Below are positions 1 through 64,000 of a stretch of 64,000 nucleotides of DNA, piece after piece. The translations under genes were made by a program, and so were the position numbers. The first letter of the stretch is position 1. The number at the start of each line of letters is the position of its first letter. The notes under the pieces are model-generated. The model made no database searches. It worked only from the letters and a program-made list of their open reading frames with translations, and was not told where the DNA came from. The DNA comes from a phage, in the sequence record NC_100327.1; one strand, written 5' to 3'.

Positions 1-923
1 AACGAGGCTTCCGGATAGATCTTGACCTCACCACAGACACAGTCCTCACTCAGTGTCATTGTTGCCGGACCATAATATGCACCTACCAGCAGTCCATACT
101 TACCAGCTACATAGCTGAGATCTGCACCACAAGCTTTCAGCATTTCTGCCATAATACTTGCTGGGGCCTCATCCATATCGAACTCGCCATTAATGGTGTA
201 ACGGCGCTCACTGGTTCCGTCTGCGTTTTTTACCGCCTCGTCGCATATGTTGGCAGCCTCCTTGAAGGACTCCCAGTTGATGGTTTCGTCAGGACATTTA
301 AGGTACGTTCTTAAATAGTCTAGGATCACCAAGGCAGCGTTATTGGTGTACACCTCTTTACTGATACGAGGATCATAGCATTTTTTACCAATCTTGACGA
401 GTGTAACGTTTGGCAACCCAAAAGGAAACTTGTTAGGGTCAAACCTGAAGCTGGCACGTAGCCAACTGATCCCTCTACCTATCATGTCAGGTGACCATGA
501 TGGGCAGTGTGTACCCATGAAAGGATCAGATGTTTTTCTGTCGTTATGTAGCTCCCACGATACCAGATCTCCATACGAGGAAATAGGATTACCGTCGATA
601 AGTATATCTTCTATACCTTCCAGAGGGTGATTGGCAAGAACAATAGCACAATGGAGGGTTCTGTCGCTATCCTGCTCCAAAAACGCAAGCAATCCAGATG
701 TGCGTGTCTTTCCATACACTACAGAGCAAGGTGCAGCAGAAGATCTGAGAAGCTTTTGTCTATCTTGCTGACTTCTGTAAGATTTGTTGCCCTCAAAAAT
801 CTTATCCAAAGTTCTGGTGGTCACAGTGTTCAGGCTGTCAGCCAGAGCTGCCTTGGATGCGTTCCAGTCATAACTTGAAGATCTTGCAGAAGCAACGATG
901 TTATCAATCATTGCAATTGGCAT
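1..923 (-). CDS. large tail/baseplate structural protein, N-terminal part (3' end lies beyond the window start)
   Basis: ATG at 923-921 preceded by GGAGG-type RBS; minus-strand frame appears open to position 1 on manual translation; only short, junk-like plus-strand ORFs in the track here; last gene of the tail module. Confidence 0.45.
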   Translation of the reverse strand, partial: MPIAMIDNIVASARSSSYDWNASKAALADSLNTVTTRTLDKIFEGNKSYRSQQDRQKLLRSSAAPCSVVYGKTRTSGLLAFLEQDSDRTLHCAIVLANHPLEGIEDILIDGNPISSYGDLVSWELHNDRKTSDPFMGTHCPSWSPDMIGRGISWLRASFRFDPNKFPFGLPNVTLVKIGKKCYDPRISKEVYTNNAALVILDYLRTYLKCPDETINWESFKEAANICDEAVKNADGTSERRYTINGEFDMDEAPASIMAEMLKACGADLSYVAGKYGLLVGAYYGPATMTLSEDCVCGEVKIYPEAS

Positions 924-1360
924 TAATACCTCCAGACATCAACAATGATAGAATCTTTCATGTCGAACATAAAGACCCCTTTATCACCTTTCGCCCAAAT
1001 CTGGTTGTTCCAGAACACACCAGCGGTGAGCCCGTTCAGACCTTCGAAAATAACAATATCGCCACGCTGAACCTGTTTAGGAGTATCCAGTCGAGTCATA
1101 AAGAGATCAAAAATAGTAGGCAGGTGTGTAGTTTTGAAACGAAGCATGCACCATCTTTTGCTTTCCAACTCTGTTTTATACGTTCCTTCGAAGTTGGAAA
1201 GAAAATCTGTTCCGTATTGGGCATCAACACACTTAGCCGCAAAGGTGCAACAATCGTGGAATCCCCATTCAAAAGGTATGGTGGCCTCTTCGTCAAACAC
1301 TTTCCACAATCTTTCTTGCCAATCCACTAAACGAGGGTGTGTGCTCATTAAACCTCCCAA
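923..1360 (-). CDS. hypothetical tail-associated protein with Cys/His motif (HDCCTF), possibly peptidase-like
   Basis: 145-aa ORF tightly packed in the tail module; stop overlaps the downstream start (TAATG). Confidence 0.35.
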   Translation of the reverse strand: MGGLMSTHPRLVDWQERLWKVFDEEATIPFEWGFHDCCTFAAKCVDAQYGTDFLSNFEGTYKTELESKRWCMLRFKTTHLPTIFDLFMTRLDTPKQVQRGDIVIFEGLNGLTAGVFWNNQIWAKGDKGVFMFDMKDSIIVDVWRY

Positions 1361-1914
1361 ATGATCGGGCGGCTCGCCACCTGATCCACATATTTAAAAA
1401 ATCTGTCATTATCGTTTCTTGAGCTGTGGCTTTCCTCCGTGTACCGATAAGGAAAACCTCTTAACCAACTGTTGAAGATGGAAGAGATGGATATGGACAA
1501 AGCACTATTCTCACCTGTCTGAATAGCCATATCTGTTATAAGGCCGTCAAACAAGCCATTAGTTGTGACAGGTAGACCATTCTCCATAGCGGTAATGTAC
1601 AACGTGGCACGACAACCAGAATACTCCGTCTTCAGCAGATCACCCACATACTTAGGATCAAACCCGTTCAATGTTGCTACCACAGATCCGAAGTTGGTGG
1701 CATCTTTCTCAGACACAGCAGTTAATGTTGCTGATCCCCCTATCCCTATAAAATGTTGCCCCTCAATTACTACAACACCAGTGCCTGAGCACACCCTGAC
1801 AGTTCCTGTCGGTAGCTCCAGCTTTGCAGCAATTAAGATCTCAACACCATCAAGCTCCAGCTTTTCAAGAAATAAATTATCTAATGGCGCTCTGATCATC
1901 TTAGAAATCCTCAA
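1348..1914 (-). CDS. hypothetical virion/tail protein
   Basis: 188-aa ORF overlapping its neighbours in the minus-strand structural operon. Confidence 0.35.
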   Translation of the reverse strand: MRISKMIRAPLDNLFLEKLELDGVEILIAAKLELPTGTVRVCSGTGVVVIEGQHFIGIGGSATLTAVSEKDATNFGSVVATLNGFDPKYVGDLLKTEYSGCRATLYITAMENGLPVTTNGLFDGLITDMAIQTGENSALSISISSIFNSWLRGFPYRYTEESHSSRNDNDRFFKYVDQVASRPIIWEV

Positions 1915-2491
1915 AGAAGTTGATAACTATATTATCCCCTTTTTGCATAGCATCGACTTTTTGCTTAATTTTATAAATATCTCTGATATGAAACCTACCC
2001 TTCGGGGATTGAGTTATTATCTTCATAGTGTCCCCTGCGGCAATAGGTTTTCTAAGTCTTGGAGATATGCTTATAACAGCAGACCCAACACCATCGCTAC
2101 GCACTGGAGCTGTTACCACTTTCAATTCATCATTGACAGATATTTTATCCCCAGCTCTGGCTATGTCTCTGTTTGGCTCCCACCCAACCGTCTTCAAAAA
2201 ATCGTCGTTACCAGTAGGCCCAAGGGCGATTGGCTCATTAGCTGTAACTGAGTGACCGTAAGTTTTAATAAGAAAGATGTTTCCATCTTTATACACCTGA
2301 TCAACAAAGCTCTTAAGCTCTAACAACTGTGACTCGCTGATATTAGAGACCGTCAAAGTGCCTTTCCAATTAGGTGTGGCATAGGTTACTTTTTGCGTTT
2401 TACCTGTAAACGGACTTTTAAACGTAACAATATCTGCCAGCAGCTCCAATCTAATATCTGGAAGGTATCTAGGCCTTTCCCATAAAAACAT
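1901..2491 (-). CDS. hypothetical protein, possibly tail fibre assembly
   Basis: 196-aa ORF immediately downstream of the large fibre gene; position only. Confidence 0.3.
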   Translation of the reverse strand: MFLWERPRYLPDIRLELLADIVTFKSPFTGKTQKVTYATPNWKGTLTVSNISESQLLELKSFVDQVYKDGNIFLIKTYGHSVTANEPIALGPTGNDDFLKTVGWEPNRDIARAGDKISVNDELKVVTAPVRSDGVGSAVISISPRLRKPIAAGDTMKIITQSPKGRFHIRDIYKIKQKVDAMQKGDNIVINFFEDF

Positions 2492-2550
2492 TGTGCCTCC
2501 GGGTTAAACAATCATGATAGTTATTTTACCAGATTTTGAGTTAATACGCA

Positions 2551-2583
2551 ATACAAACAAAAAGCCCCCGCCGAAGCGAGGGC
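2551..2583 (-). terminator. rho-independent terminator candidate after the fibre gene
   Basis: GC hairpin (gcccccgc cgaa gcgagggc) followed on the minus strand by a U-tract (complement of acaaacaaaaa). Confidence 0.5.
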
Positions 2584-2590
2584 AAAACAG

Positions 2591-5500
2591 TTACTTCAAT
2601 TTCTCTTGCAACCCAGTAACAACCTCTGTCAATTTTTTAACCTGCTCCTCAAGGGCGGTTATTTTATCATCCTGTTCCCTGCAAACCTGGACAAGCAAGC
2701 CTGTTACAGCTGCGTAATCCACGCTGTAGAATCTTTCCTCTGTTATCAAAGGAGTTCCATCTTGATCAGGGTTTGGGATTTCCTTTCTTTGCACGAAAGA
2801 GCTAACCGCTTCCGGCAGAGCTTCAAGCACTTCTTGTGCTATAACACCTGCATAAGGCATACCGTTCTCTTTAAGAGTGTAAGTATAACCCTTCATCTTC
2901 CGGATAGCTTCTAACGCATCAGGAATAACAGCTATGTTATCTTTCAGGTCTCTGTCAGAACTCTGATTGACAGATGTGCAATTCACAGCGCCGTTTACAG
3001 AAAGATATCTTGATTTATCCGGCAAGGTACCGCAATGCCATACCCAATTTGATTGAGACTCGTCAAGAACCTTAAACTCTAACACGTTTGGACGATCTCC
3101 TGTGCTGCCGTTACCCCAATAATACATATGGGCGGCATTAGCAGGCATGTTGCCACCGTTATTAGTAACATGGCTTCCAGAAATATACACCTTTAACTCT
3201 GGGGTTGGTATTTCCCCTTCTGGGGTTGTTCCTCCATACCTGAAGCTAACACCATTACCACCTGTTTGGGTCCACGGGCCCCAAGTGAAGACCTGTTTCA
3301 CCATATTCCCATAACGTGTGAATCTATCGCCATGGTAGGTAATATACTCTTGAACACACCCATTACCGTTATTGGCGTTATTTTGCAACACAATAAGTGT
3401 TCCGGCCTCATTTACGGGATAATGACGATCATATGTTGCATCATTATTTGCAGGCTGATGGTAAATACCTTCCCACAATCCGTGATAGGTGTTAAGGTCT
3501 GAAGAACCAAGACCTTGACCCCTGTGTTGCATGGCCTTATTCCAGGGATGGTGATTACCACCTTCTATAGACCTGGTGTATAAGTTACTTTGTCTGCCAG
3601 CAATCTGGAAAGCGTAGTTTCCCGAGAATCCTACAGATAAACCTCCTACAACCATGGTGTCTTGTGGACCGTTAACATTACCAGCCATTATTTTTGACGG
3701 GTTATTAGGCCCGAACTGGTTGTTCCAGTCTCCACCAGTATGACATACAAAACCACCTGGGGCTGAAAAAGTACCATCCTTATTGAAGTTGTAGAATCTA
3801 TGAGCTGTGCCCACAACATCTCGAACAATAACTTGACCAGCCTCTGGAGTAGACCTGAACTCTGCTTGACCTTTAAGGCCAGCACCATTACCGCATTTAG
3901 AGGTAAACGTGCCGTTAGTTAGATCCTCTGTTCCATCTGATGCACACTGGAATCCTGCGTTAGAGAATAGCGCCTTTCTAGGACCACTGTAGCACAAATA
4001 GTCAAAACCGTCAGCCCATAGCTCTACTTTAGGCATGTTCATTTTGCTCATTATCGCATAGCGTTCAGCAGTGCCTACATAGTGCCACTGTGTGCCGCCG
4101 CCAGTGTAGAACCCAGAGGTACCTTTGAAGTCAACAATAGGTCTGGTGTTGGTATTGTTATCTCCGAGAACAGCCAGATTTAAATCTGCTGACTGGAGAG
4201 GTGCAACGAACTTAACACCGTCCTGATTGTCTGTTACAGAGCCAACCTGGTAATCTTGCTCCCTGGTAAACACCTCGACAACATTTCTACTTGCGTATAT
4301 GCTGACAGGGAAAGCACGCGCCTCTGCATAGAAAGCAACATATTCTTGTTTACCCCTTGTTGGAGCAACCATCCCAAGAAGTGCTTTTTCATTCTGGTAG
4401 AAATTTACTACCCCGTAGAAAGAGTCTCCTCTGTCTGTCCAACCACCAGTTCTATAGTGACACTGTAAGGTAGCACAGTTCATAGGGTCATTTCCAGATG
4501 ACGATCTGGTAACTATGGTAATATCAGTACCAGTTGCTGGAGCATAGTACGGATCTGTTCTAACGATGATCGGGTAGTATTTCCCATCTTCCATCCCTGC
4601 GGTTCTTGGCAGTGTTAAGAAGTCTTTCACACCTGCTGCTATAGGAACTTTGAACAGATTCTGAGCATCTGCTAGAGTTGTAGCCCCGGTGCCACCTGCG
4701 GCTTGAGGTAGAGGTTCCCACTTGGCCTTCCGGTTGTTATAAACACCCCATTCCAGAGTGCCGTTACCGGATTCGTCCATCCCGCCATCCCAGATAACCA
4801 TCTTGGCGGCTTTCTTAGATCCCCAGAAGCCTCTTTCTGCTCCTGAACTACGTATCCACTCTCCAAGTCCCCAGTTTGTCAGCTGACCAGTAAGATCCCC
4901 AACCTGCATGTATTTAGGGCAGTCTAATACACCGTCTTCGCGGAAACCCAAATATCTATGAGTTTCAGATCCTTTTGCACCTTTGTGGAGGTGGATTGTC
5001 AACCAAGCCTTATTGTCGTTTCTTACCTCAGAGTAGATCCTATATCCATGCTCAAGGACACCGTCAGCGCTGTATTTGTCCCCGTTAACAATACCGGATG
5101 CTGACTTAACATCAGCAGAACTTTGAGACAGGTAAAGGTGCCCGAAGGTAGGAGAATTTCTAGACCCGAGACCGATGTGCGATCTAAAGGTATCATCGTT
5201 ACGAGGTCTAACCATCGGCTGCCATGCAGTCCACTGATTTGTGTTGGCCTGATAGGTTCTCAAATACCAAACATCTACGTTAGAGAATGGGTAGTATTCC
5301 TGACGACAACCTGTACCGCCGTTAGCATTGTTCTGCCAAACAATCAAGTGACCAGCACCAGAACCTGCAGGGTAACCATTTGCCTCAGTTGCATAAGCAG
5401 TCATCGGCTGGTAGTATACACCATCCTGATTACCAGTCAAGTTATTGATATTGAAATTTGGCTCAAGGGCTGCACGTTGCTTATAGAAAGCACCGATATT

Positions 5501-6403
5501 GATACGGACTCCAGCGGCATCTCTAGCCCCTGTGCCGCCTTGCTCTATAGCAAGAGGTTGCCACGAAGCTGTTTGTTGGTTCCACATACCCCAACGGCCT
5601 GTTGCATCAAGCTGCAAGTACCCTGCCGTATTTAAATCATCTCCAGCACGGATAACTGTTCTTGTTGGGTTGTTTGCCTCTAGGCGTTTAAATTCATCAC
5701 GAAGTGCTATTCTTTTCGTTGTTGCTACACCGTTGGTTACTGCAATGGTGTACATGGCTCCGGTGGTAGCGCCACGGAAAATACCATCAACAGTTGTAGT
5801 ATCACGGCGAGATACCACACCGTTCAGAAATTTTTCACCAGCTGCTACAGAAGGGTAGTTGGTGGTTCTTCCCTCTTCAATAACTGCAGGGCCAACAAAG
5901 TTATCAAGGTGAATAACATCGCCTACGGTGTGCACTGTACCAAAATCTACACGCTGTGCAAGTGCTTTAGCATCGTTAGCTGTCTGAACAGTAACATCCA
6001 TTACATCCTGGACAGACTGCCCTTCGGCTGTCATGATCATAGATGCGCCAATGGTAGATTCCAGCTCCTCCCTTAAGGACGGGTCAGTATATACCATCCA
6101 TGCAGCGTCAGTAATCCCACCATCAGCGTACGGTGAAGACAGTGCAGGAACAGTGTGCGGAAATTCGCCTTTCCAACGCAGGTAGAGGTCTTCCTCTTCG
6201 AAGTAGGCAAAATCCATTGGGCCGTTTAACTTACCACCTTCCTTAAAGGAGATTACATGAGAAACAGTCCCATCCACATGGACAACATCGCCAATTTTTA
6301 CACGACGGGTCAGGTCTGGTTGCTGAACAACCAGGTAATCATCCTCTGTCACTGCGGTAGTGGCAGGAAGAGATTCAATTCTGACAACTTTAATATCAGC
6401 CAT
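2591..6403 (-). CDS. long tail fibre / tailspike with C-terminal intramolecular chaperone (peptidase S74-like) domain
   Basis: 1270 aa; ATG with AGGAGA RBS; C-terminus (SDRDLKDNI...coiled coil) resembles the auto-cleaving chaperone domain of phage fibres; two internal copies of a W.PL...GGTGA / LIV.QNNAN.G.GC.QEY module. Confidence 0.7.
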   Translation of the reverse strand: MADIKVVRIESLPATTAVTEDDYLVVQQPDLTRRVKIGDVVHVDGTVSHVISFKEGGKLNGPMDFAYFEEEDLYLRWKGEFPHTVPALSSPYADGGITDAAWMVYTDPSLREELESTIGASMIMTAEGQSVQDVMDVTVQTANDAKALAQRVDFGTVHTVGDVIHLDNFVGPAVIEEGRTTNYPSVAAGEKFLNGVVSRRDTTTVDGIFRGATTGAMYTIAVTNGVATTKRIALRDEFKRLEANNPTRTVIRAGDDLNTAGYLQLDATGRWGMWNQQTASWQPLAIEQGGTGARDAAGVRINIGAFYKQRAALEPNFNINNLTGNQDGVYYQPMTAYATEANGYPAGSGAGHLIVWQNNANGGTGCRQEYYPFSNVDVWYLRTYQANTNQWTAWQPMVRPRNDDTFRSHIGLGSRNSPTFGHLYLSQSSADVKSASGIVNGDKYSADGVLEHGYRIYSEVRNDNKAWLTIHLHKGAKGSETHRYLGFREDGVLDCPKYMQVGDLTGQLTNWGLGEWIRSSGAERGFWGSKKAAKMVIWDGGMDESGNGTLEWGVYNNRKAKWEPLPQAAGGTGATTLADAQNLFKVPIAAGVKDFLTLPRTAGMEDGKYYPIIVRTDPYYAPATGTDITIVTRSSSGNDPMNCATLQCHYRTGGWTDRGDSFYGVVNFYQNEKALLGMVAPTRGKQEYVAFYAEARAFPVSIYASRNVVEVFTREQDYQVGSVTDNQDGVKFVAPLQSADLNLAVLGDNNTNTRPIVDFKGTSGFYTGGGTQWHYVGTAERYAIMSKMNMPKVELWADGFDYLCYSGPRKALFSNAGFQCASDGTEDLTNGTFTSKCGNGAGLKGQAEFRSTPEAGQVIVRDVVGTAHRFYNFNKDGTFSAPGGFVCHTGGDWNNQFGPNNPSKIMAGNVNGPQDTMVVGGLSVGFSGNYAFQIAGRQSNLYTRSIEGGNHHPWNKAMQHRGQGLGSSDLNTYHGLWEGIYHQPANNDATYDRHYPVNEAGTLIVLQNNANNGNGCVQEYITYHGDRFTRYGNMVKQVFTWGPWTQTGGNGVSFRYGGTTPEGEIPTPELKVYISGSHVTNNGGNMPANAAHMYYWGNGSTGDRPNVLEFKVLDESQSNWVWHCGTLPDKSRYLSVNGAVNCTSVNQSSDRDLKDNIAVIPDALEAIRKMKGYTYTLKENGMPYAGVIAQEVLEALPEAVSSFVQRKEIPNPDQDGTPLITEERFYSVDYAAVTGLLVQVCREQDDKITALEEQVKKLTEVVTGLQEKLK

Positions 6404-6438
6404 TCTTTCTCCTGAAAGGGGGCAAACAGCCCCCTATG

Positions 6439-9036
6439 TTAAAGGTACAATCCACGGTATTGAGCATAAAGGCCCAGACCGCGAAGGATTTCGCCAGAGT
6501 GATAGCCAACCGGATCAGAAACTGCCCAGCAGCCGTTTAAAATATTATCCCCATTAATGAAGTGGTGCTTTTGCAGTAGCTTCACACAGGCTTCTACAAC
6601 AATATCTATTTGAGGTATTGTCTCTGAATACCCGCACAGACCTAGCCAGCAGCAACCTGCAAGCCATTCACCTACCACCCACATCCTGTCTCCTCTGTCC
6701 TGATAAGAATATCCCCCAGAGGTGTTAAAGTCTGTAGGCAGATTTCCTGAATGAGATGACTGGAATCTGTTGAGGAACCATGCCCATTTCTGGCAGAACA
6801 GGAATAGTCTTTCATCAACAGGTTCTTTATGTTTCTTGAGCTCATATATTGTGCGGCACGCAGCAACAAAAGATCTTGACTGGAGCTTAGAGTTATCTAC
6901 CATCTCCCACCAACCAGTCAACCCTTCATTGCCTCTTTGCCATACATAACGTGAGGCAACTGGACCCTCTGTCTTAAATGTATTATTATACCAGACTTGA
7001 GCGTCATACAGAAAGCCTATTGTATTTGACAATCTATGGCGATCTATGTTTTCTGCACCCATGCAGTAGACTGCTGGGTATTGCATGCCAGGGTAGGGCC
7101 AATTTGGCTTTTCCTCTAAGAGATAGTTTTCCTTATCTATCACCTTTCCGGCAGGGAACACACCCGGTGTGTGCCTGTATGCACCTTGCTTGTAGTTTCT
7201 GACATAGCAATCTCCAACCTTAGCGGTTGATTCTGTCTTGCTTGCCATCCATACACTAAACCAGATTAGATAAGCATCCCTATCTGCAATATAGAATTGC
7301 GGCAGCGTGTTGACGCAATATAGATCAAACAAGCCATTACCTATCTGCCTGTCGCTTAGGCTGAAATCCACAGAGGTGAGCCCCTTAGGATTAGCAAAGA
7401 AAGGTTTAATCTCTTCTTCGGTGTGATGAGGTTGTGTCGGATCTAGTTTGAAATCTCCTAGAGTAAGAGTTTCTGTTATCCATTGTCCATTAGTGGCATA
7501 TAGATCAGCATACCATAACCACCTGTCTTTGTCAAGAAATTTGACCCTTACCATCTCATCATCTGATCGATAAGTTACTGAGTTTAAAGAAATCTCTCTT
7601 CCAAAATTGAAAGTTACTTTACCTCTTGCTATATTACAACGGGTGAAGTTGTCAGAGTGGTTGTAAATGTCGGTATCATACTGCATACTGACACTAGCGC
7701 CACCGCTCACGGCAATGTTTTCCTCTTTAGGTAAGAGATACGGATTACCGTCTTTACCAACCACCTCTACGAAATCGGTAACCTTGGCAACTATTTCTGT
7801 TACCTCTGCCCCTCCAAAAGGAACCCCTATCCTGTACTGTTTTTTGTTATTGTTGCCATCATTAAGGATGAAATGTGGCTGGAACAGAACCCCTTCTCCT
7901 CCGAAATTCATAACAATTTCAGCATCTCTGCCTATTTTGTATGTAGTCCCTTTTTGGATTATTTCGCAAGGCTGGCGTGCGTTCATTCTAAAATTGATAT
8001 ACCCGTCACTGTCCCTGCTCATGACAGGAACTGTTCCTGCAACAAGACAAGTACCATCTGTAAACGGTGCCTTAATCAACGTGGTCTTTCTAAACAGTTT
8101 GTCGTAGGCGTTTATATCACTGAAATTAAGCAACTTGTTGTAAGACTGTTCAAACGCGGTGTAATACTTTTCCTCACCTGTTAAGGTGTAGAGTTGATAA
8201 CAAGCGTCACACCACATCTCTTCCCCGTCCAACTCTGGGGCTTGATTATCTGCAACCACGTTTATAGGATTTACAATTACAGGCGATCCTGCAGGTATCA
8301 CCGATCCACCCTGCTCTTGGGGTAATCTTACACAATAGGTCACCTTGTGGCTGCCTGTAACACCCTTATCTTGTAATTGGATTGTGCCGAACTCTACAGA
8401 CGTATGACCACTGTCGGCTATGCTACCGTTAGCCCAATAGCGGTTACCATCCCATGCTATATACCACTCAACCCACCAACTTAATCCAGATGTTGTCCAA
8501 TCTGGGTTAGCATCTGTGCCGCCGTAAACATCAGCGTCTACAGTGTTTCTTCCTAACACACCGTTATATGCTTGGAAGGCCTTGTCCAGGTATTCTCCCC
8601 ATGTCGGAGATCCAGCTGGGATTTTTCCTCTACCGTTAGTAAAAGACACCACCACATCTTTAAACCCACCATGTGATGGGACCCCGTCTGTGGATAGAGG
8701 GTAGTGGGACAATCTTTGCATTTTACTTTCTACAGCATATGCGCCCAGAAGATGACTATTGTAAGCTTCCCAAGCATCTTTTGCCCTATCCAGATAGAAA
8801 TCGCTTTTCGATGCCCTGTATGCTTCAATGTATCCCAGAATCAACACAGCTTGGGACTCATGCATTGCCCAATCATTATTTATCTTATTACCTGCCCACC
8901 CTGCAGCTATAAGACCATCAGGGTTTACTAGCTTATTTTGTGTAGGGGTGTTGGTAATACCTGTGTTGTTATCGAGGCACTTCCTGTGCCCCTCAATCAT
9001 CTGAAATACGTTATCAATGTTGTGTTGAATACGCAT
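6439..9036 (-). CDS. large tailspike-like protein, possible polysaccharide-degrading enzyme
   Basis: 865-aa ORF between two fibre-like genes; lacks the N-terminal anchor motif of its neighbours; enzymatic assignment is a guess. Confidence 0.4.
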   Translation of the reverse strand: MRIQHNIDNVFQMIEGHRKCLDNNTGITNTPTQNKLVNPDGLIAAGWAGNKINNDWAMHESQAVLILGYIEAYRASKSDFYLDRAKDAWEAYNSHLLGAYAVESKMQRLSHYPLSTDGVPSHGGFKDVVVSFTNGRGKIPAGSPTWGEYLDKAFQAYNGVLGRNTVDADVYGGTDANPDWTTSGLSWWVEWYIAWDGNRYWANGSIADSGHTSVEFGTIQLQDKGVTGSHKVTYCVRLPQEQGGSVIPAGSPVIVNPINVVADNQAPELDGEEMWCDACYQLYTLTGEEKYYTAFEQSYNKLLNFSDINAYDKLFRKTTLIKAPFTDGTCLVAGTVPVMSRDSDGYINFRMNARQPCEIIQKGTTYKIGRDAEIVMNFGGEGVLFQPHFILNDGNNNKKQYRIGVPFGGAEVTEIVAKVTDFVEVVGKDGNPYLLPKEENIAVSGGASVSMQYDTDIYNHSDNFTRCNIARGKVTFNFGREISLNSVTYRSDDEMVRVKFLDKDRWLWYADLYATNGQWITETLTLGDFKLDPTQPHHTEEEIKPFFANPKGLTSVDFSLSDRQIGNGLFDLYCVNTLPQFYIADRDAYLIWFSVWMASKTESTAKVGDCYVRNYKQGAYRHTPGVFPAGKVIDKENYLLEEKPNWPYPGMQYPAVYCMGAENIDRHRLSNTIGFLYDAQVWYNNTFKTEGPVASRYVWQRGNEGLTGWWEMVDNSKLQSRSFVAACRTIYELKKHKEPVDERLFLFCQKWAWFLNRFQSSHSGNLPTDFNTSGGYSYQDRGDRMWVVGEWLAGCCWLGLCGYSETIPQIDIVVEACVKLLQKHHFINGDNILNGCWAVSDPVGYHSGEILRGLGLYAQYRGLYL

Positions 9037-9037
9037 C

Positions 9038-9706
9038 TTAGATAGCTCCTGCGATAATCAGTGCCCCGTACCAAGTTAACCCGTTGTCGTAGGTTTCCAA
9101 CTTGAAAATGTCTGTTGCACCAGCTGTAAATGTTAGGATAGGATCTCTTCCGTAGGACCATTTAACATTATCAGGCCAATAGACTTTGTTGCCGCCAGAG
9201 GTCTGAGTAATGCATACGGTTATAGTTCTCGCCACCCCTTCAAGACCTTCTGTTTGATTTTCAAAAGAGATTGTGGTATTTGAAGTTAGTCGAACCTTAA
9301 AGGTATCCGCAACTTCAAGATCCATATCAAGCTGACCACCGATAGATCCGTAATCAACTATTCTGCCAGAAGAAGTTGCAGCAAGCTCACCAAAAACAGA
9401 CCAGGCATTTGCAGACACGCCCCCAGCACCCTCTACAGTGGAGTCTGGTAGGATTATTTTAGGATAATCCCCGTTCCACGTGTAGTAGCGCTTAGTCTCT
9501 GGGTCATAAGCAAAGTCCTTCTTGCTCTTAAGATAACCACCCTCTGTGAAATAGACTATCTTAGTAATACTAAGATCGTTGACAACATCGTCAATCTTAG
9601 CCTTTCTTGTCCCATCAGTCTGGTTGACAACCAAGAAGTCATCACTCAGGACTGTTTCTGCATCTTCAAGATCTGGAATTGGTATTGTAGGATAAGCTAC
9701 AGCCAT
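9038..9706 (-). CDS. tail fibre N-terminal anchor/adaptor-like protein
   Basis: N-terminus (DDFLVVNQTDGTRKAKIDDVV...FTEGG...DFAY) is paralogous to the N-terminus of the 2591..6403 fibre; stop abuts the start of the 6439..9036 gene. Confidence 0.45.
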   Translation of the reverse strand: MAVAYPTIPIPDLEDAETVLSDDFLVVNQTDGTRKAKIDDVVNDLSITKIVYFTEGGYLKSKKDFAYDPETKRYYTWNGDYPKIILPDSTVEGAGGVSANAWSVFGELAATSSGRIVDYGSIGGQLDMDLEVADTFKVRLTSNTTISFENQTEGLEGVARTITVCITQTSGGNKVYWPDNVKWSYGRDPILTFTAGATDIFKLETYDNGLTWYGALIIAGAI

Positions 9707-9715
9707 GATTTCTCC

Positions 9716-10432
9716 TTAGTTAACATCAATAGCACGACCAGACTGGTTGGCAATAGCCTCATCATTGGAGGTAGCAATAACACCAGAGTATTCGCGCTCA
9801 TCTGGAGCAAGCGTCCAGGTATTGCGGTTAATGGTTTGTTCTGCCTCAGTCATCAGCAGATCTTTATCCTGAGTCAACAGAGAGCCTACAGGGATCGGGT
9901 TTTCCATCTCAGGACCAGCATACTGGTTCCACCATGTGGCATCTCCGGTTCTAGGTAATCTGAAGTTGATCAGGTAGTACAGTTTATTAGCCCACTTAAT
10001 CCAACCCTCATCATCACAGAGAGAGGTTGTCCCAGAATCAGGTTGTGGGTAGGTGAACTGATCAAGACCTACGAAAGCCAGCCTTACAATCTCGTTCTCT
10101 TTGGTAACAACCTCAAAGAACGCTTGGTATGTTCTCGATCTTCGGTCCATGGTAGACTGGAAGTTTATGATGTTTAGCACATCCGGCTCTTGTCTTGCCA
10201 CTTCCATAATCTTGTTATCAAGAACAGTCTTCATGACCTTCTTACTGAGAAAGTCCATATAAGGGAAGCCAAACAGTTCGTCAAAGTACCAGCTCCCCTT
10301 CCACGTATTAAACCTCATCCACAAGCGCTGGCGCAGACTTACCTGGTTTGAATCTATCAACTCAAGACCTTTGTCTATCGCCAAATCGCCTGTCTGTGGG
10401 TCCATCAATATATCACTATAAAGCGTAGCCAT
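9716..10432 (-). CDS. hypothetical baseplate protein
   Basis: 238-aa ORF in the baseplate region; position only. Confidence 0.3.
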   Translation of the reverse strand: MATLYSDILMDPQTGDLAIDKGLELIDSNQVSLRQRLWMRFNTWKGSWYFDELFGFPYMDFLSKKVMKTVLDNKIMEVARQEPDVLNIINFQSTMDRRSRTYQAFFEVVTKENEIVRLAFVGLDQFTYPQPDSGTTSLCDDEGWIKWANKLYYLINFRLPRTGDATWWNQYAGPEMENPIPVGSLLTQDKDLLMTEAEQTINRNTWTLAPDEREYSGVIATSNDEAIANQSGRAIDVN

Positions 10433-10444
10433 GAAAGCCCTCTA

Positions 10445-11122
10445 TTAGTGCGGTCCACTTGTCTCGCCATCAGGGCAAGAGTGGGTATGACCTTTATATT
10501 CTGCATAGAATGAATCCAAATCCACGCCAGCAGCAGTTATAATTCTACCAGATGGGTCTATTGTAGCACCATTCATTCTGATATTCCCATCCACAGCAGC
10601 TCGCAAATTGGCAGCCCCGTTAGTGAAAGAAAACTCCCCGCTGCTGTCGCACCGTAATGTCCCACCAGGTGTTTGAAGCTCAAAATCGCCAGAAGGTGTC
10701 AGTTTAAAATAAACCCTATCATTCCATAACTCTACATTATCAGGATCGATCTGTAAGGCGTTTGAGTCTGAATGAACAGAGGTGATTGCCCACCCTGGAA
10801 ACAGGCCGTGAGTTTGTTGATCGTCGTTATTGTTTTCATTTCTCTCTGAAAACTGCAATCCTACAACATCTCCAGCCTTAATAGGGAGTGTTAACCTTGC
10901 CTTTCCGCTGTTTGCAGACATCACCTGAATTGGAACGTCATAGATAAGAGGGTATCTCTCCACATCTCCGTCATCAAACGTAGTTTCAGCTATTGGCTGC
11001 ACGGCTGCAGAAGGTATACTGTAGTCAACACTGACAACTCTGGCCCTGATACTGGTGTGGTAGTCCCTCATTATTTTTTCTATAAAGGATCTTACAGCAG
11101 CATCTTTCCTATTTATTGCCAT
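10445..11122 (-). CDS. hypothetical baseplate/spike-like protein
   Basis: 225-aa ORF with C-terminal HTHS..PDG motif; comparable in size to myovirus spike proteins. Confidence 0.3.
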   Translation of the reverse strand: MAINRKDAAVRSFIEKIMRDYHTSIRARVVSVDYSIPSAAVQPIAETTFDDGDVERYPLIYDVPIQVMSANSGKARLTLPIKAGDVVGLQFSERNENNNDDQQTHGLFPGWAITSVHSDSNALQIDPDNVELWNDRVYFKLTPSGDFELQTPGGTLRCDSSGEFSFTNGAANLRAAVDGNIRMNGATIDPSGRIITAAGVDLDSFYAEYKGHTHSCPDGETSGPH

Positions 11123-12126
11123 TATACCTCCTCAGTTTTGTCAACAACTCCACCCACTGTTTCCCCAAGGCCAAGCTCTGTAGTGTAATCACCTCCTTCT
11201 ATGGTGCCCTTATGATGCACCGTGATCACCTTATAGAATCCTGTATATTGCTTGCTTTTAAGGTAAATGGTGGACTCTGGGAGGATAGCTCCGTTAAGGC
11301 ATGTGGTTACAGTAAGGCCAACATCCTCTCTCGGGTTTTTCTTTTTCTTTTTAGATGTCGAACCACCTTTGGCAGCAGCTTTAGCTTTTCGTTTTTTAGC
11401 AGGTTCTGGATTTTTAGGGGTAGGAGATCCGTGCATCCCAGACTCTGCACTTATTTCAAACACAGAGTCTTTGAACCTTTTTCCAACCTTGGTCCAATAC
11501 AAAGCCCCATCCTGAACGCTAAATGTTGAGTTAGTCAGCCTTGCAAACCTGCGGAGGTTCTCTGCAGTGTTTCCAGAGAAAGCCATAGAGTATTGCAAAG
11601 TCTGGTTTCCAAAACCAACAACCCTACCTTTTGGCAAGTTCATATCCTTCAGTAGATCATTAAGCACAGAGTTCAGAGGTGTGCCTTTCTGATAAGATCT
11701 TGTGCTTTGGCACTTAATGATGTTCTCAGTACCATCCCCAAAGATGAACTTAGTTTTTCTGGTCGGACCTTCCCATCTGTCTTCAACAAACTCCACAGTT
11801 CCGGAGAATATCAACTGGTTCTCATTATCATAGCCAGCTTCAAACATAACTGCAAGGGCATCAGCCTGATGCATATCCAAATAGTTAACTGTATCGTCAG
11901 ATAGGTTGTAAACTGTCACATAACCTTTGTTTGGCTCTTTGGTATTGTCCTTTTGTATGTCAAACTCTATATTGGCAGCACCAGTGTCCGAGCTAACTTC
12001 ATAAACTCCGGAATCACTCTCCCCTTTCTTTTCAACAGATTTTGGGATATTGGTTTTTGATTTGCCGCCATGTTCTACAGGACGACCAAACAATAATCGC
12101 CATGTTCTACGTCTGTACTCTGCCAT
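11122..12126 (-). CDS. hypothetical baseplate hub-like protein with Lys-rich tract
   Basis: 334-aa ORF; KKRKAKAAAKGG..KKKKK low-complexity segment; position after the tape measure. Confidence 0.3.
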   Translation of the reverse strand: MAEYRRRTWRLLFGRPVEHGGKSKTNIPKSVEKKGESDSGVYEVSSDTGAANIEFDIQKDNTKEPNKGYVTVYNLSDDTVNYLDMHQADALAVMFEAGYDNENQLIFSGTVEFVEDRWEGPTRKTKFIFGDGTENIIKCQSTRSYQKGTPLNSVLNDLLKDMNLPKGRVVGFGNQTLQYSMAFSGNTAENLRRFARLTNSTFSVQDGALYWTKVGKRFKDSVFEISAESGMHGSPTPKNPEPAKKRKAKAAAKGGSTSKKKKKNPREDVGLTVTTCLNGAILPESTIYLKSKQYTGFYKVITVHHKGTIEGGDYTTELGLGETVGGVVDKTEEV

Positions 12127-12506
12127 TATTCTAACCCTTGCTGTTCCTTGTAAAGATCAACCGGGGTGCCGTATACAAGTTGTAGCTCAGATCTCGCCCC
12201 AAGGTTATATCTTCCAACCCTGCCCCAATATTGATCGTCTTTAAACGACAGCGCCATCAGTCTACCTTTCGGTAAATCATCTCTGTAATGCAGTCCGTCT
12301 AAAATATCTTGACAAGCTGTTACTTTTCTAGTTACTAAAGGGCTGTCACCTACTGGACCAAGAGATAACCACCAGGACTCATCCCTCTCATTCCATTGCA
12401 TACGCATTTCATACGTTTCGTTGTCTAAAACAACACGCATGGTTTGGTCAGGAAAGCCGTCAATGTCCCACACAAAGGTTATTATGCACCAATCTTTAAG
12501 CTCCAT
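12126..12506 (-). CDS. hypothetical tail protein
   Basis: 126-aa ORF overlapping its neighbour, tail module. Confidence 0.3.
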   Translation of the reverse strand: MELKDWCIITFVWDIDGFPDQTMRVVLDNETYEMRMQWNERDESWWLSLGPVGDSPLVTRKVTACQDILDGLHYRDDLPKGRLMALSFKDDQYWGRVGRYNLGARSELQLVYGTPVDLYKEQQGLE

Positions 12507-12518
12507 TATACGCTCCCC

Positions 12519-13430
12519 TTATTTCCCGTTAACTTTGTTGTAGTTTCCCTGCTCAGATGGGACTATGGTAGAAGGTCTTCCATATTCCTGATAATACCAA
12601 TCCGCAGCCGATTGGGTAACACCGTTTTCATCTGTCCACATCATAGACTTGTATGGCTGCCACTCCTCTGCAGCGTTTGTGGATGCAGTGTCTGCGAATG
12701 CTCCTGTGTCCCTCTTGTTACCTACGTTACTACCATTCTTACAGTCGTTGACAGCACCTTTTTGCTGGGTTTTGCCTACTTTCTTAGGATTGCTGTATAC
12801 AGTTGCATTAACAACCTTATTCAAGTAGAATGTGCGGAACTCTGTAAGCTCTACATCAAACACCATTGCAGCGCCTTCACCAACAGACTTGTTGGCAGAA
12901 AGACTGGTTATGATGTAGTTCTCAAGAAGTCTCTCCTCGGTAACCAAAGAAACCAACTGTCGCTTATTGATAATCTCAGTCAAAGCCTCCAATGCAGCGC
13001 CTGGTCGCATAGATGCTGCAGGGTTTTTAGAGTCAGTATTCCTGTCAATGTAGTTTTGCTCATAAATTATGTGTGGGGATGTATTTACCCTACCAGTAAA
13101 AGAAAATACACCATCTTTAATTACAGCGTGGTCTGACAGGGTAGATTTATCTTCCACCGCAAACCCAGTCTTATCAACAGAATGTTTGAAAGAGTAATTC
13201 TCAACCTGATCGAAGATAATGGCAAGATCGTTAGTAAAGTTTTTACCCTTCATCTCCGTATTGCGACCGCCATAGTTAAGACCGCTGACAAACATAGTGT
13301 ACTTTACATCGCTTTCAGTTTGCTGCTCTGCCTTTTCAGCCTTTGGAGATTTAACCTCTTGAGGCTTGTACAGGTCTTTTTCATCAACTATATTGCTTGG
13401 CATAACCTCTCCAGGACACTCCGATACCAT
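12519..13430 (-). CDS. hypothetical tail protein (post-tape-measure)
   Basis: 303-aa ORF directly downstream of the tape measure gene. Confidence 0.3.
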   Translation of the reverse strand: MVSECPGEVMPSNIVDEKDLYKPQEVKSPKAEKAEQQTESDVKYTMFVSGLNYGGRNTEMKGKNFTNDLAIIFDQVENYSFKHSVDKTGFAVEDKSTLSDHAVIKDGVFSFTGRVNTSPHIIYEQNYIDRNTDSKNPAASMRPGAALEALTEIINKRQLVSLVTEERLLENYIITSLSANKSVGEGAAMVFDVELTEFRTFYLNKVVNATVYSNPKKVGKTQQKGAVNDCKNGSNVGNKRDTGAFADTASTNAAEEWQPYKSMMWTDENGVTQSAADWYYQEYGRPSTIVPSEQGNYNKVNGK

Positions 13431-13467
13431 CTAGATATTGTATCATAAAATAGCCGTTTTTACAACA

Positions 13468-13496
13468 CCGATAAAATAAAGGGGGCCGGAGCCCCC
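13468..13496 (-). terminator. rho-independent terminator candidate after the tape measure gene
   Basis: Hairpin gggggc-cgga-gccccc (13481-13496) followed on the minus strand by a U-rich tract. Confidence 0.5.
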
Positions 13497-13507
13497 TGCA
13501 CAGTTTA

Positions 13508-15844
13508 TTACCAAAGGTCGGTAGACATGAAGTTGATATCTTTATTGTTCTCCCACTCAAGTTTTGCATCAAATATTTTGTTAAACTCACCCTCATCTAT
13601 TGAAATCGTGATTTTCCCATCACTGATCTCTAAAGGTAGCATTTCCATAGTTCTTAATTGAGAAGCAAAACCAGGGCCACCCGGCAACGGAAGAGTCCCG
13701 CCCGGTAAGGTGTCCAAAGGATTAACAAACCCGTTACCTCCCGATATGATATCTTTGCGAATCATATCGCTGATAGTATCCAGCTGCTGATTTCTTTCAC
13801 TTAGTGGGTTGTAACGGTCATTAAATAATTCCCCGGCGCTTAGTATTGTACCGATAATGCCCAGCTTACCGAGCAGACCAACTTTGCCACCAGGTGTCTT
13901 GAGGCCACCTCCACCTTTTCCTGCCGGAGCTCCACCACCAGATCCTTCTGTAGTAGCGGCACCCGCTGCTCCAGCTGCACCTCTTAGAGAGTTAAGGAAT
14001 TTAAAGGTTTTTACAAGCATGGATGCCATGACAAAACCTTTTGTTAGGGCGTTGACTACCAGCATGATGGCAGCAGCAAACCCTGCCCATTTAGCATAGC
14101 TAAAGGTGTCATGAAGCTCTTCAGAATATTCCTTCGTCTTAGCTGTTATGAATCCCCATTTAATCCCCCATTCAAGGAAAAACATGCGGATCTTGACTAT
14201 AGTGTTGTTTAGTTCACCAACTACCCAGTTAAGGCCTCTCACAAACCCGCTAACAAAATCACCAGAGGCATCCCACACAAATTGCAGAGTCTCACCCGTG
14301 CGGATCAGTGTATAATAGAACTCTGTTAGTTCGTCAGACCAACGGGTGAACAGTTTCTGACGAGTCAGTTCGATGAAGGTTTTCAGTCTGTTTTCTGCCA
14401 GCACGTTAGACTTCTGCATTCTTTCATAACCAGCTGCAGATGCCTCGTTCATGTACTTAGCCACATACTTCATGATCTTGGCTGTTTTAACCTCACCTTT
14501 CTTCATCATGTCCATGAACTGATCCATGGAGAGTTCAGAAAGACCAAAAGCCTCTTTGGTGGCCTTGATAAAAGGTTCGTATGCACCAGGCAATGCTTCA
14601 GCAAGTTGTTGCTTCAGTTCTTCGGACATTACTTGTCCTTTCCCAAGCATCTGTTGGATTGCCATAATACCGCGCTGGTATTTTACCTCATCGGCACCAT
14701 AAGCAGCAGCATACTGTGAGTATGCAGAAAACAGCTCATGCACTTCCTGATTTGTCATCTGGTTTTTGGCGTTTACCGACATCTGGGCGTAACCTTGAAG
14801 ACCAGATTTGAGATCAAAACCAAGACGCATAGCCTCTTGCTGGACAAACGCAACCTCACTGTTGGCTTTGTTTGGATCTCCAGTAACAGCAGTAAGAGCA
14901 GCACTTGCCCCCTCCATCATGTGACCGGATCTGTTAACCGCAGCAAATCCAGAAAAAGCTGTATACGCAGCTGTTGCATTAATAACAGATCTACGTAAGT
15001 CTCTCATGGCATCGCCTAGTGTAAGCGTTTGGCTGGTGGCGCTTTTAAACCCAGACTGCAGCGCTGACAGGTGGGCGTTAAAGGTTGACTTCTTCATCTC
15101 CCCGCGAGCAAACCTGGACTCTAACTCTGAGTATCCTGGCAAGCTTCCACGGAATCCGGCCCCATACTTGGCAGAAAGTCTTATCGCGGAGTTGTAGAGG
15201 TGGGTTCTCCTTGCCTCACGATCCGACATAAGCCTATTATCCATACCAGCTTTACTGTCTCTTCTTAGCTGTCTATGATAACGATTCATAGCGGCTGTCT
15301 GAGCTTTCACAAGGTTAGGGTCGGAAGCTACACCACCCATATTAGGGTTACCGGGGATATATTTGAAAGCTTTGGCATTAGCCAGAACTCTTGCCTTAGG
15401 TGCCTTATAACCGCCGTAAGACACTGGTGCAGATTTGGCAGCCTTTTTGGCCTCTTTAGCTTGCTGCTGGTAGAACTTACGCATCCTAGCCATTTCTGGA
15501 TTTTTAGCGGTAAGATTACCTACAGCTTGTTTACGTCTCGCATTCTCCCTACGTTCTATTGCAGCCCTTACTGCAGCCTCTTTCTTGGCCTGTGCTACGC
15601 TCTCTCTGTGCAGTTTAGCATTTGCCTGAGATTGCTGTCTGGCAACCCTCTGCATTGTCTGCTGGGTTTTAACAGCTACCGCCTGCCATCTACTCATGGG
15701 GTTGGCTGAGTTAAAATCCTCGCCCAGTTTCCTGAACTCCCTCCCAATACTGCGAATTTTCTCTACAGCTTTTTTGTAGGAGGAGTTCTCTATCTCAAAG
15801 CCAATCTTGTTGACTGTTGTGGCAACTATTTTGTTTGTAGCCAT
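13508..15844 (-). CDS. tail tape measure protein
   Basis: 778 aa, downstream of a chaperone pair with a frameshift site; long helical/charged regions and a Gly/Ala-rich block (AAGAAGAATTEGSGGGAPAGKGGGG). Confidence 0.7.
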   Translation of the reverse strand: MATNKIVATTVNKIGFEIENSSYKKAVEKIRSIGREFRKLGEDFNSANPMSRWQAVAVKTQQTMQRVARQQSQANAKLHRESVAQAKKEAAVRAAIERRENARRKQAVGNLTAKNPEMARMRKFYQQQAKEAKKAAKSAPVSYGGYKAPKARVLANAKAFKYIPGNPNMGGVASDPNLVKAQTAAMNRYHRQLRRDSKAGMDNRLMSDREARRTHLYNSAIRLSAKYGAGFRGSLPGYSELESRFARGEMKKSTFNAHLSALQSGFKSATSQTLTLGDAMRDLRRSVINATAAYTAFSGFAAVNRSGHMMEGASAALTAVTGDPNKANSEVAFVQQEAMRLGFDLKSGLQGYAQMSVNAKNQMTNQEVHELFSAYSQYAAAYGADEVKYQRGIMAIQQMLGKGQVMSEELKQQLAEALPGAYEPFIKATKEAFGLSELSMDQFMDMMKKGEVKTAKIMKYVAKYMNEASAAGYERMQKSNVLAENRLKTFIELTRQKLFTRWSDELTEFYYTLIRTGETLQFVWDASGDFVSGFVRGLNWVVGELNNTIVKIRMFFLEWGIKWGFITAKTKEYSEELHDTFSYAKWAGFAAAIMLVVNALTKGFVMASMLVKTFKFLNSLRGAAGAAGAATTEGSGGGAPAGKGGGGLKTPGGKVGLLGKLGIIGTILSAGELFNDRYNPLSERNQQLDTISDMIRKDIISGGNGFVNPLDTLPGGTLPLPGGPGFASQLRTMEMLPLEISDGKITISIDEGEFNKIFDAKLEWENNKDINFMSTDLW

Positions 15845-15898
15845 GGTTTCCTCATAATAAAAAGGGCCAGATCCCAGAAAAGGAATCCGGCCCTTAGA

Positions 15899-16147
15899 TT
15901 ATCCTCTCCTGCGCTTAGCTTTCGCAGCAGCTGCGGCAGCCTTCTGCTCCCGCTCCATTTCCCTGTTTTGGACGGTATCTAGGAATTCTTCGATATCAAG
16001 ATACTCACAGAGCTTCAGGAAATACGCCATATCTGCAAGATTTAGCGATTCAAAATTTTCCCCTTTGAAATTCTTGAGCACCCTACACCAAAGAAAGTCG
16101 AACCAGTTGAGTGAACTGTTCTTGGCTGCCCACTCACTGGCCCTCAC
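15899..16147 (-). CDS. tail assembly chaperone, -1 frameshift extension (T-like part of a G/GT pair)
   Basis: Frame is -1 relative to the upstream chaperone and stays open back to the slippery site near 16258-16264. Confidence 0.5.
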   Translation of the reverse strand: MRASEWAAKNSSLNWFDFLWCRVLKNFKGENFESLNLADMAYFLKLCEYLDIEEFLDTVQNREMEREQKAAAAAAKAKRRRG

Positions 16148-16158
16148 AACAACCTTGC

Positions 16159-16632
16159 TTATTCCTGCTCTTCCGGAGTCTGATCCAGGTTGTTCACCTG
16201 CTGAATCATACCCATCTGCTGTAACATCTCCAGAAGGCTTCCTAAACCGTCTTGTGTGAAAAAACAGCCGTAGTTAACCTCCAGAACCTTACCTGCCAGC
16301 TTAATCATCTCCAGCAGATGCCCTGCAAACACAACATCTGGGTTAAGCTTATCCACACCATCTACGGTAATATCTTCGAACAAGATTTTAAATAACTCTT
16401 CAATAGAGCTATCATCAAGTTCTTGGAACAGGTAAGCCAGAGCAGTAGGAAGGACCTCTGCCATATTCTGACCACCAGAGATAATAGATCCACCGATAGC
16501 ACCTAGCGGGACAGCCACAATCTTACCGATTTTAGGCATGTTTTTCATTGCTTTCATCGGTCCCCAGTGGGTGATCACAAAGTTGTGCCCTGCTAAATCA
16601 ATCTCTGTTGTAGGTCTAAAGTTTATAGCCAT
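16159..16632 (-). CDS. tail assembly chaperone (G-like)
   Basis: 157-aa acidic protein between tube and tape measure; contains a U_UUU_UUC slippery heptamer about 35 codons before its stop. Confidence 0.5.
   Translation of the reverse strand: MAINFRPTTEIDLAGHNFVITHWGPMKAMKNMPKIGKIVAVPLGAIGGSIISGGQNMAEVLPTALAYLFQELDDSSIEELFKILFEDITVDGVDKLNPDVVFAGHLLEMIKLAGKVLEVNYGCFFTQDGLGSLLEMLQQMGMIQQVNNLDQTPEEQE
16258..16264 (-). promoter_or_regulatory. candidate -1 programmed ribosomal frameshift slippery site (T_TTT_TTC on the minus strand)
   Basis: Heptamer in the G frame (codons tgt ttt ttc); the -1 frame has no stop from here through the 15899..16147 ORF. Confidence 0.5.
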
Positions 16633-16744
16633 TTTATAGCATCCTTATTAGTCATGTTGTGCACCATATTTGTGTATTTTACCATGATTATGGTGCATTG
16701 TCAATTTAACCTTTCAAGCAATTCAAGAACGTGTGTCAAAACCA

Positions 16745-16778
16745 TAAAAGCAAAAAGCCCCACCCGAAGGTGAGGCTT
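16745..16778 (-). terminator. rho-independent terminator candidate after the tube gene
   Basis: Imperfect GC hairpin (aagccccacc cgaa ggtgaggctt) followed on the minus strand by a U-tract. Confidence 0.45.
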
Positions 16779-16794
16779 ATGCTAAAGTGTGCCC

Positions 16795-17268
16795 TTAGAT
16801 AATACCTGCAAGACCTGCGAGGCCAGTAAGAGCACCAGTGATGTTATCACGGTTGAGCCATGCATCCAGAATACCGATATCCCAGTCCAGCTGACCTACT
16901 TCGGTTCCGTAAGTCAGGTCAGGCTGTTTCTGGATCCAACCAATTGTGGAAATACCAGGACCCTGGCTACCTTCCAGCAGAACTGGGAAGAATACCAGAC
17001 CAGTAATCGATGCCTGTTTCTGCCAGTCAGAAAGGTAAGCGTTCCATACAGAAGTGTTCTGCAAAGATACAGTCATAACACCAGATTGGTTACGAGACAG
17101 GGCCGCAGACATTTCGCCATCCACACCGACGTGAGGGTAGATGTTGTCTTCGTTTCTTGAAACAACGATCTTGGTGTCAGCAGCGAAGCCAGTGACACGC
17201 TGCTGCATCAGGTACAGTTTGACCTTTTTAGGGTCATACGCATAAGGAGTTAAAATTTGAGTTTCCAT
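16795..17268 (-). CDS. tail tube protein (contractile-tail type)
   Basis: 157-aa ORF directly downstream of a 458-aa ORF and upstream of the chaperones and tape measure (sheath-tube-chaperone-TMP order). Confidence 0.45.
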   Translation of the reverse strand: METQILTPYAYDPKKVKLYLMQQRVTGFAADTKIVVSRNEDNIYPHVGVDGEMSAALSRNQSGVMTVSLQNTSVWNAYLSDWQKQASITGLVFFPVLLEGSQGPGISTIGWIQKQPDLTYGTEVGQLDWDIGILDAWLNRDNITGALTGLAGLAGII

Positions 17269-17278
17269 CTAGTCTTCC

Positions 17279-18655
17279 TTATTCAGTCATTGCAACAGCA
17301 TTGGTGGATTTAGAACCAACTTTGTCCAGAAGAACGTTGATCCGGATACGAACGAAGTGCAGGGCGTTGTTATACACCAGTTCCACTTTCACACCTTCCA
17401 GAACACGAGCAGCCAACTGATTGGTTGGGATTTCTGCACGTTTAGGAACTGTGATGATCGGGTCGTAGAATACATTATTGTCTTCGTCGAAACCTGTCAG
17501 GATCGCACCATTCTTAATGCCAGTGTTGATTGGGTTGTTCATCAGGACAGACTTGATAACCGGAAGATCATCATCAGACATCTTCATGCTTAAACCCATG
17601 TTGGAGCGACGATGCATGTACCCAAACATAGATTCTTCAGATCTGAACTTGATCCAGTGTGCAAAACGAATAGCGTCTGCATACTGACCTGAAGCACACT
17701 TACCTTCCCAGAAAGCGCCAACACCGTTAATCATTCTGTAGAAGTTAACGTGGTTTTCCCAAATAGCCATACGCTGAGTTAAAGTCAGAGACGGTGCAAT
17801 CACACCTGGCATCTGTTTTAAGTGCAAGCTGTCGCCGTAAGACGGATCGTTGGATGCCATAGCACCTATGATACCACCCTCCGGGAAGTCCTTATCTGCG
17901 CGAGGATCGTACATGCCGACACTGTCATATTGTGCAGCTTTCAGTTTGGTGGCGATGTTATTATCTTTACCAGTCACATCTTCTGCAGTAGAGTAGACGT
18001 GCAGCTTGTAGTTGGCCTGAGCCCACTTAGCACATGCTTCAATGTCGGTGTGGTCTTCATGGCACAGGAAGTACCAATTGTCCCGCTCAGCATTGATCTT
18101 ATCAACTACTGTAGAAGGTTTTTCAGCATTGGCGATATTTTTAATTGTATAGTTACCAGTATGATAACCTACAGTGCAGTCACCAGTGATGGTGATAACA
18201 CCGTCTTCAGCCGCTACAGTGATATCGTCCAAGTTATCATCTGCTTCGATTTTAGTCTTCATGGACTCTGCGATCTGAGTTGCAGCTGTCCCACCAGAGA
18301 TAGGAACTATCAAAGAGGTATTGTAGCCACCTTTTGCAATAGTCATTACTACATCGGTATCAGCTGCGGCAGCAATACCTTTAAAATCTACAGTGGTTTT
18401 TTCTTTGGCCTGTCTGCCGATCATAACATATTGTGGAGGGAATACACCACCAAAAGCTTTTGCTGCAAACTCATACGCTGCAGAGCCTTGTGCGAAACCA
18501 TCTTCCACCATCTGATCCAGCTCCGCATATACGCGAGCTCGCTCAGTAAAGTTGTTGTGGATAGCGATGAACAGGGGAGTTTCGAAACCTACAGTGTCAA
18601 TAGGTTGGGTTCCGAGGTTAACTGTAACATCTACCACTTTATCTAAATATGGCAT
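17279..18655 (-). CDS. tail sheath protein
   Basis: 458 aa, immediately upstream of the tube gene; assignment by size and gene order only. Confidence 0.45.
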   Translation of the reverse strand: MPYLDKVVDVTVNLGTQPIDTVGFETPLFIAIHNNFTERARVYAELDQMVEDGFAQGSAAYEFAAKAFGGVFPPQYVMIGRQAKEKTTVDFKGIAAAADTDVVMTIAKGGYNTSLIVPISGGTAATQIAESMKTKIEADDNLDDITVAAEDGVITITGDCTVGYHTGNYTIKNIANAEKPSTVVDKINAERDNWYFLCHEDHTDIEACAKWAQANYKLHVYSTAEDVTGKDNNIATKLKAAQYDSVGMYDPRADKDFPEGGIIGAMASNDPSYGDSLHLKQMPGVIAPSLTLTQRMAIWENHVNFYRMINGVGAFWEGKCASGQYADAIRFAHWIKFRSEESMFGYMHRRSNMGLSMKMSDDDLPVIKSVLMNNPINTGIKNGAILTGFDEDNNVFYDPIITVPKRAEIPTNQLAARVLEGVKVELVYNNALHFVRIRINVLLDKVGSKSTNAVAMTE

Positions 18656-18727
18656 TTGTTTCCTCTTAATATCTGTGCACGGATATCAAACACGCAGTGT
18701 AATCATTACACTACACAATTATAACGA

Positions 18728-19279
18728 TTACTGACCACTGTCTGTAACCGATTTATCAGAATTGGGTGAAGGGAAGTGTGTGGTTATTTCAGCCTTAATT
18801 CCCTGAAGATCCTCAAAAGCCCCAATGTCTGTCTCAACAAACCTTACGTTAAATGTCAGCATTACCGTGGCTCTATTTTCATACGTCTGCTTATTCAACG
18901 GCACTCTTTGAGGTGAGATTGTTGAATTGTTAGAGTAGGCAAAGCACGATCCCAGAGGGAAATACTTGTCATAAAACATTGGAAGGTTTATTGCTTGCAA
19001 TACTCTGCTAAGTGCAGCATATGCCCTGCCGCGATAAGCTGTTAACAGATAAGTAACAGTGTAACTGTGGGTGACGTAAGCATTACCTTCCGCATCTTGA
19101 AACTCATTATCTTCCCAAGTGGTGGGATTGATCGCCAGGGTTTGCAAAAGTACAAACTCACCTTCCGGCTTCGGTATGGTAGAGCTTTCTGCCAGAACTA
19201 CAGTTCTTCCTGTGGCAACCTTGACAAGCTTAGCGATGGTTGTTTCAAGATCAGAAAAAACTTTTTCGAAAGCTTCCAT
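18728..19279 (-). CDS. hypothetical virion protein (head-tail joining or tail completion region)
   Basis: 183-aa ORF between capsid and sheath genes. Confidence 0.3.
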   Translation of the reverse strand: MEAFEKVFSDLETTIAKLVKVATGRTVVLAESSTIPKPEGEFVLLQTLAINPTTWEDNEFQDAEGNAYVTHSYTVTYLLTAYRGRAYAALSRVLQAINLPMFYDKYFPLGSCFAYSNNSTISPQRVPLNKQTYENRATVMLTFNVRFVETDIGAFEDLQGIKAEITTHFPSPNSDKSVTDSGQ

Positions 19280-19704
19280 CAGTTTTCTCCTTCAGGCTCT
19301 TCTACCACAAAAAATCTATATCTTCCACCACCAGACGTGACATAAGCATCACATTTTAAAACGGTAAACCACTTCAGGTCACCACGGATGTCGGGCAGTT
19401 GAATTTGATCAGCCATTGCATATGTTCCTTCGTCTGGACTATACAACTTGGTTGAGGAGTAAACTGTAAAAGCCTCGTACTGTCTGTCACCCTCAGGATT
19501 TATCTGGGAGGAGTAATCTTTAGCTGCCCTTCCTGTCAACGGCTGCACAACACACTCTAAGACATCAAACTCTTCATACTCAAGTTCTAACCCCTCGTTA
19601 GCAAAAGGACCACCAACTGTTTTGTTATACACTCTGTGGCGACCTTTGAATGTTTTACGGGGTATTAGCCTGTTCTTTCCTATCAGCTTATAACCTGCTG
19701 CCAC
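19279..19704 (-). CDS. hypothetical virion protein
   Basis: 141-aa ORF, stop/start coupled to neighbours. Confidence 0.3.
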   Translation of the reverse strand: MAAGYKLIGKNRLIPRKTFKGRHRVYNKTVGGPFANEGLELEYEEFDVLECVVQPLTGRAAKDYSSQINPEGDRQYEAFTVYSSTKLYSPDEGTYAMADQIQLPDIRGDLKWFTVLKCDAYVTSGGGRYRFFVVEEPEGEN

Positions 19705-19713
19705 TCAACCCCC

Positions 19714-20190
19714 TTATTTTTGCTGTCCAATTTTAAAGGTTGCAGATTCCAGCAGCACATCGTAATGCCGCATAGCCTCGTTGAAGCCCTTCTCTTGTGC
19801 CCACTGCTCACTAACAGTAGGGTTACTAAACTGACCAGCCTCAATAACAAACTGGATAGCTTTGGCCCCTGTGTCCCCCATCTGCTTAAGAATAGCCTCT
19901 GCACTTGATCCTCTAGCCATAGCTCTCAACAATTTTTCTGTCAAGGTCTGTAGTTGAGTGCTGTGAAATGCAAAAGCTGTCTCCATGAAATTGCGAACAG
20001 GCAGCCCGTTCCAACCGAAGTTGTGAATGGCTGCCAATGTTGCCATATTTAAGCCTGACGGGTGAGGTTCGTCATAAAAGCCGTAGGTTATTGTTTTACT
20101 TTCAAGTCTCACAAGTTCTTTGTAGAAGCGATCTAAACGCTTTAGGTTGAACCTTGTTTGACATTTAACCTTTAGCATTATATCCCTCAC
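19714..20190 (-). CDS. hypothetical virion protein
   Basis: 158-aa ORF in the head-tail connector region. Confidence 0.3.
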   Translation of the reverse strand: MRDIMLKVKCQTRFNLKRLDRFYKELVRLESKTITYGFYDEPHPSGLNMATLAAIHNFGWNGLPVRNFMETAFAFHSTQLQTLTEKLLRAMARGSSAEAILKQMGDTGAKAIQFVIEAGQFSNPTVSEQWAQEKGFNEAMRHYDVLLESATFKIGQQK

Positions 20191-20231
20191 TAATGTATTT
20201 TACCACAAAGATACATCAAAAGCAACAATTT

Positions 20232-20909
20232 TTAAAAACTGCGTTTGCGTCTTGGGTGGCGAGGAGGTTGGTTATTTAGACCGCTGATAGGTGTAATCCC
20301 CTGGACATCGAACGGTCCGTTGCTGTTTTCATTAAATTTAACCCGAATTCCTTCGTCTACACGAACACCACCAATGATAATCATTCTGCTGTAAGCATCT
20401 AGCTCAGAATCTACATAGTCTGGGTGTGCCAGCAGCCAATCAAGGAAATCCTTCCATTGGGCGTAGGAAGATCCACCACGAATCTCTATGGTCTCATCAC
20501 CTATTTTTTCCAGACGGGAAGTTATACTTGCATTACCGCTGGACACTTCCTGCATCATCAGCCACCGCACAAGCTGCACAAGCACATTGTACTTAAGTAG
20601 AGGTAGCTTATCAGGATCTGCCGGATAATTTAGTTTCAACTTCTCCATGTCAAGGAATGTTTTAATTACCTCATCAGGGAGGGTTTCCTCATCAACATTG
20701 CCAAGCAACAACCTCATAATATTAATAAGAGGTTGGTCTGGATCAGGTTCCGGAGGTACAGGATCTTCTTTTGGTGGTTCTTCTGGGGTATCGACTACAC
20801 CATCATGGTTAGGCGGTGACGGGATAATCTCTTCATCTTCATACCATGCCATTTGAAAATACCTCGTAAAAATAAAGCCCCATTCCTGATTTGGAAGGGG
20901 CCTTAACAA
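20232..20909 (-). CDS. hypothetical virion protein
   Basis: 225-aa ORF with an acidic Pro-rich N-terminal region. Confidence 0.3.
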   Translation of the reverse strand: MLRPLPNQEWGFIFTRYFQMAWYEDEEIIPSPPNHDGVVDTPEEPPKEDPVPPEPDPDQPLINIMRLLLGNVDEETLPDEVIKTFLDMEKLKLNYPADPDKLPLLKYNVLVQLVRWLMMQEVSSGNASITSRLEKIGDETIEIRGGSSYAQWKDFLDWLLAHPDYVDSELDAYSRMIIIGGVRVDEGIRVKFNENSNGPFDVQGITPISGLNNQPPRHPRRKRSF

Positions 20910-20911
20910 AA

Positions 20912-21757
20912 TTATGCCAGTGCAGCCTCAAAATCTTTCATCATATTTTGGAAAGTTTTTGCCTTACTTAAGATAACACCGTGCTCTTTGGCGAAGGTTT
21001 GGAGTGCATCTTTTGAACCACTTTTGTCATCTTCGTTGTTAAGAGCTGCGGCCTGCTGCAGTATGGCATCAACATCACTGCGAGAAGATCTTGATTCTTG
21101 TGCCTGTTCAGGATCCTGCTCAGTGCCTCCCGGTGCAGCCGGATCTGGGGATTCTCCACCCCCACCACCTGGTTCAGTAGGACCTACAGGTGGCTCCGGC
21201 TCTGGTTCAGGCAGTGGAGCTACCGTAGAAACCAGCCCAAGATTTACAACCTGAGAACGTTTCTTAGGCCACTCGATGGTGAAAGTTTGGGTATCTTCTT
21301 CATAAACAATGTTGCATTGCTCATCGTTTATGGTCACTTTTTTAGGCATACCTTCAGGGTCCCACAGATGGCCCTCTGCCACGGAAACTTTGAAAGCAGC
21401 ATCTACCTCTTTAAACACTGACGGAGTGAGTGTAATATTGACATCCCCGCTTTGCAGTGTTAAAGTGCTTTCATCAAGGTTCTCTGTGAAGAACAGAAGA
21501 ATAACACCCATACGGATAGTTGAAATACCAGTATCAATTGGCAGGCCTGTGTGTTTTGCAATCTTCTCGAAGAAGTCTACAATCGTTCTACATGGATAGT
21601 GAACACTGCCGATAACGAATTCTGTTGGTGGCAGCAGGGCTGATAAACCAACATTGATTTCTGGATTATATTGTGCTAAAAATTGATAAAAACTTAACTG
21701 ATTGTTGAAAACTCTTAATAGAGGATCATACTCAACTGGGTAGACGGTTCGCTTCAC
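20912..21757 (-). CDS. hypothetical virion protein with Pro/Glu-rich linker
   Basis: 281-aa ORF directly downstream of the capsid gene; PEPEPEPPVGPTEPGGGGG low-complexity linker. Confidence 0.3.
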   Translation of the reverse strand: MKRTVYPVEYDPLLRVFNNQLSFYQFLAQYNPEINVGLSALLPPTEFVIGSVHYPCRTIVDFFEKIAKHTGLPIDTGISTIRMGVILLFFTENLDESTLTLQSGDVNITLTPSVFKEVDAAFKVSVAEGHLWDPEGMPKKVTINDEQCNIVYEEDTQTFTIEWPKKRSQVVNLGLVSTVAPLPEPEPEPPVGPTEPGGGGGESPDPAAPGGTEQDPEQAQESRSSRSDVDAILQQAAALNNEDDKSGSKDALQTFAKEHGVILSKAKTFQNMMKDFEAALA

Positions 21758-21780
21758 GGGACACTCCTGTTAAACCCTAA

Positions 21781-21815
21781 TAAATAAAAAAGGGGAGGGG
21801 GAGAACCCCCTCCCC
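21781..21815 (-). terminator. strong rho-independent terminator after the major capsid gene
   Basis: 10-bp GC stem (ggggaggggg agaa ccccctcccc) followed on the minus strand by UUUUUUAUUU. Confidence 0.65.
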
Positions 21816-21839
21816 ATATGGGATGAATCACCTCAGTGA

Positions 21840-22850
21840 TTATTCACCACCTTTCAGAGTTGCTTTAACAACCAGCTCTGGACGGGTGTTAACTGCCAGC
21901 ATGGAAGTTTCAGATTCAATCTTCTCTTCACGCAGGTATGCAGAGTGTTTATACCACATGTACAGTTCCTGTGCTGGAGTGTTTGCTTCGTTAACATCGT
22001 CTGCCGGAGCAAAGTGCAGCTGGAACATCTGATCAATACCCATCGGCAGAATGCGAGCTTCTTTCTTAGGAATATTGCCAGAGATATCTTCGATAAAGGT
22101 GATACCTTTATGCTCAAACACACGGTATACGCTGTCTTGACCGCCAGCACCCAGACGGCGACGCAGAGGTTCCTGAGCAGAGCCGTAATAGGTATATGCC
22201 AGTTCTACCAGCGGGTGATGGGTAATAGCACTGAAGAACTCTGGTGAGCACAGGGCTACAATACGATAGCCAGCTGCGTTATCGCCAGCTTGCAGCGCGA
22301 TGTGCAGACGAGCTTCTTCCAGAACCTCCATAGGATCCTGATCTGCTTTTGCAGGGTCAATCTCAACAGACTTCTGAGACACACCCCACAGAGTGTAGTA
22401 GTCATACTGACAGGTTGTGTCACCAGGTGCATAGGATTTACCCAGAATAGCCTGGAACAGCGCTTTCTCACGCAGTGCTTCATGAGAAACACGGATACGG
22501 CGAACAACGCGGGTTACTACATCCTGAACAGTTTTCGGAGCATCTGGAGTGAAGTAACGACGGAAGTTCTGAACATCTGCTGCGGTGATGCCTTTGTCCA
22601 GAGGGAAGAACGGGATGTTCAGGTTTTTAACCTGAGCACGTTCACTACCAACGTAGTTACGCTCACCACCACGACGGCGTGCCGGAATATCGGTTACAAC
22701 TTCATCAACACGCTCAATCTGAGCAATTGTTGAGGTGCCGAGACGGGTTTCGAACAGATCCATACCAGTAATCAGTCGGAATTGACGCGGAACAAGGTCC
22801 AGAGTAGCACCTAAATCAACAATGCCAAATTCATCTTTACGAGTAATCAT
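21840..22850 (-). CDS. major capsid protein
   Basis: 336 aa; position after portal, scaffold and decoration genes; followed by a strong terminator; size typical of HK97-fold coat proteins. Confidence 0.6.
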   Translation of the reverse strand: MITRKDEFGIVDLGATLDLVPRQFRLITGMDLFETRLGTSTIAQIERVDEVVTDIPARRRGGERNYVGSERAQVKNLNIPFFPLDKGITAADVQNFRRYFTPDAPKTVQDVVTRVVRRIRVSHEALREKALFQAILGKSYAPGDTTCQYDYYTLWGVSQKSVEIDPAKADQDPMEVLEEARLHIALQAGDNAAGYRIVALCSPEFFSAITHHPLVELAYTYYGSAQEPLRRRLGAGGQDSVYRVFEHKGITFIEDISGNIPKKEARILPMGIDQMFQLHFAPADDVNEANTPAQELYMWYKHSAYLREEKIESETSMLAVNTRPELVVKATLKGGE

Positions 22851-22898
22851 TTATTTCTCCAAAGTAAAACTTAAATATTTTCCCGAACAATTTAGGAC

Positions 22899-23288
22899 TT
22901 ACTCTTCACCAAGAGTCTGGACGTGAACTTTGTTACCCAGAGCTTCCAGCTTTTCAATAACAGCCTGCTTAGCTGCTTCACCGTTAGACCCCAGCAGCTT
23001 ATCTTTTGCAAAGGTAACACCGTGAACTGCAACAACCAGTTTATATTTCTGACCTGTTTGCAGAGGCTCAGCAAGATGAACTTTTCCTGCATCTTTTACC
23101 AAAGCTCGGTCTACAAGAACACCATAAACGTCTGAGCCATCATCGTTAGCGATAGTGCCAGTTTTTGTTACAACAGTACCAGCATGGTGGTGCTCTGTCA
23201 GTGTAATTTCCATCTCTTTAAAATTGTAGCCAGCATCGCTAGAATCAACTTTGCCGAGCACGATATCAGAATATTGAGCGGTAATCAT
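22899..23288 (-). CDS. head decoration protein-like
   Basis: 129-aa ORF immediately upstream of the capsid gene (lambda D-like position). Confidence 0.4.
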   Translation of the reverse strand: MITAQYSDIVLGKVDSSDAGYNFKEMEITLTEHHHAGTVVTKTGTIANDDGSDVYGVLVDRALVKDAGKVHLAEPLQTGQKYKLVVAVHGVTFAKDKLLGSNGEAAKQAVIEKLEALGNKVHVQTLGEE

Positions 23289-23308
23289 TTATTTCCCCCG
23301 TTAATGTC

Positions 23309-24286
23309 TTATTTGGTAGATTCTGCACGTGCACGAGCAAGTGCTTTTGCAACGTTTTCAGCAAGAATTTCTTCTGCGGATTTTGCAATATCATCCACAA
23401 CAGGTTCGCCATCATTACCATGTTCAGTGGTGGCAAACTCTTCTTTAGTTTTATGCACCTCTGCTTCCAGCTCTTCAATTTTTGCTTGAGCTTTCTCCAG
23501 CATAGCTACGATAGGTTCGTTAGCTTTTTCCAGCATGAAGTCAACCAGGGTTGCATGATCTTCTTCACCAACAAAGCTTAAAGCTTGAGCCTTAGTCAGC
23601 ATTTTAGCTTTTTCAACTTCAACCTGGGCCTTGATGATTTCTTCAGCTTTACTCTGGGTTGCTTTCAGCTCTTCTACTTGCTTCAGCAGATCCAGATACT
23701 CTTTAGTTTTGGTTACGTCCACCGGATTCTCCTCGGTATTTGCGGATTTTGCAACATCATCCACCTCGGTAGTTTTATCCACCTCAGCAGGTTCCTGTAC
23801 CGCCTTGATCAGGTTCCCTTCTTTATCGAAGAGATCAGCGGTTACTTGTTCAAAAATCTGTTGTGTTTTTAACAGGCTGTACTGATCTGCCACACTAAGC
23901 TGCTTGCCTTCTTTTGCAGCTTTATGAATGGTCACGTTATCACAACGCTCTTCCAGCCATGCAATACAAGACTCTGCGTCAGCTTGCGCCCATTCCCAAT
24001 CAGGATGCTCTTTAGCCCAAGCCTCCTCTTCAATCTCAAAACCAAGCATGTGTGCAAGTGCTTTAGCATCATCATACCACATATCGAAGAAACGACGCAG
24101 GTATTCTTCAAAACTAAGCTCCACAGTAACTTGGCGAAGTGCCTTAACAATATCGTCTGTTAACTGCTCAGGCTTAAGATCACTCTTCATCAAAAGAGAT
24201 ACAGGTCTGTTGTTAGCGCTATAGCCTTGCGCCTTATGGCACAGGGCAATCCCCTTCTCTTTAATAGTAATCGTTTTTTCAGACAT
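23309..24286 (-). CDS. scaffolding protein
   Basis: 325 aa, highly charged with helical repeats (EELKATQSKAEEIIKAQVEVEKAK), between portal/protease and capsid. Confidence 0.45.
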   Translation of the reverse strand: MSEKTITIKEKGIALCHKAQGYSANNRPVSLLMKSDLKPEQLTDDIVKALRQVTVELSFEEYLRRFFDMWYDDAKALAHMLGFEIEEEAWAKEHPDWEWAQADAESCIAWLEERCDNVTIHKAAKEGKQLSVADQYSLLKTQQIFEQVTADLFDKEGNLIKAVQEPAEVDKTTEVDDVAKSANTEENPVDVTKTKEYLDLLKQVEELKATQSKAEEIIKAQVEVEKAKMLTKAQALSFVGEEDHATLVDFMLEKANEPIVAMLEKAQAKIEELEAEVHKTKEEFATTEHGNDGEPVVDDIAKSAEEILAENVAKALARARAESTK

Positions 24287-24861
24287 TATTCATTGCCCTC
24301 TTCTACAACACTGATCCCGAAGTTTACGTTGGTAATTTCACCAGTTTCTTCATCAACATTACCTGTTGCCTGAATGCTTAGGCCACCAACAATGCCAGCC
24401 TTCTTAGCTTCCCATAATTCAGGATTATTGTATTTAACTTTAGCAACCCAAGAGCCAGCCTTGATGACCTGCTCAGTGCCAATTACTACAACATCAAACT
24501 CTTCTTGAATCCACGTCTTTTCAATAGTGAAAGCATCTGTAGAGGTCAAGTGAAAAAGGTTTTCAGAAACTAGGCCTGCGGCGTATGCTGCGTCCCAGTT
24601 ATCTTTAGCCTTTTTGATGGTGTCTTTACTCATCCACTCACCGTGAGCATCTTTAGTGTCAGGTTCGTAGATGATTTCGTAGGAAATCATTTCTTCCTGT
24701 GGCATCTTATTCCCCATGTGGATTATTTTATCACGCCAAAGGAGGTTTTGCAACCCCCTGTGTTGATAATTTTTAATTTTCCATGTTGGATATGGAATTA
24801 TCTCTGGTTGATGATATTTTAGAAGTGCCGTTTCCAGTGGATCCTGCAGCCATTCCATCAC
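24286..24861 (-). CDS. putative prohead protease (XkdF-like); true start probably internal (~24690-24717)
   Basis: ORF directly downstream of the portal gene; the track start overlaps the portal ORF by ~90 nt, so an internal Met is more likely. Confidence 0.35.
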   Translation of the reverse strand: MMEWLQDPLETALLKYHQPEIIPYPTWKIKNYQHRGLQNLLWRDKIIHMGNKMPQEEMISYEIIYEPDTKDAHGEWMSKDTIKKAKDNWDAAYAAGLVSENLFHLTSTDAFTIEKTWIQEEFDVVVIGTEQVIKAGSWVAKVKYNNPELWEAKKAGIVGGLSIQATGNVDEETGEITNVNFGISVVEEGNE

Positions 24862-26329
24862 CAGCCCTACTGATGTCCTGGCCCAAGAGCTTCATCAGCT
24901 CTTCCTGATCCATGTCCTCGTCAAATCTTTCATCAAACCCGCCTACTTCAAGAATCTTATTAATTACTGCAGGAGTTTTTGGCAAGTAACCTACAGCACC
25001 GATCCTCTGGACAAACTTGGAGAAGCTCTCCATGTCCACTTCTTCGATCAGACCAGGTTTCAGTTTAGGCATATCATCATCTTCAAGGATGATACCATTC
25101 AATGCCAGAAGCTGTGGGATAAGATCTTTATTGAAGGCCTCAGTGATAATATCTATATCACGCTGAACAAAATGACCATGGATAGACTGTTTTGACTCAG
25201 ACAGAGAGAAAGATCCGACGTTATCGTTACCGAGGTTAATAAAGCCAGCACCGAAACGGTCAAGAATCGCCTTCTTACGGGCATCAATCAAATCTTTAGT
25301 GGAATACTGCTTACCCATACCGTCAACCCCCTTCAGGGTCATGGAGTAAAGCTCTTTACCAGACTTATCTCTATCAGACGGAAGTATAAAGAAACTTTGC
25401 TCACCACTATGGGCGTTTGCTGCGTCAAGCATAAGGTCTGCAACCATTCTCCCTTCCATTGAATTCGGGTCAATGCTGGCCTTGTTCAAAATATTGGAAG
25501 GAATTTTCAGCTCAAGCACACCACCAAGGTCTTTGGAACAGCCAACAACCTCAAGGTTTTCAATCAGAACTTTCTCACGGAAAGATCTGTAGCAACCTAT
25601 CATTGGCGACACACCTGCAGGGTTAGATTCTGTTCCTGACAGAGTCATGAGCATAAGCTTTTTAGCAGGGATGAAAATTTCAGGCTCATTAAAGCCTTTT
25701 GAAGGCATTGCAGCAAGAGGTCCAGCCCAGCGTGCATTCTGAGTGTTTAGAAATGCATTAGGTGACTGATAAATACCTGTCAGTGTTCTACTATTCTTGT
25801 CAAAGACAAACGGCTCTGATCTGGACAAACTGGCCTGAGGTCGGAATGCAATTTTATCAATAAGAAGCATCCCGGCATATTTACCTTCTTTCTCTCTGCG
25901 GTATACTTTCTCAAACAGTGAAAAACCATACTCGTTAAAGGTAGCTGCGCTTCTTGCAATATCTCGAAGAGTTTGTTGGTTTGCCAAATTACGCAAAGAA
26001 TACTCTATAAGCTCGGCAGCTTTCTTAGAGTCTTCACTTTTAACATTATAAAGGATCTTAAAATCATTGAATGCTTTCGTGATGAAAACATACTTTGTAT
26101 CTAAGGCAGTAGCAACTGTGGAATCACATTTCATAGTCTCCACTGTAGCAATCAGCTGAGGCCAACGCAATTCCTCAACCATCATAGATTGCGATTCTGC
26201 CATAATTTGGGAAAGTGCGCCAGAACCGATCTCACTCATACGAACATTATGAGTTGGTGCGCCTGCGTTCCCAGATTTATTCACAGTTTTGGCTGTGGCG
26301 TTGTGTTTCCTGCGGTTCTTTTTGGACAC
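24773..26329 (-). CDS. portal protein
   Basis: 518 aa, immediately downstream of the terminase large subunit; size and position typical. Confidence 0.7.
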   Translation of the reverse strand: MSKKNRRKHNATAKTVNKSGNAGAPTHNVRMSEIGSGALSQIMAESQSMMVEELRWPQLIATVETMKCDSTVATALDTKYVFITKAFNDFKILYNVKSEDSKKAAELIEYSLRNLANQQTLRDIARSAATFNEYGFSLFEKVYRREKEGKYAGMLLIDKIAFRPQASLSRSEPFVFDKNSRTLTGIYQSPNAFLNTQNARWAGPLAAMPSKGFNEPEIFIPAKKLMLMTLSGTESNPAGVSPMIGCYRSFREKVLIENLEVVGCSKDLGGVLELKIPSNILNKASIDPNSMEGRMVADLMLDAANAHSGEQSFFILPSDRDKSGKELYSMTLKGVDGMGKQYSTKDLIDARKKAILDRFGAGFINLGNDNVGSFSLSESKQSIHGHFVQRDIDIITEAFNKDLIPQLLALNGIILEDDDMPKLKPGLIEEVDMESFSKFVQRIGAVGYLPKTPAVINKILEVGGFDERFDEDMDQEELMKLLGQDISRAGDGMAAGSTGNGTSKISSTRDNSISNMEN

Positions 26330-26431
26330 AAGCTTTACCCCTCAAAACAGTATAACAAAATAGCCCTCGTGTTAGAGGGCTAGTATCTCCGATTACTCTA
26401 TTCTACCACATCTAATTAAGATTGGCAACAC

Positions 26432-27217
26432 TTAGATAAAACGCTTGAACATAGAAGGTGATGAGATTGATGGAATCACACAAGGAAGTGCTACCTCCTC
26501 TTTCTCCAGGAAATTAATCGCAGAAGCTACACAGTCAGCCCAGTCGTCTTTTCTGTTAAATGTTGATCTTTCCCCGTTGAATTTTTCAAGTTCGGTCAGA
26601 AATGCTTCCAGAGTATCAGGATGGAAACTGGATTTTACAATCCTTACCATTCCTTGTTGGGCAAGATTGGCAAAAGGTGAGAACCTTGTCAGTTTAGACT
26701 TGTTGGAAGGCATTGGGTCTTCTTCAACCCTAAACCCTTCGGCGAGCAAGGATCTGGAGGAGGTTAAGAACTCACTCTTACCTGCCTGACCGGGGTCCAC
26801 AGAGAATACGATTATACAATCATCACCATCAAACTGCGCCTGTTTCCTGATGATCACATCTCGTTCACCAGCCTTTTTACAGAACTTGCCTTCCAGACCT
26901 GTGGAATACCTCCCGTCATCCACGTTCTCAGGACAATAATCACCGGACAGGTAATAAAAGCCGTCGCTATCTTTACTTACCTTAACACTGGCGGTAAAGT
27001 CAGGAAATTTATTACCGGAAGTTCTCTCGGTTCCTGCCTTATCCCATGCCCTGCAAGATACTGACCCAAGAGGTACTCTATCGGCATCACGAAGGAAAGA
27101 TCTTTGAAAATAGTTTGCACCCTCAGGCTTTGCAAACCAGTTACCATGGAGAAGCTGAGCTTTTTCCAGCTCTGGTAGACCTTCGAGGAAAGCAAGGTAT
27201 TCTGGGTTGTCTCTCAA
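26432..27217 (-). CDS. terminase large subunit, exon 3 (nuclease domain)
   Basis: Contains the RNase-H-like nuclease region (IIVFSVDPGQAGKSEF); the track start is TTG, so the real exon boundary lies upstream and is set by splicing. Confidence 0.75.
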   Translation of the reverse strand: MRDNPEYLAFLEGLPELEKAQLLHGNWFAKPEGANYFQRSFLRDADRVPLGSVSCRAWDKAGTERTSGNKFPDFTASVKVSKDSDGFYYLSGDYCPENVDDGRYSTGLEGKFCKKAGERDVIIRKQAQFDGDDCIIVFSVDPGQAGKSEFLTSSRSLLAEGFRVEEDPMPSNKSKLTRFSPFANLAQQGMVRIVKSSFHPDTLEAFLTELEKFNGERSTFNRKDDWADCVASAINFLEKEEVALPCVIPSISSPSMFKRFI

Positions 27218-28208
27218 ACAGACAGGATTATCGAATCCTTATATTCAAAGGTGGTCGCAACACCACCCTCCGCACCATTACGTGCTGCTGCATGTTACCA
27301 TGCAGAGTAGACTATATCACCACCCATCTCAGGGTGCTTCGCTTTTCGAGCGCCATAAGCTTGCGCCCTACTCCCTCTCGGGATAGTCGTTGAACTACAT
27401 TACCAATCGTAATTGTTTGAAATATAGGTGTAAGTCTTACGGTCTTTTATTCCTTTAACAACACTAAAACTTACTCCCCACTTCTTAGCTATTTTATTTA
27501 CACACAAAACCCTATCACTAAGATCCTCGCAGATACCTATTATCTTGTGCTCACTTATCCTATTAGAGGTTGGCACTTTTCTAAAGTTAAACTCTTTAGA
27601 AATATCTGGGTATACTGAGCCATTCTTTATACCACTTACAAGTGGTTGATTGACACCAAACATTTCACAAATGTCTTTTACCCTTGCACCTTGCTCTAAC
27701 AGCCTACATATTTCAAGAGCAGTGGCATCATCTAGGGACCTGTATTTATTGACATAGTCCTTTTTAAGTCCCATTTCATGAGCGTGATGTGTGTTTTCCT
27801 CAGGCGTTGTCCACTCAAGGTTCCATGCGGCGTTATTCAACTTATTACCATCCAGGTGGTTTACTTGAGTTTTCACGCTGGGATTATCATTATCAACAAA
27901 AGTCATAGCGATAACTCTATGGACTAGCACTTGGAACTTTTTCCCGCCCTCGCACAAAGTGACCATAGCATAGCCAGTCTTTTTCTGCACATTAGGATGG
28001 AGGAATTTATTAGAATACAGACTGTAAATTCTGCCATCGTATGTAGCACAATAATGATTGTAGCCTAAAAAGCCTAAATTTCTCATTTCAAACATCTCCC
28101 TACTACAGGTTCGGAAGGGTAATTATAGCTGCTGATTGTCCGTTTAGCAATCGGATTTTCCAGCAATTAACGAAGTTATTCGACGTGCATTTCTGCACGA
28201 AGCCACTA
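27218..28208 (-). mobile_element. group I intron (second intron in the terminase gene) carrying an HNH endonuclease ORF; boundaries approximate
   Basis: On the minus strand, in 5'-3' order: P-like AATTGCTGGAAA (28157-28168), Q-like CAATCAGCAGC (28128-28138), the ORF, R GTTCAACGACTATCC (27381-27395), S GATATAGTCTAC (27307-27318). Confidence 0.65.
27400..28095 (-). CDS. HNH homing endonuclease (intron-encoded)
   Basis: 231 aa; His/Asn-rich catalytic region (NHLDGNKLNNAAWNLEW) plus a C-terminal DNA-binding-like region; lies inside the intervening sequence. Confidence 0.75.
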   Translation of the reverse strand: MFEMRNLGFLGYNHYCATYDGRIYSLYSNKFLHPNVQKKTGYAMVTLCEGGKKFQVLVHRVIAMTFVDNDNPSVKTQVNHLDGNKLNNAAWNLEWTTPEENTHHAHEMGLKKDYVNKYRSLDDATALEICRLLEQGARVKDICEMFGVNQPLVSGIKNGSVYPDISKEFNFRKVPTSNRISEHKIIGICEDLSDRVLCVNKIAKKWGVSFSVVKGIKDRKTYTYISNNYDW

Positions 28209-28499
28209 TCATTTAATGGTTGCGCCTATAAACGAGAATGACAACGGTCTTGGCTTGATCTCCACACCCAGTCCGTTAACCGTGGTGTATTTCTCTATCA
28301 ACTCTTCTTTAGAGTCTCCCCAGATAAATTCACCGTCGCGTCGGATAAAATATCTTTTCTTACCGCATTTCTCCGGATCTGGATACCCTTCATCGTCCAA
28401 CCACCATCTAACCAGTTTGGCAAGCATGTGTTCTGAATCGGGGTTACAGCTGATAACCATTCTTGATGGATACTTTGACTGAGATCGCAGACGAGACAT
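28209..28499 (-). CDS. terminase large subunit, exon 2 (ATPase C-terminal segment)
   Basis: Contains RMVISCNPDSEHML, resembling the conserved ATPase coupling motif of large terminases; reading frame is interrupted on both sides. Confidence 0.7.
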   Translation of the reverse strand: MSRLRSQSKYPSRMVISCNPDSEHMLAKLVRWWLDDEGYPDPEKCGKKRYFIRRDGEFIWGDSKEELIEKYTTVNGLGVEIKPRPLSFSFIGATIK

Positions 28500-29412
28500 C
28501 AGGTAGTCTATCTGCTCCCATTCGAACTGTGTCGTTTATGTTCGGGCAAGGTCGCTAGTCTTGCCCCGCCATTTTCAGGCAGCTGCATGTCTCCATGCAG
28601 ACCAGACTATATCTTATGAATGTGCAAATACTCTGCCGCTCTAAGAATAGTTTCCTCATCCTCTTGGAAGAAACCTAAAGCTCTGTTGCATTTATCACAA
28701 AGCAACCCTCTTACAGCACCAGTTTTATGGTCATGATCAACACAAAAGAAATCTCTGTACCCTTGCGTCCTATACTCATCAAGAGATATTCTACAAATGG
28801 CACACTTATGATCTTGATCTGAGAGTAGACGATAGTATTCATCTTTTGTTATGTGAAATTTCTTCTCAATCTGATAAAACTTTTCACACATCTTACACCT
28901 GTTCGTAACCAGATATACTTTACCATAGTCACGTTTTGTGTAAAAACTATCAGCGAGCATACTTTCATGACAAGATTTGCATTCAAAAAGTTCACCTTTC
29001 TTCAGCAAGTCTTGAATAAATAATGCTGCGTCATCTCTCTTAACCATATTTTTGTTTCTACGAGATCCACCATTCCTGTAGTACATATAGCATTCCTTGC
29101 ATGTACCTGAGTATCCATCCTTGCTCTTAGATGATAAAAAGAAATCATCAATAGGTAGAACTCTTTGGCAATCCATACATTTTTTAGTATTACACATTCA
29201 CCCTCCCGTTTCGAATCGCTTGATTCTACGTCTTTCGACTAGTCGTTGAACGTTCATCCTCTCGGATGCTTCGCTGCGGATTATCTAAATTAACACACTG
29301 TTACCATACCTTCGATCTCTCTTCGAAGCCTCTATCATGTTACCATGACAGGTTGGTGGTGTCAATAATAAAGATTTCCCCGCAATTAGGGAGGTTTTAC
29401 GAGAGCTACAAA
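28500..29412 (-). mobile_element. group I intron (first intron in the terminase gene) carrying an Endo VII-type HNH endonuclease ORF; boundaries approximate
   Basis: Minus strand: P AATTGCGGGGAAA (29375-29387), Q AATCCGCAGCG (29272-29282), R GTTCAACGACTAGTC (29237-29251), the ORF, S AAGATATAGTCTGG (28602-28613) overlapping the ORF stop codon. Confidence 0.7.
28607..29197 (-). CDS. HNH / endonuclease VII-like homing endonuclease (intron-encoded)
   Basis: 196 aa, Cys-rich; DHDHKTGAVRGLLCDKCN matches the T4 endonuclease VII / HNH core as I recall it. Confidence 0.75.
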   Translation of the reverse strand: MCNTKKCMDCQRVLPIDDFFLSSKSKDGYSGTCKECYMYYRNGGSRRNKNMVKRDDAALFIQDLLKKGELFECKSCHESMLADSFYTKRDYGKVYLVTNRCKMCEKFYQIEKKFHITKDEYYRLLSDQDHKCAICRISLDEYRTQGYRDFFCVDHDHKTGAVRGLLCDKCNRALGFFQEDEETILRAAEYLHIHKI

Positions 29413-29841
29413 TTAACCCTCATCGAAGCAAACCATGGTGTACTCAAGCCCCTGATGGTTAAGCTTATCTTGTACATACTCCATATGGCAGTATTTTACA
29501 ACAGCTCCCTTTTTGCTTCTATCCCACTTACCAGTGTTCGGATCAAACCGTGGAAAAATGAACTTATGATCCTTCTCTCTGAACTTTGGCTTAATGTTTT
29601 CAGGCAGATCACTATAAATAGCTACTGCTTTAGGCCATAGTCCACCCTCACCTTCCAACTGTGGGGTTGTTCTTCGGAACATAACCACAGAGCTGTGGGG
29701 GTCATCAATAATTTTAAGTGGCATCAACTGCAAGAGGAACGACTTGCCAGACCCTGCGGCACCGCCGATTACCAAAATATCTGCATCGTTTTCTAGGATC
29801 ATCTTCTGCTTTTCAGAACACGGTCCGTAAATCTTAGACAT
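29413..29841 (-). CDS. terminase large subunit, exon 1 (ATPase N-terminal segment)
   Basis: ATG with AAGGAGAG RBS; Walker A (GGAAGSGKS) and Walker B (MVCFDE); frame ends in a stop just after the Walker B motif, where the intron begins. Confidence 0.85.
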   Translation of the reverse strand: MSKIYGPCSEKQKMILENDADILVIGGAAGSGKSFLLQLMPLKIIDDPHSSVVMFRRTTPQLEGEGGLWPKAVAIYSDLPENIKPKFREKDHKFIFPRFDPNTGKWDRSKKGAVVKYCHMEYVQDKLNHQGLEYTMVCFDEG

Positions 29842-30128
29842 TAACCTCTCTCCTTTGGAAACAGTGTTCTAATATAGTCTTGCAAAATGATCAATTTAGC
29901 TCTATCATTGCTACAAGACAGATTATTATCCCTCATAATGCCAGAATTCACTGCATCTGGCGCACCTTTCTTCAAAGGCATAGCTTTAGCAGGTGGTTTC
30001 ATGGCACCTTCCGGGGGTTTAACAATCAACCTTCCTACATCCGGAGGGTCAATCTTGTATTCTCTCTCAACGCTGGTTGCACACCCACATAATAACAAGC
30101 ACACAATAAACAGTGTAGCAACTCTCAT
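29841..30128 (-). CDS. o-spanin (Rz1-like outer-membrane lipoprotein) candidate
   Basis: 95 aa; signal-like N-terminus with LLLCGC Cys motif; Pro-rich (PPDVGRLIVKPPEGAMKPPAKAMP); 4-nt overlap with the upstream gene. Confidence 0.5.
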   Translation of the reverse strand: MRVATLFIVCLLLCGCATSVEREYKIDPPDVGRLIVKPPEGAMKPPAKAMPLKKGAPDAVNSGIMRDNNLSCSNDRAKLIILQDYIRTLFPKERG

Positions 30129-30523
30129 CTACCCTCCTGATTAATACTCTCATTATAAATATCTATAAGCTGATCAGGGAGTGTTGACTTCTTACCCTCA
30201 GGTGACTGGAGGTAAATAATCTGCTTTTCTTTACCTGCCTTCTCAGCCATATTTAATTTATCCTGTAGATCAGAAAGGGATTTTTCAAGGTTTTTAACCT
30301 CCTCTGCGTGGCCCATTTTAATTTTGTCGGCCTGCTTTTGTTGCTGATCAAGGATCCGTTCCCACTTTAACTCTGTTGCTGACACACCTTCTTGGTAGGC
30401 ATCATTAAGCTTAGAGTTAAACCAATACACGGCCCCAAGATAAGCTGTACCTATCGCAGCTGCAAAAACTAAACCTTTTATGATCCCTCTATACCTGCTC
30501 AGCCATGTTAAAACTGAAATCAT
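30125..30523 (-). CDS. i-spanin (Rz-like) candidate
   Basis: 132 aa; N-terminal transmembrane segment (GLVFAAAIGTAYLGAVYWF) followed by a charged coiled-coil region; overlaps the o-spanin candidate. Confidence 0.55.
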   Translation of the reverse strand: MISVLTWLSRYRGIIKGLVFAAAIGTAYLGAVYWFNSKLNDAYQEGVSATELKWERILDQQQKQADKIKMGHAEEVKNLEKSLSDLQDKLNMAEKAGKEKQIIYLQSPEGKKSTLPDQLIDIYNESINQEGR

Positions 30524-30540
30524 TTTAAGGCTCCAGAAAC

Positions 30541-30572
30541 GAAAAAACCCCGCAGCTATACAGCTAACGGGG
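30541..30572 (-). terminator. rho-independent terminator candidate
   Basis: ccccg...cgggg stem enclosing a palindromic loop, followed on the minus strand by UUUUUU. Confidence 0.4.
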
Positions 30573-30628
30573 CGGGTTAAAATTGAGTAACCTAAATAGA
30601 TCGAAACTAACTAAAAGGAGACTAATAC

Positions 30629-30898
30629 TTATCGAGGCACTCGGTGGATGATTCTAACAGTAACTGCATTTTCATTCATCAAGTATGCATCTACATCTCT
30701 GTAAATATAAAACTTCTGCTCACTATCAACAACACAAGCTACCGCCCCTTCAGAGTTGTCTTCAAAAAAGACCACCACTGCATCGCAGCTGAGTTCATGA
30801 TATGACTCTCGAAGATTTACAGCCAGAGGATTGAAATCGTCACGAAAATCTACGGTATGGGTTGGATTTACACGCTCTACAATTTTAAGTGTATACAT
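30629..30898 (-). CDS. hypothetical protein
   Basis: Track ORF 30629..30988 trimmed to the internal Met (MYTLKIV...) because its N-terminal extension overlaps tRNA-Pro. Confidence 0.3.
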   Translation of the reverse strand: MYTLKIVERVNPTHTVDFRDDFNPLAVNLRESYHELSCDAVVVFFEDNSEGAVACVVDSEQKFYIYRDVDAYLMNENAVTVRIIHRVPR

Positions 30899-30944
30899 TT
30901 TAAAGGTTCCTTTTGTTTGTATATGTTTAAAGTATAACTGAAAG

Positions 30945-31021
30945 TGGTCTCCACGGAGTGATTCGAACACTCGACCTCCTGATCCCAAATCAGGCGCTCT
31001 ACCAAGCTGAGCTACGCGGAG
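30945..31021 (-). tRNA. tRNA-Pro (anticodon UGG)
   Basis: Manual fold: acceptor CTCCGCG/CGTGGAG with C1-G72, anticodon loop TTTGGGA, T-loop TTCGAAT, encoded CCA. Confidence 0.8.
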
Positions 31022-31032
31022 TATTTATTATT

Positions 31033-31107
31033 TGGTGGCCCTGGGTGGAATTGAACCACCGTCTGGCGATTATGAGTCGCTTGCTTGAACCTTCCAGCTA
31101 CAGGGCC
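31033..31107 (-). tRNA. tRNA-Met (anticodon CAU; could be Ile-lysidine type)
   Basis: Acceptor GGCCCTG/CAGGGCC, anticodon loop CTCATAA, T-loop TTCAATT, encoded CCA. Confidence 0.7.
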
Positions 31108-31108
31108 A

Positions 31109-31184
31109 TGGTGCTGATGGCAGGACTTGAACCCGCAACCTATTGATTACAAATCAATTGCACTACCGATTGTGCTACATCAGC
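31109..31184 (-). tRNA. tRNA-Thr (anticodon UGU)
   Basis: Acceptor GCTGATG/CATCAGC, anticodon loop TTTGTAA, T-loop TTCAAGT, encoded CCA. Confidence 0.8.
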
Positions 31185-31189
31185 AAAAA

Positions 31190-31288
31190 GGTGCTAGGTG
31201 ATGGAATCGAACCACCTATGTATTCAACGACTACCTCGTCTATTTTCAGGATTAAAAATCCTCGCCCTTGCCAAAGGGCTTACCTAGC
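31190..31288 (-). ncRNA. non-canonical tRNA-like RNA (99 nt; identity unresolved)
   Basis: 7-bp acceptor-like helix GCTAGGT/ACCTAGC, D-like hairpin, canonical T-arm (GGTGG TTCGATT CCATC), but ~20 nt too long with a GGATT-TTT-AATCC hairpin in place of a normal anticodon arm. Confidence 0.4.
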
Positions 31289-31295
31289 TCAGTAT

Positions 31296-31382
31296 GTTGA
31301 CCATGTTGCTAGTCGGCGATGACGACTGTAACATTTGATAATCCGGTTCTGCTTCCGACTTTCGCTTAATTACAAGGTCAAC
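31296..31382 (-). ncRNA. structured small RNA candidate closed by a 7-bp terminal helix (not a canonical tRNA)
   Basis: GTTGACC...GGTCAAC terminal inverted repeat with internal hairpins (AGTCG-N7-CGACT); sits inside the tRNA operon between the element above and tRNA-Ser. Confidence 0.3.
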
Positions 31383-31386
31383 AATG

Positions 31387-31477
31387 TGGCGGAGAGTAAT
31401 GGAATCGAACCATCATCGAGTCATCCTCAACGGGACGGTTTTCAAGACCGCTTGAGCACCATTGCTCCCTACCCTCC
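31387..31477 (-). tRNA. tRNA-Ser (anticodon UGA), class II with long variable arm
   Basis: Anticodon arm CGGTCTTGAAAACCG, long variable arm, T-loop TTCGATT, encoded CCA; 91 nt. Confidence 0.75.
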
Positions 31478-31591
31478 TTTATAAATTATACTGATAATGA
31501 CACTGATTTTCGAGCAGTTAGTGACTAGTATAAACGACGATAAATATCAATGCCATTATCTGTATTATTTATGCATCTAAAAATATAAATT

Positions 31592-31678
31592 TGGTGGGGA
31601 GTGGTGGAGTCGAACCACCCGAGTCGCAATGACAATAGATTTACAGTCTACACCGCTACCTCTACGGGATAACTCCCC
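31592..31678 (-). tRNA. tRNA-Tyr (anticodon GUA), class II
   Basis: Anticodon arm GTAGACTGTAAATCTAT, long variable arm, T-loop TTCGACT, encoded CCA; 87 nt. Confidence 0.8.
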
Positions 31679-31682
31679 AATT

Positions 31683-31757
31683 TGGCACCCCGTACTGGAC
31701 TCGAACCAGTGTCAACGGCTTAGAAGGCCGCTGCTTTATCCACTAAGCTAACAGGGC
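31683..31757 (-). tRNA. tRNA-Arg (anticodon UCU)
   Basis: D-arm GCTTAGTGGATAAAGC, anticodon loop CTTCTAA, T-loop TTCGAGT, encoded CCA; acceptor has two G-U pairs. Confidence 0.75.
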
Positions 31758-31815
31758 ACTGGGTGGCTTTCTTTTACACCTTAGCCGCCAGAAAAGGTGG
31801 GAGACCATGTTTACA

Positions 31816-31844
31816 ATATTACACTGTTAAGCAAAGTTTGTCAA
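31816..31844 (-). promoter_or_regulatory. sigma70-like promoter candidate for the tRNA operon
   Basis: Minus strand TTGACA (31844-31839), 17-nt spacer, TAATAT (31821-31816), about 55 nt upstream of tRNA-Arg. Confidence 0.45.
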
Positions 31845-31853
31845 GAAAATATT

Positions 31854-32192
31854 TTAGCTATTGCTAACAGGTTGTATTTCTGTGGTAAATGGCATAAAAG
31901 GTGCTGGTTTTTCAGCCTCTTCTACTACCACCTCTTCCTCTTCACCAAACATCTCATCATATTCTTCCTGCATTCGGTCTGCCTTATCAAGAACATACTC
32001 TGCAATGCTTTGACGAATATTTTGTTTGGTTTTCGGGTCCAACATCAGCTCTCTTAGAACTTTGTGAGCTTCTGGAACCATCGCTATAAAAGATTCCTTC
32101 ATATCGAGGATGTTCTTCTCTAGCTGAATGGCGTTGGACTCCTCTTTCAGAGGTCTGCCTCTACGGCGACGCTTTTTAGTTGTATCCGCCAT
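31854..32192 (-). CDS. hypothetical small protein with basic AT-hook-like N-terminus and acidic C-terminus
   Basis: Track ORF trimmed to MADTTKKRRRRGRP...; upstream part of the track ORF overlaps a GC-rich structured non-coding region. Confidence 0.35.
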   Translation of the reverse strand: MADTTKKRRRRGRPLKEESNAIQLEKNILDMKESFIAMVPEAHKVLRELMLDPKTKQNIRQSIAEYVLDKADRMQEEYDEMFGEEEEVVVEEAEKPAPFMPFTTEIQPVSNS

Positions 32193-32540
32193 GTTTCCTC
32201 CATTATCACGTGATAGGTGGATTTTATCATAGCAAATACTGATTGTCAAGTTCGCCGCAGGGTGGTATTCCCTGCGACTTGTCCAGCGTCCTGGACCAGC
32301 AAGACCCAACAAGTGGGTTTTCCAGCTATACCCATTACCGCGCACAGGCTCGACCTTATTACAGGTTGGCTGGGGTCACATCGTCATGTGCTGGCTGCCC
32401 CTACCATTTTAAGTGTGGTGCACTATCAAGCCCTCTAAGGGGAACTCAGTCTTCTCCGAACCCTGTTTCAAAGCATCCAGAGATAAAGCCATCAAATTCA
32501 TCTTTAAATTGGATATTCATCATGATACACGAAAACAACC

Positions 32541-32783
32541 TCATTGTAAAGCACAAATAAATAAAACATACTTAATTTGTTTGTTATCAGGCTCAGGGTA
32601 GAAGTAGAAGATCTTGCTATCACCGATCTGAACACCACCATCCCAACAACATAGCCCATAACCTGTATTCATACAAGCTAAGTCGTTGGCAAAATCTATT
32701 GCATCATCCAGTGCACGAAATTCACCTTCATCTTCTAAATAATCCTCATTCATGGAACGAAAAACGAGCTTAACCTTAAACAT
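32541..32783 (-). CDS. hypothetical protein
   Basis: 80-aa ORF in the minus-strand operon. Confidence 0.3.
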   Translation of the reverse strand: MFKVKLVFRSMNEDYLEDEGEFRALDDAIDFANDLACMNTGYGLCCWDGGVQIGDSKIFYFYPEPDNKQIKYVLFICALQ

Positions 32784-32859
32784 AGCATTACCTGTAGACC
32801 TCGTAAGTTAAAATTGCATCACATCATATTGCAGATCTTATCAGGTAACACTATTTTTG

Positions 32860-33069
32860 TCAACAGATTCCGGCCTTATCCTTCCTGTCTGCGTATTCTT
32901 TAATCGCAACCTCATCTGCATTAGTGACCAGGTCTTCAAAGTAACTCTCAAGCTCCTCGTCAATGTCAGGAGACCAGCTCTTTTTCCTGTCAGTGTGAAT
33001 TGCAGACTTGTTGAACTTATTACAGTTCTTTGCTACCGGGTTGTTCATTAAGCGCTCCTCAGCGTTCAT
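32860..33069 (-). CDS. hypothetical protein
   Basis: 69-aa ORF overlapping the stop of the upstream gene. Confidence 0.3.
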   Translation of the reverse strand: MNAEERLMNNPVAKNCNKFNKSAIHTDRKKSWSPDIDEELESYFEDLVTNADEVAIKEYADRKDKAGIC

Positions 33070-33637
33070 AGTAAATTTTATTTAACATTACCTCATCTTT
33101 TGCAGAAAGAATACCGAGATATGCATCACCGAATCTACCTGCAACAACCTCTGCATGATACATCACTTCGTTAATATCGTCAAGAGTGATAACTGGATGA
33201 CCGTATCTCTCTGAGTATTGTCTCAGAGTGCGATGTAGAGAGTCATCATCATAGGCAGACTTTTTAATATCACAAACACGACGAATAGCCTTGATGTCGA
33301 AAAAACCTGTGCGATACCACCCAAGAAAAAGGTTTCGTGCAGTGTCAACATCTACATTGATACCATCAAGAACCTTATCTACAAGATAGCTGTCATCCTT
33401 TGGACCAGCGTCCTTAGTGCGAATGTAGTTGCCATCTTTTCCAGGCGACATCTCCTTCTCATCCCCAACCTGCATGCCATCATTTGGCGGTGTTAGCCAC
33501 TTATCCGGATGCTTACGATCACGAGCGTTAGAATGATTACGCTGGAAACCGGGCTTCCACTTGAAAGTTTTCTCCATCTGTTCTTCATTCTGATAACGTT
33601 TTGCAATCTTTTCACGGTCATCTTTGCGTGAACCCAT
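33059..33637 (-). CDS. hypothetical protein (first gene of the minus-strand late operon)
   Basis: 192-aa ORF immediately downstream of the large non-coding block. Confidence 0.35.
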   Translation of the reverse strand: MGSRKDDREKIAKRYQNEEQMEKTFKWKPGFQRNHSNARDRKHPDKWLTPPNDGMQVGDEKEMSPGKDGNYIRTKDAGPKDDSYLVDKVLDGINVDVDTARNLFLGWYRTGFFDIKAIRRVCDIKKSAYDDDSLHRTLRQYSERYGHPVITLDDINEVMYHAEVVAGRFGDAYLGILSAKDEVMLNKIYYER

Positions 33638-34140
33638 AGCTGCCTCCTCTTCAAGTTATAGAAAAACTCACTGTATCGCTTTGTAACGAGCTTTTCTATC
33701 AAACTGGTGCGATTGCATTACCTGGTATAGTTTATATAGCTGTGGAGCGATTTAGGGGCCTTCTTGTCAGTTTCCACACATAAACTTCATCCAAGCTCGC
33801 GCGGGAGACTCTCAACCGACTCCTTACGGCGCTGGCAAGCTTTCGTCGGTGGTCCACATCAGTGCTCGGCCTTTGGCCTGCGCTATCGCTTCGCTCCCAC
33901 ACATGTTAACAGACCTGCATGTATGAACTTCTGTTATTGTGTGCACCAAGGAGGCCCGGCATCTCGCCCCTCGTAGGCGAGTGCCAATGAAGGGCCGACA
34001 CTGCCCATAGTAAGTAATAAATTTAAAACATGGTACTTAGGATCTAGTATATTCTACATAAGTTAAGTATATGTACTTAGTACCATAAGTACTAGATCTT
34101 TTATTTTTTATTATTTAGTTATTTTAGTTATATTCTTTAT

Positions 34141-34250
34141 GTGTCCGTATCACGGACAGTTAGTGTCCGTATTACGGGCAGATGTGTCCGCGTGACGGAC
34201 AGTAGTGTCCGTATCACGGACAGTTAATAGTATCCGTTCCATGACGAACA
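34141..34250. repeat. array of palindromic iteron-like repeats (TGTCCGT-N3-ACGGACA) with ~21-bp phasing
   Basis: Copies at 34143-34159, 34165-34181, 34185-34201 and 34206-34222, plus a degenerate copy at 34231-34250; adjacent AT-rich tract at 34085-34140. Confidence 0.6.
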
Positions 34251-34297
34251 TAAAACATACGAATCCTTATAGTACAGATATTTAAGTTTTTACTGGT

Positions 34298-34648
34298 CTA
34301 ACCAGTTGTTGACATCCGAATAACTTCTTCTGGTGGCAAAACTTTGGAAAATGTGCATCTTTTACCTCTCCCTTGTGTGGATGTTTCAACCACTCCTGCA
34401 CATTCTAAAGTTTTAACGCACGCTGCTGCTTTTGTTTTCTTTATCCCAACATCTGCTGCAATTTTCCTTGTGCTTGGTGTGAAGCGTGAATTTCCTCCAA
34501 GCTTATACCAGTTGTGCAGGTAGCAGTATACGATCTTGTCATACAAGTCAAGAACAACAACCTCCCCAGTTGTGTCATTCAAAACTTTTGACATAGATAG
34601 TATTTCAAGGGGGACTTTAAGATATAGCAGCTTATCCCCATCTTTCAT
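34298..34648 (-). CDS. putative helix-turn-helix DNA-binding protein
   Basis: 116-aa ORF; RKIAADVGIKKTKAAACVKTLECAGVVE segment looks like an HTH; gene ends ~50 bp from the iteron array. Confidence 0.35.
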   Translation of the reverse strand: MKDGDKLLYLKVPLEILSMSKVLNDTTGEVVVLDLYDKIVYCYLHNWYKLGGNSRFTPSTRKIAADVGIKKTKAAACVKTLECAGVVETSTQGRGKRCTFSKVLPPEEVIRMSTTG

Positions 34649-34695
34649 ATCTCCTGATTCTCCTTGTGTGGCAATTTTCTTTAAAATAGCAGGGA

Positions 34696-35250
34696 TTACT
34701 CCCTGCTGTCAATATCAAAACTCATTGCAATACGGTATGCCTCTTCTAATGGTAAGAGTCTCCCCCACACATCCCAACCGACATCAAGCTGCCTGCCAAA
34801 CAACTGTTGTGTGGTTCCGTGAGCATGACCGAACAGTTGGACTGATCCGTGAGGCTTTCTGTTCCACTTTGCAAACTGGTAATGGCTCATACAGATCAAA
34901 TTCTTGTTGTGGCGAAGCTCGTAATAATCTACAACCTCATGACCGAACTCTTTCATAATTCTGACAGTCGTCCTTGTGTCATGGTTGCCACGAACAAGAA
35001 TAATATGTCCGTTCAACATATTTAGAATATCTGGAAGTAAGTTGTTGATATTCTTATCATTAGTGCACGCAATATCTCCCAAGTGGAACACAGTGTCTGC
35101 AGGTGACACAACAGAGTTCCACTCGGCGATGATTCCCGCATTCATACTGTCAAGATTGTGATCATACTGAGATCTGTGTTTTTGACATGAATCAAACTCC
35201 ATGACCCGCTGGTGGAGAAAGTGTGTGTCGCTTGTTACAAAGTATTTCAT
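34696..35250 (-). CDS. calcineurin-like metallophosphoesterase (putative 2',3'/3'-phosphatase partner of the kinase)
   Basis: Motifs DTHF, GDIA and GNHD; start placed at MKYFVTSDTHF (ATG 35250, GAGGA RBS) rather than the track start, which overlaps the kinase gene. Confidence 0.6.
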   Translation of the reverse strand: MKYFVTSDTHFLHQRVMEFDSCQKHRSQYDHNLDSMNAGIIAEWNSVVSPADTVFHLGDIACTNDKNINNLLPDILNMLNGHIILVRGNHDTRTTVRIMKEFGHEVVDYYELRHNKNLICMSHYQFAKWNRKPHGSVQLFGHAHGTTQQLFGRQLDVGWDVWGRLLPLEEAYRIAMSFDIDSRE

Positions 35251-35257
35251 ACATTCC

Positions 35258-35668
35258 TCATTTAAGTTTAATGCAGTTTTTAAGCTGGCGTTCCATACGA
35301 TCCACAACCTTGTCTGGAACATCATGAATGCTTTTATTACCGTGGCGGTTTTCAACCACGATCACGGTATAACTATACCCATGACTGATTGCCATGTCAA
35401 CATATTCCTGCACATGTTTTTCTTTTGTAAACGTATTACTTACCACGATACGGTCGTATCCCATACGCATCATATCTTCTACGTTATCTTTGCACCATTT
35501 TGCTGCGAGTGTTACTTTACTTGCATCCCAGTTGTAATTGCCGTCATCGTCATACCAGAACATGTCGTTCTCAAAATGTGGATACAGACCCTCTAAAGAT
35601 AGCGCATTTGCCAGTGTTGATTTGCCAGACCCTGGTAGACCACGCACGATATATAGCATTTTAGACAT
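35258..35668 (-). CDS. polynucleotide 5'-kinase (P-loop kinase domain, T4 Pnk N-terminal-like)
   Basis: Start at ATG 35668 with GGAGGG RBS; Walker A GLPGSGKST; size and motifs resemble the kinase half of T4 Pnk. Confidence 0.6.
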   Translation of the reverse strand: MSKMLYIVRGLPGSGKSTLANALSLEGLYPHFENDMFWYDDDGNYNWDASKVTLAAKWCKDNVEDMMRMGYDRIVVSNTFTKEKHVQEYVDMAISHGYSYTVIVVENRHGNKSIHDVPDKVVDRMERQLKNCIKLK

Positions 35669-35768
35669 AGTGACCCTCCGTTTTAATTTCAACGGTAGTA
35701 TACCTAACTGTTTTGTTAATTTCAAGTGTTGACACTAGGTTATTTGTGTGGCAGGATAGACTGACAAA

Positions 35769-36704
35769 ATGACAAATGAGGAACATATAATGAAGTATTT
35801 TAATGCAGACGACCTAGTTGACAAAGGTCTTGTAACCAGTAGGTATTACCCAGATCTCGGGTTAAAGATCTATAAATATGCTAGAAAAGTATTTTACAAC
35901 AATTTATGGCATTTGTCCCCTCGTTTACTGGAGTGCCGAGGCATTGTTGTAGGTAATGAAGGAAATGTTGTGGCATGGCCCTTCACAAAAGTGTTTAACT
36001 TGGGAGAAAACTCCACCAACCTGCCTGACAATAAGCTTGTGACTGCGGTAGAGAAAAAGAACGGATTCCTTGGTGTGGTATCATCTCATAAAGGTGACCT
36101 ATTGTTCTCAACAACCGGGTCTCTTGATTCTCCATATTGTAACCTTGCAAAGGAAACCATCCAAGAGCAATGTGGTAATTTAGATCTTATCAAGAAGGTT
36201 ATGGGCAATGAAAACATGACATTCATGTTTGAAATTTGTCACCCTTCAGATCCGCATATTGTTCAAGAAGACCATGGCGCATATTTGATAGGTTGCAGAT
36301 ATAATGATTCTGGAATAATGCTACCAGAAGCCGCTTTAGATGGGATTGCCAAATACCTTGGTGCAAAACGTCCTCACACTGTGCGTGAAATTCCGTTCAG
36401 CTATGCAAAAGAGTTAGCTGCAGAAACAAGAGGTGAAGGATATATGATTCGTAAGCCTTACTACCCTTATGATCTGCAGTTGAAGATCAAGTCTCCATAC
36501 TATCTGGCACGAAAGGCCGTAATGAGGGGTAAAGCTTGGAAGATTTGGGATGATGATATCTTTAAACGTGTTGACGAAGAGTTTTACGGCATGGTAAACT
36601 TCATTCGTAACAACTACACAGAGGATGTATGGAACTGCCTCCTGGAGCAGGAACGCCGTGAGATACTTGACTGCTATTTCCACAACGAGGACTATATGCA
36701 ATGA
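35769..36704 (+). CDS. RNA ligase 1 (T4 RnlA-like)
   Basis: Conserved blocks shared with T4 Rnl1 as I recall them (LLECRGIVV, KVFNLGEN, nucleotidyl-transferase lysine motif EKKNGFLG); sits opposite the kinase/phosphatase genes. Confidence 0.6.
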   Translation: MTNEEHIMKYFNADDLVDKGLVTSRYYPDLGLKIYKYARKVFYNNLWHLSPRLLECRGIVVGNEGNVVAWPFTKVFNLGENSTNLPDNKLVTAVEKKNGFLGVVSSHKGDLLFSTTGSLDSPYCNLAKETIQEQCGNLDLIKKVMGNENMTFMFEICHPSDPHIVQEDHGAYLIGCRYNDSGIMLPEAALDGIAKYLGAKRPHTVREIPFSYAKELAAETRGEGYMIRKPYYPYDLQLKIKSPYYLARKAVMRGKAWKIWDDDIFKRVDEEFYGMVNFIRNNYTEDVWNCLLEQERREILDCYFHNEDYMQ

Positions 36705-37051
36705 AGAAGTTGATTGTGTGGCTGGATGACTTGAGAGATCCGTCAAATTACGAGCTCCAAGACGCTGTTTGGCTAAAGAATTCCTCCGAGTTTATAGATT
36801 TTATTAACGATAATAGAAAGCTCTACAGACGCGTTTCTGAGTGGCACATGGACAACGACCTTGGAGAGTTGTTCGAAGGGTACGATTGCCTATCTATGTT
36901 GGAGGAAAAATTTGTATTTGGTAAGCCCCCTGTAGTTGACAACGTGAAGATTTTCGTGCATACTTCTAACCCATCAGCGGCTCGTAAATTCATGCTTGCA
37001 GCTGACTCGTTTAAAAAGTTTGGAATAGAGATTAAACAAAACATCTACTGA
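36701..37051 (+). CDS. hypothetical protein, small Rossmann/receiver-like fold
   Basis: 116-aa ORF translationally coupled between the RNA ligase and the Sir2-like gene. Confidence 0.3.
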   Translation: MKKLIVWLDDLRDPSNYELQDAVWLKNSSEFIDFINDNRKLYRRVSEWHMDNDLGELFEGYDCLSMLEEKFVFGKPPVVDNVKIFVHTSNPSAARKFMLAADSFKKFGIEIKQNIY

Positions 37052-37059
37052 GGACACTT

Positions 37060-37821
37060 ATGCGACGACTGATTATTATCTCCGGTGCTGGTTTGAGCGC
37101 TGAATCTGGTATTCCCACTTTCCGATCTGGTAGCACTGCAATGTGGGAGAATTTCAGCATCGATGAGGTGTGCAACATCCACACCTTTGCCAAGAACTAC
37201 TACAAGGTGCATGACTTTTACAATGCACGTCGTGTAGCTCTAGGCGGTGTTGAGCCTAACCTTGCACATCTTCGGATCGCTGAGTGGTATTCCCGCTGGT
37301 CTGGTCGTGTGATCAACCTTACCACCAATGTAGATGATTTGCTGGAGCGTGCGGGTGTAAAACATGAAGATATTTTACATGTTCACGGGTATTTGCCAGA
37401 AATAGTCTATGAGGACGACGAAGGAAGTAACGTCATTAAGGACATTGGATACTCTGAGGTAGATGCAGGAAAGTATACCTGGGTTAAGCCTAATGTGGTG
37501 TTCTTCGGAGAAGTAGCTCCGAAGTATACAGACATGTATGACCTGTTGACTTCTCTTACGAGTAATGATATGGTTATCCTTGTAGGGTGTTCCAACACAG
37601 TTATCAATTTTAACTGGGAGCTATTCCCTGCCTGCAATAAGGGAACCAAACTGCTGATCGTTAACAAATACGACTCACAGCAGCTAGGGGAGAATGGTAT
37701 TTCACGTAGTGATATTTACCAATATGAGGATCGCGGCATCCCAGTTTGGTTTAACGGGGCGGTTGATGCTTTCTCTGATAAAACATTCATTGAGACCGTA
37801 GAAAACTTTATGGAACTTTAA
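37060..37821 (+). CDS. Sir2-family (sirtuin-like) NAD-dependent protein
   Basis: Sirtuin motifs GAGLSAESGIPTFR, TTNVD, HVHG and VVFFGE; 253 aa. Confidence 0.65.
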   Translation: MRRLIIISGAGLSAESGIPTFRSGSTAMWENFSIDEVCNIHTFAKNYYKVHDFYNARRVALGGVEPNLAHLRIAEWYSRWSGRVINLTTNVDDLLERAGVKHEDILHVHGYLPEIVYEDDEGSNVIKDIGYSEVDAGKYTWVKPNVVFFGEVAPKYTDMYDLLTSLTSNDMVILVGCSNTVINFNWELFPACNKGTKLLIVNKYDSQQLGENGISRSDIYQYEDRGIPVWFNGAVDAFSDKTFIETVENFMEL

Positions 37822-37834
37822 AAGGAGACCTTTA

Positions 37835-38548
37835 ATGCTGAATACCAAATTAATTGACAACCTGGAAAAACTGTCCCAACCTGAAAACTACCTTTGGTCT
37901 GCCAACTGGGTGGAAAACTGGAACCGTGTGGCAGCTAAAGTGAAAAAATCATACACACCATTCGAATTACAGCTTAGCTTCATTGAGGAAGAGTTCAATG
38001 AAGTTTTGGAAGAGCTGGAGAAAGGTGATGGCGGAGATCACCTGCTAAAAGAGGCCTGCGATCTTCACGTTGTCACAAGTTATGCCGCTTATCTTGTTAA
38101 TGATAATCACGAAAAGTGGTCAAACCTGTTTGATAATCCACAGGGTCTTAAGTTCAAGATCGGTGAGTTCTATGATACACTGATCGCTGCGAAAAACACC
38201 TCTAAGCAAAAAGCGTCCGCTTACCGCTTAGCAGAGTTGTCAACAGCTTTGCTGTTCCAGCTTCGCGGCGATGTGTGCGGGATGATGCGTAAGGTTCTCA
38301 AATCGAATGACAGCAAGTTTGCACGGGTCAACCATCTACAGTATTCACACGGTGCCAGTGCAGATATGCCTGCTGAACAACTCATCGAGTTGGAGATTAA
38401 AGATCTTGAGCGTCGTTTTGGTGGTCGCTACGAAGGTTTCGTTGCTAAAGAGGAGTTCTACAACGGCAATAAAGTTATTATATTCCTTGACAGTAAAGGT
38501 AAGATTATGAAGCCTTCGAGCTTCAAGGATGTAACAGAGTATATTTAA
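37835..38548 (+). CDS. MazG-like nucleotide pyrophosphohydrolase domain protein
   Basis: N-terminal EExxE...E...D helix motif (FIEEEFNEVLEELEKGDGGDHLLKEACDL); C-terminal half of unknown function. Confidence 0.45.
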   Translation: MLNTKLIDNLEKLSQPENYLWSANWVENWNRVAAKVKKSYTPFELQLSFIEEEFNEVLEELEKGDGGDHLLKEACDLHVVTSYAAYLVNDNHEKWSNLFDNPQGLKFKIGEFYDTLIAAKNTSKQKASAYRLAELSTALLFQLRGDVCGMMRKVLKSNDSKFARVNHLQYSHGASADMPAEQLIELEIKDLERRFGGRYEGFVAKEEFYNGNKVIIFLDSKGKIMKPSSFKDVTEYI

Positions 38549-38554
38549 CAACAT

Positions 38555-38581
38555 AGCCGGGATTACCCGGCTTTACTTATT
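38555..38581 (+). terminator. rho-independent terminator
   Basis: agccggg atta cccggct hairpin followed by a T-rich tract, directly after the stop of the 37835..38548 gene. Confidence 0.6.
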
Positions 38582-38610
38582 ATGGAAAGTATGCAGTGAG
38601 GTAGTCAGTT

Positions 38611-38919
38611 ATGTACAAGCATTCCAGAGATCTTGAAAAAGATGCTGTGTTTGGCGACCAGATGAAGGAGCTGATCAAACTTATTGGTAGAATGGAAGAT
38701 AAGTTTGACACTAAAATCTACATCGATAGCAAGGTCTTCAACCACAAAATATGGACAAATGTGTGTGTTGGGCTACATGGTGATAAAGATATTGTAAATT
38801 TGGTTGTAATAAAGTTCATAGTGTGGCAGAATAGGACTATACGTTATTACGACCCACACTTACTTGTTTATCCTATAAAAGACCTACTACAGAAGGAGGA
38901 CTGCAATGCCGTTATTTAA
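38611..38919 (+). CDS. hypothetical protein
   Basis: 102-aa ORF with an upstream GAGG RBS. Confidence 0.3.
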   Translation: MYKHSRDLEKDAVFGDQMKELIKLIGRMEDKFDTKIYIDSKVFNHKIWTNVCVGLHGDKDIVNLVVIKFIVWQNRTIRYYDPHLLVYPIKDLLQKEDCNAVI

Positions 38920-39175
38920 TCTTGCTAAACCTGTAGAAGCACATCAGTTTGACGGAAGCTCTTCATCAGTATCTGATCTGCAACGGTGGATTGATACAGG
39001 TGTGTTTACATCGTCACCTGTTCGGACCAGAGATCTTCGTCGCATGTGTGAGCTTGTCGAGCCTTTTGGTAACCTTGTCTTGTACCAGGGAGATTGGCTA
39101 GTTGACTTTATGGGAGACTGGTTGGTAATGAGTAAAGAAGAGATGTTTAAAATTTTTAAGGAAGAGGCCGAGTAA
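38906..39175 (+). CDS. hypothetical protein
   Basis: 89-aa ORF overlapping its neighbours. Confidence 0.3.
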   Translation: MPLFNLAKPVEAHQFDGSSSSVSDLQRWIDTGVFTSSPVRTRDLRRMCELVEPFGNLVLYQGDWLVDFMGDWLVMSKEEMFKIFKEEAE

Positions 39176-40458
39176 TGCATCAGATCAAAACAACACTGTA
39201 CGCACTGAATAAAGATGGCAGCTACCAACAGTGGAAAGTATTCACGGATGGTGATAAGGTTATCGTAGAGTTTGGCAAGCTTGATGGTAAACTGCAGTAC
39301 AAAGAGACGGTATGCACACCTAAGAACGTAGGTCGTGCCAACGAGACTACAGCTGAGCAACAGGCCGAGCTTGAGGCTATCAGCAAGTGGGAAAAACAAG
39401 TCCGTCTGGGGTATGTTGAAAACATGGAAGATTGCGAGCAGGGTGTTGATCTTTTACCCATGCTGGTGCATGACTACCTGAAGCGTGGCAAGGCACTTAA
39501 ATTACCTTGCTGGATCTTGCGTAAGTTAGATGGCCTTCGTCTGCTTGTTGTTTTCCAAAATGGTGAGCCTAAATTTATTTCCCGTGGTAATAAGTCCTAC
39601 CCTATTCAAGGAAAGCTTTTAGAGCAACTTCGTTCTTTCCATTCTACCACTGGGATTAAACAACTTGATGGGGAACTATACATTCATGGTCTTCCTTTGC
39701 AGAAAATAGTGTCTCTTGCTAAACGGTGGCGCACACAGGAAGAGATTCAGGCCGAGATCGATAAAGACTATGAGGCAGATAAAAAACGCCGTCATGCAGC
39801 AATTAAGGCAGGCTTATCAACATACAAAAACTTCAACAAGGTAGATATTCCTGTCGATGTTGAGCCTGTTCGTGATGATTTGCGTTACGGTGGGTACTGT
39901 AGCTACGATCTGGAGTATCACATTTTTGATATTCCTAGCGACAAGGTGTGGTGGGATCCAGAAACAGAGTCTGGACGCTGCAAGGATCTTATGGATGCAG
40001 AGGATACCGTTACCACTCTGATGCTTGACCATATCAAGGTTGTTGACGCAGAGCTTGCGTACACAGTTGATCATTGCGAAGAATCTGTTGGTATATTCAT
40101 GTCCGAAGGATATGAAGGTACTATCATGCGTAATTTCTGCGGTAAATACGAGTACGGTCAGCGAACATCTGAAGCATTGAAATGGAAAAAGTTCAACGAC
40201 GCAGAGGTGAAAGTTATTGACGTTGAGAAAGATAAGAATGATGAAGGTGTTCTTATCTGTGTTGACAAGGAAGGTGTTATTGTTAAAATGAAGATGAAAG
40301 GCACGCACGAGGAGCGTAGCTATGACAGGATGCAGGAAATGATCGGCAAGTTTGTCACCTTCAAATATCAATCAAGGACAGAAGACAACAACTACCAATT
40401 CCCTGTCGGTATCTGCGTCCGAAATGTTGACCCAGACACTTGGGAGGTTCTGGAATGA
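39175..40458 (+). CDS. ATP-dependent DNA ligase (KxDG nucleotidyltransferase)
   Basis: Motif I RKLDGLR and motif III-like LDGELYIHG; 427 aa. Confidence 0.55.
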   Translation: MHQIKTTLYALNKDGSYQQWKVFTDGDKVIVEFGKLDGKLQYKETVCTPKNVGRANETTAEQQAELEAISKWEKQVRLGYVENMEDCEQGVDLLPMLVHDYLKRGKALKLPCWILRKLDGLRLLVVFQNGEPKFISRGNKSYPIQGKLLEQLRSFHSTTGIKQLDGELYIHGLPLQKIVSLAKRWRTQEEIQAEIDKDYEADKKRRHAAIKAGLSTYKNFNKVDIPVDVEPVRDDLRYGGYCSYDLEYHIFDIPSDKVWWDPETESGRCKDLMDAEDTVTTLMLDHIKVVDAELAYTVDHCEESVGIFMSEGYEGTIMRNFCGKYEYGQRTSEALKWKKFNDAEVKVIDVEKDKNDEGVLICVDKEGVIVKMKMKGTHEERSYDRMQEMIGKFVTFKYQSRTEDNNYQFPVGICVRNVDPDTWEVLE

Positions 40459-40582
40459 TGTAGGAAGGTTTAGTAGGTAACGGTAGCCAATCGAATGATG
40501 GTTTTTCAATTGGCACCTACATAACCACACTGTGTAGTGTTGTTGATCTGGTTAGTTATGAGTAAACTGGAGAGTATGAAAA

Positions 40583-41053
40583 ATGAAACTTGATAAAAAT
40601 GTTCAACGAAAAGCTTTCTTGGATATGATCGCATATTCAGAAGGCACAGATAATGGTAGACAACCCACCAAGGATCGGGGCTATGATGTCATAGTTGGTG
40701 GCAAGCTGTTTAGCGATTACAGCAAGCATCCAGGTGTGTACGTTAAGCTAAATGCTAAACTTACCTCCTCCGCTGCTGGGCGTTACCAGGTTTTGGAGAA
40801 GTTTGCTAAACACTACATGGAACAGTTAGGATTGCCAGATTTTGGCCCTGCCAGTCAGGACAAGATTGCGTTGCAACTGATCCGTGAGTGCAAGGCTCTC
40901 GCCGACATTGACGAAGGGCGTATCCACGAGGCTATCCATAAATGCCGTTCCCGCTGGGCTTCGTTACCTGGTGCTGGATATGGTCAGCATGAACAGAAGA
41001 TTGAGAAGTTGATCGAGGTGTTTAAAAAGGCAGGCGGTGTTGTCCTTGATTGA
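40583..41053 (+). CDS. endolysin, lambda R-like lytic transglycosylase
   Basis: Collinear with lambda R as I recall it (QRKAFLDMIAYSEGTDNGRQ...YDVIVGG...ASLPGAGYGQ). Confidence 0.8.
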   Translation: MKLDKNVQRKAFLDMIAYSEGTDNGRQPTKDRGYDVIVGGKLFSDYSKHPGVYVKLNAKLTSSAAGRYQVLEKFAKHYMEQLGLPDFGPASQDKIALQLIRECKALADIDEGRIHEAIHKCRSRWASLPGAGYGQHEQKIEKLIEVFKKAGGVVLD

Positions 41054-41116
41054 TCATTGACATAACCACACGGACGTGGTATTGTTGCCTCATAAAATGT
41101 TTAGGAGGGTTTAACC

Positions 41117-41323
41117 ATGAAAGATTTTCTGTTGGCAATTTTGTTCATGGCAGCATGTCTGGCCTGTGGTGTCGTGTTTGCAGGTGAAACAGCGTATCTT
41201 GTCGATGTATATCGGGACAATGGTAAACGTATTTGCCTTTATGAGACAAGCCAAGGTGAGCTCTACGAGCTTGTGAAACAAGGCGAGGCTGGATCTTGTC
41301 CTCGCACCCATTTCTTTGAATGA
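41117..41323 (+). CDS. small secreted or membrane protein next to the endolysin (possible lysis accessory)
   Basis: 68 aa with hydrophobic N-terminus (FLLAILFMAACLACGVVFAG); AGGAGG RBS. Confidence 0.35.
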   Translation: MKDFLLAILFMAACLACGVVFAGETAYLVDVYRDNGKRICLYETSQGELYELVKQGEAGSCPRTHFFE

Positions 41324-41332
41324 GGAGAATAC

Positions 41333-41797
41333 GTGGAAGACGGACGTTTAATGAAGTCTGAACGCAGGCTTATTGTGCAACTGATCCCAGAAACAGCTTG
41401 GTATAATAACCTACGAAACGCTGTGAAGAAGAGTGAGTGGGATAAGATCCGTAAGAAGTGCTACAGAGAAGCCAACTACACTTGTGAGGTGTGCGGAGGT
41501 AAAGGCAGCAAACACCCAGTGGAGTGTCATGAACTTTACACTTTCGAAGATGGAGTGATCCGTCTTGTCGGACTGATAGCGTTGTGCCCGGATTGTCACA
41601 CATCGGTGCACCCTGGGTTAGCAAATATCCGTGGAAAGTATGCTCAGGCAGTTAATCAGTTGGCTAAGGTGAATAAGATCACCAAGGGCATGGCAGAGGC
41701 TTATTATCGAGACTGCTTTGCAGAGTGGCGGGAGCTTAGCAAGGTTCCGGAATGGAAGACTGACTTTTCTTGGATACATCAGTATTTGGAGAATTAA
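41333..41797 (+). CDS. zinc-finger protein, HNH-like (possible free-standing endonuclease)
   Basis: CxxC...H...H...CPDCH arrangement (CEVCGG...ECHE...ALCPDCH). Confidence 0.35.
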   Translation: MEDGRLMKSERRLIVQLIPETAWYNNLRNAVKKSEWDKIRKKCYREANYTCEVCGGKGSKHPVECHELYTFEDGVIRLVGLIALCPDCHTSVHPGLANIRGKYAQAVNQLAKVNKITKGMAEAYYRDCFAEWRELSKVPEWKTDFSWIHQYLEN

Positions 41798-41799
41798 GT

Positions 41800-42654
41800 G
41801 TGGTATACTACAATGACAATGATAAAGATGCAGTTGCTTGGTTGAAGAATCTAATATCTTTAGGACTACTTCCTCAAGGCGAGGTGGATGATCGTTCTAT
41901 TACAGAGGTTACTGTAGAAGATCTTAGAGGTTTCACACAGTGGCACTTCTTCGCTGGCATAGGTGGATGGCCTTTGGCCTTGAAACTTGCTGGCATTCCA
42001 GAAACTTGGTCGGTATGCACAGGATCTCCGTGCTGCCAACCTTTCTCTCAAGCAGGTAAGCAACGTGGAAAATTTGACCCAAGACATCTTGCACCAACAT
42101 ACCTCCGGCTCGTTAAACAGCTTAAACCTGAGTTCATGTTTGGAGAGCAGGTTGCAAAAGCGATTGAATCCGGATGGCTCGACGATATGCAGAATGAAAT
42201 GGAAAACGCTGGTTACAGCTTCGGGGCTTCCATACTTAATGCTGCAATCCTCAACGCCCCGCACCGCCGCGAACGACTTTACTTCGGGGCAGTTAGCAAC
42301 GTGGTTAACCCCTACGGTAACTCAGGTAGGGTGCAGATCTCAGGAAGCGATGGAAAGGCGCAAGCAACAACGCTTAGCAACTGGCAGGAAGTCATTAAGT
42401 CCTGGGAATCTGTGGGAGCAGGTGAGGATGTATTACGGGTGTGGGAGCATACAAGACAGTATCTATGCCGAGACGGAAAATGGCGTAAACTTCCTGAACC
42501 CGGCATTCCCTTGTTGGTTGATGGGCTATCCACCCCAATGGGATTGTCTCGCCACAAAGGCTTCGGTAACGCCATAGTTCCTCAAATAGGGGCACTTTGG
42601 GTGCAAGAGTTTATGAAGTCAGTGGATGATTGTGTGAGAGGTGAGCATGGCTAA
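41800..42654 (+). CDS. DNA cytosine-C5 methyltransferase (orphan)
   Basis: Motif I FFAGIGG, motif IV GSPCCQPFSQAGK, RERLYFG block; start set at GTG 41800 with GGAGA RBS (track start is an upstream TTG). Confidence 0.6.
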   Translation: MVYYNDNDKDAVAWLKNLISLGLLPQGEVDDRSITEVTVEDLRGFTQWHFFAGIGGWPLALKLAGIPETWSVCTGSPCCQPFSQAGKQRGKFDPRHLAPTYLRLVKQLKPEFMFGEQVAKAIESGWLDDMQNEMENAGYSFGASILNAAILNAPHRRERLYFGAVSNVVNPYGNSGRVQISGSDGKAQATTLSNWQEVIKSWESVGAGEDVLRVWEHTRQYLCRDGKWRKLPEPGIPLLVDGLSTPMGLSRHKGFGNAIVPQIGALWVQEFMKSVDDCVRGEHG

Positions 42655-42937
42655 GAAACCTGTAAAAGAGAAATTTGATAAGACAGCTTTTGTATTCGAT
42701 ACACCTCTGGACGACATCATTAGAGGTATGCAATCATTGTATCGGAAGGCTGAATCTGAGCAGCTGTCGGAATCAGAACTTTACTGGCTCGGTTGGTGGG
42801 AGTTAAACCTGCCTAAAGCTGAAAGTTCTTCTCTGAGAACTGTTAAAACGTGCGCCCAAGAAAACGCTGCACTTGGAATCTACCACAAAAGGAAAAGATC
42901 AACAAAAAGCTCTCCAAGAAAGACTAAAAAGTCTTGA
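42641..42937 (+). CDS. hypothetical protein with basic C-terminus
   Basis: 98-aa ORF overlapping the methyltransferase stop. Confidence 0.3.
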   Translation: MSMAKKPVKEKFDKTAFVFDTPLDDIIRGMQSLYRKAESEQLSESELYWLGWWELNLPKAESSSLRTVKTCAQENAALGIYHKRKRSTKSSPRKTKKS

Positions 42938-42963
42938 CAAAAGTGTTATTAATCTGATATTAT
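42934..42963 (+). promoter_or_regulatory. sigma70-like promoter candidate
   Basis: TTGACA (42934-42939), 18-nt spacer, TATTAT (42958-42963), ~35 nt upstream of the 42997 start. Confidence 0.5.
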
Positions 42964-42996
42964 CAGTCAGATATTTATAAACTAGGAGAACTAGAC

Positions 42997-43305
42997 ATGC
43001 TTAAAATTTTTATTGTTGAAGATAAAGATATTGTCCAGTTGTATGCAAACGAGAATCATAAAGGTATTATTCTGAAGAAGGAAAGCAACCTCTATGAAAA
43101 CACAATTCAACCTGGTGATGTAATTAAGATCTGTGGCTATCTGCTACCAGACTCATTGATGAAAATAACCCACCACTGGGGGTCTAATCCGTTCCTTTTT
43201 GAAAAGTATTGGGATGTTGAGTCACTTATTGCAGAGAGTGATGATGCATTTCATTACAGCATCCAACCATCTTGCAGAATAACTAACAGGAGGGTCTTTG
43301 AGTAG
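42997..43305 (+). CDS. hypothetical protein
   Basis: 102-aa ORF with ATG, AGGAGA RBS and an upstream promoter-like element. Confidence 0.35.
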   Translation: MLKIFIVEDKDIVQLYANENHKGIILKKESNLYENTIQPGDVIKICGYLLPDSLMKITHHWGSNPFLFEKYWDVESLIAESDDAFHYSIQPSCRITNRRVFE

Positions 43306-44437
43306 AGAATATCCACTTATTGAGTCCATAGATTGTCTAGCTGATCTTCTTGAACCTGACGCTATAGTTTATTATGACTTCGATCAGGTTGCATATCAAG
43401 CTGCAGCAAGTTGTGAAAAAAGGACAATTGAGGTAACACACAAAGCCTCCGGACGTAAGAAGATGTTTAAAACACGAACAGAGTTCTGGGGGCGGCAGAA
43501 GAACACCGTTGGTGGTTGGTTAAAAGCTGAGAATACCAACCGTGAAGCTGCATGTAAAAAGGCTGGCAAGGAGTTTATTCCGTGGACACGAGAAGATTTC
43601 GATGTCTTGGATATCCAAACCCCTGATCCTGTAGAGAACTGCTTGCACACAATTAAGTGTAAAGCTAATGCAGTCCTTAATTATCTCGGTATTCCGGAAG
43701 ATCGGTGCGTGGGGGTACTTGGAGGCACAGGTAATTTCAGACTAGATCTTCCCATGCCGGAAAGATATAAAGCCAACCGTAACAATACTCTTCGACCACT
43801 GCTGCTTGGAGATGCAAGACAGTATCTCCAAAAGCAGTATAATGCTCAAGTGATCAACGGTATCGAGGCTGACGACTGGTTAGCTATCCAGCAATTTGAA
43901 GGTTGGAACCACTACCAAAAAACAGGTAAGTTCAACAAGTTTATTATCTCTATTGATAAGGACCAAAGAACACTACCGGGGCTTGTGTTCGATCCCATGC
44001 GAAACGATAAGGGAGATTTTGTAAGGGAAACCCCTATGCTGATCGATAACGGTATGGGGAACATCTTCATGAAGCCTAATGGAGAGGTTGGCGGTTACGG
44101 GATGCTGTTCTTCGGATACCAAATGCTGTGTGGTGACTCTGCTGACAACATCAAGCCGTATCAAGGACTTATCGGTAAGGGTAAGTTCGGGGATGCCTCA
44201 GCATTCTACCTACTGTCTCAGTGCAGCACTCCAAAGGAGATGTGGGTGGCTATTATTGATCAGTACAAGAAGTGGTTCCCGAAAGGTGTTGTTAAGTATA
44301 CTGACTTCAATGGTATTGATCGTAGAATTTCCGTAGGTCAATGGATGAGTATAATTTTTGACTGTTTGTATATGAAGCGGACATTTAATGACCAGACAAA
44401 ACTTGTTAACGTTCTTAGAAATGTTGGAGCAATCTGA
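43298..44437 (+). CDS. 5'-3' exonuclease / flap endonuclease (RNase H-like)
   Basis: TTG start with AGGAGG RBS; GIEADDWLA matches the conserved acidic motif of 5' nucleases. Confidence 0.55.
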   Translation: MSREYPLIESIDCLADLLEPDAIVYYDFDQVAYQAAASCEKRTIEVTHKASGRKKMFKTRTEFWGRQKNTVGGWLKAENTNREAACKKAGKEFIPWTREDFDVLDIQTPDPVENCLHTIKCKANAVLNYLGIPEDRCVGVLGGTGNFRLDLPMPERYKANRNNTLRPLLLGDARQYLQKQYNAQVINGIEADDWLAIQQFEGWNHYQKTGKFNKFIISIDKDQRTLPGLVFDPMRNDKGDFVRETPMLIDNGMGNIFMKPNGEVGGYGMLFFGYQMLCGDSADNIKPYQGLIGKGKFGDASAFYLLSQCSTPKEMWVAIIDQYKKWFPKGVVKYTDFNGIDRRISVGQWMSIIFDCLYMKRTFNDQTKLVNVLRNVGAI

Positions 44438-44769
44438 TGACTAAAAATGCTGTAGATAACGCAATTATGGAAGCTGTTTTTGAGGATGATCACACAACAG
44501 GGACACTTAAAACAAAAAATACATTCGTTGTTGCCACAGGTATGTGGCGGTTGTATGAAGATGACACCATTTCATACATCCTGTACACGGATGATTACGC
44601 AGATGACCGTGTATGGTCTGCTGTTTTAAAAGAGGATTGTGAGCTGATTGAGGGCGAGCGGTTATGCATGTTCACCAGTGTGGAAACAGATGTTAAGCTT
44701 TGCTCTCTCGTCTTGTTCAAAGATAAGGCTTATGCTCCTGATGAAGGAGAGGAGGACGAGGAAGCATGA
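44437..44769 (+). CDS. hypothetical acidic protein
   Basis: 110-aa ORF, translationally coupled to neighbours. Confidence 0.3.
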   Translation: MTKNAVDNAIMEAVFEDDHTTGTLKTKNTFVVATGMWRLYEDDTISYILYTDDYADDRVWSAVLKEDCELIEGERLCMFTSVETDVKLCSLVLFKDKAYAPDEGEEDEEA

Positions 44770-45395
44770 GAGAGCGTCTATTATCCATAGACCAGTCGTT
44801 GACACACACAGCTTGCGTTGTATGGGACGATGGAAAGCCTGTTCATAAGGTTGTGTTACGAACTCAAAGCTCATCTGCAAAAGAGAAGAAACCAGGGACG
44901 GTTTCTTTTGCAACAGCTGCTGAGCGTATTGACTGGATCTGCAAACAGGTCAGATATTACATCCACACGCACGGCGTTGACACCGTGGTTATGGAAGGGC
45001 TTTCCTTTGGATCACGCGGGGATGCCACACGCGAACTGGCTGGGTTGTTTTACGGTCTTGAAGTTATGCTTTGGGATGCTTTAGCTGATTGTGAAAATGA
45101 CGGCCTGTTTAAGGTCCACACCGTGACACCAACAACTGCCAAAAAGTTTGCTCGTAGTCATCTTCCTGAGGAACTTGCTTTTGAGGAGAAGAAAAAGCTT
45201 GACAAAAAGACAGGTAAAGAGCATACTGTGAAGAAACCTGTTACGATGGATAAAAAGTTGATGGTTAAGGCCTGCGAAGTATCTGAACCTGGGTTCCTAG
45301 ATGGGATCAATTTGGTACAAGGTAAGGCCGATCTCGCAGATGCTTATTGGATAGGCAGGGCGCATCTGGAGGGGTTATCGCAAAGCGTAAAATAA
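44766..45395 (+). CDS. RuvC-like Holliday junction resolvase
   Basis: N-terminal LSIDQSLTHTACVVWD and acidic residues in a RuvC-like arrangement; 209 aa. Confidence 0.5.
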   Translation: MRERLLSIDQSLTHTACVVWDDGKPVHKVVLRTQSSSAKEKKPGTVSFATAAERIDWICKQVRYYIHTHGVDTVVMEGLSFGSRGDATRELAGLFYGLEVMLWDALADCENDGLFKVHTVTPTTAKKFARSHLPEELAFEEKKKLDKKTGKEHTVKKPVTMDKKLMVKACEVSEPGFLDGINLVQGKADLADAYWIGRAHLEGLSQSVK

Positions 45396-45472
45396 GAAAG
45401 AAAGCTGTCAAAGCCCCCGTTCATAGCGGGTGGCTAAAAGATTCTAAGGACATAGCCAACTTTCGAAAAGAA

Positions 45473-45952
45473 TTGTCAGAGGAGCAGGATGGTCTTGATC
45501 CGATCTTGTGCGAGCCACTTCGTAAGCCTTGTTTAGATCATGATCATCTGACTGGTCGTTGCAGGGGTGTTTTGTCTCAGTGCACTAATACCTTTGAGGG
45601 GTATGTGCTTAAATACTGGATGAAATACTGTAACGAGTATACAGATTGCAGTTTATCAGAGGCGTTGCGCCGGATGGCTGACTATCTGGAGAAAGACTAC
45701 AGCGACTTCCCGCTCCACAAAAACTACAGAGATGATATGACAAAGTTCTTGAGGAGATGCTCTAAAGCTACGATTATTGCACGAGCAGAATCAGATCTCA
45801 ATCTTGTCATTAATCCAGAGTGCACCAAGCATGAGGCTATTGAGTCCTACATGCAGGAGTTTATAAAGAAAACTGAGGAGAGAGATTTCTATGGGGATGA
45901 AAAAGGTATTCAATCCTTGCGACTCAGTCCTGATCAGGATGAAATACCGTAA
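45473..45952 (+). CDS. endonuclease VII-like HNH nuclease; start uncertain (track ORF begins at 45347 inside the RuvC-like gene)
   Basis: CLDHDHLTGRCRGVLSQC matches the T4 endonuclease VII core as I recall it; no ATG in the 5' region, nearest in-frame TTG at 45473. Confidence 0.45.
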   Translation: MSEEQDGLDPILCEPLRKPCLDHDHLTGRCRGVLSQCTNTFEGYVLKYWMKYCNEYTDCSLSEALRRMADYLEKDYSDFPLHKNYRDDMTKFLRRCSKATIIARAESDLNLVINPECTKHEAIESYMQEFIKKTEERDFYGDEKGIQSLRLSPDQDEIP

Positions 45953-46112
45953 CTGGAAAGGTGTTGTTGCAGATCGCTGCGTTACTGAGCCTAATTTATG
46001 GTTTGGCTCTACAGAGTATCATAAAGAAGAGCAGTGGTTGATGCATGCCTTTGATGTAGACAAGGGCGAATATCGTGACTTCGCTTTAAAAGACATTCTT
46101 CAGTTTTACTAA
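45891..46112 (+). CDS. hypothetical protein
   Basis: 73-aa ORF. Confidence 0.25.
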   Translation: MGMKKVFNPCDSVLIRMKYRNWKGVVADRCVTEPNLWFGSTEYHKEEQWLMHAFDVDKGEYRDFALKDILQFY

Positions 46113-46118
46113 GGAATT

Positions 46119-47108
46119 TTGACGATGATGACAAAGTTAACTCTTGAGCAAATTTTAACACTAAAGCAGCAGGGATACACTAATAGACAAATTGCTCGTG
46201 AATTTTTAGGCCGTGAGTCACGTGAGAGTTGGATCCGACTACAGCTTAAACGTGCACAAGAGAATATGTCAGAGATTGTAGGAGAAGCAACGGAGCGCTT
46301 CCTTGAAGAACACAAAGGAGCTAAAGTTTGGGTGTATGATACAGAAACATCACCAACAAACGGCTGGTTCTTTGGGCACTATAAGACCAACATTCAAACC
46401 TGCGGTATTGAAATTATGCCCTATATGCTAACTTTCGCAGGTAAGTGGTTAGACAGTCCTAGTGTGGTTGACTGCGCTCTTCCCGATTACAAAATGTGGG
46501 ATGAGGATATTCACAATGACCTCGAATTGATTCAGGACTTGTGGTATTATCTGGATAAATGTGATGTCGCAGTAGCCCACAATTCAGGTTTTGACTGTGG
46601 GTGGGCAAACCAACGATTTGCATTTCACGGGTTGCCTCCAACAAGCCCATACAAAGAGGTTGACACCCTTAAAATGATCAAGAAGGCATTCCGTTTGAAT
46701 GCAAACACTTTGGAGTATGCATGCAAATACTTCCAACTTGCCCGACAGAAACTGATTGACCACACATTTGAAATGTGGATCAAGTGTGTTCATGGTGATC
46801 TTGAGGCGTTTAAACAGATGCGGGAGTACAATGTTGGTGATATCCTATCTCTGGAAGGCCTGTATTTGCTGGCACGCCCGTTTGCTAAGCAGCACCCCAA
46901 CATGTCATTGTACTACCAGGATGAGGAGCCAAAAGTTCGTTGCCCACGCTGCGGTGGAGAACACCTTCACGAGGAAGAAGCTTTGGCGTATACTCAACTG
47001 AGTGCATTTAAAACATATCGCTGCGAAGGTTGTGGATCTGTTGTTCGTGACCGTAACAACATCCGTACCAGAGAAGAAATGAAAAACACCCTGATTCAGA
47101 TAATCTAA
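46119..47108 (+). CDS. DEDD-family 3'-5' exonuclease with N-terminal HTH and C-terminal zinc ribbon
   Basis: Exo motifs VWVYDTETS and AHNSGFDCGW; C-terminal CPRCGG...CEGCG. Confidence 0.5.
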   Translation: MTMMTKLTLEQILTLKQQGYTNRQIAREFLGRESRESWIRLQLKRAQENMSEIVGEATERFLEEHKGAKVWVYDTETSPTNGWFFGHYKTNIQTCGIEIMPYMLTFAGKWLDSPSVVDCALPDYKMWDEDIHNDLELIQDLWYYLDKCDVAVAHNSGFDCGWANQRFAFHGLPPTSPYKEVDTLKMIKKAFRLNANTLEYACKYFQLARQKLIDHTFEMWIKCVHGDLEAFKQMREYNVGDILSLEGLYLLARPFAKQHPNMSLYYQDEEPKVRCPRCGGEHLHEEEALAYTQLSAFKTYRCEGCGSVVRDRNNIRTREEMKNTLIQII

Positions 47109-47117
47109 TCAAGTATA

Positions 47118-47145
47118 GGGAGGCTTGCGCCTCCCTTTTCCTTTT
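47118..47145 (+). terminator. rho-independent terminator
   Basis: gggaggc ttgc gcctccc hairpin followed by TTTTCCTTTT. Confidence 0.6.
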
Positions 47146-47154
47146 GGAGGCACT

Positions 47155-47973
47155 TTGAGCAAGAAAGAGTCCAACGACAAATATTACACAAACCCTGAGT
47201 ATGCAGAATATCTTGTTGGTAAAGTAAAAGATAAGTATGGAAATTGTGCATACGTTGAGCCTTCTGCTGGAAGGGGTTCTTTTTCAAAACTATTTTCAGA
47301 GATACTGTCTTACGATCTAGTACCAGATCCTGAATTTGAAGGACCAACACCGTGCATTCAGGCAAACTTCTTGGAGGTGCATCCCAAGGCAGATGTCTTC
47401 ATAGGTAACCCACCATTTGGCAAGAATTCATCTTTAGCTTGCAAATTCTTTAACCATTGTGCATCATTGCTAGAGCTTGGAGGGGCTATAGCCTTCATCT
47501 TGCCACGGACATTTGAAAAAATATTTTTTGCAAACAAACTGGACATGTCGATGCACCTTGTCTACAGTGAAAGGTGCCCTAAGAACTCGTTTCTACTTAA
47601 TGGCAAACCTTATGACGTGCCGTGTGTTTTCCAAATTTGGGAGAAAAAGGCGTGCAACAGGGATCCTGTAGAGATTGGGGAGAATAAGTTATTTTCTTTT
47701 AGCACTCCAGATGACTACGACTTCTGTGTAAGACGTGTTGGGTATAATGCTGGAAAAGTATTGGGGGAGGATGACCCAAAATCTGAAGAATCAACATATT
47801 TCATAAAATCTTTAGTTGACGGTGTTGACAGAGTGTTTGCTGAATGCTATTCTTCTTTTCAAGAAGAAGCAGGTAAGACTGCCGGAATGAAGAGTATAGG
47901 TAAGAAAGAACTACAATACATTTTGGAGACTAGGTATGATCAAAAGCATAGACTTGACCAAAGAACTTACTGA
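47155..47973 (+). CDS. DNA N6-adenine methyltransferase (NPPF catalytic motif)
   Basis: Motif I VEPSAGRGSF and motif IV IGNPPFG; start set at TTG 47155 after a GGAGG RBS (track start lies inside the terminator hairpin). Confidence 0.55.
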   Translation: MSKKESNDKYYTNPEYAEYLVGKVKDKYGNCAYVEPSAGRGSFSKLFSEILSYDLVPDPEFEGPTPCIQANFLEVHPKADVFIGNPPFGKNSSLACKFFNHCASLLELGGAIAFILPRTFEKIFFANKLDMSMHLVYSERCPKNSFLLNGKPYDVPCVFQIWEKKACNRDPVEIGENKLFSFSTPDDYDFCVRRVGYNAGKVLGEDDPKSEESTYFIKSLVDGVDRVFAECYSSFQEEAGKTAGMKSIGKKELQYILETRYDQKHRLDQRTY

Positions 47974-48394
47974 TGCAAAAGCTTTTGGTGAGACAGCGGT
48001 ACAAAGGGGGCAGGCGATGGGACTGGCACTACCTTTCGTATTAAAAGAGCACTTTACAGATTTTCAACTTATCAAGGGTGATAAGGGAATGCTTATCCTG
48101 GAGCATAAGTTGAGTAAGAAACGCTATAAAGTTGTTTTTAATTCTAAAGCTCCAACAAAACTGGGATTCAGAACTTACAATCTTAACCCATCCTACACTA
48201 AGGGTGTTGGAAGGGTAGAACAACAGCATTTCAGTGCCAGAGCTTCTTTAGCCCCTTTGATGCTAAATTTCTCAGGGGTGGCTTTAGGATACCTTGATAA
48301 GAAAAGAGTTCTTCATGTCCGTTTCACAGACTTTGTAACGCTTCTAGCCAACAACGAGGTTGATGAAAAGGGACGTGTAAAAACAAACTTCTAA
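47936..48394 (+). CDS. hypothetical protein
   Basis: 152-aa ORF. Confidence 0.3.
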   Translation: MIKSIDLTKELTDAKAFGETAVQRGQAMGLALPFVLKEHFTDFQLIKGDKGMLILEHKLSKKRYKVVFNSKAPTKLGFRTYNLNPSYTKGVGRVEQQHFSARASLAPLMLNFSGVALGYLDKKRVLHVRFTDFVTLLANNEVDEKGRVKTNF

Positions 48395-48409
48395 TAACGC
48401 ATAGTATGA

Positions 48410-48613
48410 TTGGAGAACGCAATGACACTAAAGTTAACAATTCCAGACAGCTTTTCAGAAGACTTTATCCCAGAAATGATGGGTAAGATGCGATCATTGC
48501 TTGATCAGATCGAGGAAGCTGTTTGGGAAGACGATGCTGTAGTGGCTAACGAGCTGGTAGATAAGTGTAAAAGTATTATTGATGCAGTTGAAGAATACCA
48601 CGGAGGTTTTTGA
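48410..48613 (+). CDS. hypothetical small acidic protein
   Basis: 67-aa ORF, coupled to the downstream kinase gene. Confidence 0.3.
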   Translation: MENAMTLKLTIPDSFSEDFIPEMMGKMRSLLDQIEEAVWEDDAVVANELVDKCKSIIDAVEEYHGGF

Positions 48614-49227
48614 TGGATATTATTGTTCTTAACGCCCCACCCAGCAGTGGTAAGGATCACATTGCAGATCTCTTGTTGGAAGCTATTCCTAACTCACACC
48701 ACCGTGAGGTTAAGGAGATGCTCTTCAGTGTGGCAATTAAGGCAGCTGGTGTAACTCCTCAACTCTGGAATGCACTTTATGACCGCCACTACAAAGAAGA
48801 GCCTTGCCCTTTCTTAATGATAGACGGCAAGCATGTTTCTCCGCGAGAATGGATGATCCATTGTAGTGAAAATCTGATTAAACCTATCTTTGGTGAAGAT
48901 GCTTTCGGTAAAGCCGCAGTCGCATCTTTGAAGAAAGATTTCCCTAAAGGTAAAGGGGTTGTTGTTTACTCCGATGGTGGATTCAAAGAGGAGCTGGCAT
49001 GCCTTAGCGAGTACGCGTACAGCACAGGTGGAGATCTGTTGTTGTTCCGTATTCACCGTGTCGGATATGACTGGGGAAATGATTCCAGAACCTATCTAAG
49101 TCTGGAAAAGAACGGAATAAAAGGAATTGAGTTCGATGTTGTAAACCCTGAAGGTGCACCTTGGGAATGTGCATCGGAGATTGTGTGCAAGTATATTGAT
49201 GCTAAAGAGGCCCAAGAAGAATGTTAA
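48610..49227 (+). CDS. deoxynucleoside monophosphate kinase-like P-loop kinase
   Basis: N-terminal P-loop VLNAPPSSGKD resembles phage dNMP kinases; nucleotide-metabolism context. Confidence 0.5.
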   Translation: MMDIIVLNAPPSSGKDHIADLLLEAIPNSHHREVKEMLFSVAIKAAGVTPQLWNALYDRHYKEEPCPFLMIDGKHVSPREWMIHCSENLIKPIFGEDAFGKAAVASLKKDFPKGKGVVVYSDGGFKEELACLSEYAYSTGGDLLLFRIHRVGYDWGNDSRTYLSLEKNGIKGIEFDVVNPEGAPWECASEIVCKYIDAKEAQEEC

Positions 49228-49814
49228 TCGGTATTGATGTAGATTTGACACTGGTAGATTCAGGAACAGCATGGTGGGAGTGGTTGGAGCGTTTATATGG
49301 TCCAGCCAGTAAGACAGTCACTAAACCTTCTAATGGGTTAATGTATTACGATCTGTCAAAGTATTGGCCTGATCGCCCCAAAGAAAACATCATAGGGCCT
49401 TTTGATTTCTGGAGTGACCCGTTCCTCTACGACTTTCTTAAGCCTGAAGAGGGGGCTATTGAGGTTATGAAAGATTTGGTGGCTCGTGGTCACAAGCTTG
49501 CATTTATCTCGGTATGCAAGAAAGGTCACCTTGCATCTAAATCAAGGTTCTTAAAGCGTTGGACTAGTGATTTTATGGATCTGGACGATCACACCCAGGG
49601 TCACGGCTTCTACGCCACGCATTTCAAGGGAAATGTGGCTGTAGATGTTATAATTGACGACAGGCATGAATACCTGAACCAATTCGCTTCACGCCCTGAA
49701 GTTATTAAAATCCTAAAAGATACGCCTTATGAGCAATTTGAGGAGTTAAAGGTCAGTGTTGACTATACCGCTAATAGCTGGTATAAAATAGGAAAGTTTT
49801 TAGAAGGTATTTGA
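49221..49814 (+). CDS. HAD-superfamily 5'(3')-nucleotidase-like phosphatase
   Basis: HAD motif I IDVDLT at the N-terminus; 197 aa. Confidence 0.45.
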   Translation: MLIGIDVDLTLVDSGTAWWEWLERLYGPASKTVTKPSNGLMYYDLSKYWPDRPKENIIGPFDFWSDPFLYDFLKPEEGAIEVMKDLVARGHKLAFISVCKKGHLASKSRFLKRWTSDFMDLDDHTQGHGFYATHFKGNVAVDVIIDDRHEYLNQFASRPEVIKILKDTPYEQFEELKVSVDYTANSWYKIGKFLEGI

Positions 49815-49815
49815 A

Positions 49816-50016
49816 ATGGGCAGATGTTCTAAAGGTGGCGATCCTGTAGTCAGATACGGTGACTGGCTAGAGGTGTATGATCTGGGAGGTAAGCTGGTGT
49901 ATGCCTCCAGGATCACCCAAGACATGTGCTCCGATATGTTCAACAGATACCTTGCATTTAAGGCCAACATAAACCCAGACGAAATTTCCAAAATTAAAAC
50001 AAGGAGAGCTAAATAA
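49816..50016 (+). CDS. hypothetical protein
   Basis: 66-aa ORF coupled to thyX. Confidence 0.3.
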   Translation: MGRCSKGGDPVVRYGDWLEVYDLGGKLVYASRITQDMCSDMFNRYLAFKANINPDEISKIKTRRAK

Positions 50017-50999
50017 TGCTAAAACTGTGCACTGCAAAGATCATTGCTGACAGCATTTCCGAGAAAGGTAAGCGCATCACCACTTTTGAGCTAGAGTATC
50101 CTCGAATTATTCACTCAGAGCTTATGACGCACCGAGTGTTCAGCCGAAACGCCATGTCTTCCCGTGCAGTGCCTGTCGGAAAGATGCTGCAACAGATTGT
50201 GGAGAATCCGGCAATGCCAGTTCGCTTCGGTGTAAATAAGCGAGGAATGGAAGATGGTGGGGAACACGATCAAAAGATCCGTGTAGAGTACACTGATATG
50301 GAGCTAACTCCGGAAGAGTTTTGGAAAGAAGCTGCAAAAAACGCCGCTTGGCATGCAGAGAAGTTTGCCCTTGCTGGTTACCATAAGCAAGTATGTAACC
50401 GCTTAGTGGAGCCTTTTCAGCGCATGAAAACAGTTGTAACAAGCACCGAGTGGAATAATTTTTTCCACCTCCGTTGCTGGCACGATGCGGATCCTACGAT
50501 TCAGATGTTAGCTAATTGTATGTGGGAGGCTCTTGTGAATAGCACTCCTGAAATCCTTAAACCGGGTCAATGGCACACTCCATATGTAGAGCACGTTTAT
50601 TTGGACGGGGAGTTTAACTACGCTGTACGTGACACAGAAGGAAAGCTCTGCATTCTCGATACTAAAGAAGCTCTGTCTATCAGTGCTAGTTGCTGTGCAC
50701 AAGTATCTTATCGAAATATTGACAGCACGTTTGAAAAGGCAGACAGTGTGGCTAAAAAATTGATTGGTGGGGATCGTATTCATGCAAGCCCTTACGAGCA
50801 CCAGGCAACACCTATGGATCACGATAACGCAATGGAACGTTTAAACTACTACCTGTCTTCATGTGAAATCACACAAGACATCAGTACTTGGCAGGAAGGT
50901 GTAACCCATCAAGACCGTGATGGTAAATTCTGGTCTGCCAACTTTTGTGGGTGGGTTCAGCACAGACAACTGCTTAATAACCACTTCGTGAAAGGTTAA
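50016..50999 (+). CDS. thyX: flavin-dependent thymidylate synthase ThyX
   Basis: ThyX signature RHRx7S (HRVFSRNAMSSRA); 327 aa. Confidence 0.8.
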   Translation: MLKLCTAKIIADSISEKGKRITTFELEYPRIIHSELMTHRVFSRNAMSSRAVPVGKMLQQIVENPAMPVRFGVNKRGMEDGGEHDQKIRVEYTDMELTPEEFWKEAAKNAAWHAEKFALAGYHKQVCNRLVEPFQRMKTVVTSTEWNNFFHLRCWHDADPTIQMLANCMWEALVNSTPEILKPGQWHTPYVEHVYLDGEFNYAVRDTEGKLCILDTKEALSISASCCAQVSYRNIDSTFEKADSVAKKLIGGDRIHASPYEHQATPMDHDNAMERLNYYLSSCEITQDISTWQEGVTHQDRDGKFWSANFCGWVQHRQLLNNHFVKG

Positions 51000-51000
51000 T

Positions 51001-51027
51001 CCTATCACAGCGATAGGTAACTTTTGT
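51001..51027 (+). terminator. terminator-like hairpin after thyX
   Basis: cctatc acagc gatagg hairpin followed by a T-rich run. Confidence 0.45.
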
Positions 51028-51028
51028 G

Positions 51029-51057
51029 TTGACTAATAGTATTAGATAATCTATAAT
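51029..51057 (+). promoter_or_regulatory. sigma70-like promoter candidate
   Basis: TTGACT (51029-51034), 17-nt spacer, TATAAT (51052-51057). Confidence 0.55.
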
Positions 51058-51058
51058 A

Positions 51059-51559
51059 ATGGCTCACTTTGTTGGTGAGCCAGAAATGGAGACAGATATG
51101 AGTAATGTTATGATTCCTAAAAAGACATTTATTTCAGTTACTTTGGATTTCCTATCTACCGTTCCCGGGTTTAACGTTCGCACACGAAACGGTCTCCGAG
51201 CTGCACTCTTTGCCGTAGGGTTTGATTTAAAAAGTATTGATGTTCTTCGTGGAAAAAACGTTCGATGCAAAAATAAGCCAACACATTATCGAAAGGCAGA
51301 TGTATTTGCTGGTGTCATGCGTGCAGACTTTAGATACCCGCAAATGTATAACGGTGTAGATATTTTAGATGTGGATAAAGCACCTGGTGAGGCAATGCTT
51401 GTTCAAGATCTTCCGTATGATATTCCTGTAGAGGATCGTGTTAATGTAAGAAAGTATACAAAACAATCTGAAAAGGCTGAAGATATTCATATTGTTGATG
51501 AACCTTTCAATTTTGAAGATCTGCATCGCCTGGAAAAATTATTCGGTATTGAAAGCTAA
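51059..51559 (+). CDS. hypothetical protein
   Basis: 166-aa ORF downstream of a promoter-like element; real start may be the internal Met near 51095. Confidence 0.3.
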   Translation: MAHFVGEPEMETDMSNVMIPKKTFISVTLDFLSTVPGFNVRTRNGLRAALFAVGFDLKSIDVLRGKNVRCKNKPTHYRKADVFAGVMRADFRYPQMYNGVDILDVDKAPGEAMLVQDLPYDIPVEDRVNVRKYTKQSEKAEDIHIVDEPFNFEDLHRLEKLFGIES

Positions 51560-51800
51560 GGTGGTGAAGATGAGTCATAACTCCAAGTGGAAGGATCTTG
51601 GTTTTGCAAGTCGGTCAGAGTATGTTGGTTGGCTTTGGTTCAACGGCCTGACAAACGATATTAAAATGTATGATGATGTTTATTATGACGAGTATACAGG
51701 CAAAATTATAAATATCTCTGTAGAAGAGGATACCTTTATCCAGCAAGATACTGATACCTGCCTTGATAAATACGTTGATGAAGTGGAGGAAGCAAATTGA
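51492..51800 (+). CDS. hypothetical protein
   Basis: 102-aa track ORF; likely start at MSHNSKWKD (~51570). Confidence 0.3.
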   Translation: MLMNLSILKICIAWKNYSVLKAKVVKMSHNSKWKDLGFASRSEYVGWLWFNGLTNDIKMYDDVYYDEYTGKIINISVEEDTFIQQDTDTCLDKYVDEVEEAN

Positions 51801-54112
51801 TCACCAAGGTAATTAAAAGCAACGGATGTGAAGTGGCATTCGATCCAGAACGTTTAAATAAGGCAGCTATTTTCGGTGACGACGGTAACGGCAATTGGTC
51901 ACATATTGCACTGGATGCATACAAACGACTGTATGATGGATGTACAACCAAAGAAGTTAACCAAGCTATCATAGACTCCTGTGTTAGCCGTAAAGACGAA
52001 GCACATTCCCGTATGGCTGGTCGTGTTCTTATTGGTCAGATTTATAAAGAGGCTTTTGGAGGGTTTACAAAGATCCCTTCCTTACCATCATTTTACAACG
52101 ACATGGTTGAGAAAGGGTATTGGGAGGATATGGGATATAGCTTTACCGAGCTAAACACTTTAGACGCTGTTATTGACCACAGTAAAGATCTCGGTTATGG
52201 CTATGCAGTCCTTAAACAGTTTCGCGACAAATACGGGATCAAGGATACTCTTAAAGACACCTTGTTTGAATCTCCCCAGATGATGTTTATGGGGATAGCA
52301 ATGGCTGTCATGAAGAATATGCCGAAAGAACGTCGTATCAACGATGTTGTAAAATTATACACTTATCTGTCCGACTTAAAGATCAATGCCCCGACACCGT
52401 ACTTAAACGGGCTGCGCACAGGTAAGACAGGGTATGCATCTTGTTGTGTAATAAAAGCTGACGATACAGCAAAATCTATTGGTGTGGCACGTGAAGTTGC
52501 GTACACAATGACGGTTAACCAAGCAGGTATCGGCTACTATTTATCATCAAGATCTGCAGGTGATGGTGTTCGCGGTAACACTATTAAACACATGGGTAAG
52601 ATTCCATATTATCGAGGTATTGATGCTGGTGTTAAGGAGAACAGACAACAATCACGTGGCGGTTCTGCAACAGTATCATTCCTTGCACTGGACCCGCAGA
52701 TTGATGAGCTAATCCGTTTGAGAAACCCTATGACTGTTGCTTCAAAAAGAATCAACACCATGGACTACTCCATCGGTATTAATAGGTCGTTTATCAACCG
52801 TGTGGCTAAGAATTTAGATTGGATGCTTGTTTCTTATAAGCACGCTCCTCAACTGCATGAGGGTATCTTCACCATGTCTATGGAGGAGTTCGATGCAGAG
52901 GTTGAGCGTATTGCTAAAGATGACAGTATTCCTAAGACATGGATCCGGGCTAGAGATCTTGCTGTTGAGCTGATCACGCAGCGTACTGAGGTGGGAAGGC
53001 TGTACGTATACTGGACAGATGAGATGAATAGACATACACCTTTTAAAGATGTGATCTATTCAAGCAACCTGTGTGCAGAAATAGCCCTCCCGACAAAAGG
53101 CTATTCAGATATGCGTAATATCTTCAAGTACGATGTTGATGATGGTGAGGTTGCATTGTGCTTCCTGTCATCTCTTGTAGCTGGAAGGGTTACCCCAGAG
53201 GAGTATGAGGATGTTGCATACTACACGGTGCTTATGATTGACAATGTTATGGAAATCATGACATATCCGTATGAAAACATGGAGAGTACTGTTAAAAAAC
53301 GCAGATCCATCGGGGTTGGCCTTACCAATGTTGCACATTTTATTGCCAGCCACAAGGTTACTTACGGATCTCCTGAAAGTAAACAGCTTGTTCACGATCT
53401 TGCAGAACTTCACAGCTACAGCTTGCATAAGGCAAGTTTACGGTTGGCAAAAGAGCGTGGTGTCTGCGAGTGGATGTATAAAACAAAATATCCAGAAGGT
53501 TGGTTACCAATCGACACTTATAACAAAGAGGTCGATAGTGTGGTGAAAGATCCTTCTCTTAAACAGGATTGGGAAGGGTTACGTAAAGAAATCATTGAAA
53601 ATGGTGGGCTACGTAATAGCGTTCTTGAAGCATATATGCCTAATGAAAGCTCTTCGCTGGCAACAAACACCACTAACGGGGTTTATCCTGTCCGTGAGCA
53701 CATTATCTTTAAAAAGTCGCCACAAGGGCAGGTGCTGTTTATCGTTCCTGAATACGATGAGTTGAAAGAGTATTACACTTCGGCTTGGGACGTTGATACT
53801 AACGACATGATCGATATGTATGCTGTGATTCAAAAATTCACAGGTCAGGCAATCAGCGCGGATTTATACATAGACTACACCAAGTTGAAAGATGGTAAAA
53901 TTTCAATGAAGGAGCAGCTAGGGTACCTTATCCGTGCCACTAAATTCGGGATGAAGACATGGTATTATTTAAACTCTAGGGTTGGTGCTGGTGACTCCTT
54001 GGCAGAGGAACTTCATGCCAAGAAACAGGCTGAAGATGAAACCAGAAAGAACTATCCTTTGATTGCAGATAGTTCAGTTGAAGATCCGTATTGCGAAAGC
54101 TGTGCACTATAA
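51797..54112 (+). CDS. nrdA: ribonucleotide reductase class I alpha subunit NrdA
   Basis: 771 aa; N-terminal ATP-cone-like region; active-site block SNLCAEIALP. Confidence 0.85.
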   Translation: MITKVIKSNGCEVAFDPERLNKAAIFGDDGNGNWSHIALDAYKRLYDGCTTKEVNQAIIDSCVSRKDEAHSRMAGRVLIGQIYKEAFGGFTKIPSLPSFYNDMVEKGYWEDMGYSFTELNTLDAVIDHSKDLGYGYAVLKQFRDKYGIKDTLKDTLFESPQMMFMGIAMAVMKNMPKERRINDVVKLYTYLSDLKINAPTPYLNGLRTGKTGYASCCVIKADDTAKSIGVAREVAYTMTVNQAGIGYYLSSRSAGDGVRGNTIKHMGKIPYYRGIDAGVKENRQQSRGGSATVSFLALDPQIDELIRLRNPMTVASKRINTMDYSIGINRSFINRVAKNLDWMLVSYKHAPQLHEGIFTMSMEEFDAEVERIAKDDSIPKTWIRARDLAVELITQRTEVGRLYVYWTDEMNRHTPFKDVIYSSNLCAEIALPTKGYSDMRNIFKYDVDDGEVALCFLSSLVAGRVTPEEYEDVAYYTVLMIDNVMEIMTYPYENMESTVKKRRSIGVGLTNVAHFIASHKVTYGSPESKQLVHDLAELHSYSLHKASLRLAKERGVCEWMYKTKYPEGWLPIDTYNKEVDSVVKDPSLKQDWEGLRKEIIENGGLRNSVLEAYMPNESSSLATNTTNGVYPVREHIIFKKSPQGQVLFIVPEYDELKEYYTSAWDVDTNDMIDMYAVIQKFTGQAISADLYIDYTKLKDGKISMKEQLGYLIRATKFGMKTWYYLNSRVGAGDSLAEELHAKKQAEDETRKNYPLIADSSVEDPYCESCAL

Positions 54113-54119
54113 TTTTAAA

Positions 54120-54138
54120 GGGGCTTCGGCCCCATTTT
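54120..54138 (+). terminator. intercistronic hairpin / attenuator between nrdA and nrdB
   Basis: ggggc ttcg gcccc hairpin followed by ATTTT. Confidence 0.45.
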
Positions 54139-54150
54139 AGAGGTAGAATA

Positions 54151-55239
54151 ATGGCTGTATTTAATGCTGAGAACACCGCTCATAAAACTGGTGACTATCC
54201 GCTGTTTCTGGGACAGCAAATGGGTATGTACGACTCTATCAACAAAAAATATCCACAACTGTTTGAACTATACAAAAAACAAAAAGAGCAAGATTGGGCA
54301 GAGGATGAAGTGGATTTGTCGCAATCTATTTCAGATTTTGTAACATGCTCAAAGTCAACTTATGACGTGATGGTGCAGACCTTGATGTGGCAATGGGAGG
54401 CTGATAGCGTTGCGGCAAGATCGATCATCTGCCTCTTTTCACCATTCATCACTAATAGTGAGCTTTTCACTCTATTGATGAAACAGTCAGAGATTGAAGT
54501 TCTTCACGCACTAACTTACTCAGAGATTGTTAGACAATGCCTCCCCAATGCCCGTGAGATTATAGAAGAGATTCAGGAAAACCAAAACGTTCTGAGCAGA
54601 TCTGGCGTTATTGTCAAATACATGCAAGAGCTTGAGGATATTGGTGCAAAATACCGACTGGATCCTTCTAGTGTTGAAGAAGATATTGTGCGGAAATGCA
54701 TTCTTAGAGCGCTTTTTGCACTTTTAGCCCTGGAAAGTATTGAGTTTATTGCAAGTTTTGCATGCACTTTCGCAGTAGCTGAACAGGGTATTTTTGTTCA
54801 GGTGGCGCAGCTTGTTCAAAAAATCATGCTTGACGAAATGCTACATTCGAAAGGTGATTTTGCCATCATTGATATCTTGCTTAACGATCCCGCATGGGAG
54901 AAAAGCTTCCTGGAGATAAAAGGGGAGTTAAAAGAGATTCTTGATGAAGTACGAACCAAAGAGTACGGTTGGAGTGACTATATTTTCAGCGAAGGAAGAG
55001 CGATTATAGGTCTTAACTCACCGTTGCTTAAAGAATGGGTTGACTATAACTGTTCACCGATTTATGATTACTACGACATCGACAAAGACTTTGTGCCGCC
55101 AACAAAGGACCCGCTACCGTTTATGCAGGTGTGGATGAAACCTTCATTGCAACAGACGGCGAACCAAGAAATGTCGAACACTGACTACCGCGTCAACACA
55201 ACTGTTAACGACGCTGAAGAAGAAATTTGGGAGTTTTAA
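54151..55239 (+). CDS. nrdB: ribonucleotide reductase class I beta subunit NrdB
   Basis: Start at ATG 54151 with GAGG RBS (track start is an upstream TTG); ~360 aa immediately after nrdA. Confidence 0.75.
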   Translation: MAVFNAENTAHKTGDYPLFLGQQMGMYDSINKKYPQLFELYKKQKEQDWAEDEVDLSQSISDFVTCSKSTYDVMVQTLMWQWEADSVAARSIICLFSPFITNSELFTLLMKQSEIEVLHALTYSEIVRQCLPNAREIIEEIQENQNVLSRSGVIVKYMQELEDIGAKYRLDPSSVEEDIVRKCILRALFALLALESIEFIASFACTFAVAEQGIFVQVAQLVQKIMLDEMLHSKGDFAIIDILLNDPAWEKSFLEIKGELKEILDEVRTKEYGWSDYIFSEGRAIIGLNSPLLKEWVDYNCSPIYDYYDIDKDFVPPTKDPLPFMQVWMKPSLQQTANQEMSNTDYRVNTTVNDAEEEIWEF

Positions 55240-55242
55240 TAT

Positions 55243-55521
55243 ATGAGCTGCGAAAAATCTTTTTTCATCATCATTTACGGTAAGGATAACTGCCCACATT
55301 GTGTCAGAGCAAAAGAATTTGCAATCAGCAAAGGTCTGCCTTTTGTATATAAGACACTTGGCGAGGGATACACAAAAGAAGAGCTTATTGAGAAGTGTAG
55401 TCCAATCGTCCCCAGAACGTTGCCGCAGATCTTCTTAGAAAGCGATCTTGACAGTATCCATATAGGCGGTGCCGACGATTTCATCTCTTTTGTTAAGAAT
55501 GGTTTTGGAGAGAAAAAGTGA
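55243..55521 (+). CDS. glutaredoxin (NrdH/Grx-like)
   Basis: 92 aa with CPHC active site (YGKDNCPHCVRAKEF). Confidence 0.7.
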   Translation: MSCEKSFFIIIYGKDNCPHCVRAKEFAISKGLPFVYKTLGEGYTKEELIEKCSPIVPRTLPQIFLESDLDSIHIGGADDFISFVKNGFGEKK

Positions 55522-57641
55522 AAGTTGTAAAACGGGACGGTAGAGAAGAGTTCTATAACGGAATTAAGGTGATCAAGGCGGCAGAGTCCGCCTTACTTGA
55601 GTCTGGACATACTGAAGAAGAAGCTTACCGGATCGCTTGTGCGGTTAATGAAGTTGTTGCTAACAATCTACCAACCGACCAGTGCACGATCTCTGTAAAA
55701 AATATCCATATCCTTGTTGAAGATGCTCTTATGGATATGGGTTTAAAATGTGCAGCCAGAGAATACATCCAGTATAGACAGACAAGAGATAATAACAGAG
55801 AGGCAGGTGGAAAACTGCTTGCAGATATTAGTGGCTTCTTGGATCGAACTTGTGATGAATTTACAAAAGAAAACGCAAATAAGCCTACCAATCATGTACA
55901 CACTCATCGTGACCTGCTTGCAGGCATCCTTAGCAAACACCTTGCATCAACACAGATCCTGCCAGACCGTGTCTCAGAAGAGCACAATAAAGGCTTCATC
56001 CATGTGCATGATCTTGACTACTTGATCAGTCCGTTAACAAACTGTTGTTTGGTAAATTATCCAGATATGTTGGAAAACGGATTCAACATTGGTAACGCCC
56101 ATGTCAGTAAGCCGAAGTCAATAGGGGTTGCAACAACAATCCTTAGCCAAATCTCTAGTGCGGTAGCTAGTGCTCAATATGGGGGTCAGACTATGAGCCA
56201 TATTGATCATTATCTGGCACAGTATGCTGAGGCGACTTATGAGAAGAACCTTAAATTTTGCCAGGAACATTGGTTGCCAGATGCTGAGACTGTTGCAATG
56301 CAGATGACAGATAAAGACGTATTTGACAGCATGCAGACTTTACTCTATCAAATCAATACGTTAACTTCTGTCAACGGGCAAACCCCATTCATCACATTAA
56401 GTTTAGGTCTGGACACCTCAGTCTTTGGTAGAATGATTACCAAAAACTACTTGAAAGTCCACAAAATGGGTCTTGGTGAAGAACGTATCACACCTGTGTT
56501 CCCTAAAGTGTTGTTCTTCCTAGAAGAGGGTGTCAACATGAACCCTGGAGATCCTAACTATGATTTGAAACGATTAGCTCTGGAATGCTCTGCAGAGCGG
56601 ATTTATCCTGACTTTGTTTCTGTTCCACTAAATCGTAAAGTGACAGGCTCGACAGATGGTAAAGTAACGAGCATGGGTTGCCGGAGTTTTCTTAGCAAAT
56701 ACAATGACTTGGAAACAGGCGAGGAGAAATACCTTGGCAGATTTAACTTAGGCGTTGTTAGCCTTAATCTGCCAATGATTGCGGCAAAAGCTAAAACGGA
56801 AGGTGTTGATTTCTTTGCAGTTCTTGACGAATACCTAGATCTTGCATACGAGGCTCACCTTGTAAGGGTTGATCGTCTAAAAGGGACAAAGGCAGGGCAG
56901 AACCCTATCATGTGGTGTGAAGGCGCTCTTGCTCGCCTGGGCCCTGAAGAGAGTATTGATAAACTCTTCTACGACGGGTACGCTTCCATCAGTATTGGGT
57001 ATATTGGTGTGTATGAAACCTGTCAGATTTTGGGCAGGGAGGGTGACAAGGCTTTAGCTCTTGGAATACTTCAGCACATGAGAGATGCTTGTGAGAGATA
57101 CAAGAAGGAAAGTAGACTAGCGTTTAGCTTGTACGGCACCCCTTCTGAGAGTCTATGCTATAAAGCTGCAACCTGTCTGGATCGTGAATATCCTGAAGTG
57201 TTGAAGCACGAGCATGAATATCTCACCAACAGTTTCCATCAGCCAGTATGGATCAATAGCTCTCCTTTTGATAAGTGGGAGTATGAGGAAGGTTTTGCTA
57301 TGATCTCCTCTGGTGGCAACATCGGATACGTAGAGACACCAAATCTGAAAAACAACTTAGATGCTTTGGAAGCTCTTGTTGATTTCGGATATAAACACAT
57401 TATGTATTTTGGTATCAACCAGCCTGTGGATAAATGTCTCAAGTGTGGTTTCTCTGGTGAGTTCAGTGCAACAGCTAAAGGCTTTGTATGCCCAGAGTGT
57501 GGAAACCATGAAGAGGGAACGATCAGCGTAATTCGACGTGTGTCTGGATACCTTTCCAGTCCTAACTCTCGTCCTTACAATAAAGGTAAGCAAGCGGAAG
57601 TTATCGAGCGAGTTAAGCACTACGGAAGTTGTGGTTGCTGA
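55518..57641 (+). CDS. nrdD: anaerobic ribonucleoside-triphosphate reductase NrdD
   Basis: 707 aa; C-terminal zinc ribbon (CLKCGF...CPECG) and glycyl-radical motif RRVSGY. Confidence 0.85.
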   Translation: MKVVKRDGREEFYNGIKVIKAAESALLESGHTEEEAYRIACAVNEVVANNLPTDQCTISVKNIHILVEDALMDMGLKCAAREYIQYRQTRDNNREAGGKLLADISGFLDRTCDEFTKENANKPTNHVHTHRDLLAGILSKHLASTQILPDRVSEEHNKGFIHVHDLDYLISPLTNCCLVNYPDMLENGFNIGNAHVSKPKSIGVATTILSQISSAVASAQYGGQTMSHIDHYLAQYAEATYEKNLKFCQEHWLPDAETVAMQMTDKDVFDSMQTLLYQINTLTSVNGQTPFITLSLGLDTSVFGRMITKNYLKVHKMGLGEERITPVFPKVLFFLEEGVNMNPGDPNYDLKRLALECSAERIYPDFVSVPLNRKVTGSTDGKVTSMGCRSFLSKYNDLETGEEKYLGRFNLGVVSLNLPMIAAKAKTEGVDFFAVLDEYLDLAYEAHLVRVDRLKGTKAGQNPIMWCEGALARLGPEESIDKLFYDGYASISIGYIGVYETCQILGREGDKALALGILQHMRDACERYKKESRLAFSLYGTPSESLCYKAATCLDREYPEVLKHEHEYLTNSFHQPVWINSSPFDKWEYEEGFAMISSGGNIGYVETPNLKNNLDALEALVDFGYKHIMYFGINQPVDKCLKCGFSGEFSATAKGFVCPECGNHEEGTISVIRRVSGYLSSPNSRPYNKGKQAEVIERVKHYGSCGC

Positions 57642-57710
57642 TACTTGACAAAAGCCACAAGGATGTGGCATATTATTGACACACAGTGAGCTAGGAGTAG
57701 GAGGTGCAGT

Positions 57711-57827
57711 ATGTCTACAGGTATTTATAAAATTTGCAAGTGCGGCTGTCATTGCAATCTTCGTTGGTGCAAGGCACTGGACGATTTTATTTGGCATTGC
57801 CCTGAATGCGATGCGGAGTACTTATAA
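57711..57827 (+). CDS. small Cys-rich (zinc-ribbon-like) protein, 38 aa
   Basis: ATG 7 nt after AGGAGG; MSTGIYKICKCGCHCNLRWCKALDDFIWHCPECDAEYL; not in the ORF track because it is short. Confidence 0.35.
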   Translation: MSTGIYKICKCGCHCNLRWCKALDDFIWHCPECDAEYL

Positions 57828-57978
57828 GCATAAGGGGTCGAAATGCGGAAATCTATCAAGAAAATCAAGATAAAATTGTTAGCACTGAAGCGTAAGTATA
57901 AAAAGTTATACGGCTTCATCAAATGGACTTTTATAAGTTTATCTTGAATAGAAGCACACCACAGAAGAGAGGTTCCTT

Positions 57979-58215
57979 ATGATAGGTGTCTGTGTAAAAG
58001 CTAACAGATGGTTTACATTCGGTAAGGATTACGAAATTATCTTTCATTCGGACAGAGCCACAACAGTAGAAAGTAATGATGGGTGCTACTGGTTCGTTAG
58101 TTACCAGGGTGATGGGTATTATAGATCTACTGATTCCAGAGGGGAAGAAGCTGTTTTCTTAGATAGAGCTTATTGTGGGCCTGAATATCCCTATCTCAAA
58201 GAGGGTAAGGCATGA
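57979..58215 (+). CDS. hypothetical protein
   Basis: 78-aa ORF coupled to nrdG. Confidence 0.3.
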   Translation: MIGVCVKANRWFTFGKDYEIIFHSDRATTVESNDGCYWFVSYQGDGYYRSTDSRGEEAVFLDRAYCGPEYPYLKEGKA

Positions 58216-58685
58216 ATGTTGTCAATATTATAGAGTGTAGCATGGTTGACGGCCCAGGTATCAGGACAACAGTGTTCTGTTCTGGTTGTCCACATCACTG
58301 CGTCGGTTGCCAAAACAAAAGTGTTTGGTCCCCCGCTAAAGGGGAACCGTTAACAAATGACACAATCGAGAGCATACTTAGCTCTATAGAACCAAACCAT
58401 ATTACCGGCGTTACATTATGCGGTGGAGAGCCTTTAGCACCTTACAATATTGATGGTATGTATTCAATCATTTGCGCTATCCGTGAACGCTTCGGCAACA
58501 CAAAAACTATCTGGGTGTACACAGGGTATTTGTTTGAAGAAGTCCCCGATTACATTAAAGATAGTGTTGATTACATTATGGACGGTAAGTACGAAAAAGA
58601 TAACCCCACCAAAAAACCCTTTAGAGGCAGTGATAACCAAAGAATGTTTAAAAAGGTAGCAGATGGTTGGGTTCAGGTTGACTAA
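58212..58685 (+). CDS. nrdG: anaerobic ribonucleotide reductase activating protein NrdG (radical SAM)
   Basis: Cys cluster CSGCPHHCVGC near the N-terminus; ~157 aa; adjacent to nrdD. Confidence 0.75.
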   Translation: MNVVNIIECSMVDGPGIRTTVFCSGCPHHCVGCQNKSVWSPAKGEPLTNDTIESILSSIEPNHITGVTLCGGEPLAPYNIDGMYSIICAIRERFGNTKTIWVYTGYLFEEVPDYIKDSVDYIMDGKYEKDNPTKKPFRGSDNQRMFKKVADGWVQVD

Positions 58686-58688
58686 TCG

Positions 58689-58718
58689 TTGACAAAGCTT
58701 TGTTAAGTCGGTTATAAT
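58689..58718 (+). promoter_or_regulatory. sigma70-like promoter candidate
   Basis: TTGACA (58689-58694), 18-nt spacer, TATAAT (58713-58718). Confidence 0.55.
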
Positions 58719-58747
58719 TGTCGTAATGAAAGCAGAGGAGGTGCCAA

Positions 58748-58861
58748 ATGGCTAAAAAAGCCTTGAAGAAGGCGTACAAGAAAGAGATTGCGCTTGAGCT
58801 TAAGAAAAAACACAAGCGTGAAAATAAACATCATGAAGATGAAGAGGGGGTGCAACAGTGA
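58748..58861 (+). CDS. small basic protein, 37 aa
   Basis: ATG after GAGGAGG RBS and a consensus promoter; MAKKALKKAYKKEIALELKKKHKRENKHHEDEEGVQQ. Confidence 0.35.
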   Translation: MAKKALKKAYKKEIALELKKKHKRENKHHEDEEGVQQ

Positions 58862-59208
58862 CACAAGAACGTATCGATTTGGCTAATAAGTTTGTAGATC
58901 TCATTTTGCCACGGTTAGTTACTCAACATGCAGATGCTATTTCTACTAATCTTGATGGCTTACGCCTAATGCTGAATCGCACAGATGACCCTCGTATTCG
59001 GGCTGATTTAGAAGCCTCTGCCAACAAACTGGAAAAGTTCTTGCAAGTAGACACGCAAGAAGCCTTGCACAAGATTATGGTGGAAGGTTTCTCTAAAGAA
59101 TTTACCATTAAAGAGCTTAAGGAGCTGATCCACCAAGAAGAGATGAATATCCGAGTTCAGGCTGTTGCAAGCAGCATGGAAGCGGCTATTGAAAAACTGT
59201 TGCAGTAA
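58858..59208 (+). CDS. hypothetical protein
   Basis: 116-aa ORF with GTG start overlapping the small ORF stop. Confidence 0.3.
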   Translation: MTQERIDLANKFVDLILPRLVTQHADAISTNLDGLRLMLNRTDDPRIRADLEASANKLEKFLQVDTQEALHKIMVEGFSKEFTIKELKELIHQEEMNIRVQAVASSMEAAIEKLLQ

Positions 59209-59246
59209 AAGTACTTGGCACATCTCAATCTGAAAGGAGTCCCAAC

Positions 59247-60035
59247 ATGGGTCGAGCTAAAGAAACAAAACGCATGCGTGATGAAGCTAGAGAGGCTCGC
59301 AAATCTGATCGCCTGCGTAAGGCTGCTGAGAAATTTGCTGACGAAAGAGAGCACACCGCTCCAGCTCTCCGACCAATGAATAAGAAGCAGCAAAAGTATC
59401 TTGATTATCTAGGGTCACGTAAGATTATTATTGTAAACGGTGTGTTTGGATCCGGTAAGACATTTATGGCATCTGCATATGCAGGTGATCTTCTGCGTAA
59501 GAACGAGATTGATAAGATCATTGTTGCACGTCCTTACGTCCAGACAGGAAAGACTTCAGGATTTAAACCCGGAAATGCAATGCAGAAACTGTGGCCCTAT
59601 CTTCGAAGCATGATGGACACGATTTGTCGTCGTGTTGGCAAAGGTGCTTTTACCGCAATGCTGGGAGACGGTCAGAACAGTCGTATCGAGATTTGTGAAG
59701 TTGAAAGCATTCGTGGTCGTAGTTTCGATGAGCGATGCTTTGTCCTGATTGACGAGGCACAGCAAACTAACCCTGAAGAAATGTTGTCAATTATCACAAG
59801 GATCTCTGATCAAGCCACCCTTGTAATTATGGGTGATAATAGCCAACGTGACATCCCTGGTAAATCTGGCCTCGCATGGGTGACGGATTTCTTTACTCGT
59901 CATCCAGATCCTGAGGTTGGAATGATTAGCTTTGATAGTCCAGACGATGTCGTTCGTTCCGGGTTGGGTCGTCAGATTGCACTCAATCTTATTGAAGATC
60001 GTGCAAATCATATTTGGACCCCTGTTTCCGAGTAA
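59247..60035 (+). CDS. phoH: PhoH-like ATPase
   Basis: Walker A GVFGSGKT, LIDEAQ and IMGDNSQRD blocks in PhoH-like order. Confidence 0.8.
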   Translation: MGRAKETKRMRDEAREARKSDRLRKAAEKFADEREHTAPALRPMNKKQQKYLDYLGSRKIIIVNGVFGSGKTFMASAYAGDLLRKNEIDKIIVARPYVQTGKTSGFKPGNAMQKLWPYLRSMMDTICRRVGKGAFTAMLGDGQNSRIEICEVESIRGRSFDERCFVLIDEAQQTNPEEMLSIITRISDQATLVIMGDNSQRDIPGKSGLAWVTDFFTRHPDPEVGMISFDSPDDVVRSGLGRQIALNLIEDRANHIWTPVSE

Positions 60036-60080
60036 TACAGAAGGGTGGTTATTCCACCCTTAAAATATCTAAAACAGTTG

Positions 60081-60109
60081 TTGACAAACAGGTAAGCTTT
60101 AGATATTAT
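60081..60109 (+). promoter_or_regulatory. sigma70-like promoter candidate
   Basis: TTGACA (60081-60086), 17-nt spacer, TATTAT (60104-60109); preceded by a hairpin at 60042-60060. Confidence 0.5.
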
Positions 60110-60139
60110 CATCGGACAAAACAAGGAGAAGGAGATAGT

Positions 60140-60451
60140 ATGGCTACAATACAAGAGAGACTGAATAAAATATACTGCCTGTTCGTCTACAACGGTGAGA
60201 CAATTTTGGCAAATAAAGGATCCAAGAATGTGTGGATCAAGGACAGTGGTGGTAATATAATCAACTTAGCGTTGCTACGTGAGCGCCGACACAGATTCTT
60301 TATCGAGTCTCGAATTATTGAAAGCAGCACCTGCTACAGAACAGGCGATAAAGTAATTGTTGACAATGATACGTGGTATGTGGTAGACTGGCAATCATTG
60401 AGTTGTGATGCTTCTGACAATCGTAAGTATTCCATAGTGATTGCTAAATAA
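60140..60451 (+). CDS. hypothetical protein
   Basis: Track ORF 60014..60451 trimmed to the first ATG (MATIQERLNK) after the promoter and GGAGAAGGAG RBS. Confidence 0.35.
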   Translation: MATIQERLNKIYCLFVYNGETILANKGSKNVWIKDSGGNIINLALLRERRHRFFIESRIIESSTCYRTGDKVIVDNDTWYVVDWQSLSCDASDNRKYSIVIAK

Positions 60452-60511
60452 AGGTAAATGTGAATCAGGTTTAAATAAATAGCTTTCAACTTCCAATATT
60501 AAGGATTTCTC

Positions 60512-61558
60512 ATGAATTTAACACCTCGCAGCACCATGGTACACGGCATGAAAGAAAAACAGAACGGTTTCGAACCTATGAGTAATAAAATGTTTGGTAT
60601 GCCGGGCGGTATCATGGAAACATACAGCTACCCAACACCTGTTGTTGACCACGTTCTTTATATCGACGATTTGGAAGACCTGCAGGATCATATGTCTCGT
60701 CTGCAGACGATCCGTATGGCTCAGCCGGAAGAAAGCATTCGGGTGATCATCAATAGCCCTGGTGGTTGCGTGCACATTGCAATGGCTTATCTACAGGCAT
60801 TCCGCGAGTCTCAGGCAAGCGTTGTTGCACATGCTGAAGGGATGTGCTGCTCTGCGGGAACAATCTTATGGCTGGGTTGTAAAGAACGCACTGTGGCTCC
60901 GGACACAGAATTTATGTTCCACTACTATCAAGGTGGCACTTATGGTAACGGTGTGAACATGAATACTCAGGTCAGCTACTGGAAAAAACGTTTTGAACGC
61001 CTGATCGAAAAATACTACGGTGGGGTGCTGACAGAAGATGAGATCGCATCCATCACAGCTGGTGGTGAAGTGTGGTTGGACGGAGAGGAGCTGGCAGCTC
61101 GAACTGGAGCCATCATTCTGGATGAAGGTAACATACAGCGCATCCAGAACGGACAAAAACCTAAAAAGCTTCTGGCAAAAGGTGATGAAGGCGTGTTAGG
61201 TGAAGCAGGTCTTCCTGAGATTCACCAGTGCACCTCTTTAGATGAGCTAGTTCATGCTGTTGAATCTGCGAAAGCGGTTGGTTCGAAAGGTGATGTTCAC
61301 ACTGTGTTCCTAAATCTGCAGATGGAAAGTGGTGAGACCATTAAGATTGCCTTAGGTGAGATTACCTCAGAAGATCTGCAGCGATTCTCTGTCGTTGAAC
61401 TTCAAGACATTCTGTCCCAATTGAAGACAACCCTGAACGGCGGTGAAGAGGTTAAGGTAAAAGATAAGACTCGCAAGCGTCTGGTGGACAATATTATTAA
61501 AACAGCAAAAGAGCTCAATGAAAAAATCCTGGGTGCAGGAATTGTCGAAGAAGCTTAA
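60512..61558 (+). CDS. ClpP-like serine protease with C-terminal extension
   Basis: ClpP-type blocks INSPGG, AEGMCCSAGT and EFMFH, followed by a ~170-aa helical C-terminal region. Confidence 0.5.
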   Translation: MNLTPRSTMVHGMKEKQNGFEPMSNKMFGMPGGIMETYSYPTPVVDHVLYIDDLEDLQDHMSRLQTIRMAQPEESIRVIINSPGGCVHIAMAYLQAFRESQASVVAHAEGMCCSAGTILWLGCKERTVAPDTEFMFHYYQGGTYGNGVNMNTQVSYWKKRFERLIEKYYGGVLTEDEIASITAGGEVWLDGEELAARTGAIILDEGNIQRIQNGQKPKKLLAKGDEGVLGEAGLPEIHQCTSLDELVHAVESAKAVGSKGDVHTVFLNLQMESGETIKIALGEITSEDLQRFSVVELQDILSQLKTTLNGGEEVKVKDKTRKRLVDNIIKTAKELNEKILGAGIVEEA

Positions 61559-61570
61559 ACATTAATTCTA

Positions 61571-61594
61571 AAGCCCTCTTCGGAGGGCTTTTAT
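61571..61594 (+). terminator. rho-independent terminator
   Basis: agccctc ttcg gagggct hairpin followed by TTTTAT. Confidence 0.6.
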
Positions 61595-61609
61595 GATCTG
61601 GAGATTTGC

Positions 61610-62143
61610 ATGACTTGTGCTAGAAAACCTGATGAACAACGTAACGCTTACGATGAGTATGTGACACCGGAGTGGTGTGCAGAAGGGCTGTATGACCTTA
61701 TTCCGTTCCCAGAAGACTGGACCTATTTAGAGCCTTGCAGGAATAGTGCCTCAGGTGTGTTCTACTCACGTATGCCGTTAGGATCTGCATGGGGAGAAAT
61801 CCAAGAAGGTGTTGACTATCTGAATACAGAATACAACCATGTTGACTGTATTATCACCAACCCACCATACAGTTTGGCTCGTGAGTTTGTAGACAAGGCG
61901 TTGAAAGATGCTGACGTAGTTATTATGCTTTTGCGTCTTAATTTTCTGGAAAGCAAAGCCAGATTTGAATGGTGGCTTGATAATGCACCTACCACTGTGA
62001 TCACAATATCTAAGCGTCCATCTTTTCAATCAAATGGCAGAACTGACGGGCAAGCATATGCATATTTTGTCTGGGATAAGAAAAACCGTTTAGACTTGCC
62101 GCCATTTATGTGGTTGGCACCTCCAGAGGTAGACCTGAAATGA
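61610..62143 (+). CDS. phage Dam-like DNA N6-adenine methyltransferase (small, NPPY)
   Basis: 177 aa with YVTPEW and IITNPPYS motifs. Confidence 0.55.
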   Translation: MTCARKPDEQRNAYDEYVTPEWCAEGLYDLIPFPEDWTYLEPCRNSASGVFYSRMPLGSAWGEIQEGVDYLNTEYNHVDCIITNPPYSLAREFVDKALKDADVVIMLLRLNFLESKARFEWWLDNAPTTVITISKRPSFQSNGRTDGQAYAYFVWDKKNRLDLPPFMWLAPPEVDLK

Positions 62144-62424
62144 AAATGAGTGCTAAGGACAAATTACACCAGTTAGCGCTAAAACGTCCTGTAACGCTTC
62201 CTGACGAGCTTAACTCTATTTATGATGCGATTGTAGGGGAGATACAAAATAAAGCGTTAGCAGGCTTTCTGGGGTGCGGATTTTCGATAAATCTACCATC
62301 GCATCTCTCAGATTACTTCCCGCACATTGTTGGAGATTTAAGGGCAGGAGGTCTGCAGGTAGATGTTGTTGGCATCTCCCCAGAGAAAAATAATACGGTT
62401 GCCTACTTGACAGTAACCTGGTAG
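62110..62424 (+). CDS. hypothetical protein
   Basis: Track ORF; likely start at the internal Met (~62141). Confidence 0.3.
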   Translation: MVGTSRGRPEMKMSAKDKLHQLALKRPVTLPDELNSIYDAIVGEIQNKALAGFLGCGFSINLPSHLSDYFPHIVGDLRAGGLQVDVVGISPEKNNTVAYLTVTW

Positions 62425-62700
62425 TTGTGTATTGTTGTTTTCAACAAGAGGGGGTCATTTATGTACAAGTCATTTTCAATCTACTCAAGACAGTCGAAAC
62501 ACTACACAGAGATCCTGATCACTCAGAAAAAATCTGTGGAAGGTGAGTGGGAATATCACCATAAAATGTTGCGTCCAGACTGGGTTTTTGATAGACTTAT
62601 TGCTATGATCCCTCTCGGAGAAGTATACCCTCTGACAGCCCATCGCGATGCTTGGGATTTAATTGATTACATAGATTCATTTAAGGAGCCTAGATTATGA
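62425..62700 (+). CDS. hypothetical protein
   Basis: 91-aa track ORF; probable start at MYKSFSIY (~62461). Confidence 0.3.
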   Translation: MCIVVFNKRGSFMYKSFSIYSRQSKHYTEILITQKKSVEGEWEYHHKMLRPDWVFDRLIAMIPLGEVYPLTAHRDAWDLIDYIDSFKEPRL

Positions 62701-63098
62701 AGATTGAGATTACTAAAGAAGGTAAGAAAGTGTCCGGCAACTATGCAACAGTAATTCGGGATTTAATGTTTGAAGCCACCAAGATCGGTACATCTAAAGT
62801 TGGTCAAACTGTTAGTGTGCAAAGTAATATCGCCACAGGAGAGAAGGTATTCATTGTGGTCAAAGGGCAGGATCCTGTGGAAGGAACAGTGGGCCGAGGA
62901 GGTTACCTGTGCATTTCTGAAGAGCCTCGTATGCTAGTGGCTGACTCCGCTACTATAGGTGGGAAACGTGTGTGCGAGGCGGATGAGGTGATGATTATCC
63001 AGCCTGTTGACCCAGATGATCCAGCAACTTGGGTGGTAGGAAATGAAATCTTCTCTTTAGAAGAGTTATCCTTCCTAGCCCCGCGCTCTGTTCAGTAA
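62697..63098 (+). CDS. hypothetical protein
   Basis: 133-aa ORF coupled to the upstream gene. Confidence 0.3.
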   Translation: MKIEITKEGKKVSGNYATVIRDLMFEATKIGTSKVGQTVSVQSNIATGEKVFIVVKGQDPVEGTVGRGGYLCISEEPRMLVADSATIGGKRVCEADEVMIIQPVDPDDPATWVVGNEIFSLEELSFLAPRSVQ

Positions 63099-63137
63099 TA
63101 ATTTATCTTACCAGGGACGGTAGAAGCAGGAGGTAGC

Positions 63138-63371
63138 ATGAAAGTTAAATTTCTTACAGATTTAGGGTACCCTTCCTTGGTTGACTGTGTTGGTAAAATT
63201 GTGGAAGCAAAACGGCTATCTGCAAACGAGAATGTTGTCCTGGTTAAAGGGAAGGATTTACTAGCTGCAGGTGCAGAGTCTGGCAGGATCTCTCCTGATT
63301 ATATGTATTACCTATCTTTAAGTAATCTGCCAGAGCGAGGCGGTAAAGGCCTTGAAGTTGTGGAGGGGTGA
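63138..63371 (+). CDS. hypothetical protein
   Basis: 77-aa ORF with GGAGG RBS. Confidence 0.3.
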   Translation: MKVKFLTDLGYPSLVDCVGKIVEAKRLSANENVVLVKGKDLLAAGAESGRISPDYMYYLSLSNLPERGGKGLEVVEG

Positions 63372-63901
63372 CAGGTATGCTTCTGATTAACTGGGAAGAC
63401 CTCTATGGGGACAAAGACCCTGTTGCGTTTGTTGATCGTAGGTGGAGATACACTGAAGAACAACTGGCGGCAAAAAATTTAACTGCAAAACGCAGAAAGA
63501 TCATCCAGTGCAAGTACAAATACGCACAGTTTGCTGCAAAAGTGTCTCCACAAATCGAGAGCTTTGTGCTTAAATTGTATGACGAGTACCTCAAATTCAA
63601 ATTGGATTTTGTACAGGTGTACCGTGCACAGATACGACCAGATACCAACATATGTAGATGGAAGGTTGTTTGTGACGGTAAAGATTTGCCGCTCAGCTTG
63701 ACAATTGAGTGGCGTTATGGGTATCATGAGTGTGGTCTGTATGATATTTGGGATGTCATTGTAGATCCTGCTAAGCATCTGAACACAGAGGAGCTGGAAT
63801 ATATCAATAAGGTTATTCTCGATATGTTTTTCAGCTACACCCATGAAAACTCTGAGAAAGAACGGGATAATTTTCTTGACACCCTCAGTTGCCATTTGTA
63901 G
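63368..63901 (+). CDS. hypothetical protein
   Basis: 177-aa ORF overlapping its neighbour. Confidence 0.3.
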   Translation: MTGMLLINWEDLYGDKDPVAFVDRRWRYTEEQLAAKNLTAKRRKIIQCKYKYAQFAAKVSPQIESFVLKLYDEYLKFKLDFVQVYRAQIRPDTNICRWKVVCDGKDLPLSLTIEWRYGYHECGLYDIWDVIVDPAKHLNTEELEYINKVILDMFFSYTHENSEKERDNFLDTLSCHL

Positions 63902-63931
63902 TATACAATTTAACCTACAAAGGGAGGACCA

Positions 63932-64000
63932 ATGAGTATAAATGTTGTGCTAATAGGTTACCTGGTAATGTCCGTTATAACAGCGGTATTCTTGACAGGT
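63932..64000 (+). CDS. hypothetical membrane protein, 5' end only (continues beyond the window)
   Basis: ATG after GGGAGGA RBS; hydrophobic N-terminus MSINVVLIGYLVMSVITAVFLTG. Confidence 0.3.
   Translation, partial: MSINVVLIGYLVMSVITAVFLTG

Follow-up and report, generated by a model that had tools for sequence, protein, structure and literature searches.

Repair of cleaved tRNA in bacteriophage T4 depends on Pnkp (PseT) and RNA ligase 1 (RnlA, gp63), and the pathway counters the anticodon nuclease PrrC. In Clostridium thermocellum, the Pnkp protein is a single polypeptide with a kinase, a metallophosphoesterase and a ligase domain, and the corresponding system of Capnocytophaga is Pnkp1-Rnl-Hen1 (PMC2190708, PMC3675462). 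A type 2 sirtuin neighborhood, "prototyped by Escherichia phage V5 and Proteus phage Mydo", has also been described (Iyer, Burroughs, Anantharaman, Aravind 2022, Viruses 14:1977, PMC9503650), and in phage V5 this neighborhood was predicted to encode an NAD+-using RNA repair system (Iyer et al. 2022, PMC9503650). Our literature searches for experiments on rV5-type repair genes yielded annotation papers, with the HIDEN-SEQ transposon data set as the only experimental work that we found.

We analyzed a stretch of 64,000 nucleotides of phage DNA (NC_100327.1; hereafter the window), which belongs to a Vequintavirus, an rV5-like E. coli phage with 99% identity to phage JeffSchatz. A first-pass annotation had described a set of three enzymes, a kinase, a phosphoesterase and an Rnl1-like ligase, and all three reading frames exist at the coordinates and on the strands then given. 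The trio is present, but the cassette is larger than had been described, since the ligase lies in an operon with cREC, Sir2 and MazG-like genes. All six V5-type components (sirtuin, ligase, cREC, kinase, MazG and calcineurin-like phosphoesterase) are found at 34696-38548, and the same six-gene set is present in Proteus phage Mydo. GenBank already annotates the ligase, the kinase and the metallophosphoesterase (MPE) as such. The feature is real and was correctly read, and it was already known as a prediction. The features are as follows:

30945..31757, minus strand: seven phage tRNA genes (ARAGORN, Rfam)
34696..35250, minus strand: MPE, a stand-alone binuclear metallophosphoesterase of 184 aa (Pfam, PHROG, motifs)
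35258..35668, minus strand: P-loop kinase of 136 aa with the T4 Pnk / CthPnk fold, a putative RNA 5'-OH kinase
35669..35789, no strand: intergenic control region from which the kinase-MPE unit (leftward) and the ligase operon (rightward) diverge
35790..36704, plus strand: short (304 aa) ATP-dependent RNA ligase of the Rnl1 family; the reading frame opens at 35769
36701..37051, plus strand: cREC (cyclic-phosphate-processing receiver-like) domain protein (PF20274, PHROG 1479)
37060..37821, plus strand: Sir2-family (sirtuin) protein of the ligase operon (PF02146, PHROG 2162)
37835..38548, plus strand: MazG-like nucleotide pyrophosphohydrolase homolog, last gene of the rightward operon (PHROG 671)
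38555..38572, no strand: G+C-rich hairpin of 7 bp (6 GC), terminator pattern matched on both strands
39175-40458: phage ATP-dependent DNA ligase, 2.5 kb downstream

The cassette resembles the T4 pathway in its three predicted steps, namely 5' phosphorylation by a kinase, 2',3'/3' phosphoesterase action and ATP-dependent sealing, with an Rnl1 homolog that retains the catalytic residues and a kinase that shares with T4 Pnk its fold, the P-loop and Asp35. It differs from T4 in that the kinase is a stand-alone protein of 136 aa without a HAD domain, the phosphatase is a separate binuclear MPE, and cREC, Sir2 and MazG genes are added. The bacterial Pnkp/Hen1 systems likewise rely on a Pnk-fold kinase and an ATP-dependent ligase, and they heal 2',3' ends with a metallophosphoesterase (PMC2190708, PMC3675462), whereas in the window the proteins are encoded by three individual genes distributed over two strands, and the ligase is of the Rnl1 type. 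Fungal and plant tRNA splicing by Trl1 and Tpt1 shares the Rnl1-like ligase domain and the P-loop RNA kinase; the cassette differs in having neither a 2H cyclic phosphodiesterase nor a Tpt1/KptA homolog, and in that its enzymes are separate proteins. The type 2 neighborhood of Iyer et al. is this very locus, described from phages of one and the same group, and it comprises the same set of sirtuin, T4-like tRNA ligase, cREC, kinase, MazG and calcineurin-like phosphoesterase.

The kinase and MPE genes on the minus strand and the ligase gene on the plus strand are arranged head-to-head, in agreement with the earlier reading. Upstream of the kinase, a promoter-like TTGAAA-17-TATACT is located at 35725..35697 on the minus strand, and a GGAGGG ribosome-binding site precedes the kinase ATG at 35668 by 6-7 nt. 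The search upstream of the rightward operon gave no convincing sigma-70 promoter match; the sequence TTGACA at 35729 was considered as a rightward -35 element and rejected, there being no acceptable -10 element at a spacing of 16-18 nt. The start codon of cREC overlaps the ligase stop codon (ATGA), and the hairpin at 38555..38572 begins 7 nt past the stop codon of the MazG-like gene. Closely packed and co-transcribed, the genes for the ligase, cREC, Sir2 and the MazG-like protein make up a single operon that ends at this hairpin. For the ligase, the most likely start codon is the ATG at 35790 and not the opening of the reading frame at 35769, because a GAGGAA ribosome-binding site is located upstream, homologs begin with MKFN, and two near-identical records annotate the start at 35790.

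By family, the ligase is a true member of the Rnl1 type, with all catalytic residues conserved. It matched PF09511 RNA_lig_T4_1 over profile positions 1-227 of 227 (1e-14, 55.4 bits, gathering cut-off 28.3) and PHROG 562 (2.8e-66). Single-sequence phmmer searches of the PDB with the ligase and kinase queries gave no meaningful match, and profiles from divergent homologs were therefore needed for both. The ligase-family profile matched T4 Rnl1 (2C5U) with E=1.3e-26, which bears out the Rnl1-like assignment made in the first reading. Residues K96, G99, E155, E223, K239 and K241 (311-aa numbering) are invariant in 8 divergent and 60 family ligases and align to K99, G102, E159, E227, K240 and K242 of T4 in the 2C5U alignment. 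The nucleotidyltransferase motifs are intact, comprising the motif I Lys (adenylylation), the Glu residues of motifs III and IV and the lysines of motif V, and the equivalent of T4 Y246 is also invariant across the family. The Rnl1-specific N-terminal elements ECRG and K-x-F-N are invariant as well (R57, K74, F76, N77), where R57, K74 and F76 are the equivalents of R54, K75 and F77, which are functionally essential in T4 Rnl1. An AF2 model (pLDDT 92) had fungal Trl1 ligase domains and T4 Rnl1 as its best Foldseek matches, the former only marginally ahead.

The ligase of the window lacks about 70 aa relative to T4 Rnl1 and has a smaller C-terminal region, and its score of 38.7 bits against the T4 RnlA equivalog model (NCBIfam TIGR02308) is far under the cut-off of 242. 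Thus, the ligase belongs to a distant, shorter subfamily and is no RnlA equivalog. The C-terminal helices of the model span only residues 236 to 299, that is, approximately 65 aa versus approximately 120 in T4, and the profile alignment to T4 Rnl1 stops near T4 residue 284. In T4 Rnl1, the all-helical C-terminal domain (residues about 255-374) confers tRNA specificity; the helical region at the C-terminus of the ligase is about half that length.

The kinase matched AAA_33 (1e-10), PHROG 2071 (3e-58) and PHROG 505 "polynucleotide kinase" (5e-10), and an NCBIfam search with the kinase, cREC and MazG-like proteins gave no informative match. Its best neighbors, both by sequence profile and by structure, were polynucleotide kinases of RNA repair, with nucleotide kinases far behind, and CthPnk and Pnkp1 were among the best structural matches. 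In its fold, the kinase clearly comes closest to polynucleotide and tRNA kinases, and by family the protein appears closest to the T4 and Clostridium polynucleotide kinases, not to nucleotide kinases, as first proposed. Profile searches that could have moved the kinase into a nucleotide-kinase family, or the ligase to an unrelated fold, did neither, and the interpretation survived this test, being partly supported overall. The P-loop GxxxxGK[ST] and the general-base Asp (G10, G15, K16 and D35) are invariant in 54 homologs, and the catalytic D35 aligns with D35 of T4 Pnk. R38 and R126 of T4 Pnk are substrate-phosphate-binding arginines that are essential in T4. The position equivalent to R38 varies (W/H/F/Q/L/R), with no conserved arginine, and the equivalent of R126 is ambiguous and the position not conserved. 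Arg108, which corresponds to T4 R122 near the R126 position, is invariant in the 54-sequence set and is a Tyr in one of seven phage homologs. With its 136 aa, the protein consists of the kinase domain only, and the fused C-terminal HAD (DxDxT) 3'-phosphatase is absent.

The earlier description of the phosphatase as a separate DxH/GNHD metallophosphoesterase, with no HAD domain fused to the kinase, is correct. The MPE scored above the cut-offs for Metallophos_2 (29 bits, cut-off 27) and Metallophos (27.9 bits, cut-off 21.5) and matched PHROG 547 "phosphoesterase" (1.5e-51). The motifs D8xH10, G58D59, G88N89H90, H123 and G141H142xH144 are invariant in 7 divergent homologs and correspond to the signature of the calcineurin-like superfamily (DxH, GD, GNH[DE], H, GHxH); the binuclear metal site is complete. 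The nearest solved structure was that of Aquifex aq_1665 (1XM7, 3.4e-18), a protein whose function is not characterized, and neither the CthPnkp phosphatase nor lambda phosphatase was returned in a PDB profile search with E values up to 1. The MPE thus falls in the aq_1665 clade and differs from the phosphatase of CthPnkp, to which it has no detectable specific similarity. Because it belongs to this uncharacterized clade and not to the CthPnkp/lambda-phosphatase clade, its substrate is the least certain of the three.

The linkage of the three genes was examined in 80 IMG/VR viral loci with an Rnl1 relative, with the neighborhood defined as 6 kb. Of these loci, 66 had a member of the kinase family, 56 had one of the MPE family and 50 had both, in six different gene orders. 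When the ligases were collapsed at 50% identity into 25 clusters, 18 had the kinase, 16 the MPE and 13 both. With reciprocal anchoring, 48 of 80 MPE-anchored loci had Rnl1 close by, and an MPE accompanied the kinase in 51 of 80. Among seven divergent phage lineages, the kinase was located within approximately 1.6 kb of Rnl1 in all seven and the MPE within approximately 2.2 kb in six. The co-occurrence of ligase, kinase and MPE exceeds chance, and the trio is a conserved module. The finding that this trio is the widespread core, based on these counts, is the only point that is new beyond the published description.

Taken as a whole, the locus is probably an RNA break-repair module of an rV5-like phage with a role in counter-defence, and the independent prediction from comparative genomics for phage V5 (PMC9503650) speaks for this reading. 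We infer the following scheme of substrates, reaction order and role in counter-defence. Ribonucleases of the host, for example anticodon nucleases and RNases of toxin or defence systems, would cut tRNA or other RNAs of translation. The small Pnk-fold kinase would phosphorylate the 5'-OH end, and the stand-alone MPE would open and remove the 2',3'-cyclic or 3'-phosphate to leave a 3'-OH. The short Rnl1-type ligase would then seal the 3'-OH and 5'-phosphate ends via a lysyl-AMP intermediate. The accessory cREC, Sir2 and MazG-like proteins would probably provide a second, NAD+-using route for clearing cyclic or 2'-phosphate ends, or dispose of products.

The cREC protein matched PF20274 cREC_REC (2.9e-15, 57 bits, cut-off 27) and PHROG 1479 (6e-35), and ring opening of 2',3'-cyclic or ADPr-cyclic phosphates has been predicted for its family (PMC7824862, PMC9503650). 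The Sir2 protein matched PF02146 (5e-27) and PHROG 2162 (1.9e-108), and was under the cut-offs of the CobB-type models of NCBIfam. The MazG-like protein matched PHROG 671 "nucleotide pyrophosphohydrolase" (1e-21) without a Pfam match, and MazG is named as a member of the V5-type neighborhood (PMC9503650). cREC, Sir2 and MazG were found in 7, 9 and 10 of the 80 Rnl1 loci, respectively, all of them close relatives, and are lineage-specific additions to the module.

According to the model of Iyer et al. (2022), repair is centered on the sirtuin and depends on NAD+, with the MPE in a peripheral position. Here, cREC or the MPE would open the 2',3'-cyclic phosphate to a 2'-phosphate, the kinase would act on the 5' end and the Rnl1-type ligase would join the ends, after which Sir2 would move the 2'-phosphate to NAD+ in a Tpt1/KptA-like manner, and MazG, cREC or the MPE would dispose of the ADP-ribose cyclic phosphate. 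Such a clean-up step would be a further possible likeness to Trl1 and Tpt1. The model was proposed explicitly for phage V5 (PMC9503650), and it agrees with the tight operon of ligase, cREC, Sir2 and MazG-like genes and with the top structural matches of the ligase, the fungal Trl1 proteins, which belong to a pathway that leaves a 2'-phosphate. However, the low counts of the three accessory genes, as compared to 66 loci for the kinase and 56 for the MPE, indicate that the conserved core does not need the sirtuin. These counts are the opposite of the published description, in which the sirtuin is central and the phosphoesterase occasional (PMC9503650). Moreover, cREC and Sir2 each occur without the other in some Rnl1 loci (L016/L017 versus L019/L021/L023), and no sirtuin is known as an RNA 2'-phosphotransferase, the activity being a prediction by the paper's own account (PMC9503650). 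We therefore consider the sirtuin-centered model unlikely. Also unlikely is a variant in which the sirtuin would be an RNA 2'-phosphotransferase (a functional analog of Tpt1/KptA) and cREC a new 2',3'-cyclic phosphodiesterase; beside the core, they would constitute a yeast-like heal-and-seal pathway from unrelated folds, acting together with an atypical replacement tRNA-Lys(UUU) against anticodon nucleases.

Small molecules (nucleotides, or NAD+-derived or cyclic-nucleotide immune messengers), and not RNA ends, are quite unlikely as the substrates of the kinase and the MPE; in that case these two would form a counter-signaling or nucleotide-metabolism set with Sir2, cREC and MazG, and the ligase would be a mere neighbor. 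Iyer et al. refer to the kinase as a "nucleotide kinase" (PMC9503650), and after aq_1665 the weak PDB matches of the MPE (profile search, E up to 1) were Rv0805, GpdQ-type and other MPEs, that is, cyclic-nucleotide or glycerophosphodiester phosphodiesterases in the case of Rv0805 and the GpdQ type. Furthermore, 28 of the 80 kinase-anchored loci had a kinase-MPE pair with no detectable Rnl1, and NAD-salvage genes adjoin the module in several phages. A search with a single Rnl2 query of the kinase- or MPE-anchored loci lacking Rnl1 detected no Rnl2-type ligase. Against a small-molecule function, the kinase has its nearest fold neighbors among polynucleotide and tRNA kinases, and in 33 of 66 loci no more than 100 nt separate the reading frames of Rnl1 and the kinase. 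In addition, the N-terminal end of PHROG family 8238 matches the kinase and its C-terminal end the ligase, which suggests fused proteins.

T4 Pnkp is also active on DNA, and the kinase and MPE could accordingly clean 5'-OH and 3'-phosphate DNA ends for the phage DNA ligase (39175-40458). A DNA ligase gene was found at a distance of at most 6 kb in 25 of the 80 Rnl1 loci, and the MPE showed a faint match to the ligase-associated PdeM family of NCBIfam (E 2.6e-4, far under the cut-off). The linkage to Rnl1, in 66 and 56 loci for the kinase and the MPE, is both tighter and wider than that to the DNA ligase, and the DNA ligase of the window sits beyond the hairpin at the end of the operon (38555-38572). 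DNA end healing as the main function is thus very unlikely.

The RNA-repair reading was also considered in the light of the transposon data. In the HIDEN-SEQ supplement, phage Bas54 on E. coli K-12 had many insertions in all six genes, with mean insertion counts of 88-406 as compared to 13.6 for a neighboring regulator gene. Judging from the matching gene coordinates, we infer that Bas54 and phage MaxBurger are the same; MaxBurger shares 97.4% identity with the window in the cassette region. Insertions in the ligase gene were well tolerated (60 TA sites, mean count 192), and the Bas54 ligase, unlike T4 rnlA, is dispensable for plaque formation. The dispensability of the six genes on K-12 fits a conditional role in counter-defence and argues against a T4-like role in tail fiber attachment. 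A main function of the Rnl1 homolog as a tail-fiber attachment factor similar to T4 gp63, the label "RNA ligase and tail fiber protein attachment catalyst" of PHROG 562 and many GenBank records, is extremely unlikely given this tolerance, the inheritance of the label from T4 through homology and the full conservation of the ligase active site across the family. Among the rows listed, the six genes were undepleted in one clinical-isolate comparison (log2FC +0.1 to +0.4, q at least 0.75). We counted this comparison against the RNA-repair reading, along with the kinase Arg38 and Arg126 positions, the MPE clade, the RnlA cut-off, the short C-terminus of the ligase and the kinase-MPE pairs without Rnl1.

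If the RNA-repair reading is correct, many phages would mend RNA cut by nucleases using a kit of three proteins. This kit departs from the T4 paradigm, as a stand-alone mini-kinase and a metallophosphoesterase take the place of the fused HAD domain. The phages concerned include Vequintavirinae, Stephanstirmvirinae, Pakpunavirus, Otagovirus, Saclayvirus, T5-like vibriophages and many metagenomic phages. The range of known ways in which phages counter immunity that targets tRNA would then be wider, and the kit would offer compact new RNA end-modifying enzymes.

The set had further been described as lying next to the tRNA cluster. Seven tRNA genes are indeed nearby, but the distance to the cassette is 2.9 kb, with about eight small reading frames and a repeat array between, and the proximity is not conserved: tRNA genes were located within 7 kb of the module in only three of the seven divergent phage lineages. 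Closeness to tRNA genes is thus not a conserved property of the module, and the link of the cassette to the cluster is weak. ARAGORN assigned the genes to Pro, Met/Ile, Thr, an odd Lys-like tRNA, Ser, Tyr and Arg, and an Rfam scan of 30.5-39.5 kb at a permissive threshold returned the tRNAs and sub-threshold noise only. An intron in the odd tRNA of 97-99 nt, as a substrate for the ligase, was dismissed by visual inspection in favor of a long variable arm.

The three open reading frames of the proposed RNA end-healing and sealing set were present as the first-pass annotation had described them, with profile matches to the metallophosphoesterase (MPE), kinase and RNA ligase families. That trio was correct, but three genes behind the ligase had been overlooked, which encode a cREC (cyclic-phosphate-processing receiver-like) domain protein, a Sir2-family sirtuin and a MazG-like protein.

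34696–35250, minus strand, MPE (passes both Pfam metallophosphoesterase cut-offs; PHROG 547, 1.5e-51)
35258–35668, minus strand, P-loop kinase (AAA_33, 1e-10; PHROG 2071, 3e-58; 'polynucleotide kinase' PHROG 505, 5e-10)
35769–36704, likely start 35790, plus strand, Rnl1-family ligase (PF09511 RNA_lig_T4_1, 1e-14, full profile; PHROG 562, 3e-66)
36701–37051, plus strand, cREC-domain gene, start overlapping the ligase stop (PF20274, 2.9e-15)
37060–37821, plus strand, Sir2-family gene, 8-nt gap after the cREC gene (5e-27)
37835–38548, plus strand, MazG-like gene, 13-nt gap after the Sir2-family gene (PHROG 671, 1e-21)
7 nt past the MazG-like stop codon, G+C-rich hairpin

The cassette lies at the point where transcription diverges in the window, with structural genes, the terminase and seven tRNA genes to its left on the minus strand and DNA-metabolism genes to its right on the plus strand. 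A total of 121 phage records were at least 90% identical to 34000–38600, nearly all from Vequintavirus (rV5-like) coliphages; Escherichia phage JeffSchatz was 99.0% identical in this comparison. The trio is labelled in relatives' records as 'putative phosphoesterase', 'polynucleotide kinase' or 'AAA family ATPase', and 'RNA ligase (1 and tail attachment protein)'. Eighteen of the matches are 'Campylobacter phage' records, 16 of them giving Campylobacter jejuni as host, and the ligase of the sole record checked, Campylobacter phage C2, was 98.1% identical at the protein level. These deposits suggest mislabelled hosts or contamination.

A profile of eight ligase homologues (27–49% identity) matched T4 Rnl1 (2C5U) at 1.3e-26, and the invariant residues aligned to T4 R54, K75, F77, K99, G102, E159, E227, K240, K242 and Y246, of which K99 is the adenylylation lysine. 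The same residues were invariant across 60 database homologues. The top matches of a confident AlphaFold model based on the homologue alignment (pLDDT 92.4) were fungal Trl1 ligase domains and T4 Rnl1, followed by Rnl3 enzymes. The invariant catalytic residues and the model matches thus bear out the Rnl1-like assignment and identify the protein, as judged from its sequence, as an Rnl1-family member predicted to be catalytically intact. Comparison of the single ligase sequence with solved structures gave no match, and at 38.7 bits the protein falls short of the 242-bit cut-off that defines an RnlA equivalog. Members of the subfamily are about 300 aa long, with a C-terminal helical region about half the size of its T4 counterpart; the C-terminal helical domain of T4 Rnl1 is reported to confer tRNA specificity. 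The ligase length is inconsistent among GenBank records (311 or 305 aa, by the start chosen). Although 35769 opens the longest frame, translation more likely starts with the ATG at 35790, since a GAGGAA ribosome-binding site precedes it, homologues begin with MKFN and two near-identical records use it.

The kinase starts at 35668 with a GGAGGG ribosome-binding site. Its closest fold neighbours were T4 Pnk (14.8), CthPnk (14.6), the tRNA(Sec) kinase PSTK (13.7) and Pnkp1 (12.9), as compared to 8.5 or lower for adenylate, uridylate and thymidylate kinases, so that its placement among polynucleotide kinases held. The P-loop was invariant in homologues, as was the residue equivalent to the catalytic Asp35; the equivalent of T4 Arg38 was not conserved and that of Arg126 was ambiguous, a residue pattern that reads as not fully T4-like. 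In the MPE, the five binuclear-metal motifs (D8xH10, G58D59, G88N89H90, H123 and G141H142xH144) were invariant among seven homologues (31–49% identity), and the enzyme is very probably active.

The best-supported reading, which we regard as reasonably likely, is that the module carries out heal-and-seal RNA repair. The Pnk-fold kinase would provide the 5'-phosphate, the MPE would convert a 2',3'-cyclic or 3'-phosphate to a 3'-OH, and the ligase would seal the break. The module thus resembles T4 Pnkp plus Rnl1 in function. In enzyme types it resembles bacterial Pnkp, where 3' healing is performed by an MPE (PMC2190708, PMC3675462) likewise paired with kinase and ligase, whereas in the window the activities are divided among three proteins.

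Conservation of the linkage was analyzed in seven divergent lineages (Phapecoctavirus, Mydovirus, a T5-like vibriophage, Pakpunavirus, Otagovirus, the Acinetobacter phage genus Saclayvirus and a Streptomyces phage). In all seven, Rnl1 and a kinase homologue were no more than about 1.6 kb apart, the kinase usually directly downstream, and an MPE was located within about 2.2 kb in six; the Streptomyces phage has in its place a protein of 296 aa that carries the annotation polynucleotide kinase. IMG/VR loci were scanned likewise.

Neighbours within 6 kb of each anchor family in IMG/VR (80 loci per anchor)
Rnl1 anchor: kinase 66, MPE 56
MPE anchor: kinase 12, Rnl1 48
Kinase anchor: MPE 51, Rnl1 29

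Of the 80 Rnl1-anchored loci, 50 contained all three families; the module showed six gene orders, and the Rnl1 and kinase frames were at most 100 nt apart in 33 of 66 loci. Clustering of the ligases at 50% identity gave 25 clusters (18 with a kinase nearby, 16 with an MPE, 13 with both). By a rough estimate, a single-copy gene in a 90–150 kb genome falls within the counting window by chance about one time in ten; set against this expectation, the linkage looks selected, beyond inherited synteny alone. Among the 50 three-gene loci one is head-to-head, an order peculiar to the rV5 lineage. Metagenomic contigs with distant kinase homologues contained the same neighbours. PHROG 8238 ('RNA ligase', 737 positions) matched the kinase at profile positions 2–109 and the ligase at 440–686, suggesting natural kinase-X-Rnl1 fusion proteins; the MPE had no match in the middle of the profile. 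In 28 of the 80 kinase-anchored loci (L176–L255), kinase and MPE were paired but neither Rnl1 nor Rnl2 was detected within 6 kb; such pairs would have either another or very divergent ligase or a ligase-independent function.

Within the reach of computation, the RNA-repair interpretation holds up, but it was incomplete and not new. The neighbourhood is covered by a prediction of Iyer et al. (PMC9503650), who proposed RNA 2'-phosphate removal by the sirtuin in the manner of KptA/Tpt1; cREC was defined as a predicted cyclic-phosphate-processing enzyme by Iyer et al. 2021 (PMC7824862). With its genes annotated and the prediction published, the cassette is already known as a prediction. A sirtuin-centred NAD+ route as the main function is unlikely: cREC, Sir2 and MazG genes were found in 7, 9 and 10 of the 80 Rnl1-anchored loci, all close relatives, and the emphasis shifts from that of Iyer et al. 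to the kinase and MPE as the widespread partners of Rnl1. The sirtuin scored below every cut-off of the NCBIfam CobB-type models. By eye, its translation retains the GAGxS and HG catalytic signatures and has no CxxC pairs, and it seems to be a phage sirtuin without the usual zinc-binding module. NAD+ salvage genes (nicotinamide/nicotinate phosphoribosyltransferase, PRPP synthetase) adjoin the Rnl1-kinase module in five compared loci: L004 1554–4101 (Mydo), L005 9738–12744 (Vibrio phage Chester), L006 8322–11148 (PAK_P2), L008 12551–14819 (Acinetobacter TAC1) and L011 5799–9435 (metagenomic contig). The stretch of phage nom that corresponds to the window has no such gene annotated.

The role of the MPE in RNA 2',3'-end healing is predicted from genomic context, not family membership. 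Its nearest solved protein was the uncharacterised Aquifex aq_1665 (3.4e-18), and neither lambda phosphatase nor the phosphatase domain of CthPnkp was among its matches, even at E up to 1. That MPE and kinase act on small molecules or immune messengers is unlikely, the kinase fold arguing for a polynucleotide or RNA substrate. DNA end healing that serves the nearby DNA ligase is improbable. Tail-fibre attachment by the Rnl1 homologue, echoed in the record labels, is very improbable, and the dispensability of the Bas54 genes in the laboratory speaks against an essential role of this kind.

We found no biochemical study of these repair proteins in the literature. The sole experimental data found, as given for Bas54 in the HIDEN-SEQ preprint (10.1101/2025.11.20.689424), come from transposon mutagenesis of this Vequintavirus, whose gene coordinates match those of phage MaxBurger (97.4% identical to the window in this region), so that the two are probably the same phage. 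The mean insertion counts reported there on E. coli K-12 were 192 for the ligase, 171 for the kinase, 140 for the MPE, 88 for cREC, 406 for the sirtuin and 310 for the MazG-like gene, indicating that all six are dispensable in the laboratory, and 13.6 for the adjacent 'transcriptional regulator', the orthologue of the HTH gene at 34298–34648. None of the six was depleted in the clinical-isolate comparison among the Bas54 rows listed. Dispensability fits a conditional counter-defence function.

The module had been placed next to the tRNA cluster, which lies 2.9 kb away (30945–31757) and is not adjacent. The proximity argument is weak, since only three of the seven lineages have tRNAs no farther than 7 kb from the module. 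The cluster includes an atypical tRNA (31190–31288, minus strand, 97–99 nt; Rfam 35.5 bits), assigned a 4-base anticodon by ARAGORN and labelled tRNA-Lys, tRNA-Stop(tta) or 'OTHER' in public records. Read by eye, TTTTTAA forms the anticodon loop and yields UUU (Lys), the variable arm is long (about 25 nt) and the anticodon stem could close to a 5-nt loop. PrrC classically targets tRNA-Lys(UUU), so this tRNA could be a nuclease-resistant replacement or decoy.

The HTH gene (PHROG 12838 'replication initiation protein'; DUF6945/HTH_36) is followed, about 75 bp past its 3' end, by an array of four tandem 21-bp units (GTGTCCGTATCACGGACAGTA) at 34099–34224, each containing a GTCCGT/ACGGAC palindrome. 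An AT-rich tract precedes the units. Gene and array may represent an initiator with its origin, or the array may be a set of operators.

Follow-up and report, generated by a model that had tools for sequence, protein, structure and literature searches.

The window analyzed here, a 64,000-nucleotide stretch of phage DNA (sequence record NC_100327.1), comes from a Vequintavirus, an rV5-like Escherichia coli phage that is 97.6% identical to sequenced rV5-like phages. Six of its genes, encoding a phosphoesterase, a kinase, a ligase, a cREC protein, a Sir2 protein, and a MazG-like protein, fit within 3.9 kb. The last four form a rightward operon in the order Rnl1-type RNA ligase, cREC, Sir2, and MazG-like pyrophosphatase, ending at a terminator, and the polynucleotide kinase and metallophosphoesterase genes are transcribed divergently from this operon. 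A 3.5-kb region of the locus is 90 to 98% identical to 120 deposited phage genomes, in which the same genes are annotated. An earlier note on this DNA had singled out three open reading frames at positions 36701 to 38548 (116, 253, and 237 amino acids, all on the plus strand) as a trio comprising a small Rossmann-like protein, a sirtuin, and a MazG-like pyrophosphohydrolase. The coordinates are right, and all three are conserved, real genes rather than chance open reading frames. The trio is operonic and its sirtuin is a genuine member of an NAD+-binding family, but it is only half of a larger RNA-repair cluster that had been missed.

The ligase and cREC genes overlap by 4 nucleotides (ATGA, positions 36701 to 36704). 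Between the cREC stop codon (37049 to 37051) and the Sir2 ATG at 37060 there is an 8-nucleotide gap, with a GAGGA Shine-Dalgarno sequence that overlaps the stop codon; the translational coupling claimed for this pair is therefore plausible only, and the true overlap is that of the ligase and cREC genes. The ligase gene itself lies outside the coordinates given in the earlier note. The Sir2 and pyrophosphatase genes are 13 nucleotides apart, and a strong AAGGAG Shine-Dalgarno sequence precedes the pyrophosphatase start. A terminator scan places an intrinsic-terminator-like hairpin, AGCCGGG-AUUA-CCCGGCU followed by UUUACUUAUUA, at 38555 to 38583 on the plus strand, where it closes the rightward operon. 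The hairpin (38555 to 38572) has 7 bp, 6 of them G-C pairs, ahead of a U-rich tail, and its minimum free energy is -13.3 kcal/mol (z = -3.2; 2 of 200 shuffled sequences fold equally well), so that a hairpin terminator does follow the MazG-like gene, as had been reported. The leftward kinase and phosphoesterase genes are separated from the rightward operon by a putative divergent intergenic control region (35669 to 35768), at which the GC skew switches sign. This region contains a putative sigma-70-like site on the minus strand (35725 to 35697; TTGAAA-17-TATACT, 10/12 score), and a TTGACA at 35730 on the plus strand lacks a good -10 element. A tRNA cluster that includes tRNA-Lys(UUU) is located 3.4 kb away.

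The Sir2 gene (37060 to 37821, plus strand) encodes a single-domain protein of 253 amino acids, in agreement with the earlier description of a sirtuin that has no extra domains. It matches PF02146 in Pfam at 5.1e-27 (95.4 bits versus a cutoff of 24) and SIRT5 and CobB in the PDB at 7e-21, and E. coli CobB is the top structural match to its AF2 model (pLDDT 87; TM, 0.75 to 0.85; 26% identity). Across 17 members of its clade, G9, A10, G11, S16, G17, F21, and R22 of the Rossmann-fold NAD+ site (GAGxSxxSGIPxFR) are invariant. The GAGxSxxSGxxxFR pattern, N90/D92, the catalytic H109 (HxHG), and the FGE motif are all invariant in the clade, as is the retained class-III Tyr/Arg motif FYNxRR, which is also found in protein deacylases. 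Thus, of the hallmark motifs previously ascribed to this protein, the NAD+ and catalytic motifs are present and the zinc-ribbon cysteines are not. The stretch from H109 to K143 contains no Cys whatsoever, either in the window Sir2 or in its rV5-, T5-, Mydo-, and phi92-type relatives and those in Marinobacterium; all four zinc cysteines are retained in CobB and in both jumbo-phage relatives. AF2 predicts a short beta-hairpin where the zinc ribbon would be. Two further motifs are altered in the zinc-less clade: TQN has become TTN, with Gln replaced by Thr (TTNVD), and GTSxxVxP has become GCSNxVINF. When compared with the CobB-type equivalogs of NCBIfam, Sir2 reaches at best 122 bits versus a cutoff of 243 (NF001753) and 56 to 103 bits versus cutoffs of 221 to 395 for the other models. 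Its score for the defense-type SIR2_2 family (PF13289) is likewise below threshold (0.059; 13.9 bits versus a cutoff of 24.5), and no PADLOC defense model matches it at an E value of ≤0.01. By these sequence comparisons, Sir2 is a divergent class-III (CobB/SIRT5-like) sirtuin that has kept its NAD+ and catalytic motifs and lost its zinc ribbon. The loss of the ribbon, the altered motifs, and the scores below cutoff set it apart from an ordinary CobB.

The 116-amino-acid protein (36701 to 37051, plus strand) had been regarded as unknown, but the profile search that was proposed for it recovers the cyclic-phosphate-processing receiver-like domain, cREC. It matches cREC_REC (PF20274) at 2.9e-15 (57.2 bits versus a cutoff of 27) and PHROG 1479 at 6e-35. 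Since the receiver fold is Rossmannoid, the label Rossmann-like was a fair one. Its relatives fall into 124 representative clusters at an E value of <1e-3. Among 40 diverse members, W7, D9, D10, D51, L54, G60, and H87 are invariant and R12, P14, W24, D53, G55, and N90 are nearly so. The neighbors of cREC are the ligase and Sir2, and a histidine-kinase sensor is not among them. One natural cREC-Metallophos fusion (P0240) suggests that the activities predicted for those two domains are tied together. The cREC domain was defined in PMC7824862, and its cyclic-phosphodiesterase activity is a prediction; such domains "remain experimentally uncharacterized" (PMC9503650). We found no solved structure of a cREC homologue.

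The first gene of the operon (35769 to 36704, plus strand; alternative start at 35790, preceded by GAGGA) encodes a T4 Rnl1-family ATP-dependent RNA ligase, with an adenylyltransferase domain and motif I lysine K96 (KxNG). It matches RNA_lig_T4_1 (PF09511) at 1e-14 (55.4 bits versus a cutoff of 28.3) and PHROG 562 at 2.8e-66, and K96 and G99 are invariant. A profile built from 9 homologues finds the T4 Rnl1 structures 2c5u, 9do4, and 5tt6 at 2e-19 (2.1e-19 for 2c5u, across residues 49 to 284), and the same profile has no Trl1 match. The ligase is below the cutoff of the NCBIfam T4 RnlA equivalog (38.7 versus 242 bits).

On the minus strand, positions 35258 to 35668 encode a stand-alone P-loop kinase that is a candidate RNA 5'-OH polynucleotide kinase. 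It matches AAA_33 (1.8e-10) and Zeta_toxin (1.1e-4) in Pfam and PHROG 505, "polynucleotide kinase," at 7.6e-10, and its homologue in phage MaxBurger is annotated "polynucleotide kinase." Its start at 35668 (MSKMLYIVRGLPGSGKST) was set by the length of the annotated homologue rather than by that homologue's start codon; the longest open reading frame would extend to 35725. The adjacent gene (34696 to 35250, minus strand) encodes a calcineurin-like metallophosphoesterase, a candidate 2',3'-cyclic/3'-phosphate end-healing enzyme, which matches Metallophos_2 (1.9e-6) and Metallophos (7.1e-6) in Pfam, PHROG 547, "phosphoesterase" (1.6e-52), and PDB entry 1xm7 (1.2e-10). Its start at 35250 (MKYFVTSDTHF) was likewise set by the length, not the start codon, of the MaxBurger homologue, which is annotated "putative phosphoresterase"; here the longest open reading frame extends to 35355.

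The last gene of the operon (37835 to 38548, plus strand) encodes an all-alpha NTP-pyrophosphohydrolase-superfamily protein (MazG/dimeric-dUTPase-like) of 237 amino acids. The designation MazG-like is correct at the superfamily level, given the match to PHROG 671, "nucleotide pyrophosphohydrolase" (1e-21), the invariant EExxE...ExxD metal-binding motif, and the four-helix all-alpha fold, but it does not extend to a Pfam family. PF03819 (MazG) gives no match, and the sole Pfam match, to PRA-PH (PF01503), is below threshold (0.086; 13.7 bits versus a cutoff of 21.3). A precomputed PF01503 match does exist for three homologues that are 52 to 54% identical to the window protein. The AF2 model is of moderate confidence (pLDDT 72), and its nearest folds are dimeric dUTPases. 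Identity to dimeric dUTPases and DR2231-like MazG-superfamily pyrophosphatases is only about 10 to 15%, and an extra C-terminal beta-hairpin/Lys-rich segment sets the window protein apart from them.

The Sir2 clade is present in 975 of 50,697 phage records (~2%), including phage T5 and the BASEL Vequintavirinae, and GenBank labels this sirtuin a deacetylase everywhere. An RNA-end-processing gene lies near a relative of the sirtuin in 42 of 56 viral loci, in three architectures. At 13 rV5/Mydo-type loci (26 to 60% protein identity), genes for the phosphoesterase, ligase, cREC (at some), kinase, Sir2, a DNA ligase, and the MazG-like protein are linked in an order and strand arrangement unlike that of the window; the phosphoesterase accompanies Sir2 in 13 diverged viral loci, and in Mydo-type phages the kinase gene is immediately upstream of Sir2. 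The homology of the rV5-type to the Mydo-type loci means that part of this linkage may reflect inheritance rather than selection. At 28 T5-like loci, a HAD_SAK_2 "Swiss-army-knife RNA repair" phosphatase gene is found ≤1.2 kb downstream of Sir2, and in a jumbo phage an Rnl1-family ligase gene is two genes upstream of the Sir2 relative. Eight phi92-like loci have the same zinc-less sirtuin and no recognizable RNA-repair neighbor. The closest cellular relatives, from about 20 Marinobacterium species, are also zinc-less, and the genes around them are ordinary metabolic ones. Of the 98 phage records with a KptA homologue, none is from an Escherichia or Salmonella phage, while the Sir2-clade records are mostly from phages of those hosts. 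This largely complementary distribution is compatible with functional displacement.

The same neighborhood was described in phage V5 by Iyer, Burroughs, Anantharaman, and Aravind (Viruses 14:1977, 2022; PMC9503650), who predicted computationally that the sirtuin acts like KptA/Tpt1 and removes an RNA 2'-phosphate with NAD+. Their list of components includes the MazG-superfamily protein, which they set in parallel with the Nudix domain that the jumbo-phage system has. The cluster and the RNA 2'-phosphate hypothesis are thus already known, as a prediction of 2022, and because this specific prediction is in print, the view in the earlier note that sequence gives no obvious function for the trio is out of date. 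Our literature searches found no biochemical or genetic test of the prediction. The locus is in this sense a rediscovery, with its genes annotated in >100 near-identical genomes.

The ligase, cREC, kinase, and phosphoesterase context places the trio in an RNA end-healing and sealing module, and we give roughly even weight to the reading that the trio makes up the distal end of a module with which the phage repairs RNA breaks, most likely in tRNA, made by host ribonucleases. The ATGA overlap, the 8- and 13-nucleotide gaps with Shine-Dalgarno sites, and the single terminator support such a module. So do the domain matches, the persistence of the linkage in diverged and rearranged loci and its recurrence in separate architectures, the departure of the sirtuin from CobB, the cREC-Metallophos fusion, the distribution of phage KptA, the published prediction, and the nearby tRNA cluster. 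The module would counteract anticodon nucleases, toxin RNases, and other host enzymes whose cuts produce a 2',3'-cyclic phosphate and a 5'-OH. Judging from family membership, the kinase would phosphorylate the 5'-OH; the 2',3'-cyclic phosphate would be opened by the metallophosphoesterase, by cREC acting as a metal-independent Asp/His enzyme, or by both; and the ligase would seal the break. The sirtuin might then remove a residual 2'-phosphate with NAD+ in the manner of KptA/Tpt1, the phosphate oxygen attacking C1'' of NAD+ with release of nicotinamide, and the by-product could be disposed of by cREC, the phosphoesterase, or the pyrophosphatase, the last in the place that a Nudix domain takes in jumbo phages.

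The most specific form of this model is tentative, and we think it somewhat doubtful as a whole: that the zinc-less sirtuin would be the first with a nucleic acid substrate, an RNA 2'-phosphotransferase and non-homologous analogue of Tpt1/KptA; that its partner cREC would be a new metal-independent Asp/His cyclic phosphodiesterase; that the dUTPase-fold pyrophosphatase would destroy ADP-ribose>p; and that rV5- and T5-like phages would thereby carry out yeast-style tRNA repair against host anticodon nucleases. T4 Rnl1 does not require a 2'-PO4, and fungal and plant Trl1 do. The resemblance of the window ligase to T4 Rnl1, not Trl1, counts against the 2'-phosphate model. The T4-style set is also already complete with the kinase, the ligase, and the phosphoesterase, whether or not cREC takes part, and since it would leave no 2'-phosphate, the need for a Tpt1-like step is not obvious. 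If the prediction is true, ~2% of sequenced phages have a sirtuin whose substrate is RNA and not protein, sirtuin chemistry extends to phosphate acceptors, and an NAD+-consuming step joins phage counter-defense against tRNA-cleaving immunity (PrrC, RloC, PARIS, retrons, and Cas13). Since phages, hosts, and assays all exist, the system is easily tested.

Modification of host proteins, which the earlier note also raised, is a live rival: Sir2 may be a conventional NAD+-dependent protein deacylase or ADP-ribosyltransferase that remodels host or phage protein acylation, with the RNA-repair neighbors incidental. The nearest relatives in sequence and structure (CobB, SIRT5, and Sir2Af) are protein deacylases, the GenBank label is deacetylase throughout, and the invariant catalytic His, FGE loop, and FYNxRR Tyr/Arg residues fit such an enzyme; the retention of FYNxRR and FGE, typical of protein deacylases, also counts against the repair model. 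So do the zinc-less sirtuins of phi92-like phages and Marinobacterium chromosomes, which have no RNA-repair neighbors. We nevertheless consider a conventional protein-directed role unlikely. The zinc ribbon of sirtuins helps to form the peptide-binding cleft; in this clade it is gone and the second peptide-binding loop is rewritten. Sir2 scores far under every CobB-type equivalog cutoff, RNA-end enzymes adjoin it in three independent architectures, and the E. coli host already encodes its own CobB. Deacylation of an RNA-linked substrate, either N-acetyl-aminoacyl-tRNA produced by GNAT toxins, which acetylate charged tRNAs, or tRNA N4-acetylcytidine, would still amount to tRNA rescue and would suit a deacylase-type active site that is intact, is encoded among RNA/tRNA-repair genes, and has a tRNA cluster nearby. 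This idea is pure inference and appears improbable: neither acetyltransferases nor peptidyl-tRNA hydrolase showed a link to it in the gene context we saw, and the substrates of its partners (cREC, HAD_SAK, phosphoesterase, and kinase) are phosphate ends instead of acyl groups. Very improbable too, and slightly more so, is the proposal that the sirtuin is an NADase with which the phage depletes or manipulates the NAD+ or nucleotide signals of its host, in an abortive-infection-like or counter-defense role. Its NAD+ site is intact, a relative adjoins nicotinamide phosphoribosyltransferase on one phage-like contig, which is a connection to NAD+ turnover, and soluble ADP-ribose derivatives could be further substrates of its partners cREC and the pyrophosphatase (PMC9503650). 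However, this is a classical deacylase-type PF02146 protein and not a defense-type SIR2, as the sub-cutoff SIR2_2 score and the lack of PADLOC matches indicate; NAD+ depletion brings no gain to a strictly lytic phage; and the recurrent partners are RNA-end enzymes. Phage countermeasures described in PMC13464706 rebuild NAD+. The suggestion of NAD+ depletion in the earlier note is thus not upheld.

A separate question is whether the pyrophosphatase belongs to the module at all. It may instead be a dUTPase-type dNTP sanitizer for phage DNA synthesis, which would make the trio partly an accident of gene order, and we regard this as a serious prospect that falls a little short of an even chance. 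Its nearest folds are dUTPases, and its gene lies 2 to 3 kb from Sir2, past DNA ligase, in Mydo-type phages; both observations count against a role for it in the repair module. It is also absent from T5-type and jumbo-phage Sir2 neighborhoods. The closely related MaxBurger encodes thymidylate synthase and ribonucleotide reductases, and in the part of its genome examined, all but about 22 kb, no other dUTPase is annotated. On the other hand, the MazG-like and Sir2 genes of the window lie in one operon with one terminator, 13 nucleotides apart, and no more than about 4 kb separates the two in 13 of 13 rV5/Mydo-type loci. The parallel with the jumbo-phage Nudix domain led Iyer et al. (PMC9503650) to treat it as a component, and a fold, here from a moderate-confidence model, does not give substrate specificity.

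Compared with the type-2 sirtuin RNA-repair neighborhood of Escherichia phage V5 and Proteus phage Mydo (PMC9503650), the gene set is identical: a T4-like tRNA ligase, cREC, nucleotide kinase, sirtuin, MazG-superfamily pyrophosphatase, and calcineurin-like phosphoesterase. The window phage shares the genus Vequintavirus with the prototype V5, and nothing substantive differs. Our analysis adds that the zinc ribbon is lost in the clade and kept in the jumbo-phage relatives, that cREC has an invariant His besides its Asp residues, that the "MazG" protein has its nearest fold matches among dimeric dUTPases, and that phi92-like phages and Marinobacterium have the sirtuin without RNA-repair neighbors. 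The locus also resembles the T4 Pnkp and Rnl1 system, which counters the PrrC anticodon nuclease, in that a lytic coliphage carrying tRNA genes has an Rnl1-family ligase and, as predicted from its genes, a 5'-kinase and a 3'-end phosphoesterase. In contrast with T4 Pnkp, which has a HAD phosphatase, the kinase is a separate P-loop protein and the phosphoesterase is calcineurin-like; the ligase is shorter at its C terminus (about 305 to 311 amino acids versus 374 for T4 Rnl1); and T4 is without the cREC, sirtuin, and MazG-like partners. Like KptA/Tpt1 (in Trl1-Tpt1 tRNA splicing and bacterial KptA), Sir2 is associated with a ligase, a kinase, and a cyclic phosphodiesterase, but its sirtuin Rossmann fold is unrelated to the ART-like fold of KptA/Tpt1, its 2'-phosphotransferase activity is predicted, and its ligase is Rnl1-like, unlike the 2'-PO4-requiring Trl1 of that pathway. 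With CobB and SIRT5, the window Sir2 has in common GAGxS, the FYNxRR Tyr/Arg dyad, the N/D pair, the catalytic His, and FGE, and it differs from them in its 26 to 31% identity, the lack of zinc cysteines, the TTNVD and GCSNxVINF motifs, and its genomic context.

The source phage, an rV5-like myophage of E. coli, belongs to the genus Vequintavirus: the region from 35700 to 39200 shares 97.6% identity with phages Mangalyan and EdH4 and ~97.5% with rV5_ev isolates, and 120 records match it at 90% identity or more. Some 18 to 25 GenBank records named "Campylobacter phage" (e.g., MG065677.1, A13b; host, C. jejuni) share 92 to 93% identity with this region, and this label is probably a host misassignment or contamination. 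The three genes and the terminator described in the earlier note are present on the plus strand. The open reading frames lie at 36701 to 37051 (116 aa), 37060 to 37821 (the 253-aa sirtuin), and 37835 to 38548 (the 237-aa MazG-like protein), and the terminator, a GC-rich 7-bp hairpin followed by a U-rich tail, is at 38555 to 38583 (−13.3 kcal/mol; z, −3.2). In the DNA, the start codon of the 116-aa gene overlaps the stop codon of the gene before it (ATGA, 36701 to 36704), the gap between the 116-aa gene and the Sir2 gene is 8 nt, with a GAGGA that overlaps the stop codon, and the gap between the Sir2 gene and the third gene is 13 nt, with an AAGGAG. Translational coupling, which the note had also proposed, is plausible but not strict, because the sole true overlap involves a gene outside the coordinates considered there.

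The 116-aa protein had been described as an unknown, but it matches PF20274, the "cyclic-phosphate processing receiver domain" (cREC), at 2.9e-15 (57 bits, versus a cutoff of 27). A HMMER search of 1.84 billion representative proteins detected cREC relatives in 124 clusters at E < 1e-3; most are stand-alone proteins of 100 to 130 aa, and one is a natural fusion of cREC to a metallophosphoesterase. Residues W7, D9, D10, D51, L54, G60, and H87 are invariant in 40 diverse members and make up a receiver-type acidic pocket with an extra histidine. Ordinary receivers do not have this histidine. In a single-sequence search of the PDB, cREC had chance matches only and no sequence-related solved structure. 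The domain was defined in a 2021 jumbo-phage paper (PMC7824862), and the same group describes it as experimentally uncharacterized (PMC9503650).

Directly upstream of the trio is a T4 Rnl1-family RNA ligase gene (35769 to 36704; PF09511, 1e-14; PHROG 562, 2.8e-66). Across the divergent intergenic region are a P-loop kinase annotated as a polynucleotide kinase (AAA_33, 1.8e-10; PHROG 505) and, beside it, a calcineurin-like phosphoesterase, and a seven-gene tRNA cluster (30945 to 31757) is located 3.4 kb further left. Together with cREC, these genes give the locus a sealing enzyme, a 5′-kinase, and two candidate 3′-end healers alongside the sirtuin and the pyrophosphatase. Single-sequence PDB searches with the ligase and the kinase gave nothing useful, and a PDB profile search with the MazG-like protein was empty. 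For these proteins, the informative structural comparisons are confined to the ligase profile and the fold search. A nine-sequence ligase profile matched T4 Rnl1 structures at 2e-19 and otherwise nothing relevant; since T4 Rnl1 was its only match, we discarded the possibility of a Trl1-like ligase that requires a 2′-PO4. In an Rfam scan of 28 to 42 kb, neither a Y-RNA-like element nor any other noncoding RNA associated with repair appeared near these genes.

Past the terminator, also on the plus strand, are genes for two small proteins, at 38611 to 38919 (102 aa; PHROG 7684) and 38906 to 39175 (89 aa; PHROG 14585). They accompany the block of ligase, kinase, Sir2, and DNA ligase genes in 11 to 12 of 13 loci from phages resembling Proteus phage Mydo, with 31 to 47% identity, and may be uncharacterized components of the module. 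An ATP-dependent DNA ligase gene follows (39175 to 40458, plus strand). In the window and in viral loci L023 to L053 it is always within ~2 kb of Sir2, and in the Mydo-type phages it directly adjoins Sir2. This constant proximity suggests that the block may be a general nucleic acid end-repair island rather than an RNA-only one.

The 253-aa protein is a sirtuin, as had been proposed (PF02146, 5e-27), and is nearest to the class III sirtuins SIRT5 and CobB (7e-21). Its AF2 model (pLDDT, 87) superposes best on E. coli CobB, with a TM score of 0.75 to 0.85 and 26% identity. The NAD+ and catalytic motifs, the class III FYNxRR motif, and an FGE loop are invariant across its clade. The four zinc-ribbon cysteines are missing, TQNID is replaced by TTNVD, and GTSxxVxP is replaced by GCSNxVINF; CobB and two jumbo-phage relatives keep the canonical forms. 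The protein falls far below all NCBIfam CobB-type equivalog cutoffs. It also fails the defense-type SIR2_2 model, and none of Sir2, cREC, the MazG-like protein, and the ligase matched a PADLOC defense model. Based on the PADLOC and Pfam results, we abandoned an abortive-infection (NADase) reading of the sirtuin. Of the earlier interpretation, the part that stands is an NAD+ enzyme within an operon; depletion of NAD+ lacks support.

The neighborhood and a hypothesis for it are already known, since both have been published for this phage genus: the phage V5-type neighborhood in PMC9503650 is the window locus. Its authors proposed that the ADP-ribosyltransferase chemistry of the sirtuin strips 2′-phosphates from RNA, as KptA does, and that partner enzymes serve either to open a cyclic phosphate or to process the ADP-ribose>p that results. 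Searches of the literature for experiments on phage sirtuins or on the Sir2 of Vequintavirinae and T5 returned only genome notes and two comparative papers from the Aravind group, and in the later literature we found no experimental follow-up of the prediction. Papers on NARP3 and bacterial Schlafen proteins have no bearing on this gene. The value of the case is the ease with which a published prediction could be tested.

A pattern scan of IMG/VR yielded 56 loci with sirtuin relatives (42 to 94% identity), whose flanks we analyzed by HMM, jackhmmer, tblastn, and Pfam scans. In 13 loci from 135- to 153-kb myophages, the phosphoesterase, ligase, kinase, Sir2, DNA ligase, and MazG-like genes occur together (26 to 60% identity), in a gene order and strand arrangement unlike that of the window; cREC is found in 8 of these 13. 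In 28 T5-like loci, including T5, a HAD_SAK_2 "Swiss-army-knife RNA repair" phosphatase is ≤1.2 kb downstream of Sir2, and in one jumbo-phage locus an Rnl1-family ligase is two genes upstream. In eight phi92-like loci the neighbors of Sir2 are limited to unknown proteins and a methyltransferase-like gene, and the 6 remaining loci have no recognizable RNA-end-processing gene by it. This tally, 42 of 56 loci in three architectures, supports an RNA-end-processing context for the sirtuin. Neither Pfam nor PHROG found anything RNA related among the phi92-like neighbors, and two of these proteins inspected by eye have no 2H motif. Of the 98 phage records with KptA homologues, none belongs to an Escherichia or Salmonella phage, while the sirtuin clade occurs in 975 phage records, mostly from those hosts; these separately tallied distributions are compatible with functional displacement.

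Two arrangements in these viral loci deserve mention. In the phi92-like loci (L032 to L035, L037, L038, L040, and L048), Sir2 is always preceded by a conserved ~220-aa PHROG 8514 protein and the methyltransferase-like gene. On a 608-kb jumbo-phage contig (L055), an arginase/deacetylase-family protein (5818 to 6723; PF00491, 8.7e-76) is flanked by the Rnl1-family ligase on one side and a zinc-containing Sir2 relative on the other.

When one genome from every bacterial and archaeal species was scanned, the nearest cellular relatives were in ~20 Marinobacterium species (L062 to L083). These sirtuins are 43 to 50% identical to the phage clade, zinc-less, and without cysteines, and they carry TTNVDD. 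These chromosomal genes, in metabolic contexts, rule out a phage-only clade; they may be its cellular source or may have been acquired from it. The neighbors vary by species, with a Glu/Leu dehydrogenase, an SNF transporter, and GGACT in one and a pyruvate:ferredoxin oxidoreductase-like gene in another. A phage-like contig from the bin of a Bacilli MAG (L082) has genes for endonuclease VII and NrdD and, at 5086 to 6528 and 6989 to 7723, a pair in which a zinc-less member of this Sir2 clade lies two genes downstream of nicotinamide phosphoribosyltransferase (NAMPT). This pairing suggests recycling of nicotinamide released by the sirtuin.

We conclude that the trio is probably part of an RNA break-repair module. 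That the module also includes a predicted NAD+-dependent step by the sirtuin on RNA ends is an evenly balanced proposition, and the most specific form of that step, a Tpt1-like removal of 2′-phosphate, is tentative and rather doubtful. Some evidence points the other way. Homology between the rV5-type and Mydo-type loci means that their common linkage is partly inheritance. Against the Tpt1-like step, the window has a complete T4-style set in its kinase, its phosphoesterase (whether or not cREC is counted), and its Rnl1-type ligase. A T4-style pathway leaves no 2′-phosphate, and the window ligase resembles T4 Rnl1, unlike Trl1, which requires a 2′-PO4.

The main rival to an RNA-end role, a sirtuin with ordinary protein deacylase or ADP-ribosyltransferase activity, we consider unlikely; the protein does retain protein-deacylase motifs, and its zinc-less Marinobacterium relatives adjoin amino acid dehydrogenase, transporter, and cyclotransferase genes. 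For the MazG-like protein, it is a real possibility, falling somewhat short of an even chance, that it is a deoxynucleoside triphosphate sanitizer outside RNA-repair chemistry, simply the phage dUTPase. In the related Vequintavirus MaxBurger (Bas54), no dUTPase is annotated in the portion covered (all but ~22 kb), though thymidylate synthase and ribonucleotide reductases are encoded.

To the left of the RNA-repair candidates, on the minus strand, there is a possible group I intron (28583 to 29425), a full-length match to RF00028 at 47 bits (gathering threshold, 50; E, 1.7e-9). A 196-aa open reading frame inside it (28607 to 29197) may encode a homing endonuclease. The tRNA cluster contains Pro(UGG), CAU, Thr(UGU), Ser(UGA), Tyr(GUA), and Arg(UCU) tRNAs and a tRNA-Lys(UUU) (31192 to 31288, minus strand) that ARAGORN misreads as having a 4-base anticodon and that the Rfam tRNA model scores at 35.5 bits. 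Its variable region has an extra arm of ~26 nt, a class II-like hairpin (GACGA-GGUAG-UCGUU), which is unusual for tRNA-Lys. Since tRNA-Lys(UUU) is a classic target of PrrC and PARIS, this arm might influence how nucleases recognize it.

Follow-up and report, generated by a model that had tools for sequence, protein, structure and literature searches.

DNA methyltransferases that are encoded by phages without a functional restriction partner are known as orphan methyltransferases (Murphy et al. 2013), and the presence of several of them in rV5-like phages is already annotated and discussed in the literature. The Vequintavirinae Pectobacterium phage CB7 and phage BME3 possess multiple orphan methyltransferases and Dam-type activity, along with a cytosine methylase of patchy occurrence that is structurally most similar to EhMeth. 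The closest described system is that of the sister phage Bas51 (WalterGehring), for which nanopore data, called for 6mA only and originating from a genome without the C5 gene considered below, revealed 1405 m6A calls at GATC and 509–511 at GTAC (PMC12548924). The Bas51 enzyme bas51_0176 is toxic in E. coli and triggers the retrons Asa1 and Squ1 (PMC12548924, Nakamura et al. 2025). The substitutions D69G, D79G and T83P in this enzyme abolish retron defence, and T83P also leads to the loss of GATC methylation, the calls at GATC dropping from 1405 to 35 and those at GTAC still amounting to 511 (PMC12548924). Beyond that paper, no vequintavirus methylome was found in the literature.

The stretch of DNA analysed in the present study, hereafter the window (64,000 nt, NC_100327.1), belongs to an rV5-like Vequintavirus and shares 99.9% identity with the Escherichia phages CarlMeissner (Bas48) and pangalan. 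It represents one more instance of the orphan methyltransferase concept, from which it differs in nothing essential. The three open reading frames predicted to encode methyltransferases were found at their expected coordinates (Table 1) and all are annotated as putative methyltransferases in MZ501054. Each is preceded by a GGAG ribosome-binding site located 7–9 nt upstream of the start codon, which is GTG for the C5 gene, TTG for the gene of the 272-aa enzyme and ATG for that of the 177-aa enzyme. The motifs on which the original prediction was based were likewise found, i.e. HFFAGIGGW, GSPCCQPFS and FGEQV in the C5 enzyme, IGNPPFGKN in the 272-aa enzyme and ITNPPYSLA in the 177-aa enzyme. As judged from their family matches, which by far exceed what chance would give, all three are real DNA methyltransferases; their number is, however, an undercount, since the complete phage genome contains five annotated methyltransferase genes, two of which lie outside the window. 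One of the latter encodes a 441-aa beta-class enzyme with the PF01555 domain and a DPPY-type motif (bas48_0070). No restriction enzyme is annotated across the 137.6-kb CarlMeissner genome, and scanning of the neighbouring genes with Pfam and PHROGs found no intact cognate endonuclease adjoining any methyltransferase, so that the enzymes of the window are orphans in the sense given above. The accompanying claim that no restriction endonuclease is adjacent thus applies to intact ones, but an HNH gene abuts the C5 gene and a putative degenerate endonuclease homologue overlaps the gene of the 272-aa enzyme. Altogether, the three proteins probably are functional DNA methyltransferases modifying the phage's own replicating DNA, with motif-specific protection as the only net effect.

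Table 1. Position of the methyltransferase genes and of the neighbouring features in the window.
Feature	Coordinates	Strand	Family and remarks
HNH (homing-type) endonuclease	41333..41797	+	phrog_5200, E 7e-72; directly 5' of the C5 gene
870-bp insertion missing from rV5 and Bas51	41777..42646		blastn break-points and alignment; holds the C5 gene with its own ribosome-binding site
Accessory cytosine-C5 DNA methyltransferase, 284 aa	41800..42654	+	phrog_363 family
Gamma-order N6-adenine DNA methyltransferase, 272 aa, TaqI/BseCI-like	47155..47973	+	phrog_5172; core to the genus
152-aa open reading frame	47936..48394	+	phrog_9938, rV5 gp097; overlaps the methyltransferase stop by 38 nt
Minimal Dam-like N6-adenine DNA methyltransferase, 177 aa	61610..62143	+	phrog_799; GATC-specific by orthology; retron trigger

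The smallest of the three enzymes corresponds to bas51_0176, which occupies the same genomic position after the gene of a ClpP-like protease. The two proteins are identical in 176 of their 177 residues, the one substitution being V174A, and the residues D69, D79 and T83 are conserved. At an identity of at least 98.9% the enzyme is present in more than 108 vequintavirus records. Despite a clear match to its PHROGs family (E 8e-67), it belongs to no curated Dam family, scoring 19.2 bits against 28.1 for PF05869 and 16.1 against 97 for TIGR01712, and having no match to PF02086. With the E. coli and T4 Dam (PF02086) as well as the T1/HP1-type Dam (PF05869, TIGR01712) it shares the catalytic tetrapeptide NPPY and, by orthology with the Bas51 enzyme, the product Gm6ATC; in contrast to the classical Dam, it consists of just 177 residues and is almost devoid of a separate recognition domain. 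The order of its motifs resembles that of the gamma class, and the similarity to phrog_799 is shared with the 272-aa enzyme.

The Bas51 genome contains 703 GATC and 258 GTAC sites, corresponding to 1406 and 516 adenines, respectively. With 1405 calls for 1406 adenines, GATC methylation is essentially complete in Bas51, and the same is true for GTAC. The latter modification is independent of the 177-aa enzyme, because 511 calls persist in the T83P mutant. A residual 349 sites of the same mutant, grouped as 'other', may point to a third motif. Self-methylation, as originally proposed for the present phage, is therefore real for 6mA in the sister phage, where both GATC and GTAC were found to be consistently methylated (PMC12548924). 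By its 177-aa enzyme, the phage of the window would methylate the adenine of every GATC, as demonstrated experimentally for the orthologue that differs at one residue. Since that orthologue triggers Asa1 and Squ1, possession of the Dam-like enzyme also has a drawback, illustrating that a methyltransferase can turn against the phage that encodes it. It has to be mentioned that this protein, through Bas51, is already characterised as a retron-sensed GATC methyltransferase, so that the finding as it was first worded adds little.

The same observations bear on a further reading, possible if somewhat doubtful, namely that the core adenine enzymes act chiefly in DNA transactions of the phage itself rather than in the evasion of defence, in that fully methylated GATC would avoid MutH nicking and interference by mismatch repair, or would mark the DNA for packaging or gene regulation. 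The two adenine enzymes belong to the core of the genus and hardly vary, with an identity of at least 98.9% in more than 108 genomes and, between species (versus Bas51), 270 of 272 identical residues for the 272-aa enzyme and 176 of 177 for the 177-aa enzyme, and their genes are located among those for replication and nucleotide metabolism. The host Dam, moreover, is evidently too slow for the phage DNA, since the T83P phage grown in E. coli is almost free of GATC methylation. GATC is also not avoided in the phage, with an observed-to-expected ratio of 0.99 versus 0.76 in the host sample. On the other hand, the Bas51 methyltransferase point mutants are viable and plate like the wild type on retron-free hosts (PMC12548924), which means that the phage can do without the methyltransferase function under laboratory conditions, and a function in packaging or repair is in these phages a proposal only.

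The second adenine enzyme (phrog_5172, E 2.5e-129) exhibits the motif order X-I-IV that is typical of the gamma class, represented by DKYYT, EPSAGRGSF and IGNPPFGK, followed by a C-terminal domain conserved among 30 homologues. It remains below all Pfam thresholds, including those of PF07669 (Eco57I; 15.5 bits versus the cut-off of 25.3) and PF02384 (N6_Mtase), and it has no NCBIfam match and no PDB relative detectable by sequence. The predicted structure, however, resembles the gamma class over both the catalytic and the recognition domain. The motif order, the C-terminal recognition domain, the tetrapeptide NPPF and the predicted fold are shared with M.TaqI, M.BseCI, CamA and the methyltransferase domain of MmeI, whereas with its 272 residues the enzyme is much smaller than the known type II N6A enzymes of the gamma class. 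Most likely it methylates a short palindrome. M.HpyAXII is an example of a TaqI-like enzyme able to make GTm6AC, and the m6A found at GTAC may be made either by the 272-aa protein or by the 441-aa PF01555 enzyme (bas48_0070/bas51_0070), the chances being about even between these two candidates.

The gene overlapping the 3'-end of this methyltransferase gene encodes a 152-aa protein with no Pfam match and no PDB relative, which is identical in all 152 residues in Bas51 and belongs to a tiny family, as word-indexed and exhaustive searches together yielded only nine proteins. In the hhalign comparison it was aligned over 104 columns with a family designated here 'XF' (probability 94.9%, E 4.5e-8), the reversed control reaching 0.4%, and a single open reading frame matches the hidden Markov models of both families. 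At the positions of the catalytic E…D…(D/E)xK of 'XF', the 152-aa subfamily has P…(E/Q/D)…K-V-x. By sequence comparison, the 152-aa protein is thus remotely homologous to a putative restriction-endonuclease family of the PD-(D/E)xK type, but its catalytic residues are replaced. The view of 'XF' as a putative nuclease is based on its motif pattern and gene neighbourhood, the family being without Pfam or PDB relatives. Homologues of the 152-aa protein adjoin those of the 272-aa enzyme in eight loci, in either gene order. Among the 138 loci encoding a relative of the 272-aa enzyme, 62 contain, at a distance of at most 400 bp, a gene from any of three small families, all orders and orientations being represented, and the 152-aa protein is homologous to one of these three partner families. 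A relationship to another of them, 'RE1', was ruled out (hhalign probability 0.1%, HMM score −1). For neither 'RE1' nor 'XF' did Pfam or the PDB sequences contain a relative that could serve as a guide to GTAC, and no link of either of them to the GTAC-specific PabI/HpyAXII family was detectable.

Since its overlapping neighbour is an endonuclease homologue without the catalytic residues, the 272-aa enzyme appears to be what is left of a restriction-modification gene pair. It is improbable that both genes still form a live pair, in which the 152-aa protein would be a divergent endonuclease, perhaps with a non-canonical active site, that cuts unmethylated host DNA at the protected site, possibly GTAC. 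Such a pair would agree with the translational coupling of the two genes and its conservation across the genus, with the homology of the neighbour to a family whose members are paired with methyltransferases of this family in bacteria and in contigs of giant viruses, as well as with the full methylation of GTAC in Bas51 DNA; GTAC is, in addition, the most avoided 4-bp palindrome by z-score (observed-to-expected ratio 0.60, z −10.7; host sample 0.85). However, the replacement of the catalytic positions and the lack of any Pfam or PDB relative of the 152-aa protein argue against it, and for the modification of GTAC the 272-aa and 441-aa enzymes are candidates only. In chloroviruses, a restriction-modification pair cuts unmethylated host DNA, and a live pair, if true, would mean a chlorovirus-like degradation of host DNA in a common group of coliphages. 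With the preferred reading of a surviving methyltransferase, a modestly new aspect is that a core phage enzyme has retained its coupling to a protein that is a degenerate relative of putative endonucleases; the pairing of 'XF' and a second family, neither covered by a Pfam model, with these methyltransferases in bacteria and giant-virus contigs is also modestly new.

The cytosine-C5 enzyme matches phrog_363 (E 4e-60) and PF00145 (73.3 bits versus the cut-off of 22, E 3e-20), the alignment with the latter covering only profile positions 62–163 of 324, and with 55.7 bits it falls below the cut-off of 100.65 for the NCBIfam TIGR00675 (dcm). In the alignment with TIGR00675, residue 2 of the protein corresponds to profile position 24, i.e. 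the sequence begins at motif II. The catalytic motifs I, IV, VI, VIII and X are all present as FFAGIGG, SPCCQPFS, FGEQV, HRRERLYF and GFGNAIVP, being variants and not losses. In motif IV, the invariant cysteine of the family is retained as Cys79 and the preceding proline is replaced by cysteine (PCCQ versus PPCQ in the family), a substitution in the Pro-Cys catalytic dipeptide that could impair the activity. The glutamine in place of asparagine in the ENV-like motif, to which the original prediction had drawn attention, is indeed present in FGEQV with the glutamate retained, but it is a family-wide trait and not peculiar to this protein, because EQV is invariant in 28 of 28 aligned family members.

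The same 28 of 28 members have motifs II and III ahead of motif I, so the order is II-III-I-IV…X instead of the canonical linear one, and just 18 residues are therefore left between motifs I and IV. A single-sequence search with the N-terminal 48 residues against the PDB sequences gave no significant match, and a de-permutation test was used in its place. When the II-III segment was moved back to its canonical position, the PF00145 scores were 82–99 bits in comparison with 73–83 bits in shuffled controls, for all four proteins (4/4), and the de-permuted protein became colinear with the E. coli Dcm in the alignment. A split or intron-interrupted gene as the reason for the missing motifs II and III was ruled out, the arrangement being common to all 28 homologues in the alignment, which come from many types of phages. 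With M.HhaI, M.HaeIII and E. coli Dcm the enzyme has in common the catalytic cysteine, motifs I, IV, VI, VIII and X and the C5-methyltransferase fold, differing from canonical C5 enzymes in the II-III segment placed before motif I, in EQV for ENV and in PCCQ for PPCQ. Its order is also not that of the M.BssHII-type circular permutants, the sole natural type reported, which start with motifs IX-X. The phrog_363-type family is very large, with about 5000 relatives in phages and prophages, and its motif order appears to lie outside the one published natural permutation type, which is modestly new and of interest to specialists. The target-recognition region was modelled at pLDDT below 50. The enzyme presumably places 5mC at some short motif; that it would instead resemble Dnmt2 and methylate cytosines in tRNAs, either those of the host or the six of the phage, is highly improbable.

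The distribution of the C5 gene is patchy. At an identity of at least 99% it is found in only three known vequintaviruses, i.e. CarlMeissner, pangalan and vB_Eco_Alma, and it is missing from rV5 and most of the genus. At the position of the 870-bp insertion, both rV5 and Bas51 have 13 bp, and in their annotation the HNH gene is directly followed by the gp088 homologue. The GC content of the cassette is 0.483 in comparison with 0.436 for the window, and dN/dS of the C5 gene is 0.22. From its patchy distribution and the dN/dS value, the C5 enzyme would be an accessory cassette that was exchanged recently and is subject to purifying selection. The HNH endonuclease was ruled out as its restriction partner, since the same gene is found in the same place in rV5 (gp087), in Bas51 and in most relatives without the methyltransferase; a homologue of the HNH protein with 60% identity is also located 5' of a C5 gene in one other locus.

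The three specificities had originally been viewed as a plausible broad strategy for evading many host restriction systems, an idea often voiced for related phages. In the BASEL study, however, the Vequintavirinae proved exceptionally susceptible to every one of the six restriction systems of the panel, which comprised two each of types I, II and III and none that cuts at GATC or GTAC. In view of this high sensitivity of the phages to restriction, methylation does not act as a broad shield, and the number of methyltransferases does not predict restriction resistance, the vequintaviruses being among the most restriction-sensitive coliphages. The occurrence of several methyltransferases of different chemistry in one genome and the complete self-methylation of two 4-bp motifs in the sister phage would be in accordance with the broad strategy; nevertheless, it is quite unlikely, as two 4-bp motifs and one C5 motif cover few restriction specificities and the C5 gene is not a general property of the genus. 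Motif-specific protection, the reading preferred here, would extend just to those enzymes whose cutting is prevented by the 5mC mark or by m6A within GATC or GTAC, and it would be obtained at the cost of retron sensing and, in principle, of exposure to methyl-dependent nucleases. A further point against the broad active strategy is a passive one, namely the strong avoidance in the genome of numerous 6-bp palindromes rich in GC.

Along its entire length, the region 41000–63000 is 99.9% identical to the Escherichia phages CarlMeissner (BASEL Bas48, MZ501054) and pangalan, and it matches more than 100 further rV5-like phages of the genus Vequintavirus with 96–99% identity. Genes in the window lie on the minus strand as far as about 35 kb and beyond that on the plus strand, the GC skew changing accordingly. 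The three originally predicted methyltransferase genes were confirmed in position and motifs, with a GGAG ribosome-binding site upstream of every start codon, and the two adenine enzymes are also named in the rV5 annotation (gp096 and gp118). Three is, however, not the full complement, since five methyltransferase genes are annotated in the whole CarlMeissner genome, two of them outside the window; the 254-aa protein of this latter pair had no match in Pfam and NCBIfam. For the subfamily, related papers have already described several orphan methyltransferases, methylation of the Dam type and a cytosine methylase of patchy occurrence. The original prediction as given is already known and ordinary; overall, its observation was confirmed and its interpretation partly supported.

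Features of the window and the two further annotated methyltransferase genes of CarlMeissner (L004, a piece of the CarlMeissner genome)
Feature	Window position	Position outside window	Locus or family	Annotation or remark
C5 segment (870 bp)	41777-42646			
C5 gene	41800-42654		bas48_0207	'putative C5-cytosine-methyltransferase'
P77-C78-C79 codons	42028-42036			
272-aa enzyme gene	47155-47973		bas48_0198	'putative N6 adenine methyltransferase'
152-aa ORF	47936-48394		phrog_9938, rV5 gp097	overlaps 272-aa gene stop by 38 nt
177-aa enzyme gene	61610-62143		bas48_0176	'putative N6 adenine methyltransferase'
Glycosidase orthologue	63368-63901			Bas51 'putative glycosidase'
441-aa PF01555 (beta-class) N6/N4 enzyme		MZ501054 64234-65559 (L004:14234-15559)	bas48_0070	
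254-aa protein		MZ501054 66820-67584 (L004:16820-17584)		'Dcm-like C5 cytosine methyltransferase'

The 272-aa and 177-aa adenine enzymes matched phrog_5172 (E 2.5e-129) and phrog_799 (E 8e-67), respectively, and both score under every curated Pfam and NCBIfam cut-off; a solved relative was not detectable by sequence for either. The function of the 177-aa enzyme can be read from the sister phage Bas51 (WalterGehring), whose counterpart is identical at 176 of 177 residues, with D69, D79 and T83 all present in the window protein. Escapers of Bas51 from retrons Asa1 and Squ1 were all mutated in the N6-adenine methyltransferase, which is toxic in E. coli, and the engineered substitutions D69G, D79G and T83P abolished retron defence (Nakamura et al. 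2025, PMC12548924). Native nanopore sequencing of Bas51 gave a GATC logo that was almost gone in T83P; the wild type had 1405 GATC, 509 GTAC and 576 other m6A calls, and T83P 35, 511 and 349, respectively (PMC12548924, Fig 4f source data). The Bas51 genome holds 703 GATC and 258 GTAC sites, that is 1406 and 516 adenines, and because the calls nearly equal these counts, methylation of both motifs is essentially complete. The self-methylation originally proposed is real. By orthology, the window enzyme, at least 98.9% identical across more than 108 vequintavirus records, presumably works like Dam; it is Dam-like in function, yet falls under the cut-offs of the curated Dam families and so is not a member of them. 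About 230 of the other calls depend on this enzyme (576 against 349), which suggests off-target activity, and the remainder could represent a third motif or noise. The enzyme is also a liability to the phage because retrons sense it. Some 1.2 kb downstream, the window carries the orthologue of a Bas51 'putative glycosidase'.

The GTAC methylation of Bas51 does not depend on the 177-aa enzyme, as the 511 calls persist in T83P. One candidate for it is the 272-aa enzyme, identical at 270 of 272 residues between the window and Bas51. In 30 homologues the motifs X (DQFYT), I (EPSAGxGSF) and IV (GNPPFGK) occur in this sequence, ahead of a conserved C-terminal domain, and M.HpyAXII provides a precedent for a TaqI-like enzyme producing GTm6AC. 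The 441-aa PF01555 enzyme (bas48_0070, bas51_0070) is a rival candidate for the same methylation.

The reading of the three enzymes as a broad anti-restriction shield is contradicted by the BASEL restriction results, obtained with two systems each of type I, type II (EcoRI and EcoRV) and type III, all of which Vequintavirinae proved exceptionally sensitive to. None of these six systems cuts at GATC or GTAC, and motif-specific protection against m6A-sensitive enzymes (DpnII/MboI, RsaI/PabI-family) is a plausible candidate effect. GATC is not avoided in the CarlMeissner genome (observed/expected 0.99), and GTAC is by z-score its most avoided 4-bp palindrome, with 262 sites, an observed/expected ratio of 0.60 and z of -10.7 (ratio 0.51 in the window); a 50-kb sample of E. 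coli K-12 gave 0.76 for GATC and 0.85 for GTAC. GTAC is thus under-represented in CarlMeissner though fully methylated in Bas51. Among GC-rich 6-bp palindromes, GGCGCC, GCTAGC, CCGCGG, CTCGAG, GCCGGC and CGGCCG are absent from the CarlMeissner genome, and CGATCG, TGGCCA and GGGCCC almost missing.

The enzymes had also been described as lacking a restriction partner. This holds for annotation, no restriction endonuclease being annotated in the full CarlMeissner genome, but a degenerate endonuclease homologue, the 152-aa ORF, overlaps the 272-aa gene. Among 138 fetched loci with relatives of the 272-aa enzyme, from bacterial genomes and viral contigs including many giant-virus MAGs, 62 carry one of three small gene families within 400 bp of the methyltransferase relative: RE1 (34), XF (20) and the family of the 152-aa ORF (8). 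All relative orders and orientations were seen, an arrangement characteristic of type II restriction-modification pairs. RE1 (about 180–260 aa; invariant D…SxK and KIDSKxQRRLQCS) and XF (about 160 aa; DGR…E…D…(D/E)xK…PSNxIGxGR), neither with a sequence relative in Pfam or the PDB, are probably unrecognised restriction-enzyme families. Both adjoin relatives of the 272-aa enzyme in bacteria, phages and giant-virus MAGs (loci L009-L146; e.g. L037:4789-5442, L015:4782-5273). The 152-aa family is tiny, with nine proteins among 1.8 billion representatives. Its seven-member alignment matched that of XF by hhalign with 94.9% probability (E 4.5e-8, 104 columns; reversed control 0.4%), and a single ORF (L070) was matched by the HMMs of both. 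At the XF catalytic positions the 152-aa family has P, a variable E/Q/D and K-V-x. The ORF is distantly homologous to a putative PD-(D/E)xK endonuclease family, but with the aligned catalytic residues replaced. We infer that the 272-aa enzyme descends from a restriction-modification pair, the partner having lost its canonical active site while still being conserved (152 of 152 residues identical in Bas51). This coupling is a modestly novel, directly testable by-product.

The C5 protein matched Pfam DNA_methylase with 73 bits (threshold 22) and phrog_363 with E 4e-60, in a family of 4957 matches at E ≤ 1e-10. Its gene occupies a segment for which rV5 and Bas51 have 13 bp, the next gene there directly abutting the HNH endonuclease gene. 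CarlMeissner, pangalan and vB_Eco_Alma are the only phage records with this gene, and the next relatives, at most 58% identical, come from other phage groups. An 80%-identical gene lies at the syntenic position in L153, a 56.8-kb metagenomic contig of a more distant vequintavirus-like phage, in the same local order as in the window (ligase … HNH … C5 methyltransferase … 5'-exonuclease … DnaQ-like exonuclease). Since L153 keeps this order, the cassette is common to different lineages in a fixed position and not randomly inserted; the syntenic copy and a dN/dS of 0.22 between the two genes indicate exchange among relatives and purifying selection. The Q for N in the ENV-like motif is present but not peculiar, EQV occurring in 28 of 28 aligned family members. 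The catalytic Pro-Cys dipeptide has its Pro changed to Cys (SPCCQPFS for the family's SPPCQPFS); this PCCQ variant seems tolerated, because the 80%-identical relative shares it at that dN/dS.

Relative to M.HhaI, motifs I and IV of the C5 protein are spaced by just 18 residues, HhaI residues 34-68 (motifs II and III) having no counterpart between them, and its first 40 residues (VYYNDNDKDAVAWLKNL…GEVDDRSITEV) resemble the missing segment; in the NCBIfam dcm model, residue 2 aligns at profile position 24. When the N-terminal segment was placed in silico between motifs I and IV, the PF00145 score rose from 73.0 to 95.5 bits (shuffled control 82.3; segment reversed 77.4, deleted 73.5), and in the homologues P0039, P0083 and P0018 from 61.6 to 82.5 (73.3), 78.0 to 99.5 (82.6) and 70.8 to 92.0 (82.7), respectively. 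The de-permuted alignments were contiguous across profile positions 5-163, and the de-permuted protein was colinear with E. coli Dcm over motifs I, II and IV. These comparisons support a predicted II-III segment ahead of motif I throughout the phrog_363 C5 family (about the first 65 residues in the window protein; P0002-P0120). Every natural permuted C5 methyltransferase known to a 2018 survey starts with motifs IX-X (PMC5944983), whereas the order II-III-I-IV…X differs from these and is not a circular permutation. The anomaly is a second modestly novel by-product that is directly testable.
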